Shown piece by piece: positions 1-32,000 of a stretch of 32,000 nucleotides of DNA. The notes below the pieces were generated by a model. That model ran no database searches and had not been told where the DNA came from. It was given only the letters and a program-made list of their open reading frames with translations. The DNA comes from Candidatus Thalassarchaeaceae archaeon (lineage in GTDB: Archaea; Thermoplasmatota; Poseidoniia; Poseidoniales; Thalassarchaeaceae). Within the stretch, counting starts at the first letter, position 1. Every line of letters starts with the position of its first letter. Location: positions 1,050,001 through 1,082,000 of the forward strand of contig JBJLBP010000001.1 in the NCBI GenBank assembly GCA_045568075.1, given 5' to 3'. The position numbers were made by a program, and so were the translations under genes.

Positions 1-583
1 GCATCGGTAGAGGATCTTCAACCAACCAAACACGTCTGAAGATGATGAAATACATCACTCCGAGGAAGCCAGCGAACATACTGGCGATGATTCCGATGAA
101 AGCAATTTGGAAGGTATCGACAGAAGTAATGAGGAATACATCGCCTAATTTGTAATCTTCCGAATATGCTAACAAGAATATCGCTGGAAAAGTGAAGATG
201 AATCCTGTTGAAGCATGGGTTGCTCCTGTGGTTGCAGAAGTCGAAATGTTGACTTCGGAAGGAGACCATTGCAGTGCCATTCCAGTTAGATATGCAACAT
301 ACCACGCAGCGGAGACTGCTAGGCCGATCTTCAAGCCGATGTAAGCAGTCACTCCGCTGAACACAGCTCCGATCAAAATTCCAATTAGCACCTTCTTGGT
401 ATCCCAATGAGAGACCTCGAAGGATTCGTTGAGATTCTTCTCTTCGAGGTATTGTTCGAGGACACCGGTGTTGAGATTGTTGTACATGTCCTCGTCAAGC
501 CAAGAGAGAGTTCCTTTCTCGATAGCCTCCAATCCAGAAGGCGTGACCGGCTGTCGATAGGCAGAACGCTTGACGCCGGACAT
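1..583 (-). CDS. OPT-family oligopeptide transporter, N-terminal part (gene continues beyond the left edge)
   Basis: Not in the ORF track because it has no stop inside the window. Manual minus-strand translation from ATG 583..581 stays open to position 1: MSGVKRSAYRQPVTPSGLEAIEKGTLSWLDEDMYNNLNTGVLEQYLEEKNLNESFEVSHWDTKKVLIGILIGAVFSGVTAYIGLKIGLAVSAAWYVAYLTGMALQWSPSEVNISTSATTGATHASTGFIFTFPAIFLLAYSEDYKLGDVFLITSVDTFQIAFIGIIASMFAGFLGVMYFIIFRRVWLVEDPLP. The AYxGLKxGxxxSA first helix and the later TxAxxGxxFTxPA segment match the pattern I recall for OPT transporters. Track ORFs 18..407(-), 385..594(-) and 407..694(+) are C/R/H-rich off-frame shadows of this gene. Confidence 0.6.
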   Translation of the reverse strand, partial: MSGVKRSAYRQPVTPSGLEAIEKGTLSWLDEDMYNNLNTGVLEQYLEEKNLNESFEVSHWDTKKVLIGILIGAVFSGVTAYIGLKIGLAVSAAWYVAYLTGMALQWSPSEVNISTSATTGATHASTGFIFTFPAIFLLAYSEDYKLGDVFLITSVDTFQIAFIGIIASMFAGFLGVMYFIIFRRVWLVEDPLPM

Positions 584-677
584 GGTGTTCCCAACTGTTC
601 ACGGTCGCTGAAAGCCGCTTATACTTCGGGGTTGAACTCTTGTTCAATCCCGCCGAATGGCGAGGTAGAGTGCGATT

Positions 678-1064
678 TCAGTGGTCACGAGTAATCTTGT
701 ATCGGCCCATGGCCTCAACCCATTGAATCTCTCCACCAGGTTGCAAGTTCAAGCCCTCCTCGAGAGGAAGGATGAGATTGGAGTAGGTCTTGTTGTCCAT
801 TGCATGAACCTCATTACCCTGAACATGAGTGATGATTGCTGAACCCTTCTCTAGCAATGGCACCTGGATATTGTCCGTCACTGTGCCAACGTGAGACCGC
901 TTTTGCTTGGTGAAGAGGTCTTCCAATTCGAGGCGGGCTTTTGCACTACCGTGCTTGCCTGGCTTTGACTTGGATATGCTGAGGATCTTGTATGCGCTCT
1001 CATCGATTGCGACGTAGCGGCCGACCTTGAGTGTTCGAATCTCGACGCGGGATGTTCCGGGCAT
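678..1064 (-). CDS. eif5a: translation initiation/elongation factor 5A (aIF5A)
   Basis: 128-aa ORF with ATG start. It carries the hallmark hypusine/deoxyhypusine loop SKSKPGKHGSAKAR (modified Lys = K37, codon 954..956), an N-terminal SH3-like barrel segment (LKVGRYVAIDESAYKILSI) and a C-terminal OB-like half. An AGGTGA Shine-Dalgarno-like site lies 4 nt upstream. The near-neutral composition argues against a salt-in halophile. Confidence 0.93.
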   Translation of the reverse strand: MPGTSRVEIRTLKVGRYVAIDESAYKILSISKSKPGKHGSAKARLELEDLFTKQKRSHVGTVTDNIQVPLLEKGSAIITHVQGNEVHAMDNKTYSNLILPLEEGLNLQPGGEIQWVEAMGRYKITRDH

Positions 1065-1068
1065 TTAC

Positions 1069-1074
1069 TCACCT
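1069..1074 (-). promoter_or_regulatory. Shine-Dalgarno-like site of aIF5A
   Basis: The minus strand reads ccatAGGTGAgtaaATG. AGGTGA is complementary to the conserved 3' end of archaeal 16S rRNA, with a 4-nt spacer. Confidence 0.5.
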
Positions 1075-1206
1075 ATGGAAGGAGCCCGATGCTCCGTCTT
1101 ATGATGATTGTGCGAGATACCTCACGCACTGAATGTCGTAGGTTGATTCAGCAATGAATCATGGAGAGAGCTTACGCTCTATTCTCGTTGTACCCAAAGG
1201 TAGGGT

Positions 1207-1238
1207 CCCGGGCCGAGGACCGGAGTCCCCGGCCCGGG
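1207..1238 (-). terminator. GC-rich hairpin 22 nt downstream of the mega-gene stop (candidate terminator or RNA-stabilising structure)
   Basis: CCCGGGCCG (1207..1215) pairs perfectly with CGGCCCGGG (1230..1238). An inner GGAC/GTCC stem lies at 1217..1220 / 1225..1228. A second hairpin, GACTGAAC-TGG-GTTCAGTC (1248..1266), overlaps the stop codon. No long oligo-T run follows on the minus strand, so terminator function is uncertain. Confidence 0.3.
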
Positions 1239-1260
1239 GTTTTCGTCGACTGAACTGGGT

Positions 1261-4200
1261 TCAGTCGTCCTTTCGGCGGCCTGCAAGGCCGACTCCGATT
1301 GCCGCTCCTAGGAGCGCCAGAGTCGAGATGATTCCTGTGAATCCAGGGACGTTCTCGCGGAAGTTGTCGAATCCTGTGTTGGTTTCAGTGTTGTCTCCAA
1401 CAACTGTCTCATCTACACTGTCATCGATTGCATCGCAGATTCCGTCTTGGTCGTAATCGACTGGAACGCTGTCTGCCTTCTCAGGGTTCGAACCGCACGC
1501 GTCCTCATCCTCATCGGAGTAAGTGTCGCCGTCGTCGTCGTCGTCGGCATTGTTACCGATTCCATCGCCGTCAGTGTCGATCCACTCGTTGATGTCGTAT
1601 GGGAACGCATCGCTAACGTCTGGTGAGCTGTCACCATCGTCGTCAGTGTCAGCATTGTCGCCAACTCCATCGCCGTCGTAGTCAGAAGTCTCCTGTGGGT
1701 TCAGCGGGAAGGCGTCGTCGACATCAGCGACTCCGTCGCCGTCATCGTCCTCATCGGTGTTGTCACCAATGCCATCTTCATCGCTGTCAATCCACTCAGT
1801 GGAATCCATTGGGAAGTCGTCGATTCCGTCATTCACACCGTCGCCATCGTCGTCAGCGTCAGAGTTGTCGCCCTGACCGTCGCCATCGCTATCCATCCAC
1901 TCGGATGGGTCCTCTGGGAACGCATCATCCACGTCAGCATAGCCATCGCCGTCGTCGTCGTCATCAGCATTGTTGCCGATTCCATCGCCGTCGTCGTCAG
2001 CCCACTCGCTTGAGTCTAGTGGGAATGGATCTGCAACGTCTGCAACACCGTCACCGTCGTCGTCTGGGTCCTTGTTGTCGCCCAGCATGTCGCCGTCGGT
2101 GTCATCCCACTCACTTGCGTCTAGTGGGAAGGCATCATTCGCATCTTCAACTCCGTCATCGTCGTCATCGGTGTCAGCATTATCGCCGGTTCCGTCGCCG
2201 TCGGTGTCGACCCACTCATTTGCATCGAATGGGAAGTCGTCTAGACCATCGGTCACGCCGTCATCGTCGTCGTCAGCATCAGCATTGTCGCCGGTTCCAT
2301 CGCCGTCGTTATCGGCGACTTCACTCGCATCGAGTGGGAACGCGTCAGTGTCGTCATCGACTCCGTCGTTGTCGTCGTCGCTGTCCATGATATCGCAGAT
2401 GTGGTCGCCCTCGAAGTCATCTGGTGTCGAATTAGCTACTAGCGGATCTGATCCACAGGTTGCCTCGTCGTCGTCACTCCAGGTGTCATCGTCGTCATCC
2501 TCGTCGAGGGTGTAGGCAGCTGGGTCACAAGGGGTGCCGTTCAAGTTGTTAGCACCTAGAGTGTCAGCCAGTCCATCACCATCGGTGTCGGTGCTGAGAC
2601 ATGGATCTAGTGGATCCAAGTCATCATCGTCGAGCACACCGTCGTTATCGTCGTCAGTGTCGAGGTTCGTGACATAGGTTGGCCACGAGACTGTGACGTC
2701 ATCAAGCCAGACTGTGTCTGCATTGCCATCGACGATTGAGTCCTTGAAGTAGACCCAGTGGAAGTCGTGGGTTCCTGCAGCAACATTGTGCGTGTAGGTT
2801 CCAGAAGTCAATCCGGACCAGCGAGCCACGTATCCTGACGTGCGAGTGCAACTTGTCGTGTCGACACAGAAGACTAGGAAGTCCCAGTTTCCTTCAGTCG
2901 ATACATCGTAAGCGAAGCTAATCGAAGCCATGTCGGCGATTCCGTCACCATCGGTGTCGGTGTCGTTGATCATGTTCCCTACGGTAGCAGACAGCCATGT
3001 GTCCTGACTTCCACCGATGTCTCCGCTCTCAGCCGAATACATTCCGCTGATGACATTCGTGCTCTGGACGAACCATAGAGCGTCACCCGAAGTTGACCAG
3101 AATCCGCCTATTGAGCCAGATTCGAAGTCTCCCTGGAATGCAGCAGGCGAGGTGTAATCCGCGATTCCGTCGCCATCAGTGTCGACAGACATTGTGCTGT
3201 CGAATGGGAAGGCGTCGTCTTCGTCGAGCACACCGTCGTTGTCGTCGTCTGGGTCAGCGTTGTCTCCAGCACCGTCACCATCGAAGTCGAAGCAATCGGC
3301 TGGGTCGTTCGGCAACTGGTCGACTGTGTCGTTGCAACCATCGTTGTCATCGTCGTCGTCAGCATTGTCGCCGATTCCGTCACCATCTGCATCAGAAGTC
3401 TCGGTCGGATCAAGTGGGAACTCGTCGTTGAGATCGTAGGTTCCGTCGTTGTCGTCATCAGTGTCTTGGATGTCACAATATCCGTCACCATCGCTGTCTA
3501 GGTATTCCGAAGCATCAAGCGGACAGTCGTCGTTAACGTCGAGCCATCCGTCGTTGTCGTCATCTGGGTCTGTGTCCAGACCGTCAGACTTGACCACCAC
3601 GTTGTCGAGGTATATCGCCTCTGAACCGGAGTTCGAAGCGAATTCGACAAGTAGGTATCCTGTGCCATCAACCTCGCCTGCGACTGTCGTCCAAACTCCC
3701 TCGTATGCTGGGAAGTCGGTGTCGATGTCGTAGCCGTTGGTGTCCAAGAGAACCGTTGTTGTGGTTCCAACCCAAGAGACTGTGATGTAATCAGAGGTCT
3801 CCCAGCCGGTGCTTGCAACGAATAGGTCGAGCGATACATGGTCTGCGTCAGATACTGATCCTGTCATCCACTGAATGATTCCGTCAGAGTCCGACATCTG
3901 GTATCCTTGGTCGCCGTCTGTGAAAGCACCGACAGTCGAGGCATAGTTAGTGACACCGAAGTAGTCACCATCAGTCAGACCATTGCTACCGGTCGAGATG
4001 TATGAAGCCGTGTAGCCGAGGTCACCAGGGGTTACTGTTGCAGAGAATCCAACCATCTGGTAGCTCGCACCGCCAGTGAATGGATCGGCATCCTGTGACC
4101 AAGTGTAAGTTCCAGCCTCAGTCCATGGACCCCATGTATTTCCACCATTGCTAGCCCAGGCAGTGTAGGAGTCACCGTCGTCAGCTGCCATCAGCAGGTG

Positions 4201-6354
4201 ACCAGATGGACCAGTCAGGGACATTGCGTGGTACGCGTAGGTGTAACCAGAGACGATGGAAGCAGACAGCGTCTCACCCTCAGCGAGAGTGAAGCTGCAG
4301 GTGAACGCGTATCCAGTTAATCCACCAGTCGTACAAGCGGTGTAGCTCGCCGAGTCGTAGTTGACTGAAGGTTCGCCAGCGTTGTTCGCTAGAGTGTGGT
4401 TAACCGACGAGTTACCTGTGTCGGTATACATTCCACTTGCACTAGCAGGCGCCTCGAAGGAGATTGTTCCAACGACTGCACCGCAGGAGTTGATTGCATC
4501 CTGACTGTCAGGCATGCCATCTCCGTCGGTATCGACGCTTGCACAGGCATTGTTCTGCCAAACGTCTGGGTTGTCGTTGACTCCATCGCCATCGTCGTCG
4601 TTATCGGCGTTGTCGCCGACTCCGTCGCCATCAAGGTCAGATGATTCTGTGTCGTCGTTCGGGAATGCATCGTTGATGTCCCAAACTCCGTCTCCGTCGT
4701 CATCGTCGTCGCGAACTAGAGTGCTGGTGCATCCTGCAACCAATGTGTCAGGCTTACCGTCGCTGTCTGAATCAGTGTCTGCACACTCGTCTAGTGAGAA
4801 TGCATCGTCGACATCTAATGTGCCGTCACCGTCATCATCAGTGTCAGCATTGTTACCAGTGCCGTCACTGTCTGTATCGACCCACTCATTGACATCATCA
4901 GGGAATACATCCGCAGTGTTGGCGTATGAGTCACCGTCGCGGTCACTGTCTAGTGCGTCACAGGTCAGATCTGCGTCAATGTCTCCTGGTGTGCTGGAGG
5001 AATCGAGTGGATCTGCTGTTGAAGCATAGGCGCCACCGTCGTCACAGTTGGTTGTTTCATCAAGATCTGTGTAACCGTCTGCGTCGTCATCGTAGTCGAG
5101 TAGAGTTCCGTAAGGCGTCACAGTAGCAGCAACTGTTCCAGTGATGTAGGTGTAGGAAGCCTGTACCCAGCAGACACCGTAGAATGAGGATGGGTTGCAT
5201 CCGTCACCATAGGAGTCGTAGTAGTAGATGGTGTACGAACCAGCAGTGGTCAATGTCGCGACTGCGTAATTACCACCGCTGCCGAATCCTGAGTATGAGG
5301 TACTCGTGCCAGATGGATCTGTAATGACCAAACCAGCCTCGCTTCCCCAACTACCTGTGTTCAGCGTGACATCTAGTGTCTCGCCAGCGGGCAGAGTGAA
5401 AGAGCACTCTGCGTCCTCGTAGCTGTTGATTGGGTTCGAGTTAGTGTCACTAGACTGAACCGCGATGTATCCGCCGACTGGCTGGTCTGGGTAGGTCGTG
5501 TAGGAAGTGCTGTACCAAGTCGAACCAGTGCAGAGTTGCACAGTCGAGGTAGATACCTGAGTTAGACTGTCGTGCAGCGTATCTGCAGCGCCATCACCAT
5601 CGGTGTCATTCCACGCGTGGGTGTCGAAGGCAAAGGCATCAGCAGTGTCGAGGTAACCATCGTTGTCATCGTCAGTGTCGACGTAGTCACAGAGGTTGGT
5701 AGCACCTGTTGCATCGCTTGGCAGAACTGAGTCGCCATCGTTGTCGCTTGGTGTGCTCGAAGCACTGTAACGGTCAGTCATACAGGCAATCTCGTAGACA
5801 TCGTCCCATCCGTCATTGTCGTAGTCCAGTGGGTATGTGTCATCGCCGTCTGGAGTGCCGTCGCCGTCGTCGTCAGAATCGTCGTTGTTTCCGATACCAT
5901 CGCCGTCGTCGTCTCGCCACTCGCTGGAGTCATCTGGAGCCCAGTCGTCAACGTCGTCAGTTCCGTCACCATCGTCGTCGGTGTCGGCGTTGTCGCCGGT
6001 TCCGTCGCCGTCGGTGTCAGTCGTCTCAGACGAGTCCAGTGGGAAGTCGTCGTAGGCGTCAAGGACACCATCGCCGTCATCGTCCGTGTCTTCGGTCAGA
6101 GTTGTAGTGCAACCGCTGACGATTGAGTCAGGCATTCCGTCTCCATCTGTGTCGACATTAGCACAAGCATCGGATGGGAAGGCATCTTCGTTGTCTCCCA
6201 TTCCGTCAGCGTCTGTGTCATCCCATTCTGATGCATCGAGTGGGAACTGATCGTTTAGATCATCATCACCGTCATCATCAGTGTCAGTGTCTAGTGGATC
6301 TGTTCCAGCTGTTGCCTCATCTGTGTCAGATACTCCGTCACCATCGTCATCCAA
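1261..6354 (-). CDS. C-terminal block of a giant Asp-rich surface protein: TSP3-like Ca-binding repeats, beta-rich lectin-like modules and a PGF-CTERM anchor
   Basis: 1697-aa track ORF in which Asp is by far the commonest residue. It has dozens of DxDxDGxGDNxDxDDDGDG loops (thrombospondin type-3-like). These are interrupted by non-acidic modules (AGSYTIYYYDSYGDGC; GDFESGSIGGFWSTSGDALW...WLDDVTVSW, jelly-roll/MAM-like by eye). It ends in PGF + TM + RRKDD. The track start is a TTG (6354..6352) and the frame stays open upstream to TAG 6415..6417. There is no signal peptide, so this is not a real N-terminus. Confidence 0.85.
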   Translation of the reverse strand: MDDDGDGVSDTDEATAGTDPLDTDTDDDGDDDLNDQFPLDASEWDDTDADGMGDNEDAFPSDACANVDTDGDGMPDSIVSGCTTTLTEDTDDDGDGVLDAYDDFPLDSSETTDTDGDGTGDNADTDDDGDGTDDVDDWAPDDSSEWRDDDGDGIGNNDDSDDDGDGTPDGDDTYPLDYDNDGWDDVYEIACMTDRYSASSTPSDNDGDSVLPSDATGATNLCDYVDTDDDNDGYLDTADAFAFDTHAWNDTDGDGAADTLHDSLTQVSTSTVQLCTGSTWYSTSYTTYPDQPVGGYIAVQSSDTNSNPINSYEDAECSFTLPAGETLDVTLNTGSWGSEAGLVITDPSGTSTSYSGFGSGGNYAVATLTTAGSYTIYYYDSYGDGCNPSSFYGVCWVQASYTYITGTVAATVTPYGTLLDYDDDADGYTDLDETTNCDDGGAYASTADPLDSSSTPGDIDADLTCDALDSDRDGDSYANTADVFPDDVNEWVDTDSDGTGNNADTDDDGDGTLDVDDAFSLDECADTDSDSDGKPDTLVAGCTSTLVRDDDDDGDGVWDINDAFPNDDTESSDLDGDGVGDNADNDDDGDGVNDNPDVWQNNACASVDTDGDGMPDSQDAINSCGAVVGTISFEAPASASGMYTDTGNSSVNHTLANNAGEPSVNYDSASYTACTTGGLTGYAFTCSFTLAEGETLSASIVSGYTYAYHAMSLTGPSGHLLMAADDGDSYTAWASNGGNTWGPWTEAGTYTWSQDADPFTGGASYQMVGFSATVTPGDLGYTASYISTGSNGLTDGDYFGVTNYASTVGAFTDGDQGYQMSDSDGIIQWMTGSVSDADHVSLDLFVASTGWETSDYITVSWVGTTTTVLLDTNGYDIDTDFPAYEGVWTTVAGEVDGTGYLLVEFASNSGSEAIYLDNVVVKSDGLDTDPDDDNDGWLDVNDDCPLDASEYLDSDGDGYCDIQDTDDDNDGTYDLNDEFPLDPTETSDADGDGIGDNADDDDDNDGCNDTVDQLPNDPADCFDFDGDGAGDNADPDDDNDGVLDEDDAFPFDSTMSVDTDGDGIADYTSPAAFQGDFESGSIGGFWSTSGDALWFVQSTNVISGMYSAESGDIGGSQDTWLSATVGNMINDTDTDGDGIADMASISFAYDVSTEGNWDFLVFCVDTTSCTRTSGYVARWSGLTSGTYTHNVAAGTHDFHWVYFKDSIVDGNADTVWLDDVTVSWPTYVTNLDTDDDNDGVLDDDDLDPLDPCLSTDTDGDGLADTLGANNLNGTPCDPAAYTLDEDDDDDTWSDDDEATCGSDPLVANSTPDDFEGDHICDIMDSDDDNDGVDDDTDAFPLDASEVADNDGDGTGDNADADDDDDGVTDGLDDFPFDANEWVDTDGDGTGDNADTDDDDDGVEDANDAFPLDASEWDDTDGDMLGDNKDPDDDGDGVADVADPFPLDSSEWADDDGDGIGNNADDDDDGDGYADVDDAFPEDPSEWMDSDGDGQGDNSDADDDGDGVNDGIDDFPMDSTEWIDSDEDGIGDNTDEDDDGDGVADVDDAFPLNPQETSDYDGDGVGDNADTDDDGDSSPDVSDAFPYDINEWIDTDGDGIGNNADDDDDGDTYSDEDEDACGSNPEKADSVPVDYDQDGICDAIDDSVDETVVGDNTETNTGFDNFRENVPGFTGIISTLALLGAAIGVGLAGRRKDD
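1264..1347 (-). other. PGF-CTERM-type archaeosortase (ArtA) sorting signal
   Basis: The last 28 codons are PGF-TGIISTLALLGAAIGVGLAG-RRKDD-stop: a Pro-Gly-Phe tripeptide (1339..1347), one hydrophobic helix, then a short basic cluster at the extreme C-terminus. This is the tripartite layout of the PGF-CTERM family. Confidence 0.65.
1505..2350 (-). repeat. 8 tandem 105-bp (35-aa) TSP3-like units
   Basis: Eight consecutive units of (D/A)FPxDxxEWxDxDGDGxGDNxDxDDDGDGxxDxxD, from DAFPLDASEVADNDGDGTGDNADADDDDDGVTDGLD to AFPYDINEWIDTDGDGIGNNADDDDDGDTYSDEDE. They are diverged at nucleotide level, so the array is old. Confidence 0.8.
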
Positions 6355-6694
6355 GTCAAGGACGGTTCCAGCAGCGCTGGACGGATGGTGTTGCTGTGTC
6401 GCATCGTTAGAGTGCTAATTGAGCGCTGTCTGTGCACCGTGCTCCACATGAACTCGAGTGTAGTGATGACCATATGAATCCTGCAGATGCTCAGGAGTAC
6501 GGTCGTGTAGATCGAGTACGTAGCCGAGCAACTAGTCTAGCGCGCCCTCGCTTCCGAGCAGTAGGAATAACCGTGTTGTGAATGACACAGCCTGAGCCTC
6601 CACTGGCAGGTAACTGTGCAGTTCCATGCTCTCACCGTCACCATAGACTGTCAGCGATTGTTAGACTCGAGACTCGGTAATGTGACTGAGACTG
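6355..6694 (-). pseudogene. degenerate coding remnant linking ORF 6695..7909 to ORF 1261..6354
   Basis: No intact ORF. The frame of ORF 1261..6354 read upstream gives QSLTVYGDGESMELHSYLPVEAQAVSFTTRLFLLLGSEGALD-TAG-LLGYVLDLHDRTPEHLQDSYGHHYTRVHVEHGAQTALN-TAG-HSNDATQQHHPSSAAGTVLDLDDDGDG. This resembles the intact modules TYGDGGMSISVEDTTPPANAIAMVSL (ORF 28518..30821) and DSYGDGCNPSSFYGVCWVQASYTYITGTVAATVTPYGTLLDYDDDADG (ORF 1261..6354) in sequence and spacing. In-frame stops lie at 6532..6534 and 6415..6417, and an apparent extra base at about 6646. Confidence 0.55.
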
Positions 6695-7909
6695 TCACAG
6701 TGGGAAGTCGTCTGCCAGTCCGTCACCATCGGTGTCGGTCCAGGCATCCACGTCATTGTCGAATGCATCCACATCGTCTGCGTAACCATCGTTGTCGTCG
6801 TCGGTGTCAGCGTTGTCGCCAGTTCCGTCGCCGTCGTAGTCAGTAGTCTCACTCGAGTCGAGTGGGAATGCATCACTTGTGTCAACAACTCCGTCGCCGT
6901 CGTCGTCATCGTCGAGCGTGTTGCAAGACATGTCGCCATCGGTGTCGGTTGGTGTGTCACTCGAGTCTAGAGGATCGTTGCTCTCTCCACAGTTGGTGCT
7001 CTCATCGTCGTCAGAGAATCCATCGCCGTCGTCGTCGGTGTCAGCATTGTTGCCGGTTCCGTCGCCGTCAGTGTCCAGAGTCTCAGCCGAGTCTAGTGGG
7101 AACGCATCGCTTGCGTCGTCCACACCGTCACCGTCGTCATCTGTGTCAGCATTGTTTCCAATGGTGTCACCGTCTGTGTCATCCCACTCGCTTGGGTTGT
7201 TAGGGAACTGATCGGTAGCATCTGGGTCTCCGTCGCCGTCATCATCTGTGTCGACGGTGTCTTCGATTCCGTCTCCGTCATCGTCGGAGTCAGCATTGTG
7301 TCCCCATCCGTCGCCATCAGCATCGTACTGCTCAGTCGAGTCTAGTGGGAAGTCATCATCAGTGTCTGCGACACCATCTGCGTCGTCATCAGTATCTTCG
7401 TTGTTACCGATACCATCAGAGTCAGTGTCAACCCACTCATCAGAGTCAGCTGGGAAAGCATCAGAGCTGTCAATCCAGCCGTCGCCGTCATCATCGGTGT
7501 CGGCGCTGTTGATTATGCCGTCTCCGTCTAGATCGCCGTCCGGGTTCAGTGTGACTGCGGAAGTTGCAGCGCTCGCTGGGATGACTGTCGAGGAATCGCC
7601 AGTCGCATCAGTGTGGACTACAGTTACAGTGTAGGTCTTACCGAGCACACTGCAAACCGCCGTGCTCTCGCACGATGGAATCGTGTATGTGCTCGAAGTT
7701 GCTCCGGAGATGTCTCCGTCAGCATCTGCCCACTGGTAAGCGAACGTGCCCATGCCGTCGTCGTCTGTTAGAAGACTGGTGTCTGCAGTCAGAACTTCGT
7801 CGTCATACGCGTCGCCAGATATCTGGATGTAGGTTGTTGCAATTGTTCCGTCCTCGATGACGATTGTAGCATAGTTACCACCGTCTCCGTAGCTATCAGT
7901 TACTACCAT
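6695..7909 (-). CDS. internal block of the giant surface protein: YGDGG module end, Ig-like YQW module, TSP3-like repeats
   Basis: 404-aa track ORF. It begins mid-module (MVVTDSYGDGGNYATIVIEDG) with no signal peptide. It contains GTFAYQWADADGDISGATSSTYTI (Ig-like YQW...GATSSTYT pattern), then about 8 TSP3-like units, and ends DGDGLADDFPL-TGA. Confidence 0.8.
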   Translation of the reverse strand: MVVTDSYGDGGNYATIVIEDGTIATTYIQISGDAYDDEVLTADTSLLTDDDGMGTFAYQWADADGDISGATSSTYTIPSCESTAVCSVLGKTYTVTVVHTDATGDSSTVIPASAATSAVTLNPDGDLDGDGIINSADTDDDGDGWIDSSDAFPADSDEWVDTDSDGIGNNEDTDDDADGVADTDDDFPLDSTEQYDADGDGWGHNADSDDDGDGIEDTVDTDDDGDGDPDATDQFPNNPSEWDDTDGDTIGNNADTDDDGDGVDDASDAFPLDSAETLDTDGDGTGNNADTDDDGDGFSDDDESTNCGESNDPLDSSDTPTDTDGDMSCNTLDDDDDGDGVVDTSDAFPLDSSETTDYDGDGTGDNADTDDDNDGYADDVDAFDNDVDAWTDTDGDGLADDFPL

Positions 7910-8085
7910 CAGAGTAAGTGCCTGCAGTGGTAATCAGCGTAGGAGTCCAGTGTAGTACCAGCCTGTAGCCCAAGCTGAAGCAGTGCCGTCAATCTATAGA
8001 CCACACTCGCTCGCGAGTAATCAGTCGTAGGTCAACGTAATCGTAGGCCCTCTGAAGGCTCGTGATGGTCAGACTGTAGGTGCTA
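7910..8085 (-). pseudogene. frame-scrambled remnant of a YGDGG-type module
   Basis: Pieces of one module lie in alternating minus-strand frames: STYSLTITSLQRAYDYVDLRLITRE / IDGTASAWATGWYYTG / TLITTAGTY / LMVVTDSYGDGGNYATIVIEDG. There is an in-frame TGA at 7989..7991. Joined, they parallel GSFSIMSGSTAEVTYTCDYWCPYETSVDIDKPDGTTDSWAVGS...TDAGTYTVTMEDTYGDGGMSISVED of ORF 28518..30821. Confidence 0.55.
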
Positions 8086-8325
8086 CTATCCGATCCAGTA
8101 GTTCGCTACAGTGCTGTCAGCTGGAGGACTGGCGTCCATGGTGAACCATCGCCGACTAGTGCACTGGCATCCTTCTGTTGCATCATTCGTGTTGACAACA
8201 GTTAGAGTGAACGTGTCAGTCACTGATCCGGCTGTAGTAGCGTCATCAGTTGCAGTTACAACCACAGTGTAGACACCAACATCTGCATTGACTGGAGTTC
8301 CTGAAATCACACCAGCTGAAGACAT
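8086..8325 (-). CDS. fragment of giant adhesin: He_PIG / dystroglycan-type cadherin-like Ig domain
   Basis: SSAGVISGTPVNADVGVYTVVVTATDDATTAGSVTDTFTLTVVNTNDA is the C-terminal two-thirds of a He_PIG-type domain. Its first third (DGMTYSATGLP) lies in the preceding ORF in another frame, and the coding frame really extends up to about 8340 (ATLTMSSAGVISGTP). After NTNDA the translation turns implausible (TEGCQCTSRRWF) and ends in a TAG-TAG double stop (8083..8088). Confidence 0.7.
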   Translation of the reverse strand: MSSAGVISGTPVNADVGVYTVVVTATDDATTAGSVTDTFTLTVVNTNDATEGCQCTSRRWFTMDASPPADSTVANYWIG

Positions 8326-10792
8326 AGTCAGAGTCGCCAGGCAGACCTGTTGCGCTGTATGTCATTCCATCACCAGTATCACGATCTGCGAAGTTGCTCG
8401 AGATGTCTAGGCTGTATGCCGCGTCCTCGTCAGTGCTTGCGTCAGAGATTTCCGAAGCAACTGTTGGAGCATCGTTAGCACCGCTGACTGTGACTGTCAC
8501 AGTCATGGTGTCAGTTAGAGTCGAAGATGTATCTGTCACTGTAATTGTGAACGCATCTGAACCTGAACCATCGTGAGCAAGGGCATCCGTAGCCGCTGCA
8601 GAGTTGTCGATAGTGTATGTCCATGCACCTGCACTGTCTATTGCTAGACTTCCGTAGGTACCAGCTGCTGTGCCAATCGCGTATGTGAAGGCAGAGTCTG
8701 CATCATCGTCACTAGCTGCAACAGTTCCAGTTGCTGTGGTTGCGGTTGCATCCTCAGTAACTGCTCCTGTCTGATCTGCACCAGCACTGACTGCATCGTC
8801 AGCACCGGTTACGGTGATTGTTACAGTCATTGCATCAGTAGCGCTCGAGTCAGTCTCGGTTACTGTGATAGTGAAAGCATCTGTTGGTGTATCGCCAGCA
8901 TCAAGAGCATTTGCTGCAGTGTTGTCGATAGTGTATGTCCATGCACCTGCACTGTCTATTGCTAGACTTCCGTAGGTACCAGCTGCTGTGCCAATCGCGT
9001 ATGTGAAGGCAGAGTCTGCATCATCGTCACTAGCTGCAACAGTTCCAGTTGCTGTGGTTGCGGTAGCATCCTCAGTAACTGCTCCTGTCTGATCTGCACC
9101 AGCACTGACTGCATCGTCTGCACCGGTTACGGTGATTGTTACAGTCATTGCATCAGTAGCGCTCGAGTCAGTCTCGGTTACTGTGATAGTGAAAGCATCT
9201 GTTGGCGTATCGCCTGCGTCTAGAGCGGTTGTTGCCGCTGCAGAGTTGTCGATAGTGTATGTCCATGCACCTGCACTGTCTATTGCTAGACTTCCGTAGG
9301 TACCAGCTGCTGTGCCAATCGCGTATGTGAAGGCAGAGTCTGCATCAGCGTCACTAGCTGCAACAGTTCCAGTTGCTGTGGTTGCGGTAGCATCCTCAGT
9401 AACTGCTCCTGTCTGATCTGCACCAGCACTGACTGCATCGTCTGCACCGGTTACGGTGATTGTTACAGTCATTGCATCAGTAGCGCTCGAGTCAGTCTCG
9501 GTTACTGTGATAGTGAAAGCATCTGTTGGCGTATCGCCTGCGTCTAGAGCAGTTGTTGCCGCTGCAGAGTTGTCGATAGTGTATGTCCATGCACCTGCGC
9601 TGTCTATTGCTAGACTTCCGTAGGTACCAGCTGCTGTGCCAATCGCGTATGTGAAGGCAGAGTCTGCGTCTGCGTCACTAGCTGCAACTGTTCCAGTTGC
9701 TGTGGTTGCGGTTGCATCCTCAGTAACTGCTCCTGTCTGATCTCCACCAGCACTGACTGCATCGTCAGCACCGGTTACGGTGATTGTTACAGTCATTGCA
9801 TCAGTAGCGCTCGAGTCAGTCTCGGTTACTGTGATAGTGAAAGCATCTGTTGGCGTATCGCCTGCATCTAGAGCAGTTGTTGCCGCTGCAGAGTTGTCGA
9901 TAGTGTATGTCCATGCACCTGCACTGTCTATTGCTAGACTTCCGTAGGTACCAGCTGCTGTGCCAATCGCGTATGTGAAGGCAGAGTCTGCGTCAGCGTC
10001 ACTAGCTGCAACAGTTCCAGTTGCTGTGGTTGCGGTTGCATCCTCAGTAACTGCTCCTGTCTGATCTGCACCAGCACTGACTGCATCGTCAGCACCGGTT
10101 ACGGTGATTGTTACAGTCATTGCATCAGTAGCGCTCGAGTCAGTCTCGGTTACTGTGATAGTGAAAGCATCTGTTGGTGTATCGCCAGCGTCTAGAGCGG
10201 TTGTAGCCGCTGCAGAGTTGTCGATAGTGTATGTCCATGCACCTGCGCTGTCTATTGCTAGACTTCCGTAGGTACCAGCTGCTGTGCCAATCGCGTATGT
10301 GAAGGCAGAGTCTGCGTCTGCGTCACTAGCTGCAACAGTTCCAGTTGCTGTGGTTGCGGTAGCATCCTCAGTAACTGCTCCAGTCTGATCTGCACCAGCA
10401 CTGACTGCATCGTCAGCACCGTTGACCGTGATTGTCACAGTCATGGTGTCAGATACGGAGCTGTCAGATACTGTAATCGTAAAGGCATCTGTTGGCGCAT
10501 CACCAGCATCTAGAGCGGTTGTAGCCGCTGCAGAGTTGTCGATAGTGTATGTCCATGCCCTGCGCCGCTCATTGCCAGGCACCGTATGTTCCAGCAGCTG
10601 TGCCAATCGTGTAGGATAGTGTATCGGAAGTATCCGCATCCGTTGCCGCAACAGTACCAGTGGCGGTGGTAGTGGACGCGTCCTCAGTAACAGATCCGGT
10701 CTGATCTGCGCCTGCACTAGGTGCGTCGTTGGCGTCAGTGATTGAGATTGTGATCTCTGCAACGTCTGATGAAGATGCATCATAGGCGACAA
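8246..10792 (-). CDS. fragment of giant adhesin: 7 VCBS-like repeats
   Basis: 848-aa track ORF. The first ~75 residues (MSPMMHLHQ...GNERRR) are an off-frame read of the preceding unit. From AWTYTIDN onward it is 7 units of GADDAVSAGADQTGAVTEDATATTATGTVAASDADADSAFTYAIGTAAGTYGSLAIDSAGAWTYTIDNSAAATTALDAGDTPTDAFTITVTETDSSATDAMTVTITVT. This fits the VCBS pattern GTYGxLxIxxxGxWTYTxDN...DxFTxxVxD...TVTITVTGxxDA. The tail after GLPGDSDY is off-frame (FSWCDFRNSSQCRCWC). Confidence 0.85.
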   Translation of the reverse strand: MSPMMHLHQTLQRSQSQSLTPTTHLVQAQIRPDLLLRTRPLPPPLVLLRQRMRILPIHYPTRLAQLLEHTVPGNERRRAWTYTIDNSAAATTALDAGDAPTDAFTITVSDSSVSDTMTVTITVNGADDAVSAGADQTGAVTEDATATTATGTVAASDADADSAFTYAIGTAAGTYGSLAIDSAGAWTYTIDNSAAATTALDAGDTPTDAFTITVTETDSSATDAMTVTITVTGADDAVSAGADQTGAVTEDATATTATGTVAASDADADSAFTYAIGTAAGTYGSLAIDSAGAWTYTIDNSAAATTALDAGDTPTDAFTITVTETDSSATDAMTVTITVTGADDAVSAGGDQTGAVTEDATATTATGTVAASDADADSAFTYAIGTAAGTYGSLAIDSAGAWTYTIDNSAAATTALDAGDTPTDAFTITVTETDSSATDAMTVTITVTGADDAVSAGADQTGAVTEDATATTATGTVAASDADADSAFTYAIGTAAGTYGSLAIDSAGAWTYTIDNSAAATTALDAGDTPTDAFTITVTETDSSATDAMTVTITVTGADDAVSAGADQTGAVTEDATATTATGTVAASDDDADSAFTYAIGTAAGTYGSLAIDSAGAWTYTIDNTAANALDAGDTPTDAFTITVTETDSSATDAMTVTITVTGADDAVSAGADQTGAVTEDATATTATGTVAASDDDADSAFTYAIGTAAGTYGSLAIDSAGAWTYTIDNSAAATDALAHDGSGSDAFTITVTDTSSTLTDTMTVTVTVSGANDAPTVASEISDASTDEDAAYSLDISSNFADRDTGDGMTYSATGLPGDSDYVFSWCDFRNSSQCRCWCLHCGCNCN
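8470..10750 (-). repeat. tandem array, 7 x 324 bp (two units 318 bp), in-frame VCBS-like units
   Basis: The marker gttgtcgatagtgtatgtcc recurs at 8603, 8921, 9245, 9569, 9893, 10217 and 10535, with spacings 318, 324, 324, 324, 324, 318. Central copies differ by only a few bases. Confidence 0.9.
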
Positions 10793-13700
10793 TGGTCAGT
10801 GTGTAACTGGTCGTGGTCTCGTAATCAAGGTTGGTTGCATCTGCTATTGTGACTGCTCCGCTGGTTGCAATGGCGAAGATACCATCTCCGTTACCAGCCG
10901 AGAACAGTATTGCAGTCGGTGTAGAGTCGGTGATGGTTACAGTCATCACGGCGTCTCCGGCCGATGCGTCTTCTGCGACACTACCAGTCTGTCCGTCTAG
11001 GATGATGATTTCAGTTGCATCCGTGACTGTCACAGTGTAGGACAATGCCGAACCTGTGTTGGTACCGTCGCTGATAGTGGCCGTCATAGCGTATACGTTA
11101 GTTCCTGCTACCGATCCTGGAGTTTCATAGTCAGGTGCAGTAGAGAAAGCAATGCTGATGCTGTCACCGGATACTGCGCATGCGAATGAAGCTGCATCTG
11201 CACCACCAAGTGAACATGCGTTGACATCGCCAGAGTCGGTGTCGACTACAGTGAACGAATCCACGGCAGTAGTACCCTCAGCGACTGATGGAGTGACGTC
11301 GCCGCCAGAGTAGGTAGGCGCCTGATCGTTAACGTCAGTCACTGTGACCGCTGTAGTCTGAGCGGCTAGATCGTTAGTGCCGTCAGAGAAAGCGATAGTG
11401 ATGTCGTAGACGTTGTCGGTATCGGTGTCGGCAGGGCTCTCGTAGTTCGGAGCTGCTGCCCATACGACGGTGCAGACCTTGCCGCTGATGCTGGCGGTGA
11501 AGTCCGCTGCATCGTCTCCGCCCAGCGTGCACGTGTAGGTGCCCGAGGTGTCGGAGTCGGTGATGGTGTAGGTCTGGAAGGTCGTAGCTGCGGCCTCGGC
11601 ATGGCTGTATGTCGATGCGACAGAGACTGCTGGCGTCTGATCGTTAGTGTCAGTCACTGTGACCGCTGTAGTCTGAGCGGCTAGATCGTTAGTGCCGTCA
11701 GAGAAAGCGATAGTGATGTCGTAGACGTTGTCGGTATCGGTGTCGGCAGGGCTCTCGTAGTTTGGAGCTGCTGCCCATACGACTGTGCAGACCTTGCCAC
11801 TGATGCTGGCAGAGAAGTCTGCAGCGTCGTCTCCGCCCAGCGTGCACGTGTAGGTGCCCGAGGTGTCGGAGTCGGTGATGGTGTAGGTCTGGAAGGTCGT
11901 AGCTGCGGCCTCGGCATGGCTGTATGTCGATGCGACAGAGACGGATGGCGTCTGATCGTTAGTGTCAGTCACTGTGACCGCTGTAGTCTGAGCGGCTAGA
12001 TCGTTAGTGCCGTCAGAGAACGCGATGGTGATGTCGTAGACGTTGTCGGTATCGTCGTCAGCAGGGCTCTCGTAGTTCGGAGCTGCTGCCCATACGACTG
12101 TGCAGACCTTGCCACTGATGCTGGCAGAGAAGTCTGCAGCGTCGTCTCCGCCCAGCGTGCACGTGTAGGTGCCCGAGGTGTCGGAGTCGGTGATGGTGTA
12201 GGTCTGGAAGGTCGTAGCTGCGGCCTCGGCATGGCTGTATGTCGATGCGACAGAGACGGATGGCGTCTGATCGTTAACGTCAGTCACTGTGACCGCTGTA
12301 GTCTGAGCGGCTAGATCGTTAGTGCCGTCAGAGAAAGCGATAGTGATGTCGTAGACGTTGTCGGTATCGGTGTCAGCCGCACTATCGTAGTCAGGGTTAG
12401 CCGCCCACACGATAGTACAGACCTTGCCACTGATGCTGGCAGAGAAGTCTGCAGCGTCGTCGCCACCAAGAGTGCACGTGTATGTGCCCGAGGTGTCAGA
12501 GTCAGTGATGGTGAAGGTCTGCCATGTTGTGGAAGCAGCTTCTGCCTGGGTGTAAGTCGACGAGACAGATACGGATGGCGTCTGATCGTTAGCGTCAGTC
12601 ACTGTGACCGCTGTAGTCTGAGCGGCTAGATCGTTAGTGCCGTCAGAGAAAGCGATAGTGATGTCGTAGACGTTGTCGGTATCGGTGTCGGCAGGGCTCT
12701 CGTAGTTTGGAGCTGCTGCCCATACGACTGTGCAGACCTTGCCGCTGATGCTGGCGGTGAAGTCCGCTGCATCGTCTCCGCCCAGCGTGCACGTGTAGGT
12801 GCCCGAGGTGTCGGAGTCGGTGATGGTGTAGGTCTGGAAGGTCGTAGCTGCGGCCTCGGCATGGCTGTATGTCGATGCGACAGAGACTGCTGGCGTCTGA
12901 TCGTTAACGTCAGTCACTGTGACCGCTGTAGTCTGAGCGGCTAGATCGTTAGTGCCGTCAGAGAAAGCGATGGTGATGTCGTAGACGTTGTCGGTATCGT
13001 CGTCAGCAGGGCTCTCGTAGTTTGGAGCTGCTGCCCATACGACTGTGCAGACCTTGCCACTGATGCTGGCAGAGAAGTCTGCAGCGTCGTCTCCGCCCAG
13101 CGTGCACGTGTAGGTGCCCGAGGTGTCGGAGTCGGTGATGGTGTAGGTCTGGAAGGTCGTAGCTGCGGCCTCGGCATGGCTGTATGTCGATGCGACAGAG
13201 ACTGCTGGCGTCTGATCGTTAGCGTCAGTCACTGTGACCGCTGTAGTCTGAGCGGCTAGATCGTTAGTGCCGTCAGAGAAAGCGATAGTGATGTCGTAGA
13301 CGTTGTCGGTATCGTCGTCAGCAGGGCTCTCGTAGTTCGGAGCTGCTGCCCATACGACTGTGCAGACCTTGCCACTGATGCTGGCAGAGAAGTCTGCAGC
13401 GTCGTCTCCGCCCAGCGTGCACGTGTAGGTGCCCGAGGTGTCGGAGTCGGTGATGGTGTAGGTCTGGAAGGTCGTAGCTGCGGCCTCGGCATGGCTGTAT
13501 GTCGATGCGACAGAGACGGATGGCGTCTGATCGTTAACGTCAGTCACTGTGACCGCTGTAGTCTGAGCGGCTAGATCGTTAGTGCCGTCAGAGAAAGCGA
13601 TAGTGATGTCGTAGACGTTGTCGGTATCGGTGTCAGCCGCACTATCGTAGTCAGGGTTAGCCGCCCACACGATAGTACAGACCTTGCCACTGATGCTGGC

Positions 13701-14438
13701 AGAGAAGTCTGCAGCGTCGTCGCCACCAAGAGTGCACGTGTATGTGCCCGAGGTGTCAGAGTCAGTGATGGTGAAGGTCTGCCATGTTGTGGAAGCAGCT
13801 TCTGCCTGGGTGTAAGTCGACGAGACAGATACGGATGGCGTCTGATCGTTAGCGTCAGTCACTGTGACCGCTGTAGTCTGAGCGGCTAGATCGTTAGTGC
13901 CGTCAGAGAAAGCGATAGTGATGTCGTAGACGTTGTCGGTATCGGTGTCGGCAGGGCTCTCGTAGTTTGGAGCTGCTGCCCATACGACTGTGCAGACCTT
14001 GCCGCTGATGCTGGCGGTGAAGTCCGCTGCATCGTCTCCGCCCAGCGTGCACGTGTAGGTGCCCGAGGTGTCGGAGTCGGTGATGGTGTAGGTCTGGAAG
14101 GTCGTAGCTGCGGCCTCGGCATGGCTGTATGTCGATGCGACAGAGACTGCTGGCGTCTGATCGTTAGCGTCAGTCACTGTGACCGCTGTAGTCTGAGCGG
14201 CTAGATCGTTAGTGCCGTCAGAGAAAGCGATAGTGATGTCGTAGACGTTGTCGGTGCCAGTCGTCGGCAGGGCTCTCGTAGTTTGGAGCTGCTGCCCATA
14301 CGACTGTACAGACCTTGCCACTGATGCTGGCAGAGAAGTCTGCAGCGTCGTCTCCGCCCAGCGTGCACGTGTAGGTGCCCGAGGTGTCGGAGTCGGTGAT
14401 GGTGTAGGTCTGGAAGGTCGTAGCTGCGGCCTCGGCAT
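10569..14438 (-). CDS. fragment of giant adhesin: cadherin-like 105-aa repeats plus first VCBS-like unit
   Basis: 1289-aa track ORF. The first ~58 residues (MPRPQLRPS...ALPT) are an off-frame read. From TGTDNVYDITIAFSDG onward it is in-frame repeats of DNVYDITIAFSDGTNDLAAQTTAVTVTDxNDQTPxVSVASTYSHAEAAATTFQTYTITDSDTSGTYTCTLGGDDAADFxASISGKVCTVVWAAAPNYESPADxDT. The cadherin signature VxDxNDxxP marks each unit border. More diverged cadherin-like units and the first VCBS-like unit follow, ending prematurely at GTYGAWQ-TGA. Confidence 0.85.
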   Translation of the reverse strand: MPRPQLRPSRPTPSPTPTPRAPTRARWAETTLQTSLPASVARSVQSYGQQLQTTRALPTTGTDNVYDITIAFSDGTNDLAAQTTAVTVTDANDQTPAVSVASTYSHAEAAATTFQTYTITDSDTSGTYTCTLGGDDAADFTASISGKVCTVVWAAAPNYESPADTDTDNVYDITIAFSDGTNDLAAQTTAVTVTDANDQTPSVSVSSTYTQAEAASTTWQTFTITDSDTSGTYTCTLGGDDAADFSASISGKVCTIVWAANPDYDSAADTDTDNVYDITIAFSDGTNDLAAQTTAVTVTDVNDQTPSVSVASTYSHAEAAATTFQTYTITDSDTSGTYTCTLGGDDAADFSASISGKVCTVVWAAAPNYESPADDDTDNVYDITIAFSDGTNDLAAQTTAVTVTDANDQTPAVSVASTYSHAEAAATTFQTYTITDSDTSGTYTCTLGGDDAADFSASISGKVCTVVWAAAPNYESPADDDTDNVYDITIAFSDGTNDLAAQTTAVTVTDVNDQTPAVSVASTYSHAEAAATTFQTYTITDSDTSGTYTCTLGGDDAADFTASISGKVCTVVWAAAPNYESPADTDTDNVYDITIAFSDGTNDLAAQTTAVTVTDANDQTPSVSVSSTYTQAEAASTTWQTFTITDSDTSGTYTCTLGGDDAADFSASISGKVCTIVWAANPDYDSAADTDTDNVYDITIAFSDGTNDLAAQTTAVTVTDVNDQTPSVSVASTYSHAEAAATTFQTYTITDSDTSGTYTCTLGGDDAADFSASISGKVCTVVWAAAPNYESPADDDTDNVYDITIAFSDGTNDLAAQTTAVTVTDTNDQTPSVSVASTYSHAEAAATTFQTYTITDSDTSGTYTCTLGGDDAADFSASISGKVCTVVWAAAPNYESPADTDTDNVYDITIAFSDGTNDLAAQTTAVTVTDTNDQTPAVSVASTYSHAEAAATTFQTYTITDSDTSGTYTCTLGGDDAADFTASISGKVCTVVWAAAPNYESPADTDTDNVYDITIAFSDGTNDLAAQTTAVTVTDVNDQAPTYSGGDVTPSVAEGTTAVDSFTVVDTDSGDVNACSLGGADAASFACAVSGDSISIAFSTAPDYETPGSVAGTNVYAMTATISDGTNTGSALSYTVTVTDATEIIILDGQTGSVAEDASAGDAVMTVTITDSTPTAILFSAGNGDGIFAIATSGAVTIADATNLDYETTTSYTLTIVAYDASSSDVAEITISITDANDAPSAGADQTGSVTEDASTTTATGTVAATDADTSDTLSYTIGTAAGTYGAWQ

Positions 14439-16057
14439 GGCTGTATGTCGATGCGACAGAGACTGCTGGCGTCTGATCGTTAGTGTCAGTCACTGTGACC
14501 GCTGTAGTCTGAGCGGCTAGATCGTTAGTGCCGTCAGAGAACGCGATGGTGATGTCGTAGACGTTGTCGGTATCGTCGTCAGCAGGGCTCTCGTAGTTTG
14601 GAGCTGCTGCCCATACGACTGTGCAGACCTTGCCACTGATGCTGGCAGAGAAGTCTGCAGCGTCGTCTCCGCCCAGCGTGCACGTGTAGGTGCCCGAGGT
14701 GTCGGAGTCGGTGATGGTGTAGGTCTGGAAGGTCGTAGCTGCGGCCTCGGCATGGCTGTATGTCGATGCGACAGAGACGGATGGCGTCTGATCGTTAACG
14801 TCAGTCACTGTGACCGCTGTAGTCTGAGCGGCTAGATCGTTAGTGCCGTCAGAGAACGCGATGGTGATGTCGTAGACGTTGTTGGTGCCAGTGTCGGCAG
14901 GGCTCTCGTAGTTTGGAGCTGCTGCCCATACGACGGTGCAGACCTTGCCGCTGATGCTGGCGGTGAAGTCCGCTGCATCGTCTCCGCCCAGCGTGCACGT
15001 GTAGGTGCCCGAGGTGTCGGAGTCGGTGATGGTGTAGGTCTGGAAGGTCGTAGCTGCGGCCTCGGCATGGCTGTATGTCGATGCGACAGAGACGGATGGC
15101 GTCTGATCGTTAACGTCAGTCACTGTGACCGCTGTAGTCTGAGCGGCTAGATCGTTAGTGCCGTCAGAGAACGCGATGGTGATGTCGTAGACGTTGTCGG
15201 TATCGTCGTCAGCAGGGCTCTCGTAGTTTGGAGCTGCTGCCCATACGACTGTGCAGACCTTGCCGCTGATGCTGGCGGTGAAGTCCGCTGCGTCGTCTCC
15301 GCCCAGCGTGCACGTGTAGGTGCCCGAGGTGTCGGAGTCGGTGATGGTGTAGGTCTGGAAGGTCGTAGCTGCGGCCTCGGCATGGCTGTATGTCGATGCG
15401 ACTGAGACTGCTGGCGTCTGATCGTTAGCGTCAGTCACTGTGACCGCTGTAGTCTGAGCGGCTAGATCGTTAGTGCCGTCAGAGAACGCGATAGTGATGT
15501 CGTAGACGTTGTCGGTATCGTCGTCAGCAGGGCTCTCGTAGTTTGGAGCTGCTGCCCATACGACTGTGCAGACCTTGCCACTGATGCTGGCAGAGAAGTC
15601 TGCAGCGTCGTCTCCGCCCAGCGTGCACGTGTAGGTGCCCGAGGTGTCGGAGTCGGTGATGGTGTAGGTCTGGAAGGTCGTAGCTGCGGCCTCGGCATGG
15701 CTGTATGTCGATGCGACAGAGACGGATGGCGTCTGATCGTTAACGTCAGTCACTGTGACCGCTGTAGTCTGAGCGGCTAGATCGTTAGTGCCGTCAGAGA
15801 ACGCGATGGTGATGTCGTAGACGTTGTTGGTATCGTCGTCAGCAGGGCTCTCGTAGTTAGGAGCTGCTGCCCATACGACTGTGCAGACCTTGCCACTGAT
15901 GCTGGCAGAGAAGTCTGCAGCGTCGTCTCCGCCCAGCGTGCACGTGTAGGTGCCCGAGGTGTCGGAGTCGGTGATGGTGTAGGTCTGGAAGGTCGTAGCT
16001 GCGGCCTCGGCATGGCTGTATGTCGATGCGACAGAGACGGATGGCGTCTGATCGTTA
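11322..16057 (-). repeat. tandem array, 15 x 315 bp, in-frame cadherin-like units
   Basis: Identical landmarks (the start points of the spurious MPRPQLRPS ORFs) fall at 11602, 11917, 12232, [12547], 12862, 13177, 13492, [13807], 14122, 14438, 14753, 15068, 15383, 15698 and about 16013. The step is 315 bp except one 316-bp step caused by the extra base at 14262. Two unit subtypes exist (TFQTYTITD...NYESPAD versus TWQTFTITD...PDYDSAAD). Confidence 0.95.
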
Positions 16058-19000
16058 GCATCAGAAATTGTGATTGTGATAGTTGCCTGGTCAGAATCAC
16101 TAGCATCCAAAGCGGCAACAACCAATGTGTACGAAGTTGTAGTCTCGTAATCTATGTCACCGCTGTCAGCGACTGTGACCGCTCCGCCAGTAGATATAGC
16201 GAATGGACCAGTGCCATCTCCATCAGAATCAGTGTTACCTGAGATAATGGATACAGAGGAAGCTGTTCCTTCTGTGACTGCAGCAGTTACGACTGCGGCA
16301 CTGTTTGCCGCACTCTCACTCAGTGTAGCTGATGCATCGGCGATAGACAATCCGACATCAGTTACAGAGGCTGTGAAAGTCTGTGTAGCAGCATCATTAG
16401 TGCCGTCATCGATGACCACTGTGAACTCGTAGTTGTTGTCAGTGTCAGCATCAGCTGGAGCCTCGTAATTGGTAGTTGCTGCGTAAGTCAGCGATACAGT
16501 AGTACCTGAGATTGAACAGGTAATATCATCCTTGTCCGCACCCGCGAGAGTACACGAGTAAGAACCGACCGTGTCGGTGTCAACAATGGTGTATGTCTCG
16601 AAGGCACCAGTAGCCATTTCAGCGGAGCTAGGTGTCGAATCGACGCCTGTGAAAGTAGGTGTCTGGTCGTTAACGTCGGTAATTGATATTGTGAATGCCT
16701 CAACGTAAGCAGTGTTACTGCCATCAGCGACCTTCACGTAAACTGTGTAGGAAGTTGTGGTCTCGTAATTGAATCCGGGGCTGGATCCGACCTCGAGTAT
16801 AGCACTGTCAATTGCGAAGTCCGTGCCGCTGTATGCGGTGGCCCCACCAGAGTCGGTTACTAGCGTGTAGACGTGAGCGTTACCGGATGCGTCACCGTCT
16901 GTTGTAGACAGAGTTCCAATGTCCGTGCCAGCGGCTGCATTCTCAGCTGCACTGGTTGCGGATAGTGCCATGTCAGTGGGCGAGTTATCGTTGACGTTGG
17001 TCACCGTCACAGTGATTGTGTTGGTGTCGGATTGGCTGTTGGCCGTAGCCGTTACAATGACCGTGCAGGTGTTGGAGTTGTCACTGGCACCGCAGCCCGG
17101 ATCCTCAAAGTTCGGAGCAGAGGAGAAAGTCAGCACTCCGTTGGACGAGCCGATGGAGAACAGGTCGCTATCAGTACCTGATATCGTGTAAGTGATGGTG
17201 TCGCTTTCTGCATCAGTGGCCGTGTAGGTGCCGACGGCCTGTTGGTTCTCCGCGGCATCGACTGCGGTGGTTGCAACCGAGAATGCCGGTGCGTCGTCGA
17301 CGGCGTTGACCGTGATGGCCACTGTGTCGGCGGCGCCGTCGGCCCCGTCGTTGGGGGTCATGGTGAGGACCGCGTTGGTGTTGCTGTTGCTGGCGCTGGT
17401 CCAGGTGATGGTGGCTATTGCCAAGTTGATGTTGGCAACCGTGCCAGAGAAGACCATCGCGTTGTCAGCCGTACCGTCGCCGGTCGTGAAACTCAAGCCA
17501 GTGGTCTGAGCGAGCGAGTAGGTGCCGGATTGGGTGGAGGACATGGTGAACGAGTCCATCGAGGTGTCGTCGACATCCGCGATGGCGGATCCAGTGATGG
17601 AAATCGCTGTGTCCTCATTCCCTGAGACATCATCTGCGCTGACGCTCCAGGTCGGCACGTCGTTGACTGCCGCGAAGCTGGTCGTCATGACGTACGCGGC
17701 GCCGCTGGCCGTGTCGCTATCAGAGACCTTGTAGCTGAACGTGATGTCATCGGAGGCGTCGGCCGCGGGAGCCAGCTTCAGGTGCTGGATGTTGGCGTTG
17801 AGGATGACATCGTTGACCGCAACATCGGTCCATGATGAGCCGTCGGCAGACTTGGTGAGTGTGCCGGAGGACTCGAGCGCAGTGATCGTGATCGATACCA
17901 AGGCGCTGTCACCGCCGTCCACGTCAGTATACGGGAAGTCCGCTACCACGTAACCGGTGAAGGTGGTGTCCTCAGTCCCGGCCTGCGTCGATGGTGTGGA
18001 CGAAGTCGGTGCGTCGTTGGCTCCAGTAACGGTCACTGTAATGGTAACCGAGTCAGTGGTGCCAGCGCCATCTGAGACGACTGCAGTTAGAGTATCTGTT
18101 GGCGTGTCCTCGGGATCGAGTGCTTGGGTGTCGTCATCAGCATCGTCGATGGTCCATGTCCATGCTCCAGTAGCCTCTGTCAGAACCCAGTCACCATAGG
18201 TGCCCTCCTTTGTCTGTGTGTCGCCGGCATCGGTGCAGCCGCTGCACGACCATGTCAGAGTGTCGGAGTCGGCATCAGTTGCAACTAGCGTGTCGCCTGC
18301 GGCGCCACCAGAGTTCTCGGTGACGGCTCCAGTGTTGTCAGAGTCTGCGGCAACAGGGTCGTCGTCCACTGCTTGGTAGGTCATTGTGAATGTACCAGCG
18401 GAAGCTGCCCATGCATCGCCATCGTTCACGTTGAAGGTGAAGGTGACTGCGCCGTTCGCGTTGGATACTGGCACGTATGTGAGGCCGCCAAGGTTGCCCA
18501 CAGCGATATCCTGTCCTTGAGTTACGTCAGCATTTGAGTATCTCAGAGTGCCCGTTGCGGGTAGAGTAGTAATATCCACAGTCACTAGTGCGTCACCGGA
18601 GTCCACGTCGGAGTATCCCCAGTCGCTAGCGGTTGTGGTGAAGGTGTGCGTGGCGTCCTCATTCGGCGTAGCGCTGCCGCCAGAGGTGGTCGGAGCATCA
18701 TTGGTGTTCGAGATGACTATGTCGAAGTCGTCGTTCACGGAGGCCGCGCCGTCGGAGCAGGTCGTCCTCACGGAGAGTGTGCCGACGTTTGCGTTGAGTG
18801 GCGTACCGCCGTAGTTGCGGGAATTTGCGGTGAAGGTCAGCCATCCTGGCAGCGCACTTCCATCGGTCTGGGTGGACGTGTATGTGCACGCGGTACCCTC
18901 GACATCGGTGAAGACGTTTGCAGCGAAGGTGTAGTCGAGTACTGCGTCCTCGTTCACCGCTTGATTGGATTGTTCGTTGGCGACGGTCGGTGCGTCGTTC

Positions 19001-22000
19001 ACGGCCGCGAAGCTGGTCGTCATGACGTATGCGGCGCCGCTTGCCGTGTCGCTATCCGAGACCTTGAAGCTGAACGTGATGTCAGCGACCGCATTGGATG
19101 CGGGAGCCAGCTTCAGGTGCTGGATGTTGGCGTTGAGGATGACATCGTTGACCGCAACATCGGTCCATGATGAGCCGTCGGCAGACTTGGTGAGTGTGCC
19201 GGAGGACTCGAGCGCAGTGATCGTGATCGATACCAAGGCGCTGTCACCGCCGTCCACATCGGTGTACGGGAAGTCGGAGACGGCGTATGTGTACGTGTTG
19301 TCCTCAGTTCCAGATTCGGAACCGGCGGAGGAGGTCGGGGCGTCGTTGGCTCCAGTAACGGTCACTGTAATGGTAACCGAGTCAGTGGTGCCAGCGCCGT
19401 CTGAGACGACTGCAGTCAGAGTATCTGTTGGCGTGTCCTCGGGATCGAGTGCTTGGGTGTCGGAATCAGCATCGTCGATGGTCCATGTCCATGCTCCAGT
19501 AGCCTCTGTCAGAACCCAGTCACCATAGGTTCCCTCTTTTGTCTGTGTGGCGCCACCATCGGCACAGCCGCTGCACGACCATGTCAGAGTGTCGCCGGAG
19601 TCGGCATCAGTTGCAACTAGCGTGTCGCCTGCGGCGCCACCAGAGTTCTCGGTGACGGCTCCAGTGTTGTCAGAGTCTGCGGCAACAGGGTCGTCGTCCA
19701 CTGCTTGGTAGGTCATTGTGAATGTTCCAGGGGAAGCTGACCATGCATCGCCATCGTTCACTTTGAAGGTGAAGGTGACAGCGCCGTTCGCGTTGGATAC
19801 TGGCACGTATGTGAGGCCGCCAAGGTTGCCTATTGCGATGTCTTGCCCTACGGTTACGTCAGCATTTGAGTATCTCAGAGTGCCCGTTGCGGGTAGAGTA
19901 GTAATGTCCACAGTCACTAGTGCGTCGCCGGAGTCTACGTCAGTATATCCCCAGTCGCTAGCGGTTGTGGTGAAGGTATGCGTGGCGTCCTCATTCGGCG
20001 TAGCGCTGCCGCCAGTGGTGGTCGGAGCATCATTGGTGTTCGAGATAACTATGTCGAAATCGTCGGTTACTGAGAGAGTTCCTGCGCCATCATCGGTTGC
20101 AGTGACTCTGATCGTAATTGTACCAACGCCACCATTCAGAGGCGTGCCGCTGAATGTCCTAGAACCGGCATTAAAGCTTAGCCAGCTGTCTGATAGAGTA
20201 GATAGTGCGTTACCGTTTGACAGCGCTGCGGTGTAAGTCAGAGTATCGCCTTCTACATCGGTGAATGAACCACCTGCGAACTGGTAAGAGAGCGCTGAGT
20301 CCTCATTGACTGCTTGGTTGACCAGAGCGCTGGCTACTACCGGTGCATCGTTTTCAGCAGCGAAACTGGTCGTCATGACGTATGCGGCGCCGCTTGCCGT
20401 GTCGCTATCCGAGACCTTGAAGCTGAACGTGATGTCAGCAACCGCATTGGCTGCGGGAGCTAGCTTCAGGTACTGGATGTTGGCGTTGGTGATGACATCG
20501 TTGGCCGCAACATCGGTCCATGATGAGCCGTCGGTAGACTTGGTGAGTGTGCCGGAGGACTCGAGCACAGTGATCGTGATCGATACCAAGGCGCTGTCAC
20601 CCCCGTCCACATCGGTGTACGGGAAGTCGGAGACGGCGTAAGTGTACGTGGTGTCCTCGGTTCCAGATTCGGAACCGGCGGAGGAGGTCGGGGCGTCGTT
20701 GGCACCGGTGACGGTAACCGTCACGGTGATCGAGGCAGTGGTACCACCGCCGTCTGAGACGACTGCAGTCAGAGTATCTGTTGGCGTGTCCTCGGGATCG
20801 AGTGCTTGGGTGTCGGAATCAGCATCGTCGATGGTCCATGTCCATGCTCCAGTAGCCTCTGTCAGAACCCAGTCACCATAGGTTCCCTCTTTTGTCTGTG
20901 TGGCGCCACCATCGGCACAGCCGCTGCACGACCATGTCAGAGTGTCACCGTCGACATCGGATGCGACGAGTGTGTCACCTGCGGCGCCGCCGGAGTTTTC
21001 GGTGACGGCTCCGGTGTTGTCGGAGTTGGCGATAGTCGGGTCGTCATCGGCTGCGATGACGTTGACTGTCGAAGCAAGTGCAACTGTTACCGAATCGTCG
21101 CCAGAGTTGGCCGTGCCACCATTGTCCTGTAGTGTGGTGATAGTGATCACGCGGTCTGCGACATCAGTCGGGCTCTGATCGGTGTTCTTGTAGGCTAGAG
21201 CATTGATTAGAGTCTCCATCGCAGCCTCAGAAATACCGCCTGCATCAGCAGTCCAGGTGACTGTCGATGTGGCGCCGTCAACAGTTACAACTGCGGCACC
21301 AGAGTTGGTGGCGGTATTGGCAACGCAGGTCGCAGCCGTTGCGAGCAGACAGTCGGAGCCGTCTATCACAAGATACTCAGATGTGTCAGCGACGTTAGTC
21401 ACAGTAACTATGATTTTGAGATATGTCTGAGTTACTGTAGCATCAGAGTCAGCAGCAGCTGCAGAAGTGAACAGAGCTAGATTGCTTCCGTCCTCTGTGA
21501 AGTCGCCGGTCCCTATTCCTGATGCGGTCAGAGTGGGTTCGTCGTTGACTCCAGTGATTGTGATTGTATAGGTGTCCAGAGTGGTCGATACGGTGTCGGA
21601 CATCGTGATGTCGCAGGTGTGGTCGCCTACTCTGGCGTCAGTGATCTCACTCGCATCCGCTGTGAGTGCGCCTGTGGATGCGCCGCCGTTGTTCGTAACG
21701 GTGACCCAGTCAGGGCAAGTGGTACCCTCGGCGAATGTCACTTCGGTGCCCTCTTCGTCTGTAGCGGTCAGAGTGATGCTCAGAGCAGCTCCCTCGAGGA
21801 CGCTTCCTGCATCGACGGCACCGCCTCCGGTGTCGCCAGAGAGGTAAGGTGCGTCGTTGACCGCTGTCAGAGTGATTACGAACACGTCGGTAGCAGTTAG
21901 CGTTCCCGCACCATCGTCTGTAGTGGTACAGATGACGTTGTAGGTGCTGTCCGAATCATCGGAAGAAAGTAGATTTGCAGAAGCAGGAGTACCGGAAATT

Positions 22001-23874
22001 GTAGCCGAACCGCTTCCACCATCGCTGACTGCTATCCAGCCAGGTAGTGCGGAAGTGGCAGATCCAGCATTGTTCCTCTCCAAGCAAGTGATGGTCAAGT
22101 CGTCGTTATCTACGTCAGTTGAGGTGGCTGTGGCGAAACTGTAAGCCACATCCTCGTAAACCGTTTGATCGGCTGTTGCACCTGCACTAGGAGCATCATT
22201 AGCCGCTGATATGGTAATGGTCATTGTTCCAGTGGCTGAGTAGGCCTCACCGTCGTAGACCTGGTAAGTGAAAGTGTCTTGCCCGTTGTAGTTGGAAGAG
22301 CCAGTGTAGAACAAGTCGTCGAGGTTGGCTAATAGAATTACATCATTGGCCTCGCAAGCCGCGCTACCTTGAGTTGCACATGCGTTCTCATCGTCATCGG
22401 TCAGGGTACCTTGAGATGGTAGTGTGATCAACTTAACCGCTGTCATTGCATCTCCAGAGTCCACATCGCTGTAGCCCCAGTCACTGGATGCGGTCCACGA
22501 AACATATGCTGTATCCTCGGCTACGGTGGCGGTATCGCCAGCGTTCGAAGGTGCGTCATTGGTATTGGAAACCACTATGTCGAAGTCGTCGTTGACTGCG
22601 GAGGAGCCGTCATCAGTGCAGGTAGTCCTCACATTGACTGTGCCGACATCACCGTTAGCGGGAGTGCCGCTGTAAGTCCGTGTATTGGCTGTGAATGTTA
22701 GCCAGCTAGGTAAGGCGGCACCACCAGTTGTAGTGGAGGTGTATGTGCAGGAGTCTCCTGAGTCAACATCAGTGAACACGTTTGAGGCGAACTGGTATGA
22801 GAGTGCGGCGTCCTCGTTGACTGCCTGATTGTCCTGAGCATTAGCGACGGTTGGTGCGTCGTTAACTGGAGTCACAGAAATGGCCATTGTAGCTGCGGAG
22901 GTAGACCAAGCAGCTCCATCGTAAACATAGAAAGTGAATGAGTCGCTTGCTACCGAGTTGAGAGTTGTGGTGTAGAATAGATCATCCAACTTGGCTAGAA
23001 CGATGACGTCATTGATAGCACAGGCTGTTCCTGCACCACAAGCATCCTCATCGTCGTCAGTGAGGACACCATTGCTGGGTAGTGATGCAAGTTTGATTTG
23101 TGTCATTGCAGAGGATTCCGTGTCGCTGTATCCCCAGTCAGTGGATGCGGTCCATGAGACATACGCTTGGTCTTCAGTTACAGTAGCGGTGTCGCCAGCT
23201 GAAGTTGGAGGGTCGTTGACTGCTCCAACGGTAATCGCAACAGTGTCTGTAGTGCTGTCTCCGTCACCGTCGTTTGCAGTTAGTGAAAGCACGGCGTTGG
23301 CATTGGAGTTTGATGCACTAGTCCAAGTGATTGTGGCAATAGCCGTGTTGATGTTAGCTACTGTTCCTCCGAACACCATTGAGCTGTCGTCAGTACCATC
23401 ACCAGAAGCGAAAGAAAGACCAGATGTTGATGCTAGCGTAAATGTTCCACTCTGTGTGGTTGATATTGTCATCGAGTCGAGTGTGGTGTCATCGACATCT
23501 GCGATGGTTGAGCCAGTAATGTCTACCGCAACGTCCTCATTAGGTGCGACATCGTTAGCGGTGCCGCTCCATGTTGGAACATCGTTGACAGCTGACACCG
23601 TTGTTGTGAATACGTATGCAGGACTCAATGCCTGACTGTCATAGACCTTGAAACTAAATGTGACATCAGCTACACTGTTCGTAGCTGGTGTGAGTCTGAC
23701 ATGAGCACCGTCTGCGACATAATCGTCAGCTGCACAGTCGGCCCATGCTCCCCCTACTCCATTTGCATTGTAGCATTCCAAGTCTCCAGTACTCTCCAGA
23801 GTAGTGATGTGGAGTCTGTGTCCACGCAGTGTCGACATCGTCAACATCAGTGAAACTGAAGTCACTAGTTGCAA
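14218..23874 (-). CDS. largest fragment of giant adhesin: NDAP-delimited Ig/cadherin-like, He_PIG, VCBS-like and cadherin-like modules
   Basis: 3218-aa uninterrupted track ORF. The first ~20 residues are off-frame, and real sequence resumes at LHITTLESTGDLECYNANG. Modules are delimited by (V/T)NDAP/NDVP/NDQTP: VCBS-like (GTYGDWVLTEATGAWTWTIDDAD), He_PIG (ALPSWLTFTANTRTYSGTPANGDVGTVNVRTTCTDDG), ~100-aa adhesin repeats (TEDTTYTYAVSDFPYTDVDGGDSALVSITITVLESSGTL...ITFSFKVSDSD), then cadherin-like units. The tail ESPADDWHRQRLRHHYRFL is off-frame after the 14262 insertion. Confidence 0.9.
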   Translation of the reverse strand: MQLVTSVSLMLTMSTLRGHRLHITTLESTGDLECYNANGVGGAWADCAADDYVADGAHVRLTPATNSVADVTFSFKVYDSQALSPAYVFTTTVSAVNDVPTWSGTANDVAPNEDVAVDITGSTIADVDDTTLDSMTISTTQSGTFTLASTSGLSFASGDGTDDSSMVFGGTVANINTAIATITWTSASNSNANAVLSLTANDGDGDSTTDTVAITVGAVNDPPTSAGDTATVTEDQAYVSWTASTDWGYSDTESSAMTQIKLASLPSNGVLTDDDEDACGAGTACAINDVIVLAKLDDLFYTTTLNSVASDSFTFYVYDGAAWSTSAATMAISVTPVNDAPTVANAQDNQAVNEDAALSYQFASNVFTDVDSGDSCTYTSTTTGGAALPSWLTFTANTRTYSGTPANGDVGTVNVRTTCTDDGSSAVNDDFDIVVSNTNDAPSNAGDTATVAEDTAYVSWTASSDWGYSDVDSGDAMTAVKLITLPSQGTLTDDDENACATQGSAACEANDVILLANLDDLFYTGSSNYNGQDTFTYQVYDGEAYSATGTMTITISAANDAPSAGATADQTVYEDVAYSFATATSTDVDNDDLTITCLERNNAGSATSALPGWIAVSDGGSGSATISGTPASANLLSSDDSDSTYNVICTTTDDGAGTLTATDVFVITLTAVNDAPYLSGDTGGGAVDAGSVLEGAALSITLTATDEEGTEVTFAEGTTCPDWVTVTNNGGASTGALTADASEITDARVGDHTCDITMSDTVSTTLDTYTITITGVNDEPTLTASGIGTGDFTEDGSNLALFTSAAAADSDATVTQTYLKIIVTVTNVADTSEYLVIDGSDCLLATAATCVANTATNSGAAVVTVDGATSTVTWTADAGGISEAAMETLINALAYKNTDQSPTDVADRVITITTLQDNGGTANSGDDSVTVALASTVNVIAADDDPTIANSDNTGAVTENSGGAAGDTLVASDVDGDTLTWSCSGCADGGATQTKEGTYGDWVLTEATGAWTWTIDDADSDTQALDPEDTPTDTLTAVVSDGGGTTASITVTVTVTGANDAPTSSAGSESGTEDTTYTYAVSDFPYTDVDGGDSALVSITITVLESSGTLTKSTDGSSWTDVAANDVITNANIQYLKLAPAANAVADITFSFKVSDSDTASGAAYVMTTSFAAENDAPVVASALVNQAVNEDSALSYQFAGGSFTDVEGDTLTYTAALSNGNALSTLSDSWLSFNAGSRTFSGTPLNGGVGTITIRVTATDDGAGTLSVTDDFDIVISNTNDAPTTTGGSATPNEDATHTFTTTASDWGYTDVDSGDALVTVDITTLPATGTLRYSNADVTVGQDIAIGNLGGLTYVPVSNANGAVTFTFKVNDGDAWSASPGTFTMTYQAVDDDPVAADSDNTGAVTENSGGAAGDTLVATDADSGDTLTWSCSGCADGGATQTKEGTYGDWVLTEATGAWTWTIDDADSDTQALDPEDTPTDTLTAVVSDGAGTTDSVTITVTVTGANDAPTSSAGSESGTEDNTYTYAVSDFPYTDVDGGDSALVSITITALESSGTLTKSADGSSWTDVAVNDVILNANIQHLKLAPASNAVADITFSFKVSDSDTASGAAYVMTTSFAAVNDAPTVANEQSNQAVNEDAVLDYTFAANVFTDVEGTACTYTSTQTDGSALPGWLTFTANSRNYGGTPLNANVGTLSVRTTCSDGAASVNDDFDIVISNTNDAPTTSGGSATPNEDATHTFTTTASDWGYSDVDSGDALVTVDITTLPATGTLRYSNADVTQGQDIAVGNLGGLTYVPVSNANGAVTFTFNVNDGDAWAASAGTFTMTYQAVDDDPVAADSDNTGAVTENSGGAAGDTLVATDADSDTLTWSCSGCTDAGDTQTKEGTYGDWVLTEATGAWTWTIDDADDDTQALDPEDTPTDTLTAVVSDGAGTTDSVTITVTVTGANDAPTSSTPSTQAGTEDTTFTGYVVADFPYTDVDGGDSALVSITITALESSGTLTKSADGSSWTDVAVNDVILNANIQHLKLAPAADASDDITFSYKVSDSDTASGAAYVMTTSFAAVNDVPTWSVSADDVSGNEDTAISITGSAIADVDDTSMDSFTMSSTQSGTYSLAQTTGLSFTTGDGTADNAMVFSGTVANINLAIATITWTSASNSNTNAVLTMTPNDGADGAADTVAITVNAVDDAPAFSVATTAVDAAENQQAVGTYTATDAESDTITYTISGTDSDLFSIGSSNGVLTFSSAPNFEDPGCGASDNSNTCTVIVTATANSQSDTNTITVTVTNVNDNSPTDMALSATSAAENAAAGTDIGTLSTTDGDASGNAHVYTLVTDSGGATAYSGTDFAIDSAILEVGSSPGFNYETTTSYTVYVKVADGSNTAYVEAFTISITDVNDQTPTFTGVDSTPSSAEMATGAFETYTIVDTDTVGSYSCTLAGADKDDITCSISGTTVSLTYAATTNYEAPADADTDNNYEFTVVIDDGTNDAATQTFTASVTDVGLSIADASATLSESAANSAAVVTAAVTEGTASSVSIISGNTDSDGDGTGPFAISTGGAVTVADSGDIDYETTTSYTLVVAALDASDSDQATITITISDANDQTPSVSVASTYSHAEAAATTFQTYTITDSDTSGTYTCTLGGDDAADFSASISGKVCTVVWAAAPNYESPADDDTNNVYDITIAFSDGTNDLAAQTTAVTVTDVNDQTPSVSVASTYSHAEAAATTFQTYTITDSDTSGTYTCTLGGDDAADFSASISGKVCTVVWAAAPNYESPADDDTDNVYDITIAFSDGTNDLAAQTTAVTVTDANDQTPAVSVASTYSHAEAAATTFQTYTITDSDTSGTYTCTLGGDDAADFTASISGKVCTVVWAAAPNYESPADDDTDNVYDITIAFSDGTNDLAAQTTAVTVTDVNDQTPSVSVASTYSHAEAAATTFQTYTITDSDTSGTYTCTLGGDDAADFTASISGKVCTVVWAAAPNYESPADTGTNNVYDITIAFSDGTNDLAAQTTAVTVTDVNDQTPSVSVASTYSHAEAAATTFQTYTITDSDTSGTYTCTLGGDDAADFSASISGKVCTVVWAAAPNYESPADDDTDNVYDITIAFSDGTNDLAAQTTAVTVTDTNDQTPAVSVASTYSHAEAAATTFQTYTITDSDTSGTYTCTLGGDDAADFSASISGKVCTVVWAAAPNYESPADDWHRQRLRHHYRFL
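17640..21050 (-). repeat. supra-repeat, about 2.5 x 1.34 kb (445-451 aa, each unit = VCBS-like + adhesin repeat + He_PIG + adhesin repeat)
   Basis: The landmark gcgaa(g/a)ctggtcgtcatgacgta occurs at 17672, 19007 and 20360, with spacings 1335 and 1353 bp. At protein level, units start DDDPTIANSDNTG / DDDPVAADSDNTG / DDDPVAADSDNTG. A more diverged older copy of the same module order lies at 21,050..25,000. Confidence 0.8.
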
Positions 23875-24022
23875 AAGTCACTAGTGTGTCTTCATCCGTA
23901 GATCCTGAACCTGTACTAGAGGTCGGTGCATCGTTAGCACCAGTGATTGTGATTGTAATGACGATGGTGTCAGTTGCACCGCTGCCATCAGTGGCAGTCG
24001 CCGTTATTGTTTCTTGTGACAT
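23726..24022 (-). CDS. fragment of giant adhesin isolated between two frame breaks
   Basis: SQETITATATDGSGATDTIVITITITGANDAPTSSTGSGSTDEDTLVTFATSDFSFTDVDDVDTA matches the later in-frame sequence TDTLTAVVSDGGGTTASITVTVTVTGANDAPTSSAGSESGTEDTTYTYAVSDFPYTDVDGGDSA. The tail (WTQTPHHYSGEYWRLGMLQCKW) is off-frame. Confidence 0.75.
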   Translation of the reverse strand: MSQETITATATDGSGATDTIVITITITGANDAPTSSTGSGSTDEDTLVTFATSDFSFTDVDDVDTAWTQTPHHYSGEYWRLGMLQCKWSRGSMGRLCS

Positions 24023-25260
24023 GCCTCAGCATCGTTAAGTGAATCCAGGTCGTTATCAACATCGGAAGGGGTGTAGACCCAACCACCGGTTGCCTCGGTT
24101 AGAACCCAACTTCCGTAGGTATCGGTTAGTGTCTGAGTGTCTCCTGCATCAGTACAACCTACACACGACCAGGTTGGTGTGTCGCCAGTATCGGCATCAG
24201 TAACTACGAGAGTATCGGAAACAGTACCGCCAGCATCTTCTGTATACGCACCAGTATTGTCGGAATTCGCAATTACTGGGTCATCGTTAGAGTTGGCTAC
24301 AGTAACTGTAGCTGCAATCGAAACAGTTACGGAGTCGTCGCCCGCACCAGTAGTGCCGCCGTTATCCTTCAGAGTGGTGATTGTTACCACACGGTTGTTG
24401 GCAACTGATGGTGAGTCGTCTGTGTTCTTGTAGGCTAGAGCATTGATTAGAGTCTCCATCAAAGCCTCAGAGATTCCCTCGCCATCGCCAGTCCATGTGA
24501 GTGTTGCAGTAGTACTGTCCATGGTAACTACAGCAGCACCGGAGTTAGTTGCAGTGTTAGCTACACAAGTAGCAGCAGCAGTGATGTCACAGTCTGAGCC
24601 ATCGATAACGATGTACTCTTCCTCGTCCACAACATTTGTGATAGTAATCACAATTGCCTCGTAAGTCTGAACTACTTGTGAATCGGAATCAGTAGCAGCA
24701 GCACTAGAGAAAAGTGCGAAATTTGATCCGCCTTCAGTGAACGTGCCTGATGCCCCGGTTGCAGAAAGGGTAGGCTCGTCGTTCACTTGAGTAACAGAAA
24801 TGGTGTATGAAGCCTGAACAGTTTCACCGCCAGAGACACCCTGGATGGTTATTGCAGTTCCACCAGTTACATGAGCATCAGTAGGAGTTCCAGTGATGGT
24901 TGCAGTAGAATCACTGTTGTCCGTAAAAGTCATCCAAGAATGACAGGAAGTGCATGATAGAACAACAGTGGTCCCATCAGGATCGTTCCACTGTACCGTC
25001 GAGCTATAGGCGACGTCTTCGGTGGAGGAGGTCGTCGGTGTTGTGACGGCGAATGGCGGCACAAACCTAGCATCTTGAGTATCTTCAAGAGCGCTAACGC
25101 TAGCGCTACCGCTATCGAAGATTTGGCCTGCAACTAGGATGAGTGTGATCGCTGCGGCAAGGCCGATTGCGACGTTCCTTAGGTCATTCGATGTCAGGTT
25201 CTTCTGGTTTGTATGGCTCACTGTAGTGAGCGGCACGGCTGCAACCATGTTGGTTCCCAC
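24004..25260 (-). CDS. N-terminal fragment of giant adhesin with signal/anchor helix
   Basis: 418-aa track ORF. The track start is GTG 25260 and an ATG lies at 25248 (MVAAVPLTTVSH...). A single N-terminal hydrophobic helix follows a basic residue: R-NVAIGLAAAITLILVAGQIF (25117..25173). Then come beta-rich modules and a VCBS-like unit (TYGSWVLTEATGGWVYTPSDVDNDLDSLNDAEA) cut short by a frame break. It is the only export signal upstream of 1261. Confidence 0.85.
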   Translation of the reverse strand: MGTNMVAAVPLTTVSHTNQKNLTSNDLRNVAIGLAAAITLILVAGQIFDSGSASVSALEDTQDARFVPPFAVTTPTTSSTEDVAYSSTVQWNDPDGTTVVLSCTSCHSWMTFTDNSDSTATITGTPTDAHVTGGTAITIQGVSGGETVQASYTISVTQVNDEPTLSATGASGTFTEGGSNFALFSSAAATDSDSQVVQTYEAIVITITNVVDEEEYIVIDGSDCDITAAATCVANTATNSGAAVVTMDSTTATLTWTGDGEGISEALMETLINALAYKNTDDSPSVANNRVVTITTLKDNGGTTGAGDDSVTVSIAATVTVANSNDDPVIANSDNTGAYTEDAGGTVSDTLVVTDADTGDTPTWSCVGCTDAGDTQTLTDTYGSWVLTEATGGWVYTPSDVDNDLDSLNDAEACHKKQ

Positions 25261-25271
25261 GTCTTTCTTGC

Positions 25272-25306
25272 ATTTAGAAGGTTACGGTACCCACCCTATA
25301 GGGTGG
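25272..25306 (-). promoter_or_regulatory. candidate promoter of the giant gene: perfect 16-bp palindrome plus TATA-like box
   Basis: The minus strand reads CCACCCTATAGGGTGG (25306..25291), then 11 nt, then TTCTAAAT (25279..25272), then 23 nt, then ATG 25248. The TATA-like centre sits about 27 nt from the ATG, which fits a leaderless or near-leaderless archaeal mRNA. Confidence 0.4.
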
Positions 25307-25847
25307 AGCATTCTATATGAGGCCGATAATCAAAATTGATTCGAGGCAGAATTGCCTCTATGTGTCCCTTTTTGCAGATTTTAACACTTGAATACAGCAC
25401 AACACCACCGCTCAACAACCGCACTACTGAAGTCTTGTCGTGCAACGTTTTTGACACTTGTTTTCGCGCCGTCTGCAGACAGCTGTGAAGTTGCATTAAG
25501 ACGGCCATTTGTTCATTATTATCAGAACTCGAATTAATGCCGCCAGAGACAATTTGAAGAACTCCCAATTCAAAGAAGAATGACTAGGCAGATCTGCCTG
25601 TCTCACCTAGAAATCAATGATTTCACTGATTAGACAAAAATCCAATCGTTTCACCCATGGATTTTCCAATCGTTCTTTATAAGCAACAAGGGGCAATTAT
25701 CGACTCTTTTTCACTAGAAGTAGGGGGTATTTGGACGCGCATAATGACAGAATTCGATGTTTAACTTACACCGATCGGTCAAAGAAAGGAGTATTGGTTA
25801 CTACCGAATTCGAGTGAATCCGGTTTGAGAAAGATGTGGCCGGAGAT

Positions 25848-25871
25848 CCGAGGCCCCGTTTGGGGCCCCGG
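25848..25871 (-). terminator. GC-rich hairpin 35 nt downstream of the stop at 25907 (candidate terminator or 3'-end structure)
   Basis: GGCCCC (25852..25857), loop GTTT, GGGGCC (25862..25867). CCG/CGG extends the stem across one mismatch. Confidence 0.3.
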
Positions 25872-25906
25872 AAATCCGGTTACGTTTGTCGAGTTAGACT
25901 ACCTAA

Positions 25907-28588
25907 TCAGGCGTCAATCTCTTCTTCTTCGACGTCCTCGAATTCCTCGTCTTCTTCGTCGAGGAATTGCTCGGTCTCGTCATACAGGTCGAACTCGTCA
26001 CTGTCTTCGTCCTTACCGCCAGCGGTGCGGGCGATTAGAGCGATTACTGCGATTAGAACAACTGCGATTCCGATGAACGGCGCAGGTTCTGCACTGATAT
26101 CGTCAAGGATTCCTAGTGGGTTTCCATTGTCACCCTGTCCGTCGTTGTTACCATCGTACTGCTCAGTTGGGTCCCACGGGAAGTGGTCCTCCCAGTCTTC
26201 ACAGCTGGTGCAAACTCCGTTCGCATCGAGAACGTATGTTGCCGGATCTGGGACACCATCGTTGTCATCGTCTGGGTCAATCGCGTTGCAGAGTCCGTCG
26301 CCGACGACCATGTCGTCATCGGTGCCGTATTCTCCATCTGGACCGACGTCGGTCTCGTTGTCGATTGGCATGACGTTGGCGTTGTTCGGGTCTCCCTGTC
26401 CGTTCAGAGCGTTGCGGCAGATCAGCTCAGTAGTGTCGAGCCAGCCATCGCCGTCATCATCGATGTCGGCGTTGTCACCAGTTCCGTCACCATCTAGGTC
26501 ACGGTTCTCGTTCGGATTCATTGGGAAGGCGTCATCGAGGTCGAGGTATCCGTCGTTGTCATCATCCTGGTCGGTGATGTCACAGTCGTGATCCATATCG
26601 TTGTCCGCAGGCACGGAGGTGTGATCCATTGGATCTGTGCCACAGTTAGGCTCCTCGTTATCCATCCAGCCGTCGTTATCGTCGTCGGAGTCTGAGAAGT
26701 CACCAATTCCGTCGCCGTCATTGTCAGCGTTTTCTGTCGCATCGAATGGGAAGGCATCCAGAGTATCTGGAGTTCCGTCGCCGTCATCGTCGGTGTCGAC
26801 CTTGTCGCAGATCATGTCGCCATCGTAGTCGTCAGGGACTGAGTCAGCGTCCAGTGCGTCACTTCCGCACTCGAACTCCTCAGCATCCGTCCAGGCGTCA
26901 CCGTCGTCGTTGAGGTCAGCGTTGTCGCCAACTCCGTCGCCGTCAGTGTCAATCCACTCAGACTGGTCGTATGGGAACGCGTCGAGCTCATCGAGCCAAA
27001 GGTCGTTGTCGTCGTCAGTGTCGGCGTTATCGCCAATTCCGTCTCCATCAAAGTCAGCCCACTCAGAAGGATCGATTGGGAAGACATCGTCTGCATTCAG
27101 GACTCCGTCACCATCGACGTCGTCGTCGATTGTGTCACAGATTCCGTCCAAATCAAGATCCAGCGGAATCGATGAGACCTCGAATGGGTCCGAGGCGCAC
27201 TCTATCTCGATTTCGTCGAAGTAGCCGTCGTTGTCATCGTCAGGATCAGCGTTGTCACCGATTCTGTCGTTGTCGTTGTCAGCCCACTCGGTCGCGTTGA
27301 ACGGGAAGGCATCCTCGTCATCCATGTAGCCGTCGTTGTCGTCATCCATATCGACGAGGTCACAAAGTGTGTCGTTGTCGAAGTCGGTTGGATACGAGTC
27401 GGCGTCCATTGGGTCGGTGACACAATCTGCCTCAGCAGAGTTGTTCCATCCATCTCCATCAAGATCAGTATCGCTATTGTCACCTAGTCCGTCACCATCA
27501 GTATCGGTAGTTTCGTTCCCATCGAATGGGAAGTCATCTTCTGAATCGATAACGCCATCTCCGTCGCTATCCGTGTCGAGTGAATCACAGATTCCATCTC
27601 CATCGGTGTCGCTTGGGAAGCTGTTACCATCGTTCGGATCAGTACCACACATATTCTCCATTGCAGTGTGCCAGCCGTCACCGTCTGGGTCAAGCGAATA
27701 GAACTGAATCGTGATGTTGTAGTCTGTTCCAGTAGTATCGTAGATGTAATTCCTCACGATGAAGTAAACTGTATCTCCACCATAGTAAGTAGTGGTTGCA
27801 GAGGCGTTCCAAACTTGAGGGTTAGTGTAGCCTGCAAATCCAACCTGACTTTGTGCTGAATTGTAGACATACAATAGATACCAAACTGATGGGGTATTGT
27901 AACCTGGATCGAGTGTGATCTCAAATCCATGGTCAACTGGAACAATGAAGTTGTACCAATCTTGGTCATCTAGACCCGCAGCAGCCCATCCTCCGTATTC
28001 GTAGGTATTGTTCGCAGTGATGTTGTTGTAAGCTGCGATATCTACTGAAGACCCGAAGGAAGAACCGGCATCTCCACCACTGTTTGCATCATCCTGGTCT
28101 CCACCTGGTAGATCCGACAGATTTCCGTAGGTGATGTCCAGCTGGTAGTCCATGTCAGTTACACCATAGGAATAAATTCCGAAGGTTACCCAATGTCCAC
28201 CCACAGGCCATAATCCTGAATGAGCTGTCTTTGGGAAGCTCTGAGCTTGTCCGTAAGCCGATGTGTCTACGTAGTATGCAGGGTTCGCAGGATAGACACA
28301 TTGCATATTCCAGTTACCGCACATATACATGTATGTGTAGACGTATGCGTTACCATTTGCAGCACTCAGATCTGGGAAGGATGTTGTGATGTTGACGTAC
28401 TTTCCAGTAGGAACCAAGATTTGGTAGTAATCGCGCTGATCCCATGTGTTATCGAACCAGCCAGTGCAAGTTCCACCAGTGTCATTCGCATCGCCATTGA
28501 TGTCGGCTTGATTCGAATTATTGACGAATGATGGGCCGGCATCCCATGTAGCTGAGTAGATGACTGTCACCAGCGTCGGTACCAGCAC
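25907..28588 (-). CDS. C-terminal fragment of second surface mega-protein: PPC-like modules, TSP3-like repeats, TM anchor, acidic tail
   Basis: 893-aa track ORF. The start is a GTG assigned by the track and there is no signal peptide. It has PPC-like modules (DQRDYYQILVPTGKYVNITTSF; DDQDWYNFIVPVDHGFEITLDPGY), then about 12 TSP3-like units with CxxDPxDxxSxP linkers. The TM helix is PFIGIAVVLIAVIALIA (26030..26080), followed by the 40-aa tail RTAGGKDEDSDEFDLYDETEQFLDEEDEEFEDVEEEEIDA. Confidence 0.85.
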   Translation of the reverse strand: MLVPTLVTVIYSATWDAGPSFVNNSNQADINGDANDTGGTCTGWFDNTWDQRDYYQILVPTGKYVNITTSFPDLSAANGNAYVYTYMYMCGNWNMQCVYPANPAYYVDTSAYGQAQSFPKTAHSGLWPVGGHWVTFGIYSYGVTDMDYQLDITYGNLSDLPGGDQDDANSGGDAGSSFGSSVDIAAYNNITANNTYEYGGWAAAGLDDQDWYNFIVPVDHGFEITLDPGYNTPSVWYLLYVYNSAQSQVGFAGYTNPQVWNASATTTYYGGDTVYFIVRNYIYDTTGTDYNITIQFYSLDPDGDGWHTAMENMCGTDPNDGNSFPSDTDGDGICDSLDTDSDGDGVIDSEDDFPFDGNETTDTDGDGLGDNSDTDLDGDGWNNSAEADCVTDPMDADSYPTDFDNDTLCDLVDMDDDNDGYMDDEDAFPFNATEWADNDNDRIGDNADPDDDNDGYFDEIEIECASDPFEVSSIPLDLDLDGICDTIDDDVDGDGVLNADDVFPIDPSEWADFDGDGIGDNADTDDDNDLWLDELDAFPYDQSEWIDTDGDGVGDNADLNDDGDAWTDAEEFECGSDALDADSVPDDYDGDMICDKVDTDDDGDGTPDTLDAFPFDATENADNDGDGIGDFSDSDDDNDGWMDNEEPNCGTDPMDHTSVPADNDMDHDCDITDQDDDNDGYLDLDDAFPMNPNENRDLDGDGTGDNADIDDDGDGWLDTTELICRNALNGQGDPNNANVMPIDNETDVGPDGEYGTDDDMVVGDGLCNAIDPDDDNDGVPDPATYVLDANGVCTSCEDWEDHFPWDPTEQYDGNNDGQGDNGNPLGILDDISAEPAPFIGIAVVLIAVIALIARTAGGKDEDSDEFDLYDETEQFLDEEDEEFEDVEEEEIDA

Positions 28589-30821
28589 CGCAGTCGTTCG
28601 GGTTCGAACCAGGCTCGTTAGCCGGTGTAATCATTGTCAGATTCATCCAGTAGATTCCGCCGCCAATATCTGTAAACACGCGTATGTAGAGGTCTTGGCC
28701 GCCGTTGGAATAGGTTGCCCACATTGTCTCAGGATTATCGTAGTAAGATGAGTCAATGAAGTACAAGTAGGTGGATGCCGGATTCTTGTAGTACAGACCG
28801 GTATCAATATCGTGCCCACCAGGGAATGATACCTCAACCTTGAGACCGTAATTCTGTGGCAAGTAAATCTTGTAGTAATCATAACGATCATCCGTATCGT
28901 GACCGTATCCGACATAACTGCCATTCATCGATGGTAAGTCAAGTGCATCATATCCATATGTGCTGTTACCACCATCATCACCAGTTCCGGCATCGTCCCA
29001 TGGACCATCCCATCCTGCTGATTGATCGTAAGTGGTGTAATCGATTGTGTAATTAGTCTCGACATCTTCTACCAAATCACGGACTAAGAGCTTGATGTAA
29101 ACAGTAGTCTCTTGACTGAGATAGTTGTTGAAGTAATACGATTCATTGGTCGACATACCCTTGGGGTTCAGTGTGTATGGGTAGTTGTTCTGGGCCAAGT
29201 AGGACCAGTATCCATCCATGTAGAGGAATGCGTCAATTGCTTCTGAGCCCTCAGGTTGGTCGAATGTTAGAACAAACCAGAATCCTTCATCGGGTGCTAG
29301 TGTGTAAGAATACCAATCCTCATCATCGTATCCATCACAGATGGTTCCAGTGAATGCTCCGGATGAGCCCAAACTGGTGATGTTCGTAGCCGAAGTCTGG
29401 AGATCTCCAGCGTCGGTTCCGGATCCGCCATCATCAGCAACAGAACATGGTGGTGGAACTGCAGGCGCAAGCTGCAATTGCAGCGAATAGCCAGCGTGAG
29501 TGTCTGTGCTGTAATAAGCGTAGTAACTTACCTTAACGAATGCAGTAGCGCCTTCGAAGGAAGTTCCGAGATCAATGAACTCAGGCTGATTATACCACGA
29601 ATAGTCAACCATCGTTGTGAAGCCCGCGTCAGAGTAGACCTCGAGATCCAGGTCGGCATTCTTGTTCCAATCCAGCGTCAGGTTGGCTGCGTATCCGGTT
29701 GGGATATGCACAGCGAAGTAATCTGCCGTATCCGTTTGATTGACGTGCCCACCAGTGGAGACATCAAGATTGAACGCGTCACCAGTAAGTGAGACCATTG
29801 CAATCGCATTGGCTGGTGGAGTAGTATCTTCTACAGATATTGACATTCCACCGTCGCCGTATGTGTCTTCCATCGTGACGGTATAGGTTCCAGCATCAGT
29901 GTAAGTAGCAAGTGTTCCTGAGGAATAAGCAGCGAGCGAGCCAACTGCCCAAGAGTCAGTCGTTCCATCTGGCTTGTCGATATCAACAGAAGTTTCGTAT
30001 GGGCACCAGTAATCGCAGGTATAGGTTACCTCTGCAGTGCTTCCAGACATGATTGAGAAAGAACCTGAGGCATAATCTCCATTCGGATATGAATCGAACT
30101 CCAAAGATAGGAGTGCATTAGCATCAGGCGAGTCTGACCAATCTCCTGGAAATCCATTATCTGCAGGGAATGTTGTGATGTTCATGTGGTAATCAGGGAT
30201 GCTGGCGTAGCCACAGTAGTAGCACCAGACCCATAGCAGAACTTCTTGGCCACCGAGGGCGCGAGACTGTCCTCCTAGACTGTTGTAGTTTCCAATGCAG
30301 GTACCATCAGAACCGATTCCGACTTGGCCTGAAGTGCTGTAGTAGCAGTAACCCCACGAGTTGCCCGAATATGTGGAGTAGCCTGACATGGAAGCAGGCC
30401 CGTATGCTGCCATGTATGCGTAGTTGTCATAGAAAGATCCTGTGCCCGACATGTTCCACTCGAGAGTGTATCTAACTCCGTAGCCAGGTTCCATATCTAC
30501 AAGGAAAACATCAATGTTAGTTGTTGATGTAGAAGAGTAACCTGTCGCTTGCATGGTATTCCAGTAATCGACAGATTCCGGTCCGTCCTCCCACTCGAAA
30601 TCAGAAGTGATATCCATCGCTCCTGAATAACCGACGCCTGCGTCGGTTCCTCGACAGGCATCTGCGCCTTGACAAGGTGATGGAGCTGCTTCCATCCTCA
30701 GGCTGTTATCTTGTAATTCGGCCTTCTCCTCTGCTACGCTAATCACAGGTAGAACGCTCATTGTTATCATCATTAATGCTAGCACTATTGTTCGGGCTGT
30801 CTTGCTTCGCATGGTCATCAC
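28518..30821 (-). CDS. N-terminal fragment of second surface mega-protein: Sec signal peptide, PPC-like modules, YGDGG module
   Basis: 767-aa track ORF with GTG 30821 / ATG 30818. The signal peptide is MMTMRSKTARTIVLALMMITMSVLPVISVA-EEK (30732..30821). There are four complete PPC-like modules (TDTADYFAVHIPTGYAANLTLDW...DLDLEVYSD; DDEDWYSYTLAPDEGFWFVLTF; DDRYDYYKIYLPQNYGLKVEVSF; ESVDYWNT) and one YGDGG module (AGTYTVTMEDTYGDGGMSISVED). A fifth PPC-like module starts NDCGAGTDAGDS and then goes off-frame. Confidence 0.85.
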   Translation of the reverse strand: MMTMRSKTARTIVLALMMITMSVLPVISVAEEKAELQDNSLRMEAAPSPCQGADACRGTDAGVGYSGAMDITSDFEWEDGPESVDYWNTMQATGYSSTSTTNIDVFLVDMEPGYGVRYTLEWNMSGTGSFYDNYAYMAAYGPASMSGYSTYSGNSWGYCYYSTSGQVGIGSDGTCIGNYNSLGGQSRALGGQEVLLWVWCYYCGYASIPDYHMNITTFPADNGFPGDWSDSPDANALLSLEFDSYPNGDYASGSFSIMSGSTAEVTYTCDYWCPYETSVDIDKPDGTTDSWAVGSLAAYSSGTLATYTDAGTYTVTMEDTYGDGGMSISVEDTTPPANAIAMVSLTGDAFNLDVSTGGHVNQTDTADYFAVHIPTGYAANLTLDWNKNADLDLEVYSDAGFTTMVDYSWYNQPEFIDLGTSFEGATAFVKVSYYAYYSTDTHAGYSLQLQLAPAVPPPCSVADDGGSGTDAGDLQTSATNITSLGSSGAFTGTICDGYDDEDWYSYTLAPDEGFWFVLTFDQPEGSEAIDAFLYMDGYWSYLAQNNYPYTLNPKGMSTNESYYFNNYLSQETTVYIKLLVRDLVEDVETNYTIDYTTYDQSAGWDGPWDDAGTGDDGGNSTYGYDALDLPSMNGSYVGYGHDTDDRYDYYKIYLPQNYGLKVEVSFPGGHDIDTGLYYKNPASTYLYFIDSSYYDNPETMWATYSNGGQDLYIRVFTDIGGGIYWMNLTMITPANEPGSNPNDCGAGTDAGDSHLLSYMGCRPIIRQ

Positions 30822-30844
30822 TGTCGCTAATCACACTATGTTAG

Positions 30845-30891
30845 TGATATAATCATGTCGTCCCCTGTTCGTCCAACCCCCTATGGGGTTG
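30845..30891 (-). promoter_or_regulatory. candidate promoter of the second mega-gene: GC-armed hairpin palindrome plus TATA-like box
   Basis: The minus strand reads CAACCCC-ATAG-GGGGTTG (30891..30874), then 21 nt, then TTATATCA (30852..30845), then 23 nt, then GTG 30821 (ATG 30818). TATA-to-start geometry matches the giant gene, and the palindrome arms resemble CCACCC/GGGTGG at 25291..25306. Confidence 0.4.
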
Positions 30892-30947
30892 TGAAAGAAA
30901 GATGAGCATATTCACTACTGTCTGATGGGGTTTGGAGTTTATTTGTT

Positions 30948-31036
30948 AAAAAAATACCAATTTAAGGAAAAAAATATTCTAAATCAGCCATTTCAAAAAA
31001 AAATAGGCTCAGAGGACAATCATGACTAGTATGATT
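30948..31036 (-). terminator. hairpin plus three oligo-T runs downstream of the 31087 stop (archaeal-type terminator region)
   Basis: On the minus strand: stop at 31087, then hairpin AATCAT-ACTAGTC-ATGATT (31036..31018). After 14 nt comes T9 (31003..30995), then T7 (30974..30968) and T7 (30954..30948). Oligo-T tracts are the established archaeal termination signal. Confidence 0.6.
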
Positions 31037-31086
31037 CAGGAACGCTCATTCTAGCAAGGCCAGAATATTTCTGAGAGTAGTTCAGT

Positions 31087-32000
31087 TCAGAATCCAGGAG
31101 GTGGTGGTGGAATTTGTGAATCATCGTTGTCTGTATCGGGTTCACTACCAAACCCTGGTGGAGGAGGAGGCACTTCTGAATCGCTTGGTGCCATTACTTC
31201 TTCAAATCCAGGTGGTGCAGGTGGCACCTCCGATACCTCTTCGCTCTCAGCCTCAAATCCAGGGGGCGGAGGAGGGACTTCTTCCGAGTTGTCTTCGACC
31301 ACTTCATCCTCAAATCCAGGGGGCGGAGGAGGGACTTCTTCCGAGTTGTCTTCGACCACTTCATCCTCAAATCCAGGCGGTGCTGGAGGAATCTCAGAAT
31401 CTTCGCTTGGCTCATATTCTGCCCACGACTCAGTATCATCGTAGGATGAATACTGATCGTCGCCATAAGTTGCAGCCTCGTCATCCTTCTTGCGGACTAA
31501 CACGACCGCAGCCGTAGCTCCGATTGCAGCCAGAATCAGGATGAACACTAATGCCGTTAATCCCGGGTTGAGCTTCATGTGGTCGACAATAGATAGTGGG
31601 TGAGCATTGTCTCCAAGTCCGTCACTATTGCGATCTTCCCACTCAGTACCATCCTTAGGATAGACATCATTGACGTCAGGAACACCATCACCATCGTCGT
31701 CAGGATCGACGGCGTCACAGGTGCCATCTGCGTCTGTATCCAATGGCACTGAATTCGCAGATAGGCTGTCAGTACCGCACATTTGCTCTGCGTTGTCAGT
31801 CCAATCGTCGTTGTCGTCATCGATGTCAGCGTTGTTTCCTTGGCCGTCACCATCAGTGTCAGACCATTCATTTCCATTGAATGGGAATGCGTCGTCAACA
31901 TCTTGCACCTGATCGTTATCATCATCGATGTCGATGATGTCACAGAGCATATCCTGATCATTGTCCAGAGGGACACTGTTTGCATCAAGAGGATCTGAGC
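31087..32000 (-). CDS. 3' part of a third TSP3-repeat surface protein: TM anchor and 135-aa Pro-rich/acidic cytoplasmic tail (gene continues beyond the right edge)
   Basis: The track ORF is 31087..31950, but the frame is open to 32000 (SDPLDANSVPLDNDQD-MLCDIIDIDDDNDQVQD...). It has TSP3-like units, then NPGL-TALVFILILAAIGATAAVVLV-RKKDD (TM 31495..31560). The tail carries six [IV]PP[AP]PPGF motifs and ends exactly at ...IPPPPPGF-stop. Confidence 0.85.
   Translation of the reverse strand, partial: SDPLDANSVPLDNDQDMLCDIIDIDDDNDQVQDVDDAFPFNGNEWSDTDGDGQGNNADIDDDNDDWTDNAEQMCGTDSLSANSVPLDTDADGTCDAVDPDDDGDGVPDVNDVYPKDGTEWEDRNSDGLGDNAHPLSIVDHMKLNPGLTALVFILILAAIGATAAVVLVRKKDDEAATYGDDQYSSYDDTESWAEYEPSEDSEIPPAPPGFEDEVVEDNSEEVPPPPPGFEDEVVEDNSEEVPPPPPGFEAESEEVSEVPPAPPGFEEVMAPSDSEVPPPPPGFGSEPDTDNDDSQIPPPPPGF
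31254..31367 (-). repeat. perfect tandem duplication, 2 x 57 bp (19 aa: EVPPPPPGFEDEVVEDNSE)
   Basis: 31254..31310 is identical to 31311..31367 (caaatccagggggcggaggagggacttcttccgagttgtcttcgaccacttcatcct). A third copy diverges after 10 nt. Confidence 0.95.

Follow-up and report, generated by a model that had tools for sequence, protein, structure and literature searches.

Eight open reading frames (ORFs) lie head to tail on one strand of a marine archaeal genome, and the question they raise is whether they are separate genes, the remains of an inactivated gene or one gene interrupted by errors in the assembly. The stretch of DNA analysed here (32,000 nt, hereafter the window) comes from a Marine Group II (MGII) archaeon, Ca. 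Thalassarchaeaceae, which like the rest of this abundant marine group is uncultured. We consider it probable, at roughly 80 %, that the seven breaks between the ORFs are residual single-base indels of a long-read-based metagenome assembly rather than biological, and that the locus is one adhesin gene.

Gene layout and continuity across the breaks

The locus comprises the following features.

1261..25260, minus strand: reconstructed single gene of ~7,990–8,000 codons, predicted giant acidic cell-surface adhesin
25261..25350, minus strand: promoter-proximal conserved block upstream of the start, with the palindrome CCACCCTATAGGGTGG at 25291..25306
25907..30821, minus strand: neighbouring surface-protein gene, product of ~1,637 aa bearing a signal peptide and, at its C-terminus, a membrane helix

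The original prediction had described eight minus-strand ORFs, running head to tail from 25260 to 1261, as a single ~24-kb gene in pieces. All eight ORFs were found in place, and the proposal agreed with synteny, with uninterrupted orthologues, with the open frame that near-identical short-read contigs keep across the breaks and with purifying selection downstream. The eight pieces are thus one gene of ~8,000 codons, whose product, judged from its sequence, is a predicted cell-surface adhesin rich in threonine (16 %), aspartate (15 %) and alanine (13 %). The GTG start at 25260 is also the start of the annotated orthologue P0122. Outside the block 25261..25350 the intergenic region was not conserved with the related contig L087, and an Rfam search of the window found no RNA family. 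The size claimed for the gene stood in so far as the gene is large, but not as an archaeal record, since archaeal proteins above 10,000 aa have been reported (bioRxiv 10.1101/2023.11.21.568195).

Codon usage was segmented with a homology-free Viterbi procedure over 25400..1150, which placed frame changes at the seven junctions (J1 to J7, listed below) and none within the long ORFs. In alignments to intact homologues the domains run on across every junction. The internal pieces start out of frame, in junk sequence, and a hydropathy scan found no helix-like segment in them, in line with the earlier statement that they have no signal of their own.

Two observations had been named that would speak against a single gene, namely the presence of the pieces as separate genes in relatives and a conserved gene end at the TAG-TAG of 8083..8088. 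Neither was seen. In ~30 related genomes, which are MAGs and SAGs of MGII, the position immediately upstream of aIF5A was taken by a single open frame that continued to the end of the contig or flank, with open lengths of at least 3,283 aa (L006), at least 3,298 aa (L015), 3,211 aa (L019, complete), 2,379 aa (L028), 2,251 aa (L042) and 2,012 aa (L030). Relatives read through the TAG-TAG in frame, the two triplets being an out-of-frame reading of GAT-AGT-AGC (Asp-Ser-Ser). Four contigs whose aIF5A protein is identical to that of the window (L089, L090, L092 and L094) carry unbroken ORFs of 2,419–2,652 aa through J7, J6 and J5, and L089 is 99.875 % identical to the window over 6395..1.

Independent short-read contigs, 93–99.9 % identical to the window, read through J1, J2, J5, J6 and the right edge of J7. 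The disruptions were not reproduced in the same population: L086, L089, L090, L092, L094 and L096 each read through the junctions they cover, a comparison that is indirect in that all six come from other strains or samples than the window. Single lesions of the same gene did occur in relatives' short-read contigs, with a TAG in L086 (TAT in the window) and a 1-nt deletion in L096. Against L003, a short-read MAG contig, the window showed 255 mismatches over 5139..1 and one in-frame 3-nt indel but no frameshifting indel, which indicates a low and uneven background error rate. Same-population short-read scaffolds had N gaps beside J7 and contig ends within the repeats, marking both as assembly trouble spots. 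A nanopore/pilon contig of a relative from ENA (L001) had the same synteny; it was full of frameshifts, with SRP54 in three pieces, and was dropped as evidence.

Selection was estimated from dN/dS, which was 0.25 downstream of J2 and 0.11 for the C-terminal 1,000–1,300 codons (aIF5A, 0.06). Relaxed selection, with dN/dS near 1 and substitutions accumulating along with indels, was not observed.

Domain content, export and anchoring

The repeats and terminal signals of the reconstructed protein are as follows.

25117..25173, minus strand: N-terminal hydrophobic helix, residues 30–48 of the first ORF, VAIGLAAAITLILVAGQIF
11317..16064, minus strand: 315-bp array of 15 near-identical 105-aa units (15.1 copies, 93 % matches)
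8592..10613, minus strand: 324-bp array, 6.3 copies of a 108-aa VCBS/cadherin-like unit
1351..6354, minus strand: C-terminal acidic region of thrombospondin-type-3 (TSP3)-like Ca-binding repeats
1264..1350, minus strand: C-terminal tail, VPGFTGIISTLALLGAAIGVGLAGRRKDD, with a PGF motif, a membrane helix and a basic cluster (RRK)

Curated models were matched above their cut-offs in many tandem copies, as expected for an adhesin of the tandem-95/VCBS/cadherin-like kind. Scores were 124 bits for NCBIfam tand_rpt_95 (cut-off 90), 305 bits for VCBS_repeat (cut-off 15.5) and 187–195 bits for Cadherin_4, in 12 and 7 matched stretches; Pfam models He_PIG (97 bits), Big_9 (63–120 bits) and Cadherin were also matched, the BapA/Bap/LapF adhesin model only partially. 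The orthologue P0122 is annotated as a 'tandem-95 repeat protein'. The array of 15 near-identical 315-bp units recorded earlier was recovered by the repeat analysis. Taken with the export and anchor signals, these domains suggest an adhesive function for a protein of cadherin-like/VCBS/He_PIG/TSP3 type.

A Kyte–Doolittle scan of all eight pieces gave two membrane-helix-like segments only, at residues 29–50 of the first ORF and in the PGF tail of the last, which agrees with the single N-terminal helix and single C-terminal anchor of the original prediction. The N-terminal helix, conserved in P0122 and P0123, is predicted to be a signal or signal-anchor. At the other end, the label 'PGF-CTERM' held for the motif itself (PGF, helix and basic cluster), and the PGF..GRR pattern was invariant in 31 MGII orthologues; the label was not borne out by curated models. 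PGF-CTERM models of NCBIfam/TIGRFAM and Pfam gave no match to the last 38 or 50 residues at E<=10, although models this short are easily lost to HMMER's filters, and PEP-CTERM scored 12–13 bits on the C-terminal residues, below its cut-off. No archaeosortase gene was found within the 32-kb window.

These features give the following layout of the protein. The N-terminal helix would direct export. The body is built of cadherin-like, VCBS, tandem-95, He_PIG and Big_9 Ig-like domains, with the 105-aa unit present 15 times and the 108-aa unit six times, followed by two small hypervariable beta-sandwich cassettes and then by ~2,000 residues of acidic TSP3-like Ca-binding repeats. The PGF motif, membrane helix and RRK tail would keep the protein on the cell, probably with processing by an archaeosortase.

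Isolated lesions at J1 to J5 and in the neighbouring gene

Five of the seven junctions contain one or two single-base changes each.

24017..24022, minus strand: J1, two separate single-base insertions compared with L086, GGC[A]TG[T]CAC
23815..23818, minus strand: J2, a single C inserted compared with L086, ACA[C]AGA
14258..14264, minus strand: J3, one extra G; the repeat unit starting at 14556 has 316 nt, not 315
10556..10590, minus strand: J4, two deletions of 1 nt each from the repeat consensus, separated by 23 nt (TACGG-TGCC ... CAGG-GCATGG)
8333..8335, minus strand: J5, a single inserted base within a He_PIG domain, GAC[T]CTGAC

The JGI short-read contig L086 is 97.6 % identical to the window over 24968..21144, with 91 mismatches, and the only indels between the two are the extra bases of J1 and J2, where L086 reads through as ..LNDAEAAQETITATATDG.. 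and ..DVDDVDTAWTRLYITTLESTGDL.. respectively. The site of J3 is polymorphic among the repeat units (GAC|GACGAT or GAC|ACTGGC), J4 lies at the edge of the 324-bp array, and J5 is read through by P0238/L096, P0001, P0003 and L042. None of the isolated lesions falls in a homopolymer, and all except J4 are insertions. Natural mutation in prokaryotes has a deletional bias, opposite to the excess of insertions seen here. Junction-spanning peptides of the repaired frame would include ..LNDAEA(A/S)QETITATATDG.. and ..GLPGDLTMSSAGVI...

The neighbouring surface-protein gene is also affected, with a +1 frameshift at ~28559 dividing it into two ORFs; its orthologue in L087 is a single ORF of 1,624 aa. 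Apparent pairs of compensated frameshifts in this gene (~30140/30108 and ~29210/29175) were rejected as alignment noise at 51 % identity.

Hypervariable cassettes at J6 and J7

The remaining two junctions are short scrambled segments.

7907..8170, minus strand: J6, frame-scrambled ~100-aa beta-sandwich cassette that differs from L096 by ~19 indels of single-base scale and one TAG
6379..6699, minus strand: J7, second hypervariable cassette, paralogous to the first and likewise frame-scrambled

The segments 7910..8085 and 6355..6694 had been called degenerate, and they are: at least three and at least four frame changes, respectively, are needed just to escape stop codons. For J7, homology-guided alignment gave 7–11 lesions, a count that is approximate; relatives are uninterrupted there.

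The J6 cassette is hypervariable between strains. The window's own allele was absent from JGI metagenome contigs in exact and codon-degenerate pattern scans, and the closest allele found was that of L096, ~93 % identical over 8535..7560. Lesions were placed by protein-guided frameshift-aware alignment and then against the closer L096; DNA-level alignment to L083, L084 and L085 (70–75 % identical) was too noisy for indel placement. Relative to L096, 19 indel events fell within the 300 nt of 8199..7900 and two in 676 flanking nt (odds ratio 22.8, p=1.3e-8), whereas mismatches numbered 29 and 44 respectively (odds ratio 1.6, p=0.06). The most similar contig over J7, L094, carries a different allele with ~34 % mismatches, so only J6 and the right edge of J7 lend real strength to the argument from indels versus substitutions.

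A structure model of P0238 had a mean pLDDT of 58 overall and of 70–85 in the cassette, its sole usable part, where the fold is tentatively jelly-roll-like. We put forward, with somewhat less than even confidence, that J6 and J7 mark two paralogous jelly-roll-like cassettes of ~100 aa, present as several very different alleles in one globally abundant MGIIb population and forming a strain-level surface-diversity module swapped by recombination. The alleles would then share 60–75 % nucleotide identity, differ in length in frame or lack the cassette altogether, between flanks that are 99–100 % identical between strains. If so, cassette swapping could serve escape from viruses or grazers or allow different binding targets, and the diversity of the cassettes could be the reason why assemblers fail on this adhesin gene.

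Origin of the breaks

Single-base indels in long-read assemblies are known to break giant genes (bioRxiv 10.1101/2023.11.21.568195). The lesions observed here were non-triplet single-base indels concentrated in repeats and strain-variable segments, and another gene of the same contig was hit as well. Of the readings offered originally, that of consensus indels or assembly error is favoured, because the noise consists of indels without extra substitutions, because it is located in repeats and variable cassettes and because the neighbouring gene is frameshifted. Indels would have outlasted polishing where short reads cannot be placed, that is, in or at the tandem arrays (J3 and J4) and in strain-specific cassette alleles (J5, J6 and J7), over a background of roughly one per 4–5 kb elsewhere (J1, J2 and the neighbouring gene).

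A strain with genuine frameshifts, in which the giant adhesin gene and its neighbour were both inactivated very recently, appears improbable. The sequence as given does have at least seven disrupted sites together with in-frame stops, giant surface proteins are presumably costly and targets for phages so that their loss is conceivable, and the single lesions in L086 and L096 make occasional real knock-outs in the population conceivable. Pseudogene decay would nevertheless not be expected to put ~19 indels into 300 nt while leaving substitutions not significantly enriched, nor to produce lesions that are biased towards insertion, lie outside homopolymers and coincide with repeats and strain-variable cassettes; intact copies exist in the same population, and dN/dS is 0.11–0.25 in downstream parts that would supposedly be untranslated. 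Separate functional genes, or pieces joined by programmed frameshifting or phase variation, were considered for the ORF layout, which is all that recommends them, and rejected as extremely improbable. The internal pieces start with junk and carry neither signal nor membrane helix, and relatives have a single ORF; the frame shifts go in both directions, number up to ~19 in 300 nt and never fall in a slippery or repeat tract, and there is no homopolymer or SSR tract as a possible switch.

The artefact explanation has a variant, compatible with it, in which the contig is partly chimeric: the consensus at J5–J7 would mix reads of co-occurring strains, the gene being real and its exact sequence present in no single cell, with the cassette alleles and perhaps the repeat copy numbers affected. 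The window is almost exactly of L093 type over 8420 to 8200 and matches the L088/L089/L094 type over 7935 to 7880, where the L093 type differs, and the J3 and J5 insertions resemble hybrids of two variants. The stretch between 8200 and 7935 contains 11-mers found in none of these types. Mixing is rather unlikely overall; L096 has an allele near that of the window at J6 as one continuous sequence, so that a natural recombinant allele with simple indel noise fits equally well.

Implications

With the breaks taken as consensus indels, automatic annotation of the contig would give eight or more 'hypothetical proteins' or pseudogenes instead of one adhesin. MGII genomes are roughly 2 Mb in size, and a single adhesin gene of ~24 kb may exceed 1 % of such a genome. 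An excess of indels over substitutions relative to near-identical short-read contigs, together with lesions located in repeats or variable cassettes, provides a reference-free recipe for recognizing such artefacts. The full-length model of the largest MGII surface protein, with its conserved PGF-type anchor and its hypervariable cassettes as putative binding sites, bears on how MGII archaea attach to particles or cells and offers metaproteomics and population genomics a concrete target.

Comparison with known systems

The predicted protein shares its domain content with the giant repetitive bacterial adhesins of the VCBS, cadherin-like, 'tandem-95 repeat' and Bap-LapA type, and like them it is huge, acidic, Ca-binding in type and built on long arrays of near-identical Ig-like units. 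Those adhesins have type-1 secretion, an N-terminal retention module and a C-terminal RTX signal, whereas the protein described here has an archaeal host and a predicted anchor of C-terminal PGF motif and membrane helix plus an N-terminal hydrophobic helix. It also has two hypervariable jelly-roll-like cassettes and, towards its C-terminus, a long TSP3-like region. The giant halomucin (Hmu) of the planktonic euryarchaeon Haloquadratum walsbyi, 9,159 aa long, is likewise an extracellular protein, repetitive and highly acidic. It is of the same size class, a likeness in size and general properties, and differs in its domain repertoire; the protein described here has in addition a putative C-terminal membrane anchor. 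The three-part C-terminal tail is that of PGF-CTERM/archaeosortase A substrates such as the S-layer glycoprotein of Haloferax volcanii, but it matches no curated PGF-CTERM model and reaches PEP-CTERM only below threshold.

Proteins with thrombospondin-type-3 repeats are reported to be widespread in Ca. Poseidoniales, and a role in cell adhesion has been proposed (Rinke et al. 2018, PMC6461757). The protein described here belongs to the same lineage and has the same repeat type; that study dealt with presence or absence of thrombospondin genes and contains no description of the present locus or of its size and cassettes. The breaks correspond to those reported by West-Roberts et al. (bioRxiv 10.1101/2023.11.21.568195), in which long-read indels ended giant ORFs early and short-read correction was needed. 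The artefact is the same, but most of the genes they describe come from Omnitrophota and exceed 30,000 aa, whereas the errors in the window cluster in strain-variable cassettes and repeats.

Gene layout and surroundings

The original prediction held that eight minus-strand ORFs were the pieces of a single surface-protein gene of about 24 kb. All eight were found at their predicted coordinates, with 23,997 nt between the GTG start and the last sense codon, and the giant gene after repair comprises about 7,990–8,000 codons. A homology-free frame test, in which a Viterbi path was computed over 25400..1150 with a codon-usage model trained on long ORFs, switched frame only at the seven predicted junctions (J1 nearest the N-terminus to J7 nearest the C-terminus), with several switches within 8103..7907 and 6706..6386 and 0 inside the long ORFs; because the path keeps frame within these ORFs, the gene hides no compensated shifts, however short or long. 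In a hydropathy scan, the eight products together gave only two membrane-helix-like segments (residues 29–50 of the first ORF and the final 25 residues of the last), in agreement with a single export signal and a single anchor. The pooled composition of the eight products was 16 % T, 15 % D, 13 % A and 9.5 % S.

25260..1261, minus strand: giant gene, in eight ORFs
11317..16064: tandem array of a 315-bp unit, 15.1 copies, 93 % matches (Tandem Repeats Finder), in line with the 15 units predicted; copy number rests entirely on the assembly
8592..10613: tandem array of a 324-bp unit, 6.3 copies, 95 % (Tandem Repeats Finder); copy number rests entirely on the assembly
25291..25306: perfect palindrome CCACCCTATAGGGTGG, inside the conserved upstream block
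678..1064, minus strand: aIF5A, downstream of the giant gene
30821..25907, minus strand: neighbouring surface-protein gene, with a signal peptide and a C-terminal membrane helix

The GTG start at 25260 is also used by the annotated orthologue P0122. About 90 nt upstream of it (25261..25350) were conserved relative to the orthologous Ca. Thalassarchaeum locus L087 and the remainder of the 646-nt intergenic region was not; this block, which also holds a ATATAGAA motif, is a candidate promoter or operator. The best named protein matches came from Candidatus Thalassarchaeaceae (Marine Group II b).

The neighbouring gene also encodes several 'G.DAGD...DWY' module repeats, TSP3-like repeats and an acidic tail; a +1 frameshift at about 28559 breaks it into two ORFs, and its L087 orthologue is one ORF of 1,624 aa. 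The window edge truncates a third surface-protein gene (31087..32000, minus strand). Its product has TSP3-like repeats and a membrane helix, and in its cytoplasmic tail EVPPPPPGFEDEVVEDNSE is encoded by a 57-nt repeat present in 2.3 copies (31247..31377).

Orthologous loci in related genomes

A scan for aIF5A with one genome per species yielded 80 Marine Group II (MGII) loci. Directly upstream of aIF5A, one open frame extended as far as the contig or fetched flank reached in about 30 MGII genomes (MAGs and single-cell genomes). Lengths of this frame included at least 3,283 aa (L006), at least 3,298 aa (L015), 3,211 aa (L019, a complete gene), 2,379 aa (L028), 2,251 aa (L042) and 2,012 aa (L030). 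The closest comparison was with contigs whose encoded aIF5A protein is identical to that of the window; among these, L089, L090, L092 and L094 carry unbroken ORFs of 2,419–2,652 aa spanning the J7, J6 and J5 equivalents, and L089 matches window 6395..1 at 99.875 % identity. The relatives have a single frame here and no separate genes, as proposed for one gene in pieces. Judged from these sequences, 25260..1261 (minus strand) is one gene, not eight.

Further contigs of the same population (L088, L091, L093 and L095) have N runs adjoining J7, and in nearly all short-read MAGs (loci L003–L043 and L088–L095) the contig stops inside the gene or N gaps adjoin J7. Because of these N runs and contig ends, the locus is considered a general assembly trouble spot. 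As the gene is a systematic breakpoint of MGII assemblies, its length in nearly all public genomes is provisional.

Isolated junctions

J1, GGC[A]TG[T]CAC: two extra bases in the window relative to L086
J2, ACA[C]AGA: one extra base in the window relative to L086
J3: one extra G, which lengthens a single unit of the 15 to 316 nt, at a site where unit variants differ
J4: two single-nucleotide deletions separated by 23 nt, as judged against the six other copies of the repeat, at the margin of the 324-bp array
J5, GAC[T]CTGAC: one extra base, within a He_PIG domain

Over window 24968..21144, the JGI short-read contig L086 shows 97.6 % identity with 91 mismatches, and the extra bases at J1 and J2 are the only indels between the two sequences; the L086 protein, P0121, reads through both junctions. 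J5 is read through by P0238/L096, P0001, P0003 and L042. No homopolymers were found at the J1–J5 lesions. The proteins P0001, P0003 and P0008, from short contigs, have short ends unrelated to the gene (e.g. ..RSEEHTSELQS.., ..IGRAHV, MYKRQ...), which resemble translated sequencing adapters and have no effect on the alignments used.

Hypervariable cassettes at J6 and J7

The degenerate segments predicted to join the last ORFs are both present and frame-scrambled, but they are not linkers; intact homologues identify each as a copy of a ~100-aa domain.

8170..7907, minus strand: J6 cassette
6699..6379, minus strand: J7 cassette

The domain has the pattern ..GDGSPWT..ECG..TTAGTY..TDSYGDGG.., the copies of relatives at the J6 and J7 positions are paralogous (P0238 vs P0016, 43 % identity, E=1e-18) and a further copy is present in the neighbouring gene. 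The AlphaFold model was confident in the cassette domain only (pLDDT 70–85). The structures that it matched best were the jelly-roll at the C-terminus of Tk-SP, a Thermococcus subtilisin (E=7.6e-4), pre-peptidase C-terminal (PPC) domains and collagen-binding domains, and a PPC, collagen-binding or Tk-SP C-terminal jelly-roll fold is tentatively predicted.

The J6 copy in the window was traceable across nine frame changes and one TAG, with every fragment still resembling P0003; the minimum number of frame changes just to escape stop codons was at least three for J6 and at least four for J7. The TAG-TAG at 8083..8088, considered earlier as a possible conserved gene end, is GAT-AGT-AGC read out of frame.

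Alleles of the cassettes (window 8500..7880 and 6745..6311; L088–L094, L096 and L085) fell into at least 3–4 types per site, with 60–75 % nucleotide identity, in-frame length differences of 21–63 nt and flanks 99–100 % identical; one variant (P0001/L085) is missing the J6 cassette. On these alignments both scrambled segments are hypervariable in the population, and the cassettes are the single feature possibly worth follow-up.

Origin of the fragmentation

Decay in evolution brings substitutions together with indels, whereas unpolished long-read consensus noise is mostly indels. The decisive comparison was with L096, a JGI short-read contig whose J6 allele was the nearest encountered (~93 % identity over 8535..7560). 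Within 8199..7900 the window differed from it by 19 indel events and 29 mismatches, as against 2 indel events (one being J5) and 44 mismatches in 676 flanking nt, an enrichment at J6 of 23-fold for indels (p=1.3e-8) and of 1.6-fold for mismatches (p=0.06). The right edge of J7 repeated this pattern: the window had four single-base insertions within ~80 nt relative to L094, one of which (near 6381) is missing from all five other alleles. For J7 as a whole the lesion count is approximate, since the best-matching contig there has another allele. The dN/dS between the window and relatives was 0.25 downstream of J2 and 0.11 over the C-terminal 1,000–1,300 codons (aIF5A, 0.06), so purifying selection has acted on the downstream pieces.

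The indel background of the giant gene outside the cassettes was about one per 4–5 kb, which the +1 shift in the neighbouring gene matches. Relative to L003, a short-read MAG contig, window 5139..1 had 255 mismatches, one 3-nt indel and no frameshifting indels, so the error rate is uneven. The fragmentation of the giant gene is most likely an artefact, of the kind that a survey of giant genes has described from long-read assemblies (bioRxiv 10.1101/2023.11.21.568195).

A real, very recent knock-out of the gene in this strain is unlikely and keeps a small share of the probability because, for example, single lesions also occur in this gene in contigs of relatives: L086 has TAG at ~3591 (window equivalent ~21378) where the window has TAT (Tyr), and the short-read L096 has a 1-nt deletion near its 3' end (window equivalent 7621). 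These lesions could be low-coverage errors or real population knock-outs. In 8420..8200 the window also resembles the L093 allele and in 7935..7880 the L088/L089/L094 type; this switch makes a strain-mixing consensus a possible contributor. For an assembly artefact, a long-read draft would have been corrected in every place to which short reads or abundant sister strains aligned, and left uncorrected at J5–J7, where the allele would be strain-specific, and at J3 and J4, where reads would map ambiguously. The hypervariable segments would thus provide a simple mechanism for uncorrected errors.

Frameshifts abound, even in housekeeping genes, in L001 (ENA kelso_4__contig_12334_pilon), a relative's long-read contig that shares the synteny and has SRP54 in three pieces; it is an independent public-data example of the same artefact class.

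Domain composition and similarity to known proteins

Pfam/NCBIfam matches were to Cadherin_4 (12 and 7 matched stretches in two pieces), He_PIG, Big_9, Cadherin, tandem-95 repeats (124 bits, cut-off 90) and VCBS repeats (305 bits), with a partial match only to the BapA/Bap/LapF adhesin model. The final ~2,000 residues are acidic thrombospondin-type-3-like repeats; a wide occurrence of thrombospondin-repeat proteins in Ca. Poseidoniales was already on record (PMC6461757).

At its C-terminus the protein ends in VPGFTGIISTLALLGAAIGVGLAGRRKDD, laid out as PGF motif, helix and basic residues like the predicted PGF-CTERM anchor, and 31 orthologues share the PGF..GRR pattern without variation; as the curated PGF-CTERM models gave no match to this tail, it is named PGF-type by motif only. 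The suggested place among the largest archaeal genes known is overstated, as archaeal proteins above 10,000 aa have been reported (bioRxiv 10.1101/2023.11.21.568195) and the gene is therefore large, not exceptional. The giant protein putatively works like the giant bacterial Ca-binding adhesins (VCBS, cadherin-like, tandem-95 and Bap/LapA type), and unlike these it bears an archaeal PGF-type C-terminal anchor.

Follow-up and report, generated by a model that had tools for sequence, protein, structure and literature searches.

Three neighboring giant genes for predicted TSP3-repeat surface proteins, probably Ca2+-dependent adhesins, in a marine group IIb archaeon

The window, i.e., the whole 32,000-nt stretch of DNA analyzed, carries all of its long open reading frames (ORFs) between positions 1261 and 32000 on the minus strand, as are all features given below. 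Three genes were resolved: gene 1 (25248–1261), gene 2 (30821–25907), and gene 3, which enters from beyond the window and ends at 31087. Non-coding spacers of 646 nt (gene 2/gene 1, 25249–25906) and 265 nt (gene 3/gene 2, 30822–31086) separate them, in agreement with the preliminary description of three co-oriented neighbors with short spacers. Read from its sequence, the block, part of a Candidatus Thalassarchaeaceae (marine group IIb) MAG, consists of three genes for giant type-I surface proteins, each predicted to have a signal at the N terminus and a single helix at the C-terminal end that basic residues follow directly. A Ca. Thalassarchaeaceae MAG protein encoded on a 1.6-Mb contig matches the gene 2 head at 100% identity. 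The block lies between a 3HCDH gene and the archaeal aIF5A gene that adjoins it. These two genes separate it from its protease and transporter neighbors, which offer weak context: an OPT peptide transporter gene downstream in the window, not conserved at relative loci L033–L036, and, in relatives, an S8 protease two genes upstream, membrane-anchored and bearing a PPC domain, which in the window clade has a conserved 90-aa cytoplasmic tail.

If repaired, gene 1 (1261–25248) would encode a giant surface protein of about 8000 aa, as judged from stop-free blocks and junction translations. Its start, ATGGTTGCA, is conserved together with the leader in the distant locus L008, and about 25 aa after it begins a hydrophobic segment, VAIGLAAAITLILVAGQIF (25117–25173), which reads as a signal or signal-anchor. 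The distal head (16065–24025) contains Cadherin_4, Big_9, He_PIG, Cadherin_5, tandem-95, and VCBS Ig-like domains. Two tandem arrays detected by TRF lie nearer the membrane: 15 copies of a 315-nt unit at 93% identity with cadherin-type domains (11317–16064; Pfam Cadherin) and 6.3 copies of a 324-nt VCBS unit at 95% identity (8592–10613; TIGR01965). The Pfam and NCBIfam scores of these domains exceeded the curated cut-offs (Cadherin_4, 126 bits; Big_9, 137; He_PIG, 66; Cadherin, 62; tandem-95, 139), and VCBS TIGR01965 reached 420 bits with seven stretches, and also 102 bits, against a cut-off of 15.5; the VCBS/cadherin/He_PIG head proposed earlier is thereby borne out. A BapA/LapF adhesin model gave a partial match of 90 bits, below its cut-off of 180.

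Toward the C terminus of gene 1 follow a TSP3 block of 14 motifs (6710–7534), counted against shuffles, and a membrane-proximal region (1432–6351) in which globular inserts lie between four further TSP3 blocks (46 motifs). Among the inserts are a YGDGG beta-domain of the type also found in gene 2 (5152–5454; alignment A8), for which Pfam and PDB gave no sequence match, and a CBM/MAM-like jelly-roll domain (GDFESG...WLDDVTV; 2665–3153). The latter is conserved in relatives P0010–P0017, and its low-confidence AF2 model (pLDDT 64) was matched by Foldseek to CBM61, CBM4, CBM22, MAM, and gingipain K1 adhesin folds at TM 0.45–0.54. No domain family was found for a 300-aa insert. The gene closes with a PGF motif, a hydrophobic helix, and a GRRKDD anchor (1264–1347).

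In this record, gene 1 is not a single ORF and is split over at least nine frame changes. Messy short stretches occur at 6414–6698, with two apparent in-frame stops, and at 7930–8130, with several frame changes within 200 nt; a He_PIG domain is cut across frames at about 8330. Gene 2 carries a single-base insertion, GGTGACA[G]TCATCTAC (28556–28571), which appears as a 1-nt gap in blastn against four relatives (L001, L003, L005, and L006). Should the frameshifts be genuine, neither gene 1 nor gene 2 would work in this strain, and both would be decaying pseudogenes in a non-functional block. The number and clustering of the gene 1 frame changes, the apparent stops, and the location of the gene 2 insertion outside any homopolymer favor such decay, which we consider unlikely, though well above negligible. 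Against it, the frame changes examined behave as indels across which domains run, the two apparent stops at 6414–6698 apart, and the gene 1 repeats are still 93–95% identical to one another. Close relatives are intact: gene 1 orthologues run uninterrupted for 1945–2495 aa until the contig or locus ends, and both P0002, whose gene 2 is 95% identical, and P0003 read through the insertion site. Being one 1.6-Mb contig of a MAG, the record is taken as a probable long-read assembly, and indel errors are common in long-read assemblies of repetitive, compositionally biased DNA. Assembly or sequencing errors are the more likely cause of the frame breaks, over decay.

With its one extra base removed, gene 2 (25907–30821) would encode a 1637-aa surface protein; its orthologues span 1636–1790 aa, and the NCBI annotation (ACJZ5A_04795) covers the first 764 aa only. 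No domain family was found in the N-terminal 230 aa. The YGDGG domain (29814–30113; alignment A8) is the sole confidently modeled part of the gene 2 head (pLDDT 78–89); overall, the head models were of low confidence (pLDDT 52 and 64, the latter for the gene 1 jelly-roll domain). The YGDGG domain is followed by four PPC/collagen-binding-domain-like modules (27640–29459) of roughly 130–170 aa each. A profile built from these modules and their orthologue copies (A7) was searched against PDB and matched the ColG/ColH collagen-binding domains (5iku, 7.9e-8; 1nqd, 1nqj, and 4hpk, about 2e-6, with 1nqd at 1.9e-6) and the Tk-SP jelly roll (3afg, 1.4e-6); 5iku also ranked third in a fold search. The window's own PPC-like modules match within this profile only and not singly, and one module of the gene 3 orthologue P0008 passes Pfam PPC (28.5 vs. 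a cut-off of 25.9). The YGDGG motif and the profile match at 8e-8 are what the earlier view of a PPC-like plus YGDGG head predicted. Closer to the membrane lie a TSP3 region with 17 motifs (26246–27610), identified by motif count and a partial NCBIfam MtsC match, a transmembrane helix (26030–26086), and a 40-aa acidic-aromatic tail that is predicted to be cytoplasmic (25910–26029).

For gene 3, the window holds only the C-terminal 303 codons (31087–32000). We infer a full protein of about 1318–1335 aa, in which the missing part, as seen in P0089 and P0008, comprises a signal peptide, five PPC-like modules, and a TSP3 region; the head that the preliminary description had placed off window can thus be filled in from a near-identical orthologue. 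The transmembrane helix (31495–31551) is followed by a 135-aa tail, predicted to be cytoplasmic, that contains six PPxPPGF motifs, the sixth of which closes the protein (31090–31551 including the helix), and this tail region holds a 57-nt tandem repeat (TRF). The PPC-like head modules of genes 2 and 3 match each other at E=8.7e-57 and, since these modules are common to both, the two genes are by sequence likeness paralogues. The statement that the block does not consist of three redundant paralogues was consequently only partly right, as it fails for genes 2 and 3.

In all three genes, tandem DxDxDGxxDxxD Ca-binding loops occupy the membrane-proximal region. The motif DxDxDGxx[DN] was counted 60 times in gene 1 (46 + 14), 17 times in gene 2, and three times in the gene 3 fragment, with fewer than one motif expected each (residue shuffles: 0.75 + 0.36, 0.23, and 0.03, respectively). 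Gene 1 has a 105-nt (35-aa) period at 1525–2310 (TRF) and scores 25.2 bits with TSP3_bac against the Pfam gathering cut-off of 25, and the gene 3 orthologue P0008 scores 31.8 bits. The Pfam TSP3 search gave no match for gene 2 or the gene 3 fragment, probably due to composition-bias correction. Partial matches of the NCBIfam MtsC thrombospondin-3 model to the repeats were obtained at E=1e-20 to 1e-22 (gene 1, 1e-21; gene 2, 3e-20). Of the shared TSP3 stalk described beforehand, the repeats therefore stand for all three proteins; a plain stalk does not for gene 1, where globular domains interrupt it.

The three membrane attachments differ in the manner originally described: NVPGFTGIISTLALLGAAIGVGLAGRRKDD in gene 1, a helix plus the acidic-aromatic tail in gene 2, and a helix plus the polyproline tail in gene 3. 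The gene 1 terminus thus reads Pro-Gly-Phe, hydrophobic helix, basic cluster; PGF and GRR[KNR]xD are invariant in 27 metagenomic orthologues, and the tail also occurs in P0010. A search of this tail with PGF-CTERM (TIGR04126/Pfam) gave no match at E<=10, where the HMMER filters may drop very weak ones, and a weak PEP-CTERM match reached 12 bits. The PGF-CTERM lipid anchor is a putative one, in keeping with the tail layout and unmatched by the HMMs. Among 815 ORFs from the window and L001–L032, a small share of any genome, the PGF-type tail is found in gene 1 only, and our literature search turned up no report that connects archaeosortases to marine group II.

Of 14 species, 13 retain the gene 2 tail motif D-x-Y-(T/DE)-(D/E)-E-(Q)-F, even where heads are no more than about 40% identical. 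Gene 3 tails are evolutionarily plastic: several clades carry PPPPPGF repeats, whereas other clades have tails that are W-rich or short and acidic. Conservation of tails in relatives thus holds for genes 1 and 2 and gives way to clade-by-clade variation in gene 3. Searches with the polyproline tail returned no partner-like family and only 12 matches in 1.84 billion representatives. The W-rich module of the orthologue tails had nothing significant in Pfam, and its identification as a WW domain was rejected (hhalign probability, 1.9%; 12 modules vs. eight WW domains). Because no cytoplasmic partner for the tails was found, the "distinct intracellular couplings" of the preliminary description are pure inference.

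As for transcription, a nested, terminator-like hairpin 3' of gene 2 (25840–25879) is conserved, with four of its 15 pairs showing compensatory changes (alignment A5/A6), and is followed by T8–9 in relative loci L007 and L008. Downstream of the gene 3 stop lies a T-run (30994–31003) and then two more, and a GC-rich hairpin, read from the window alone, directly follows the gene 1 stop (1207–1239). Upstream of the gene 1 start, leader or promoter-proximal sequence (25293–25331) is conserved between the window and L008, a locus whose gene 2 head is only about 45% identical. The covarying hairpin behind gene 2 and the T-runs behind gene 3 point to separate transcription of the three genes and not to one operon or "system."

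The block is syntenic in relatives, and neither of two outcomes that would have refuted the preliminary description, missing synteny and non-conserved tails, was observed. In about 27 of the 30 Poseidoniales species found, gene 3 immediately precedes gene 2, a giant same-strand gene comes after gene 2 at 9/10 loci with enough sequence, and a giant PGF-tailed TSP3 gene sits 96–180 nt upstream of aIF5A at 27 metagenomic loci. This conserved order would suit a coupled three-part adhesion/matrix system with each tail tied to a different cytoplasmic machine, as would the gene 2 tail motif, the PPxPPG[FL] repeats in several clades, and even the conserved cytoplasmic tail of the neighboring S8 protease. 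However, synteny is just as strong for the flanking backbone genes, and linkage therefore does not have to imply coupling. Also against coupling are the terminator-like elements between the three genes, the paralogy of genes 2 and 3, the replacement of the gene 3 tail by unrelated tails in other clades, the polyproline tail with its 12 matches and no partner-like family, and the W-rich module, which is no WW domain. We regard such a coupled system as improbable.

In different Poseidoniales, the backbone locus holds zero, one, or three giant genes, and head identity is 23–45% where aIF5A is 94–95% identical, a rapid head divergence that is typical of adhesins. The locus may therefore be described as a variable hot spot between 3HCDH and aIF5A, where gene 3 would have the longest history, gene 2 would be a paralogue of gene 3, and gene 1 would be an addition. 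These patterns also bear on whether the proteins could be structural, forming an S-layer-like or glycocalyx-like main coat. A coat would accord with the presence of the genes at one locus throughout the family, with the great size and acidic, Ca-binding character of the ectodomains, and with the resemblance of the gene 1 PGF-type tail to the Haloferax S-layer glycoprotein, but fast head divergence and repeat arrays that vary among close relatives are unexpected for a lattice-forming protein. Together with the presence of one gene or none at the locus in other Poseidoniales and the adhesin-type domains (VCBS, cadherin, and the BapA/LapF partial match), this makes a structural envelope role very unlikely.

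Heads that are hypervariable while stalk and anchor are conserved could also mark cell–cell recognition or cohesion receptors with heads polymorphic for kin or partner, similar to TraA/TraB or MtsC of Myxococcus. TraB contains TSP3 repeats, and the cohesion protein MtsC is the best NCBIfam match for all three genes. That match, at 77 vs. 350 bits, comes from the TSP3 repeats alone, and MYXO-CTERM is absent; moreover, MGIIb tend to a free-living lifestyle (PMC8821943). We give a recognition function little credence.

The reading that we prefer, and consider probable, is that of three separately transcribed giant Ca2+-dependent surface adhesins with parallel binding specificities and no single complex. 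Each protein would be exported via its N-terminal signal and kept in the membrane by its single C-terminal hydrophobic helix. Gene 1 would display dozens of VCBS, cadherin, and Ig-like repeats with YGDGG and jelly-roll (CBM/MAM-like) inserts, and genes 2 and 3 would each display four to five PPC/collagen-binding-domain-like modules. Next to the membrane, the acidic TSP3 region would be rigid only when loaded with Ca2+, an ion in which sea water is rich. The proteins may attach the cell, in a Ca2+-dependent manner, to particles, to polymers, or to other cells, with the three genes providing different specificities in parallel, and such attachment could serve the protein-degrading lifestyle of the group, given the S8 protease and OPT transporter nearby. 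The conserved tails may act as short linear motifs through which some intracellular component is docked or clustered. Both the Ca2+ dependence and the adhesion role are drawn by analogy with known domains, and the adhesion reading advanced at the outset fits the domain content.

Several known systems invite comparison. Like BapA/Bap/LapF, SiiE, and Marinomonas MpIBP, whose repeats are Ca2+-rigidified and carry ligand-binding modules at the far end, the block encodes multi-thousand-residue surface proteins built from near-identical tandem Ig-like/VCBS/cadherin repeats. The bacterial giant adhesins leave the cell by type I secretion, for which an RTX signal lies at the C terminus, and are retained in the outer membrane by a plug at the N terminus, whereas the proteins of this single-membrane archaeon carry a Sec-type signal at the N terminus, a TSP3 region, and a membrane helix at the C terminus. 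Membership among the RTX/type I secreted adhesins was rejected, the C-termini being membrane helices and BapA/LapF scoring 90 vs. 180 bits. With PGF-CTERM/archaeosortase A substrates such as the Haloferax volcanii S-layer glycoprotein, gene 1 shares Pro-Gly-Phe, helix, and basic cluster, but unlike them it has no Pfam/NCBIfam PGF-CTERM match. Myxococcus MtsC and TraA/TraB likewise combine TSP3 repeats with a variable head and an anchor signal at the C terminus, though in a different domain of life; genes 1–3 were not assigned to MtsC (NF047638), with 77, 72, and 18 bits vs. 350, repeats only, and no MYXO-CTERM Cys. The gene 2 and 3 modules match by profile the Ca-binding beta-sandwiches of clostridial collagenase collagen-binding and protease PPC domains, of which the proteases have one or two terminal copies; here, four to five tandem modules are non-catalytic and membrane-anchored. 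Thrombospondin/COMP type 3 repeats have the same DxDxDGxxDxxD Ca-binding chemistry, and cadherin/integrin-type receptors likewise, by analogy only, join a Ca-dependent ectodomain through a single-pass helix to a cytoplasmic tail that is short and conserved; there is no homology to eukaryotic thrombospondin, cadherin, or integrin beyond the repeats, and we know of no catenin-, talin-, or profilin-like partner in this archaeal group. Neither the passages of PMC6461757 available nor the literature searched describe the three-gene block, its 3HCDH/aIF5A position, its anchors, or its cytoplasmic tails. In those passages, Rinke et al. (2019) score thrombospondin genes as present or absent across genera only, find them widespread in Ca. 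Poseidoniales, and take them as adhesion genes. TSP3 adhesion genes of marine group II are, to the extent of those passages, already published, and they come from the same organisms and the same repeat family as the block described here.

On the map of stop-free stretches, three genes occupy the minus strand: gene 1 starts with an ATG at 25248 and has its stop at 1261, gene 2 spans 30821 to 25907, and gene 3 comes in from beyond 32000 and stops at 31087, with spacers of 646 nt and 265 nt among them. ORFs longer than 250 aa across 1261–32000 all lie on this strand, apart from plus-strand ORFs that we judged antisense. The latter sit opposite repeat DNA (1623–2390, 1970–2515, 18646–19528, 22991–23635, and 25836–26591); translations of the first and last are low-complexity and Arg/His-rich or Ser-rich, a composition that reads as an antisense artifact of the TSP3 (thrombospondin-type-3 Ca-binding) and other repeat DNA rather than as genes. 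Downstream of gene 1 lies archaeal aIF5A (678–1064), followed directly by the N-terminus only of an OPT oligopeptide transporter (minus strand, 2–598), a neighbor that is not the same in the closest metagenomic relatives (L033–L036). Neither tRNA genes nor Rfam families were detected in the window by tRNA and Rfam scans. Between 11000 and 23000, the window shows a strong positive GC skew (0.1–0.2) and a GC content of 57–60%, against 47–50% in the flanks, which probably stems from the Thr/Ala/Asp/Gly-rich repeats that the minus strand encodes and not from a foreign origin.

The preliminary description of three adjacent genes was largely right, and the conserved feature is real, but it missed frame breaks that disrupt the gene models in the window sequence. 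Gene 1 is not a single ORF here: its frame shifts at approximately 24010, 23800, 14300, 10700, and 8330, several further changes fall inside 7930–8130 and 6414–6698, and one break cuts a He_PIG domain, each part of which matches half of the Pfam model. Gene 2 carries one extra base at 28556–28571, outside homopolymers, when compared with the related loci L001, L003, L005, and L006; its orthologs P0002 (metagenomic, 95% identical) and P0003 (75%) have no frame break at this position. The orthologs of gene 1 are likewise unbroken ORFs, of 1945–2495 aa, that reach the edge of the fetched DNA. So many breaks alongside intact close relatives suggest either that the MAG comes from long reads with indel errors or that decay set in very recently. 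Since the frame changes examined are indel-like, with domains carrying on past the breaks (except for two apparent in-frame stops in 6414–6698), and the repeat copies of gene 1 are still 93–95% identical despite the breaks, we regard assembly or sequencing error as more likely, about twice as probable as decay. The 1.2 kb of flanking genes are intact and therefore uninformative on assembly-wide indel error.

Counts of the motif DxDxDGxx[DN] were 46 in 1264–6414, 14 in 6698–7933, 17 in gene 2, and 3 in the gene 3 fragment of 303 codons; the respective shuffle means were 0.75, 0.36, 0.23, and 0.03, with a maximum of at most 5 in any shuffle. The TSP3 repeat unit of ~35 aa corresponds to a 105-nt period. 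Pfam TSP3_bac scored barely above its cut-off in gene 1 and above it in a gene 3 ortholog, the thrombospondin-3 part of NCBIfam MtsC matched all three genes, and in every case the repeat region separates the heads from the membrane helix. The stalk proposed as common to the three proteins is borne out by motif enrichment in each, but the gene 1 version is more elaborate than a stalk: five TSP3 blocks alternate with globular inserts, namely two beta domains of the motif-named YGDGG type, one 300-aa domain, and one 160-aa jelly roll. A modest model of the jelly roll (pLDDT 64) resembled carbohydrate-binding modules, MAM, and the gingipain K1 adhesin domain, with TM scores of 0.45–0.54. Sequence searches of Pfam, NCBIfam, and PDB returned no match for the YGDGG domain, the N-terminal domain of gene 2, or the 300-aa insert.

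The head of gene 1 comprises VCBS (420 bits), Cadherin_4, Cadherin, Big_9, He_PIG, and tandem-95 domains, and the gene contains tandem arrays of 315 nt in 15 copies and 324 nt in 6 copies. Once repaired, gene 2 encodes 1637 aa (1636–1790 aa in orthologs), and its head ORF is 100% identical to the hypothetical protein ACJZ5A_04795 from a Candidatus Thalassarchaeaceae MAG, encoded on a contig of 1,598,520 bp. A signal peptide is followed by a Cys/aromatic-rich domain of ~200 aa; next come a YGDGG domain and another beta module, and then four modules of ~130–170 aa each. Of these four, three begin with D-D-x-G-S-G-x-D-A-G. The preliminary reading of these modules as PPC-like gained support, because a 12-module profile matched, in PDB, the collagen-binding domains of clostridial collagenases (5iku, 7.9e-8) as well as a jelly roll at the C-terminus of a Thermococcus subtilisin (3afg, 1.4e-6), and one ortholog module passed the Pfam PPC cut-off. 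An alignment-based search returned only 9 homologous proteins for the gene 2 head, and therefore the alignment was shallow and the structure model poor (pLDDT 52), its fold search yielding generic multi-jelly-roll matches only. The missing head of gene 3 is supplied by its ortholog P0089 (1318 aa), which is nearly identical to gene 3 of the window over its C-terminal 300 aa. Both P0089 and a second ortholog, P0008, have a signal peptide and five PPC-like modules of the gene 2 type, and the gene 3 family head matched the gene 2 profile at E=8.7e-57; these shared modules indicate that genes 2 and 3 are paralogs in their heads. Head identity falls to 23–45% between relatives whose aIF5A is 94–95% identical.

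We compared 30 related genome loci, all from MAGs of Poseidoniales (marine group II), in which a membrane-anchored S8 protease comes first, then 3HCDH, gene 3, and gene 2, and last a giant downstream gene. The expected synteny held: gene 3 stands immediately upstream of gene 2 in ~27 of the 30, and a giant same-strand gene lies beyond gene 2 in 9 of the 10 loci long enough to show it. When metagenomic loci were anchored on aIF5A, 27 of 80 had a giant PGF-tailed gene 96–180 nt upstream of it. More distant Poseidoniales share the same backbone with either no giant gene or a gene 3-like gene alone, and for this reason the locus is a variable hot spot in which gene 3 is old, gene 2 a duplicate, and gene 1 an addition. 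The S8 peptidase, of 1600–2100 aa and with a PPC domain, is encoded two genes upstream of gene 3 (L001, 2487–8858; L003–L020); it has a C-terminal helix anchor, and the window clade keeps a 90-aa cytoplasmic tail ending in EEELRAWARGERDV.DWRERIPDDDVIDLD. Most short-read contigs of related MAGs (L003–L032 and L033–L067) end within gene 2 or gene 1, so that assemblies of Poseidoniales genomes break systematically at this locus.

Directly 3' of the gene 2 stop, a nested GC hairpin (25840–25879, minus strand) is kept in four relatives, two of which have a T8–9 run after it. Of its 15 pairs, 4 show compensatory changes, and the hairpin resembles a terminator or an element for transcript stability. 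Another GC hairpin lies 3' of gene 1, and three T-runs lie 3' of gene 3. Ahead of the gene 1 start (25245–25345, minus strand), ~90 nt are conserved with a distant species, L008, and hold the palindrome ACCCTATAGGGT and GATTATCGGCC.CATAT; a promoter or a leader could lie in this stretch. Together, the hairpins, the T-runs, and the conserved upstream stretch fit three separate transcription units.

All three proteins have a C-terminal single hydrophobic helix followed by basic residues. The protein of gene 1 ends there, with PGF preceding the helix, and this tail, [NA][LV]PGF[TP]-helix-GRR[KNR]xD, recurs without variation in the ortholog fragment P0010 and in 27 metagenomic orthologs. These C-termini were obtained mainly through the aIF5A-anchored metagenome scan; the search for jelly-roll homologs gave fragments of less than 500 aa only, among which P0010 bears the tail. 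By eye, the tail agrees with the definition of PGF-CTERM, but the HMM does not recognize it, Pfam and NCBIfam scans giving no PGF-CTERM match, and a lipid anchor for gene 1 is a candidate reading. No second protein with a PGF-helix-basic tail was present among the scanned loci, and literature searches on archaeosortase or PGF-CTERM in marine group II found nothing relevant.

Beyond its helix, gene 2 encodes a tail of 40 acidic residues with D-L-Y-D-E-T-E-Q-F, and the motif D-x-Y-(T/DE)-(D/E)-E-(Q)-F recurs in 13 of the 14 species having a complete gene 2, down to ~40% head identity. The gene 3 tail has 135 residues and six PPxPPGF motifs, the last of which forms the end of the protein. Three to six such repeats occur in gene 3 of the window clade and of one other clade; in several more clades, one or two copies are found together with PPMPE-type repeats and a W-rich module of ~40 aa, and other clades have short, W-containing acidic tails instead of proline repeats. 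A search of 1.84 billion representative proteins for the polyproline tail gave 12 matches, consisting of the gene 3 family and unrelated PPxPPGY-repeat proteins, which indicates a tail limited to the gene 3 family and not a general archaeal one; literature searches on archaeal polyproline tails found nothing relevant. The W-rich module (SWEDLPPGGDY...GTWV...D.SW, or SWEELPEGEWLPNDENGVNWY...) is found at the ends of gene 3 orthologs in L008–L011, L014, L025, L027, L029, P0009, and P0092, and in L090, L096, and L100; in orthologs of the Thalassarchaeaceae type, it directly follows the proline-rich repeats. It has no counterpart in Pfam, and hhalign ruled out a WW domain. In several clades, proline repeats and a W-rich module stand on one tail, which would fit the improbable reading of a ligand-and-reader pair for receptor clustering.

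Judged by their sequence conservation, the cytoplasmic tails may well be functional. They are the only really unusual element of the block; to our knowledge, few single-pass surface proteins of prokaryotes have conserved cytoplasmic motifs, and such motifs could link surface binding to the cell interior. We think it improbable that the PPxPPGF repeats of gene 3, the D-Y-T-E-E-F motif of gene 2, and the acidic tail of the S8 protease are docking motifs for a cytoplasmic partner. If they were, the tails would couple giant Ca-dependent surface receptors to the cell interior, in the manner of integrins or cadherins, in a euryarchaeon that is not known to have an actin-type cytoskeleton.

Marine group II archaea, which have never been cultured, rank with the most abundant archaea of the surface ocean, and, as far as we know, their contact with particles, algae, and one another has been inferred solely from gene lists. 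Here, the locus between 3HCDH and aIF5A becomes a conserved, recognizable surface-protein set with defined heads, stalk, and anchors, and the giant genes 1 and 2 explain why short-read MAGs of Poseidoniales break at this point. The best-supported reading is that genes 1–3 are expressed independently and that their products act in parallel as Ca2+-dependent binding proteins of the cell surface, each of which would carry a variable distal head on a Ca-loaded acidic spacer held by a single-helix anchor. Because of the domain families and the fast divergence of the heads, we infer adhesion to particles, polymers, or cells. Of the single modular adhesion or matrix system first envisaged, the probable Ca-dependent surface adhesion proteins stand, but as independent parallel units, two of them with paralogous heads. 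The PPC/collagen-binding-like modules, the anchored S8 protease, and the OPT transporter point weakly to a connection with the capture and degradation of protein. Thrombospondin genes are widespread in Poseidoniales and have been taken as adhesion markers, according to Rinke et al. (PMC6461757); our literature searches found no paper on the three-gene block, its anchors, or its tails. When compared with known systems, the products of genes 1–3 fell outside MtsC and outside the RTX/T1SS adhesins; in their working, they resemble bacterial giant repeat adhesins and PGF-anchored archaeal surface proteins.

What the first reader, a model, noticed from the sequence alone, without database searches (positions are those of the whole stretch)
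31090..31560. PGF-CTERM-like anchor with a 135-aa cytoplasmic tail carrying six [IV]PP[AP]PPGF motifs
The TM region NPGL-TALVFILILAAIGATAAVVLV-RKKDD closely mirrors the true PGF-CTERM 30 kb away (VPGF-TGIISTLALLGAAIGVGLAG-RRKDD). Here the protein does not end. It continues with an acidic tail containing EIPPAPPGFE, EVPPPPPGFE (twice), EVPPAPPGFE, EVPPPPPGFG and a terminal QIPPPPPGF-stop, spaced 17-21 residues apart. Regularly spaced polyproline motifs on the cytoplasmic side of a giant adhesin look like docking sites. In eukaryotes, PPG followed by a hydrophobic residue is the ligand of GYF domains, and other polyproline motifs bind profilin, SH3, WW and EVH1 domains. I know of no characterised reader in Euryarchaeota. 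This could be an undescribed outside-in coupling between a Ca-dependent surface adhesin and a cytoplasmic partner. It could also be a sortase-signal derivative that escapes cleavage.
Basis: partly seen in the sequence, partly recalled or inferred. Interest (0 to 1): 0.7.

Follow-up and report, generated by a model that had tools for sequence, protein, structure and literature searches.

The report
Conserved polyproline motif array, archaeal tail
A surface protein of an uncultured marine archaeon (Marine Group II) ends in a disordered, probably cytoplasmic tail carrying six copies of the motif PPxPPGF; the motif is conserved across the archaeal order and looks like a docking site, but its binding partner is still unknown.

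Summary
The minus-strand gene ending at 31087 encodes TSP3-like repeats, one transmembrane helix, RKKDD and a 135-aa acidic tail with six [IV]PP[AP]PPGF motifs. The last motif is the C-terminus.

The organism is a Marine Group II archaeon (Poseidoniales). The protein has about 1,320 aa (signal peptide, PPC-like domains, TSP3 repeats). It is a separate gene from the giant cadherin-like one.

I collected 38 unique complete orthologous tails.
- Nearly all keep a PPxPPG[FL] motif although the rest of the tail is unalignable.
- Most carry one motif, followed 13-16 aa later by an orphan Trp-rich beta mini-domain of about 40 aa.
- The window's clade lost that domain once and expanded the motif to 4-7 copies.
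- A 99.3%-identical relative has five copies; the sixth comes from a recent 57-nt duplication.

Motif columns are invariant (34/35) against 25/46 for spacers. The motif occurs nowhere else in 407 kb.

Topology evidence (signal peptide, one TM, glycosylation sequons only in the ectodomain, Rho_N/SAP inserts in related tails) places the tail inside the cell. The PGF-CTERM resemblance is not conserved: orthologues read NPLL, NPII or NPML.

The best reading is a multivalent cytoplasmic docking array. No reader was identified. The mini-domain family, which includes soluble paralogues, is an untested candidate.

The parts
31603..31998 (-). C-terminal part of the ectodomain: TSP3-like (thrombospondin type 3) acidic Ca-binding-type repeats. 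The gene continues beyond the window end.
   Evidence: Translation. The full-length orthologue L004 hits Pfam TSP3_bac (PF18884, E=1.6e-8, 5 stretches) and weakly PPC. NCBIfam throspo3_MtsC gives E=1e-4 on the window fragment.
31558..31602 (-). Conserved extracellular juxtamembrane element HPLSIVDHMKLNPGL. Its invariant core is D[HK]MKLNP.
   Evidence: P, L, I, D, M, K, L, N and P are invariant in alignment A4 and in the tails. The 'GL' after NP varies among orthologues.
31495..31557 (-). Single transmembrane helix TALVFILILAAIGATAAVVLV.
   Evidence: Kyte-Doolittle 19-mer means reach 2.96. The AF2 model shows a helix at pLDDT 72-84.
31480..31494 (-). Stop-transfer cluster RKKDD (positive-inside signal).
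   Evidence: A basic cluster follows the TM in all orthologues.
31435..31470 (-). Second conserved cytoplasmic element: Tyr-rich acidic juxtamembrane motif TYGDDQYSSYDD (family pattern [WY]x[DE][DE]xY[ST][SR]Y).
   Evidence: It was picked as a conserved pattern by the locus scan. It is present in most orthologous tails.
31369..31392 (-). Motif 1, IPPAPPGF.
31312..31335 (-). Motif 2, VPPPPPGF. Motifs 2 and 3 are the two copies made by the recent 57-nt duplication; which is the extra one cannot be told. Close relatives have only one of them.
31255..31278 (-). Motif 3, VPPPPPGF.
31204..31227 (-). Motif 4, VPPAPPGF.
31150..31173 (-). Motif 5, VPPPPPGF.
31090..31113 (-). Motif 6, IPPPPPGF, which forms the C-terminus. 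The stop codon is at 31087-31089.
   Evidence: The terminal DDSQIPPPPPGF* is identical in all members of the window clade.
31247..31377 (-). 57-nt tandem repeat, 2.3 copies, 98% match. It encodes EDEVVEDNSEEVPPPPPGF and is the source of the copy-number difference from relatives.
   Evidence: L021 (99.3% identical) and L001 lack one copy.
30900..31086 (-). 3' flank with oligo-T runs on the coding strand, as at archaeal transcription ends. It holds no remnant of the mini-domain.
   Evidence: Sequence. A mini-domain HMM finds nothing in the six frames of the window.

Best explanation
The region is the intrinsically disordered, strongly acidic cytoplasmic tail of a type I membrane glycoprotein of a Marine Group II archaeon (Poseidoniales). 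The full architecture is: signal peptide, about six PPC-like beta-sandwich domains, TSP3 repeats, one TM, tail.

The six [IV]PPxPPGF[ED] units are short linear motifs in polyproline-II conformation. Together they most likely act as a multivalent docking platform for a cytoplasmic partner.

Proposed evolutionary history:
1. The ancestral tail of this protein family carries a fixed cassette: one PPPPPGF motif, a 13-16 aa linker, and an orphan Trp-rich beta mini-domain of about 40 aa at the C-terminus. The same cassette sits on other MGII surface proteins.
2. In the common ancestor of the window's clade the mini-domain was lost.
3. The motif unit of about 18-19 aa was then amplified by tandem duplication to 4-7 copies, and this is still ongoing. 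I read the amplification as avidity compensating for the lost domain.

What is shown: the sequence, the conservation, the copy-number dynamics, the disorder, and the cassette with its fixed spacing.

What is inferred: the cytoplasmic location, that the motif binds something, and that multivalency matters. The partner is unidentified.
For: Organism and orthology:
- The 12 genome loci that carry an organism title are all Poseidoniales, Thalassarchaeaceae, Euryarchaeota or 'Methanobacteriota' MAGs.
- A large downstream surface-protein gene is present in the window, L001, L009, L010, L014 and L021, consistent with synteny.

Selection on the motif:
- Of the 38 unique complete tails, 35 keep a strict PPxPPG[FYLIMW] motif, although the tails are otherwise unalignable. 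The other three come from one clade, where it has decayed to PPVPLGL, PPVPSGF or SPMPPGE.
- Among five close relatives, 34 of 35 motif columns are invariant against 25 of 46 spacer columns (Fisher p=8.5e-6).
- Motif copies differ at synonymous sites. Copies 5 and 6 differ at 7 of 8 codons synonymously. Conservation is therefore at the protein level, not a leftover of DNA repeats.
- The motif is absent from every other ORF in 407 kb.

Cassette:
- The motif-to-domain linker is 13-16 aa in 22 unique tails whose total length ranges from 124 to 228 aa. In distant relatives it is 11-16 aa by my own count on the sequences.
- The cassette sits on at least three architectures: PPC/TSP3; ANF_receptor/Peripla_BP_6 plus TSP3 (P0013); and a protein with several hydrophobic stretches plus SAP (P0026).

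Single loss followed by amplification:
- Tails without the domain form one clade in a neighbour-joining tree. They carry 2 or 4-7 motifs, whereas tails with the domain carry 0-1.
- Copy number differs between genomes that are 99.3% and 97.4% identical to the window. L015 carries an independent duplication of units 3-4.

Topology:
- Every full-length orthologue has exactly two hydrophobic segments, a signal peptide and one TM.
- The seven full-length orthologues have 17-29 NxS/T sequons in the ectodomain; the nine tails examined have 0, except for one sequon in L010.
- RKK follows the TM.
- Related tails contain Rho_N (33.5 bits, gathering score 24.9) or SAP (29.2 bits, gathering score 23.9). 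These are cytoplasmic nucleic-acid-binding modules.

Disorder:
- In the AF2 model only the TM helix is structured. The rest of the tail is coil at pLDDT 46-65.

Precedent from the literature:
- PPPPGF and PxPGF are genuine ligand motifs of GYF domains and of ALG-2 in eukaryotes (PMC4748815, PMC4346919).
- PPP and PPG stretches are costly to translate (established EF-P/eIF5A knowledge). Six retained copies therefore argue for function.
Against: - No binding partner was found, and no known polyproline-reader domain (GYF, WW, SH3, EVH1, profilin) could be looked for in the genome, because only 32 kb plus orthologous loci were available.
- AF2 did not dock the motif onto the mini-domain in cis. 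The motif region has pLDDT of about 56, although the alignment held only 5 sequences.
- The mini-domain shows no profile similarity to WW, SH3 or GYF (hhalign probability below 4%).
- It has no Pfam, PDB-sequence or Foldseek match.
- Domain loss followed by motif gain is a single evolutionary event, so the 'avidity compensation' reading is an n=1 inference.
- One domain-bearing clade let the motif decay (L013, L038-L043), so the motif is not indispensable everywhere.
- Topology is inferred, not measured.
Confidence: 0.55

Rival explanations
1. The tail is a passive spacer or entropic bristle. In this reading it is just an acidic, proline-rich, extended segment comparable to TonB-type Pro-rich rods. 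The repeat array is neutral slippage of low-complexity DNA left over after the C-terminal domain was lost, and nothing binds PPxPPGF specifically.
For: Orthologous tails contain other Pro/Glu repeat rods, such as IPDPPERPPELAVE and PPEMPPQPPETPP, which vary freely in number. Copy number of the PPxPPGF unit also varies between near-identical genomes. The tail is predicted to be disordered. No partner was found.
Against: The exact heptad PPxPPGF is held while the neighbouring spacers drift (34/35 against 25/46 invariant columns). It persists across orthologues whose tails are otherwise unalignable. It keeps a fixed 13-16 aa distance from the mini-domain. Copies have diverged at synonymous sites but not at the amino-acid level. 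A spacer needs neither the invariant G-F nor the acidic flank.
Confidence: 0.2
2. The PPxPPG runs are translational pause sites. They would be aIF5A-dependent stalls that time the membrane insertion or folding of the protein, or tune its expression, and would not be protein-binding motifs.
For: PPP and PPG are the strongest known stalling sequences and require EF-P/eIF5A (established knowledge). There are six in 100 residues, placed just after the TM. An aIF5A gene lies in the same window (678-1064; TIGR00037 114.7 bits).
Against: Stalling does not need the invariant Phe or the [IV] and acidic flanks. The distance from the TM to the first motif is not conserved among orthologues; by my count on the sequences it ranges from about 35 to 130 aa. 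The last motif is the C-terminus itself. Its fixed spacing to a folded domain in the ancestral form points to a role in the finished protein. aIF5A is a housekeeping gene, so its presence 30 kb away is probably coincidence.
Confidence: 0.08
3. This is an archaeosortase-signal derivative. NPGL-TM-RKKDD would be a PGF-CTERM-type tripartite signal that ArtA still cleaves, lipid-anchoring the ectodomain and leaving the TM plus tail as a separate membrane peptide. Alternatively it is a decayed signal that escapes cleavage.
For: The layout resembles the visible PGF-CTERM at 1261 (VPGF-TM-RRKDD-stop). An internal PGF tripartite signal followed by a long C-terminal part is processed by ArtA in Haloferax volcanii (reviewed in PMC6098224).
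Against: The signature is not PGF here, and it is not conserved. Orthologues read NPGL, NPGM, NPGI, NPLL, NPLM, NPII or NPML, with no F in any of 44 sequences. Permuting PGF to PFG already blocks processing (PMC6098224). What is conserved is D[HK]MKLNP upstream. The NCBIfam PGF-CTERM model gives no hit, but the in-window positive control also failed, so that test carries no weight. A conserved cytoplasmic cassette of motif plus domain makes sense only if the tail stays attached or is functional.
Confidence: 0.05
4. The tail is extracellular (reversed or unusual topology), and the motifs are surface ligands for other cells or eukaryotic hosts.
For: The motif matches eukaryotic GYF and ALG-2 ligands (PMC4748815, PMC4346919). 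MGII archaea associate with phytoplankton (PMC8821943, abstract).
Against: The protein has a signal peptide and a single TM. The basic cluster lies on the tail side. There are 17-29 glycosylation sequons in the ectodomains of the seven full-length orthologues, against none in the nine tails examined apart from one in L010. Ca-binding TSP3 repeats and Cys pairs lie on the N-terminal side. Cytoplasmic-type Rho_N and SAP domains occur inside related tails.
Confidence: 0.03

Closest known systems
GYF-domain ligands (PPG-hydrophobic), e.g. the tetraproline PPPPGF motifs of tristetraprolin that recruit GIGYF2-4EHP (PMC4748815; GIGYF-TNRC6 structures, PMC10187677)
   Same: Same core sequence (PPPPGF). 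Several copies are spread through a disordered region. The inferred role is multivalent docking.
   Different: GYF readers are described in eukaryotes, and no GYF domain was found or could be searched for here. The orphan mini-domain shows no profile similarity to a GYF sequence. The context is a membrane-protein tail in a Thermoplasmatota archaeon, not an RNA-binding protein.
[quoted passage not shown]
   Same: The PxPGF core matches every copy. It lies in a Pro-rich disordered region at a membrane interface.
   Different: ALG-2 is a eukaryotic penta-EF-hand protein, and there is no evidence of such a reader in MGII. This is a pattern match only.
Formin FH1 and Ena/VASP polyproline tracks that bind profilin; Asgard profilins that bind polyproline (PMC8410842)
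   Same: Regularly spaced polyproline tracks in a flexible region, which is a multivalent recruitment logic. This is the only archaeal precedent for polyproline reading.
   Different: Profilin and actin are not known in Poseidoniales. The invariant G-F and acidic flanks are not profilin features. Reported affinities for Asgard profilins are weak (0.3-3 mM).
PGF-CTERM / archaeosortase A sorting signal (PMC6098224)
   Same: A short motif, then a TM helix, then a basic cluster, near the end of an archaeal surface glycoprotein. A PGF-CTERM visible by inspection lies in the same window (1261-1350 region).
   Different: There is no PGF: NPGL in the window and NPLL, NPII or NPML in orthologues. A conserved tail of 90-190 aa (135 aa in the window) follows. 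The conserved residues lie upstream (D[HK]MKLNP). Membership is not met.
Cytoplasmic tails of eukaryotic type I adhesion receptors (integrins, cadherins) that carry short linear motifs for adaptor proteins
   Same: A Ca-binding adhesive ectodomain, a single TM, and a short disordered tail with conserved docking motifs. This is the closest analogy for how it may work.
   Different: There is no homology, no known adaptor, and no evidence of signalling. The organism is a prokaryote.
Tandem-repeat-generated disordered regions in archaeal proteins (Borg elements, PMC9879509)
   Same: In-frame tandem nucleotide repeats create and rapidly resize a disordered protein segment.
   Different: Here the repeat unit contains an ancient, order-wide conserved motif. 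It is not a de novo sequence.

Membership tests
PGF-CTERM archaeal sorting signal (ArtA substrate) | Conserved Pro-Gly-Phe signature immediately before the hydrophobic helix | tested here: not met
   The window reads NPGL. Orthologues read NPGL, NPGM, NPGI, NPLL, NPLM, NPII or NPML, with no F in any of the 44 orthologous sequences compared. Permuting PGF to PFG already blocks processing (PMC6098224).
PGF-CTERM archaeal sorting signal (ArtA substrate) | Hydrophobic helix followed by a basic cluster | tested here: met
   A 21-aa TM followed by RKK. This feature is generic to any stop-transfer anchor.
PGF-CTERM archaeal sorting signal (ArtA substrate) | Located at the extreme C-terminus | tested here: not met
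   135 residues follow the TM. One processed internal exception is known in Haloferax volcanii (PMC6098224).
PGF-CTERM archaeal sorting signal (ArtA substrate) | Match to the curated HMM (TIGR04126) | tested here: inconclusive
   There is no hit at E<=10. However, the visible PGF-CTERM at window 1261 also gave no hit, so the positive control failed.
PGF-CTERM archaeal sorting signal (ArtA substrate) | Archaeosortase A encoded in the genome | not testable with these tools
   Only 32 kb of the genome is available.
GYF-domain ligand (PPG-hydrophobic motif) | Sequence pattern PPG followed by a hydrophobic residue in a disordered region | tested here: met
   Six PPGF copies. The tail is predicted to be coil at pLDDT 46-65.
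GYF-domain ligand (PPG-hydrophobic motif) | A GYF-domain protein present in the same cell compartment | not testable with these tools
Pfam and NCBIfam scans of window ORFs found no such domain, though the ORFs at 25907-28588 and 28518-30821 were scanned against Pfam only at E<=0.01.
Bacterial/archaeal TSP3-repeat surface protein (PF18884) | Repeated DxDxDGxxDxxD Ca-binding-type units that match PF18884 | tested here: met
   The full-length orthologue L004 scores E=1.6e-8 with 5 stretches, above the gathering score. P0012 and P0016 also hit. The 303-aa window fragment alone gave no Pfam hit, but the repeats are visible in the translation.
Type I single-pass membrane protein (N-out, C-in) | Cleavable N-terminal signal peptide, one TM, positive charges on the C-terminal side | tested here: met
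   The seven full-length orthologues have exactly two hydrophobic segments (N-terminal and C-proximal). RKK or RRK follows the TM. Those seven have 17-29 sequons in the ectodomain, and the nine tails examined have 0, with 1 in L010. No dedicated topology predictor was available.
Motif + mini-domain cassette of MGII surface-protein tails (undescribed family, defined here) | C-terminal Trp-rich mini-domain W..LP.GG.Y...Y.G..G.W....D.SW | tested here: not met
   A mini-domain HMM finds nothing in the six frames of the window or of any locus of the domain-less clade. The window protein ends at the sixth motif.
Motif + mini-domain cassette of MGII surface-protein tails (undescribed family, defined here) | PPxPPG[FLI] motif in the cytoplasmic tail, and orthology to cassette-bearing proteins | tested here: met
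   Same juxtamembrane anchor; a large downstream surface-protein gene in the loci checked. The neighbour-joining tree places the window clade inside the family.

The most novel reading that the evidence does not exclude

That domain occurs in three settings:
- in cis, 13-16 aa after the motif, on ancestral tails of this family;
- on other surface proteins, including one with a periplasmic-binding-protein-type ectodomain;
- as a free cytoplasmic protein of 64-76 aa, encoded next to a DUF2240 (Rpa1 N-terminal-type) gene in Poseidoniaceae and other Thermoplasmatota.

The six-motif tail of the window would then be a multivalent scaffold. It would cluster or couple a Ca-binding surface adhesin to domain-bearing partners inside the cell. 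Those partners may be associated with the nucleoid, because Rho_N and SAP modules recur in these tails. This would be a prokaryotic counterpart of SLiM-based outside-in coupling.
Probability: 0.2. Interest if true: 0.8.

Novelty: new variant of a known kind. Interest (0 to 1): 0.55.

Why it matters
Docking through short linear motifs in disordered cytoplasmic tails is a hallmark of eukaryotic adhesion and signalling. I found no description of it in non-Asgard archaea. No paper in the searchable library links Poseidoniales with polyproline.

Marine Group II archaea are described as the most abundant planktonic archaea in ocean surface waters, and they are uncultured. Their thrombospondin-type surface proteins are thought to mediate particle or cell attachment (PMC6461757).

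A conserved, still-amplifying intracellular motif array on such a protein has two uses. With its ancestral orphan domain, it gives a concrete, peptide-sized handle for testing whether these cells connect surface adhesion to something inside. It also defines a new small domain family that can be made and tested in vitro without culturing the organism.

Tried and rejected
- **Pfam and NCBIfam on the window fragment and its neighbours.** No informative hits for the tail.
- **PGF-CTERM HMM.** Uninformative, because the visible PGF-CTERM control also failed to hit.
- **Homologue search with the window TM plus tail.** Only 4 hits with E<=0.01 in a database of 5.8 billion protein clusters. The multi-motif tail is therefore confined to a narrow clade, and it is not a widespread tail type.
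- **Identity of the mini-domain.**
  - No Pfam hit.
  - No PDB sequence hit better than E=0.2.
  - Foldseek against PDB gave nothing.
- **AF2 of motif + linker + domain (P0006, 5-sequence alignment).** The domain folds at pLDDT about 80-88 into four short strands. The motif is not confidently docked (pLDDT about 56). The cis-binding idea is therefore unsupported but not excluded.
- **Relocated or decayed copy of the mini-domain.** None found near the gene in the window or in the domain-less clade.
- **MGIIa versus MGIIb assignment of the MAGs.** I looked in the supplements of Rinke et al. and found no match.
- **aIF5A in the window as a functional link.** Considered, and judged a coincidence of a housekeeping gene.
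- **The 'giant adhesin' context.** Rejected. The tail belongs to a separate gene of about 1,320 aa.
Full report
**1. What is there**

The gene lies on the minus strand. Its stop codon is at 31087-31089 and it runs off the window at 32000. The 303 residues available read, in order:
- acidic TSP3-like repeats;
- HPLSIVDHMKLNPGL;
- a 21-residue hydrophobic helix;
- RKKDD;
- a 135-aa tail (counted from RKKDD) with 41 D+E, 3 K+R and 31 Pro.

The tail contains IPPAPPGF, VPPPPPGF (twice), VPPAPPGF, VPPPPPGF and a terminal IPPPPPGF. The motifs are 17-20 residues apart. Copies 2 and 3 are identical at the DNA level because of a 57-nt tandem duplication. PPG[FYW] occurs nowhere else in any of the six frames of the window.

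**2. Whose gene it is**

A scan of one genome per GTDB species found 12 orthologous loci. All are MAGs of Marine Group II archaea, titled Poseidoniales, Thalassarchaeaceae, Euryarchaeota or 'Methanobacteriota'.

L021 is 99.3% identical to the window over 4.2 kb and holds the complete gene of 1,300 aa. The L004 orthologue shows the whole architecture:
- a signal peptide;
- about six repeats of a PPC-like module (a weak PF04151 hit);
- about a dozen TSP3 repeats (PF18884, E=1.6e-8);
- the TM and the tail.

The window protein therefore has about 1,320 aa. It is a separate gene from the giant cadherin-like ORFs at 8246-25260. TSP-type genes are widespread in MGII and have been linked to adhesion (PMC6461757).

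**3. Topology**

- Each of the seven full-length orthologues has exactly two hydrophobic segments, an N-terminal signal peptide and the C-proximal TM.
- Their ectodomains carry 17-29 NxS/T sequons (about 2 per 100 aa). The nine tails examined carry none, except for one sequon in L010.
- A basic cluster follows the TM.
- In one orthologous clade (L010, L030-L032) a Rho_N domain is inserted in the tail (33.5 bits against a gathering score of 24.9).
- A distant relative (P0026) has a SAP domain after the tail domain (29.2 bits against 23.9). Both are cytoplasmic nucleic-acid-binding modules.
- AF2 predicts only the TM helix. The rest of the tail is coil at pLDDT 46-65.

The tail is therefore most probably a disordered cytoplasmic segment. 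This is inferred, not measured.

**4. The motif is under selection**

I recovered 38 unique complete orthologous tails. Of these, 35 keep a strict PPxPPG[FYLIMW] motif, although the rest of the tail cannot be aligned between clades. The other three come from one clade, where the motif has decayed to PPVPLGL, PPVPSGF or SPMPPGE.

Among five close relatives, 34 of 35 motif columns are invariant against 25 of 46 spacer columns (p=8.5e-6). Within the window, the copies differ at synonymous positions: copies 5 and 6 differ at 7 of 8 codons synonymously. All 90 strict motifs found in 407 kb of MGII sequence lie in these tails.

Polyproline and PPG runs are costly to translate (established EF-P/eIF5A knowledge), which makes neutral retention of six copies unlikely.

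**5. The ancestral cassette**

Most orthologues carry one motif. It is followed after 13-16 residues by a conserved C-terminal mini-domain of about 40 aa (SWEDLPDGGDYVQTEPMRYVGEDCGTWIRQEDDSW). The linker length is fixed even though tail length varies from 124 to 228 aa and the linker sequence drifts.

AF2 folds the domain into four short beta strands at pLDDT about 80-88. The domain has no Pfam, PDB-sequence or Foldseek match, and it has no profile similarity to WW, SH3 or GYF.

A full HMMER scan of 1.84 billion representative proteins found only 23 clusters. Nearly all show the domain at the C-terminus, and those long enough show a TM and a Pro-rich stretch before it. Many have PPxPPG[FLI] 11-16 aa upstream by my count on the sequences. 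Besides this family, the cassette sits on:
- P0013, a protein with an ANF_receptor/Peripla_BP_6 ectodomain plus TSP3 repeats;
- P0026, a protein with several hydrophobic stretches that also has SAP.

A more diverse profile also recovered free-standing proteins of 64-76 aa with a conserved N-terminus (MAAxxMxALG). Some are on contigs of 0.6-1.6 Mb. Members of their clusters are named Candidatus Poseidoniaceae or Candidatus Thermoplasmatota. In five loci the gene immediately precedes a DUF2240 gene. DUF2240 is the archaea-specific N-terminal helical bundle of Rpa1, which is implicated in protein-protein contacts (PMC10122647).

**6. What happened in the window's lineage**

In a neighbour-joining tree of the last 135 ectodomain residues plus the TM, the tails without the mini-domain form one clade. 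One branch (L012-like) has two motifs and ends in PPPPPPGFFDEVE. The other branch, which contains the window, ends exactly at a motif and has 4-7 strict copies:
- 5 in L001, L003, L004, L016, L017, L019/L020 and L021;
- 4 plus one degenerate copy in L018;
- 6 in the window;
- 6 plus one degenerate copy in L015, through an independent duplication.

No remnant or relocated copy of the domain lies near the gene. The domain was therefore lost once, the motif was kept and multiplied, and the array is still changing between genomes that are 97-99% identical.

**7. Interpretation**

If the motif had only packed against its neighbouring domain, it should have decayed once the domain was gone. Instead it was retained and amplified. 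This argues that it binds something in trans, and that several copies help.

I therefore favour a multivalent cytoplasmic docking array (confidence 0.55). The partner is unknown. The mini-domain family is the obvious candidate but is untested, and AF2 did not dock the motif in cis.

Rivals:
- a passive Pro/Glu spacer with neutral repeat slippage (0.2);
- aIF5A-dependent pause sites (0.08);
- an archaeosortase-signal derivative (0.05);
- an extracellular tail (0.03).

**8. The PGF-CTERM idea**

The resemblance to VPGF-TM-RRKDD at 1261 is real, but it is generic: a helix followed by a basic stop-transfer cluster. In orthologues the positions after the invariant D[HK]MKLNP read GL, GM, GI, LL, LM, II or ML, and none has F. 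Permuting PGF already abolishes ArtA processing (PMC6098224). The curated HMM could not serve as a test, because it also missed the visible PGF-CTERM in this window. Membership is not supported.

**9. Comparison with known systems**

The heptad matches eukaryotic GYF ligands (the PPPPGF motifs of tristetraprolin; PMC4748815) and the ALG-2 type 2 motif PxPGF (PMC4346919). The spaced tracks recall formin FH1 regions. Among archaea, polyproline reading has been shown only for some Asgard profilins, and weakly (PMC8410842).

These are functional analogies only. No homologous reader is in evidence. No paper in the searchable library links Poseidoniales with polyproline.

**10. Verdict**

The feature is real and conserved, it is most probably cytoplasmic and it is evolving dynamically. 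It is a new archaeal variant of the 'disordered tail with docking motifs' theme, and it is tied to an undescribed small domain family. The mechanism is plausible but unproven. Interest 0.55.

Noticed in passing
window 678-1064 (-): Gene for translation factor aIF5A (TIGR00037 114.7 bits against a cutoff of 75.45; hypusine loop SKPGKHGSAKA). This is the factor needed to translate polyproline runs. It lies in the same window as a gene with six PPxPPG motifs. Probably a coincidence of a housekeeping gene.
   Followed up: partly
window ~28562 (ORFs 28518-30821 and 25907-28588, minus strand): One extra base relative to the 99.3%-identical L021 splits a single surface-protein gene into overlapping 767-aa and 893-aa ORFs. 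The gene is 1,615 aa in L001 and reads open for at least 1,247 aa in L021. This is either an assembly error or a recent frameshift.
   Followed up: yes
window 8246-25260 (-): ORFs of 848, 1,289 and 3,218 aa overlap end to end. The 418-aa ORF at 24004-25260 lies about 130 nt upstream of them. Together they look like one giant cadherin-like gene (Cadherin_4, Big_9, He_PIG, near-identical ~100-aa repeats) broken by frame changes. ORFs 6695-7909 and 1261-6354 (TSP3 repeats, ending VPGF-TM-RRKDD) may continue it.
   Followed up: partly
window 25907-26020 (-), C-terminus of the 893-aa ORF: The neighbouring surface protein also ends in a TM plus a purely acidic tail (RTAGGKDEDSDEFDLYDETEQFLDEEDEEFEDVEEEEIDA). 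It has no proline motif.
   Followed up: no
L010, L030, L031, L032 tails; P0026 residues 302-334: A Rho_N domain (33.5 bits, above the gathering score) is inserted in the cytoplasmic tail of one orthologous clade. A SAP domain follows the mini-domain in a distant relative. Nucleic-acid-binding helix-extension-helix modules thus recur in these tails.
   Followed up: partly
L048 6001-6794; L049-L052: A free-standing protein of 64-76 aa, homologous to the tail mini-domain, is encoded directly upstream of a DUF2240 (Rpa1 N-terminal-type) gene. In L048 it also lies just downstream of a Kelch/CARDB type I surface protein. Cluster members are named Poseidoniaceae or Thermoplasmatota.
   Followed up: partly
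P0013 (938 aa): The same cassette of motif plus mini-domain ends a protein whose ectodomain is a periplasmic-binding-protein / ANF-receptor-type ligand-binding domain plus TSP3 repeats. The cassette is therefore shared by unrelated surface proteins.
   Followed up: partly
window 31435-31470 (-) and orthologues: A second conserved cytoplasmic element lies just after the TM: [WY]x[DE][DE]xY[ST][SR]Y (TYGDDQYSSYDD in the window). It is present in most clades but missing in two.
   Followed up: no
window 1261-1350 (-): The C-terminus of the 1,697-aa TSP3 protein has PGF, then a TM, then RRKDD-stop. It is not recognised by the NCBIfam PGF-CTERM model at E<=10. MGII sorting signals may be too divergent for the curated model.
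   Followed up: partly
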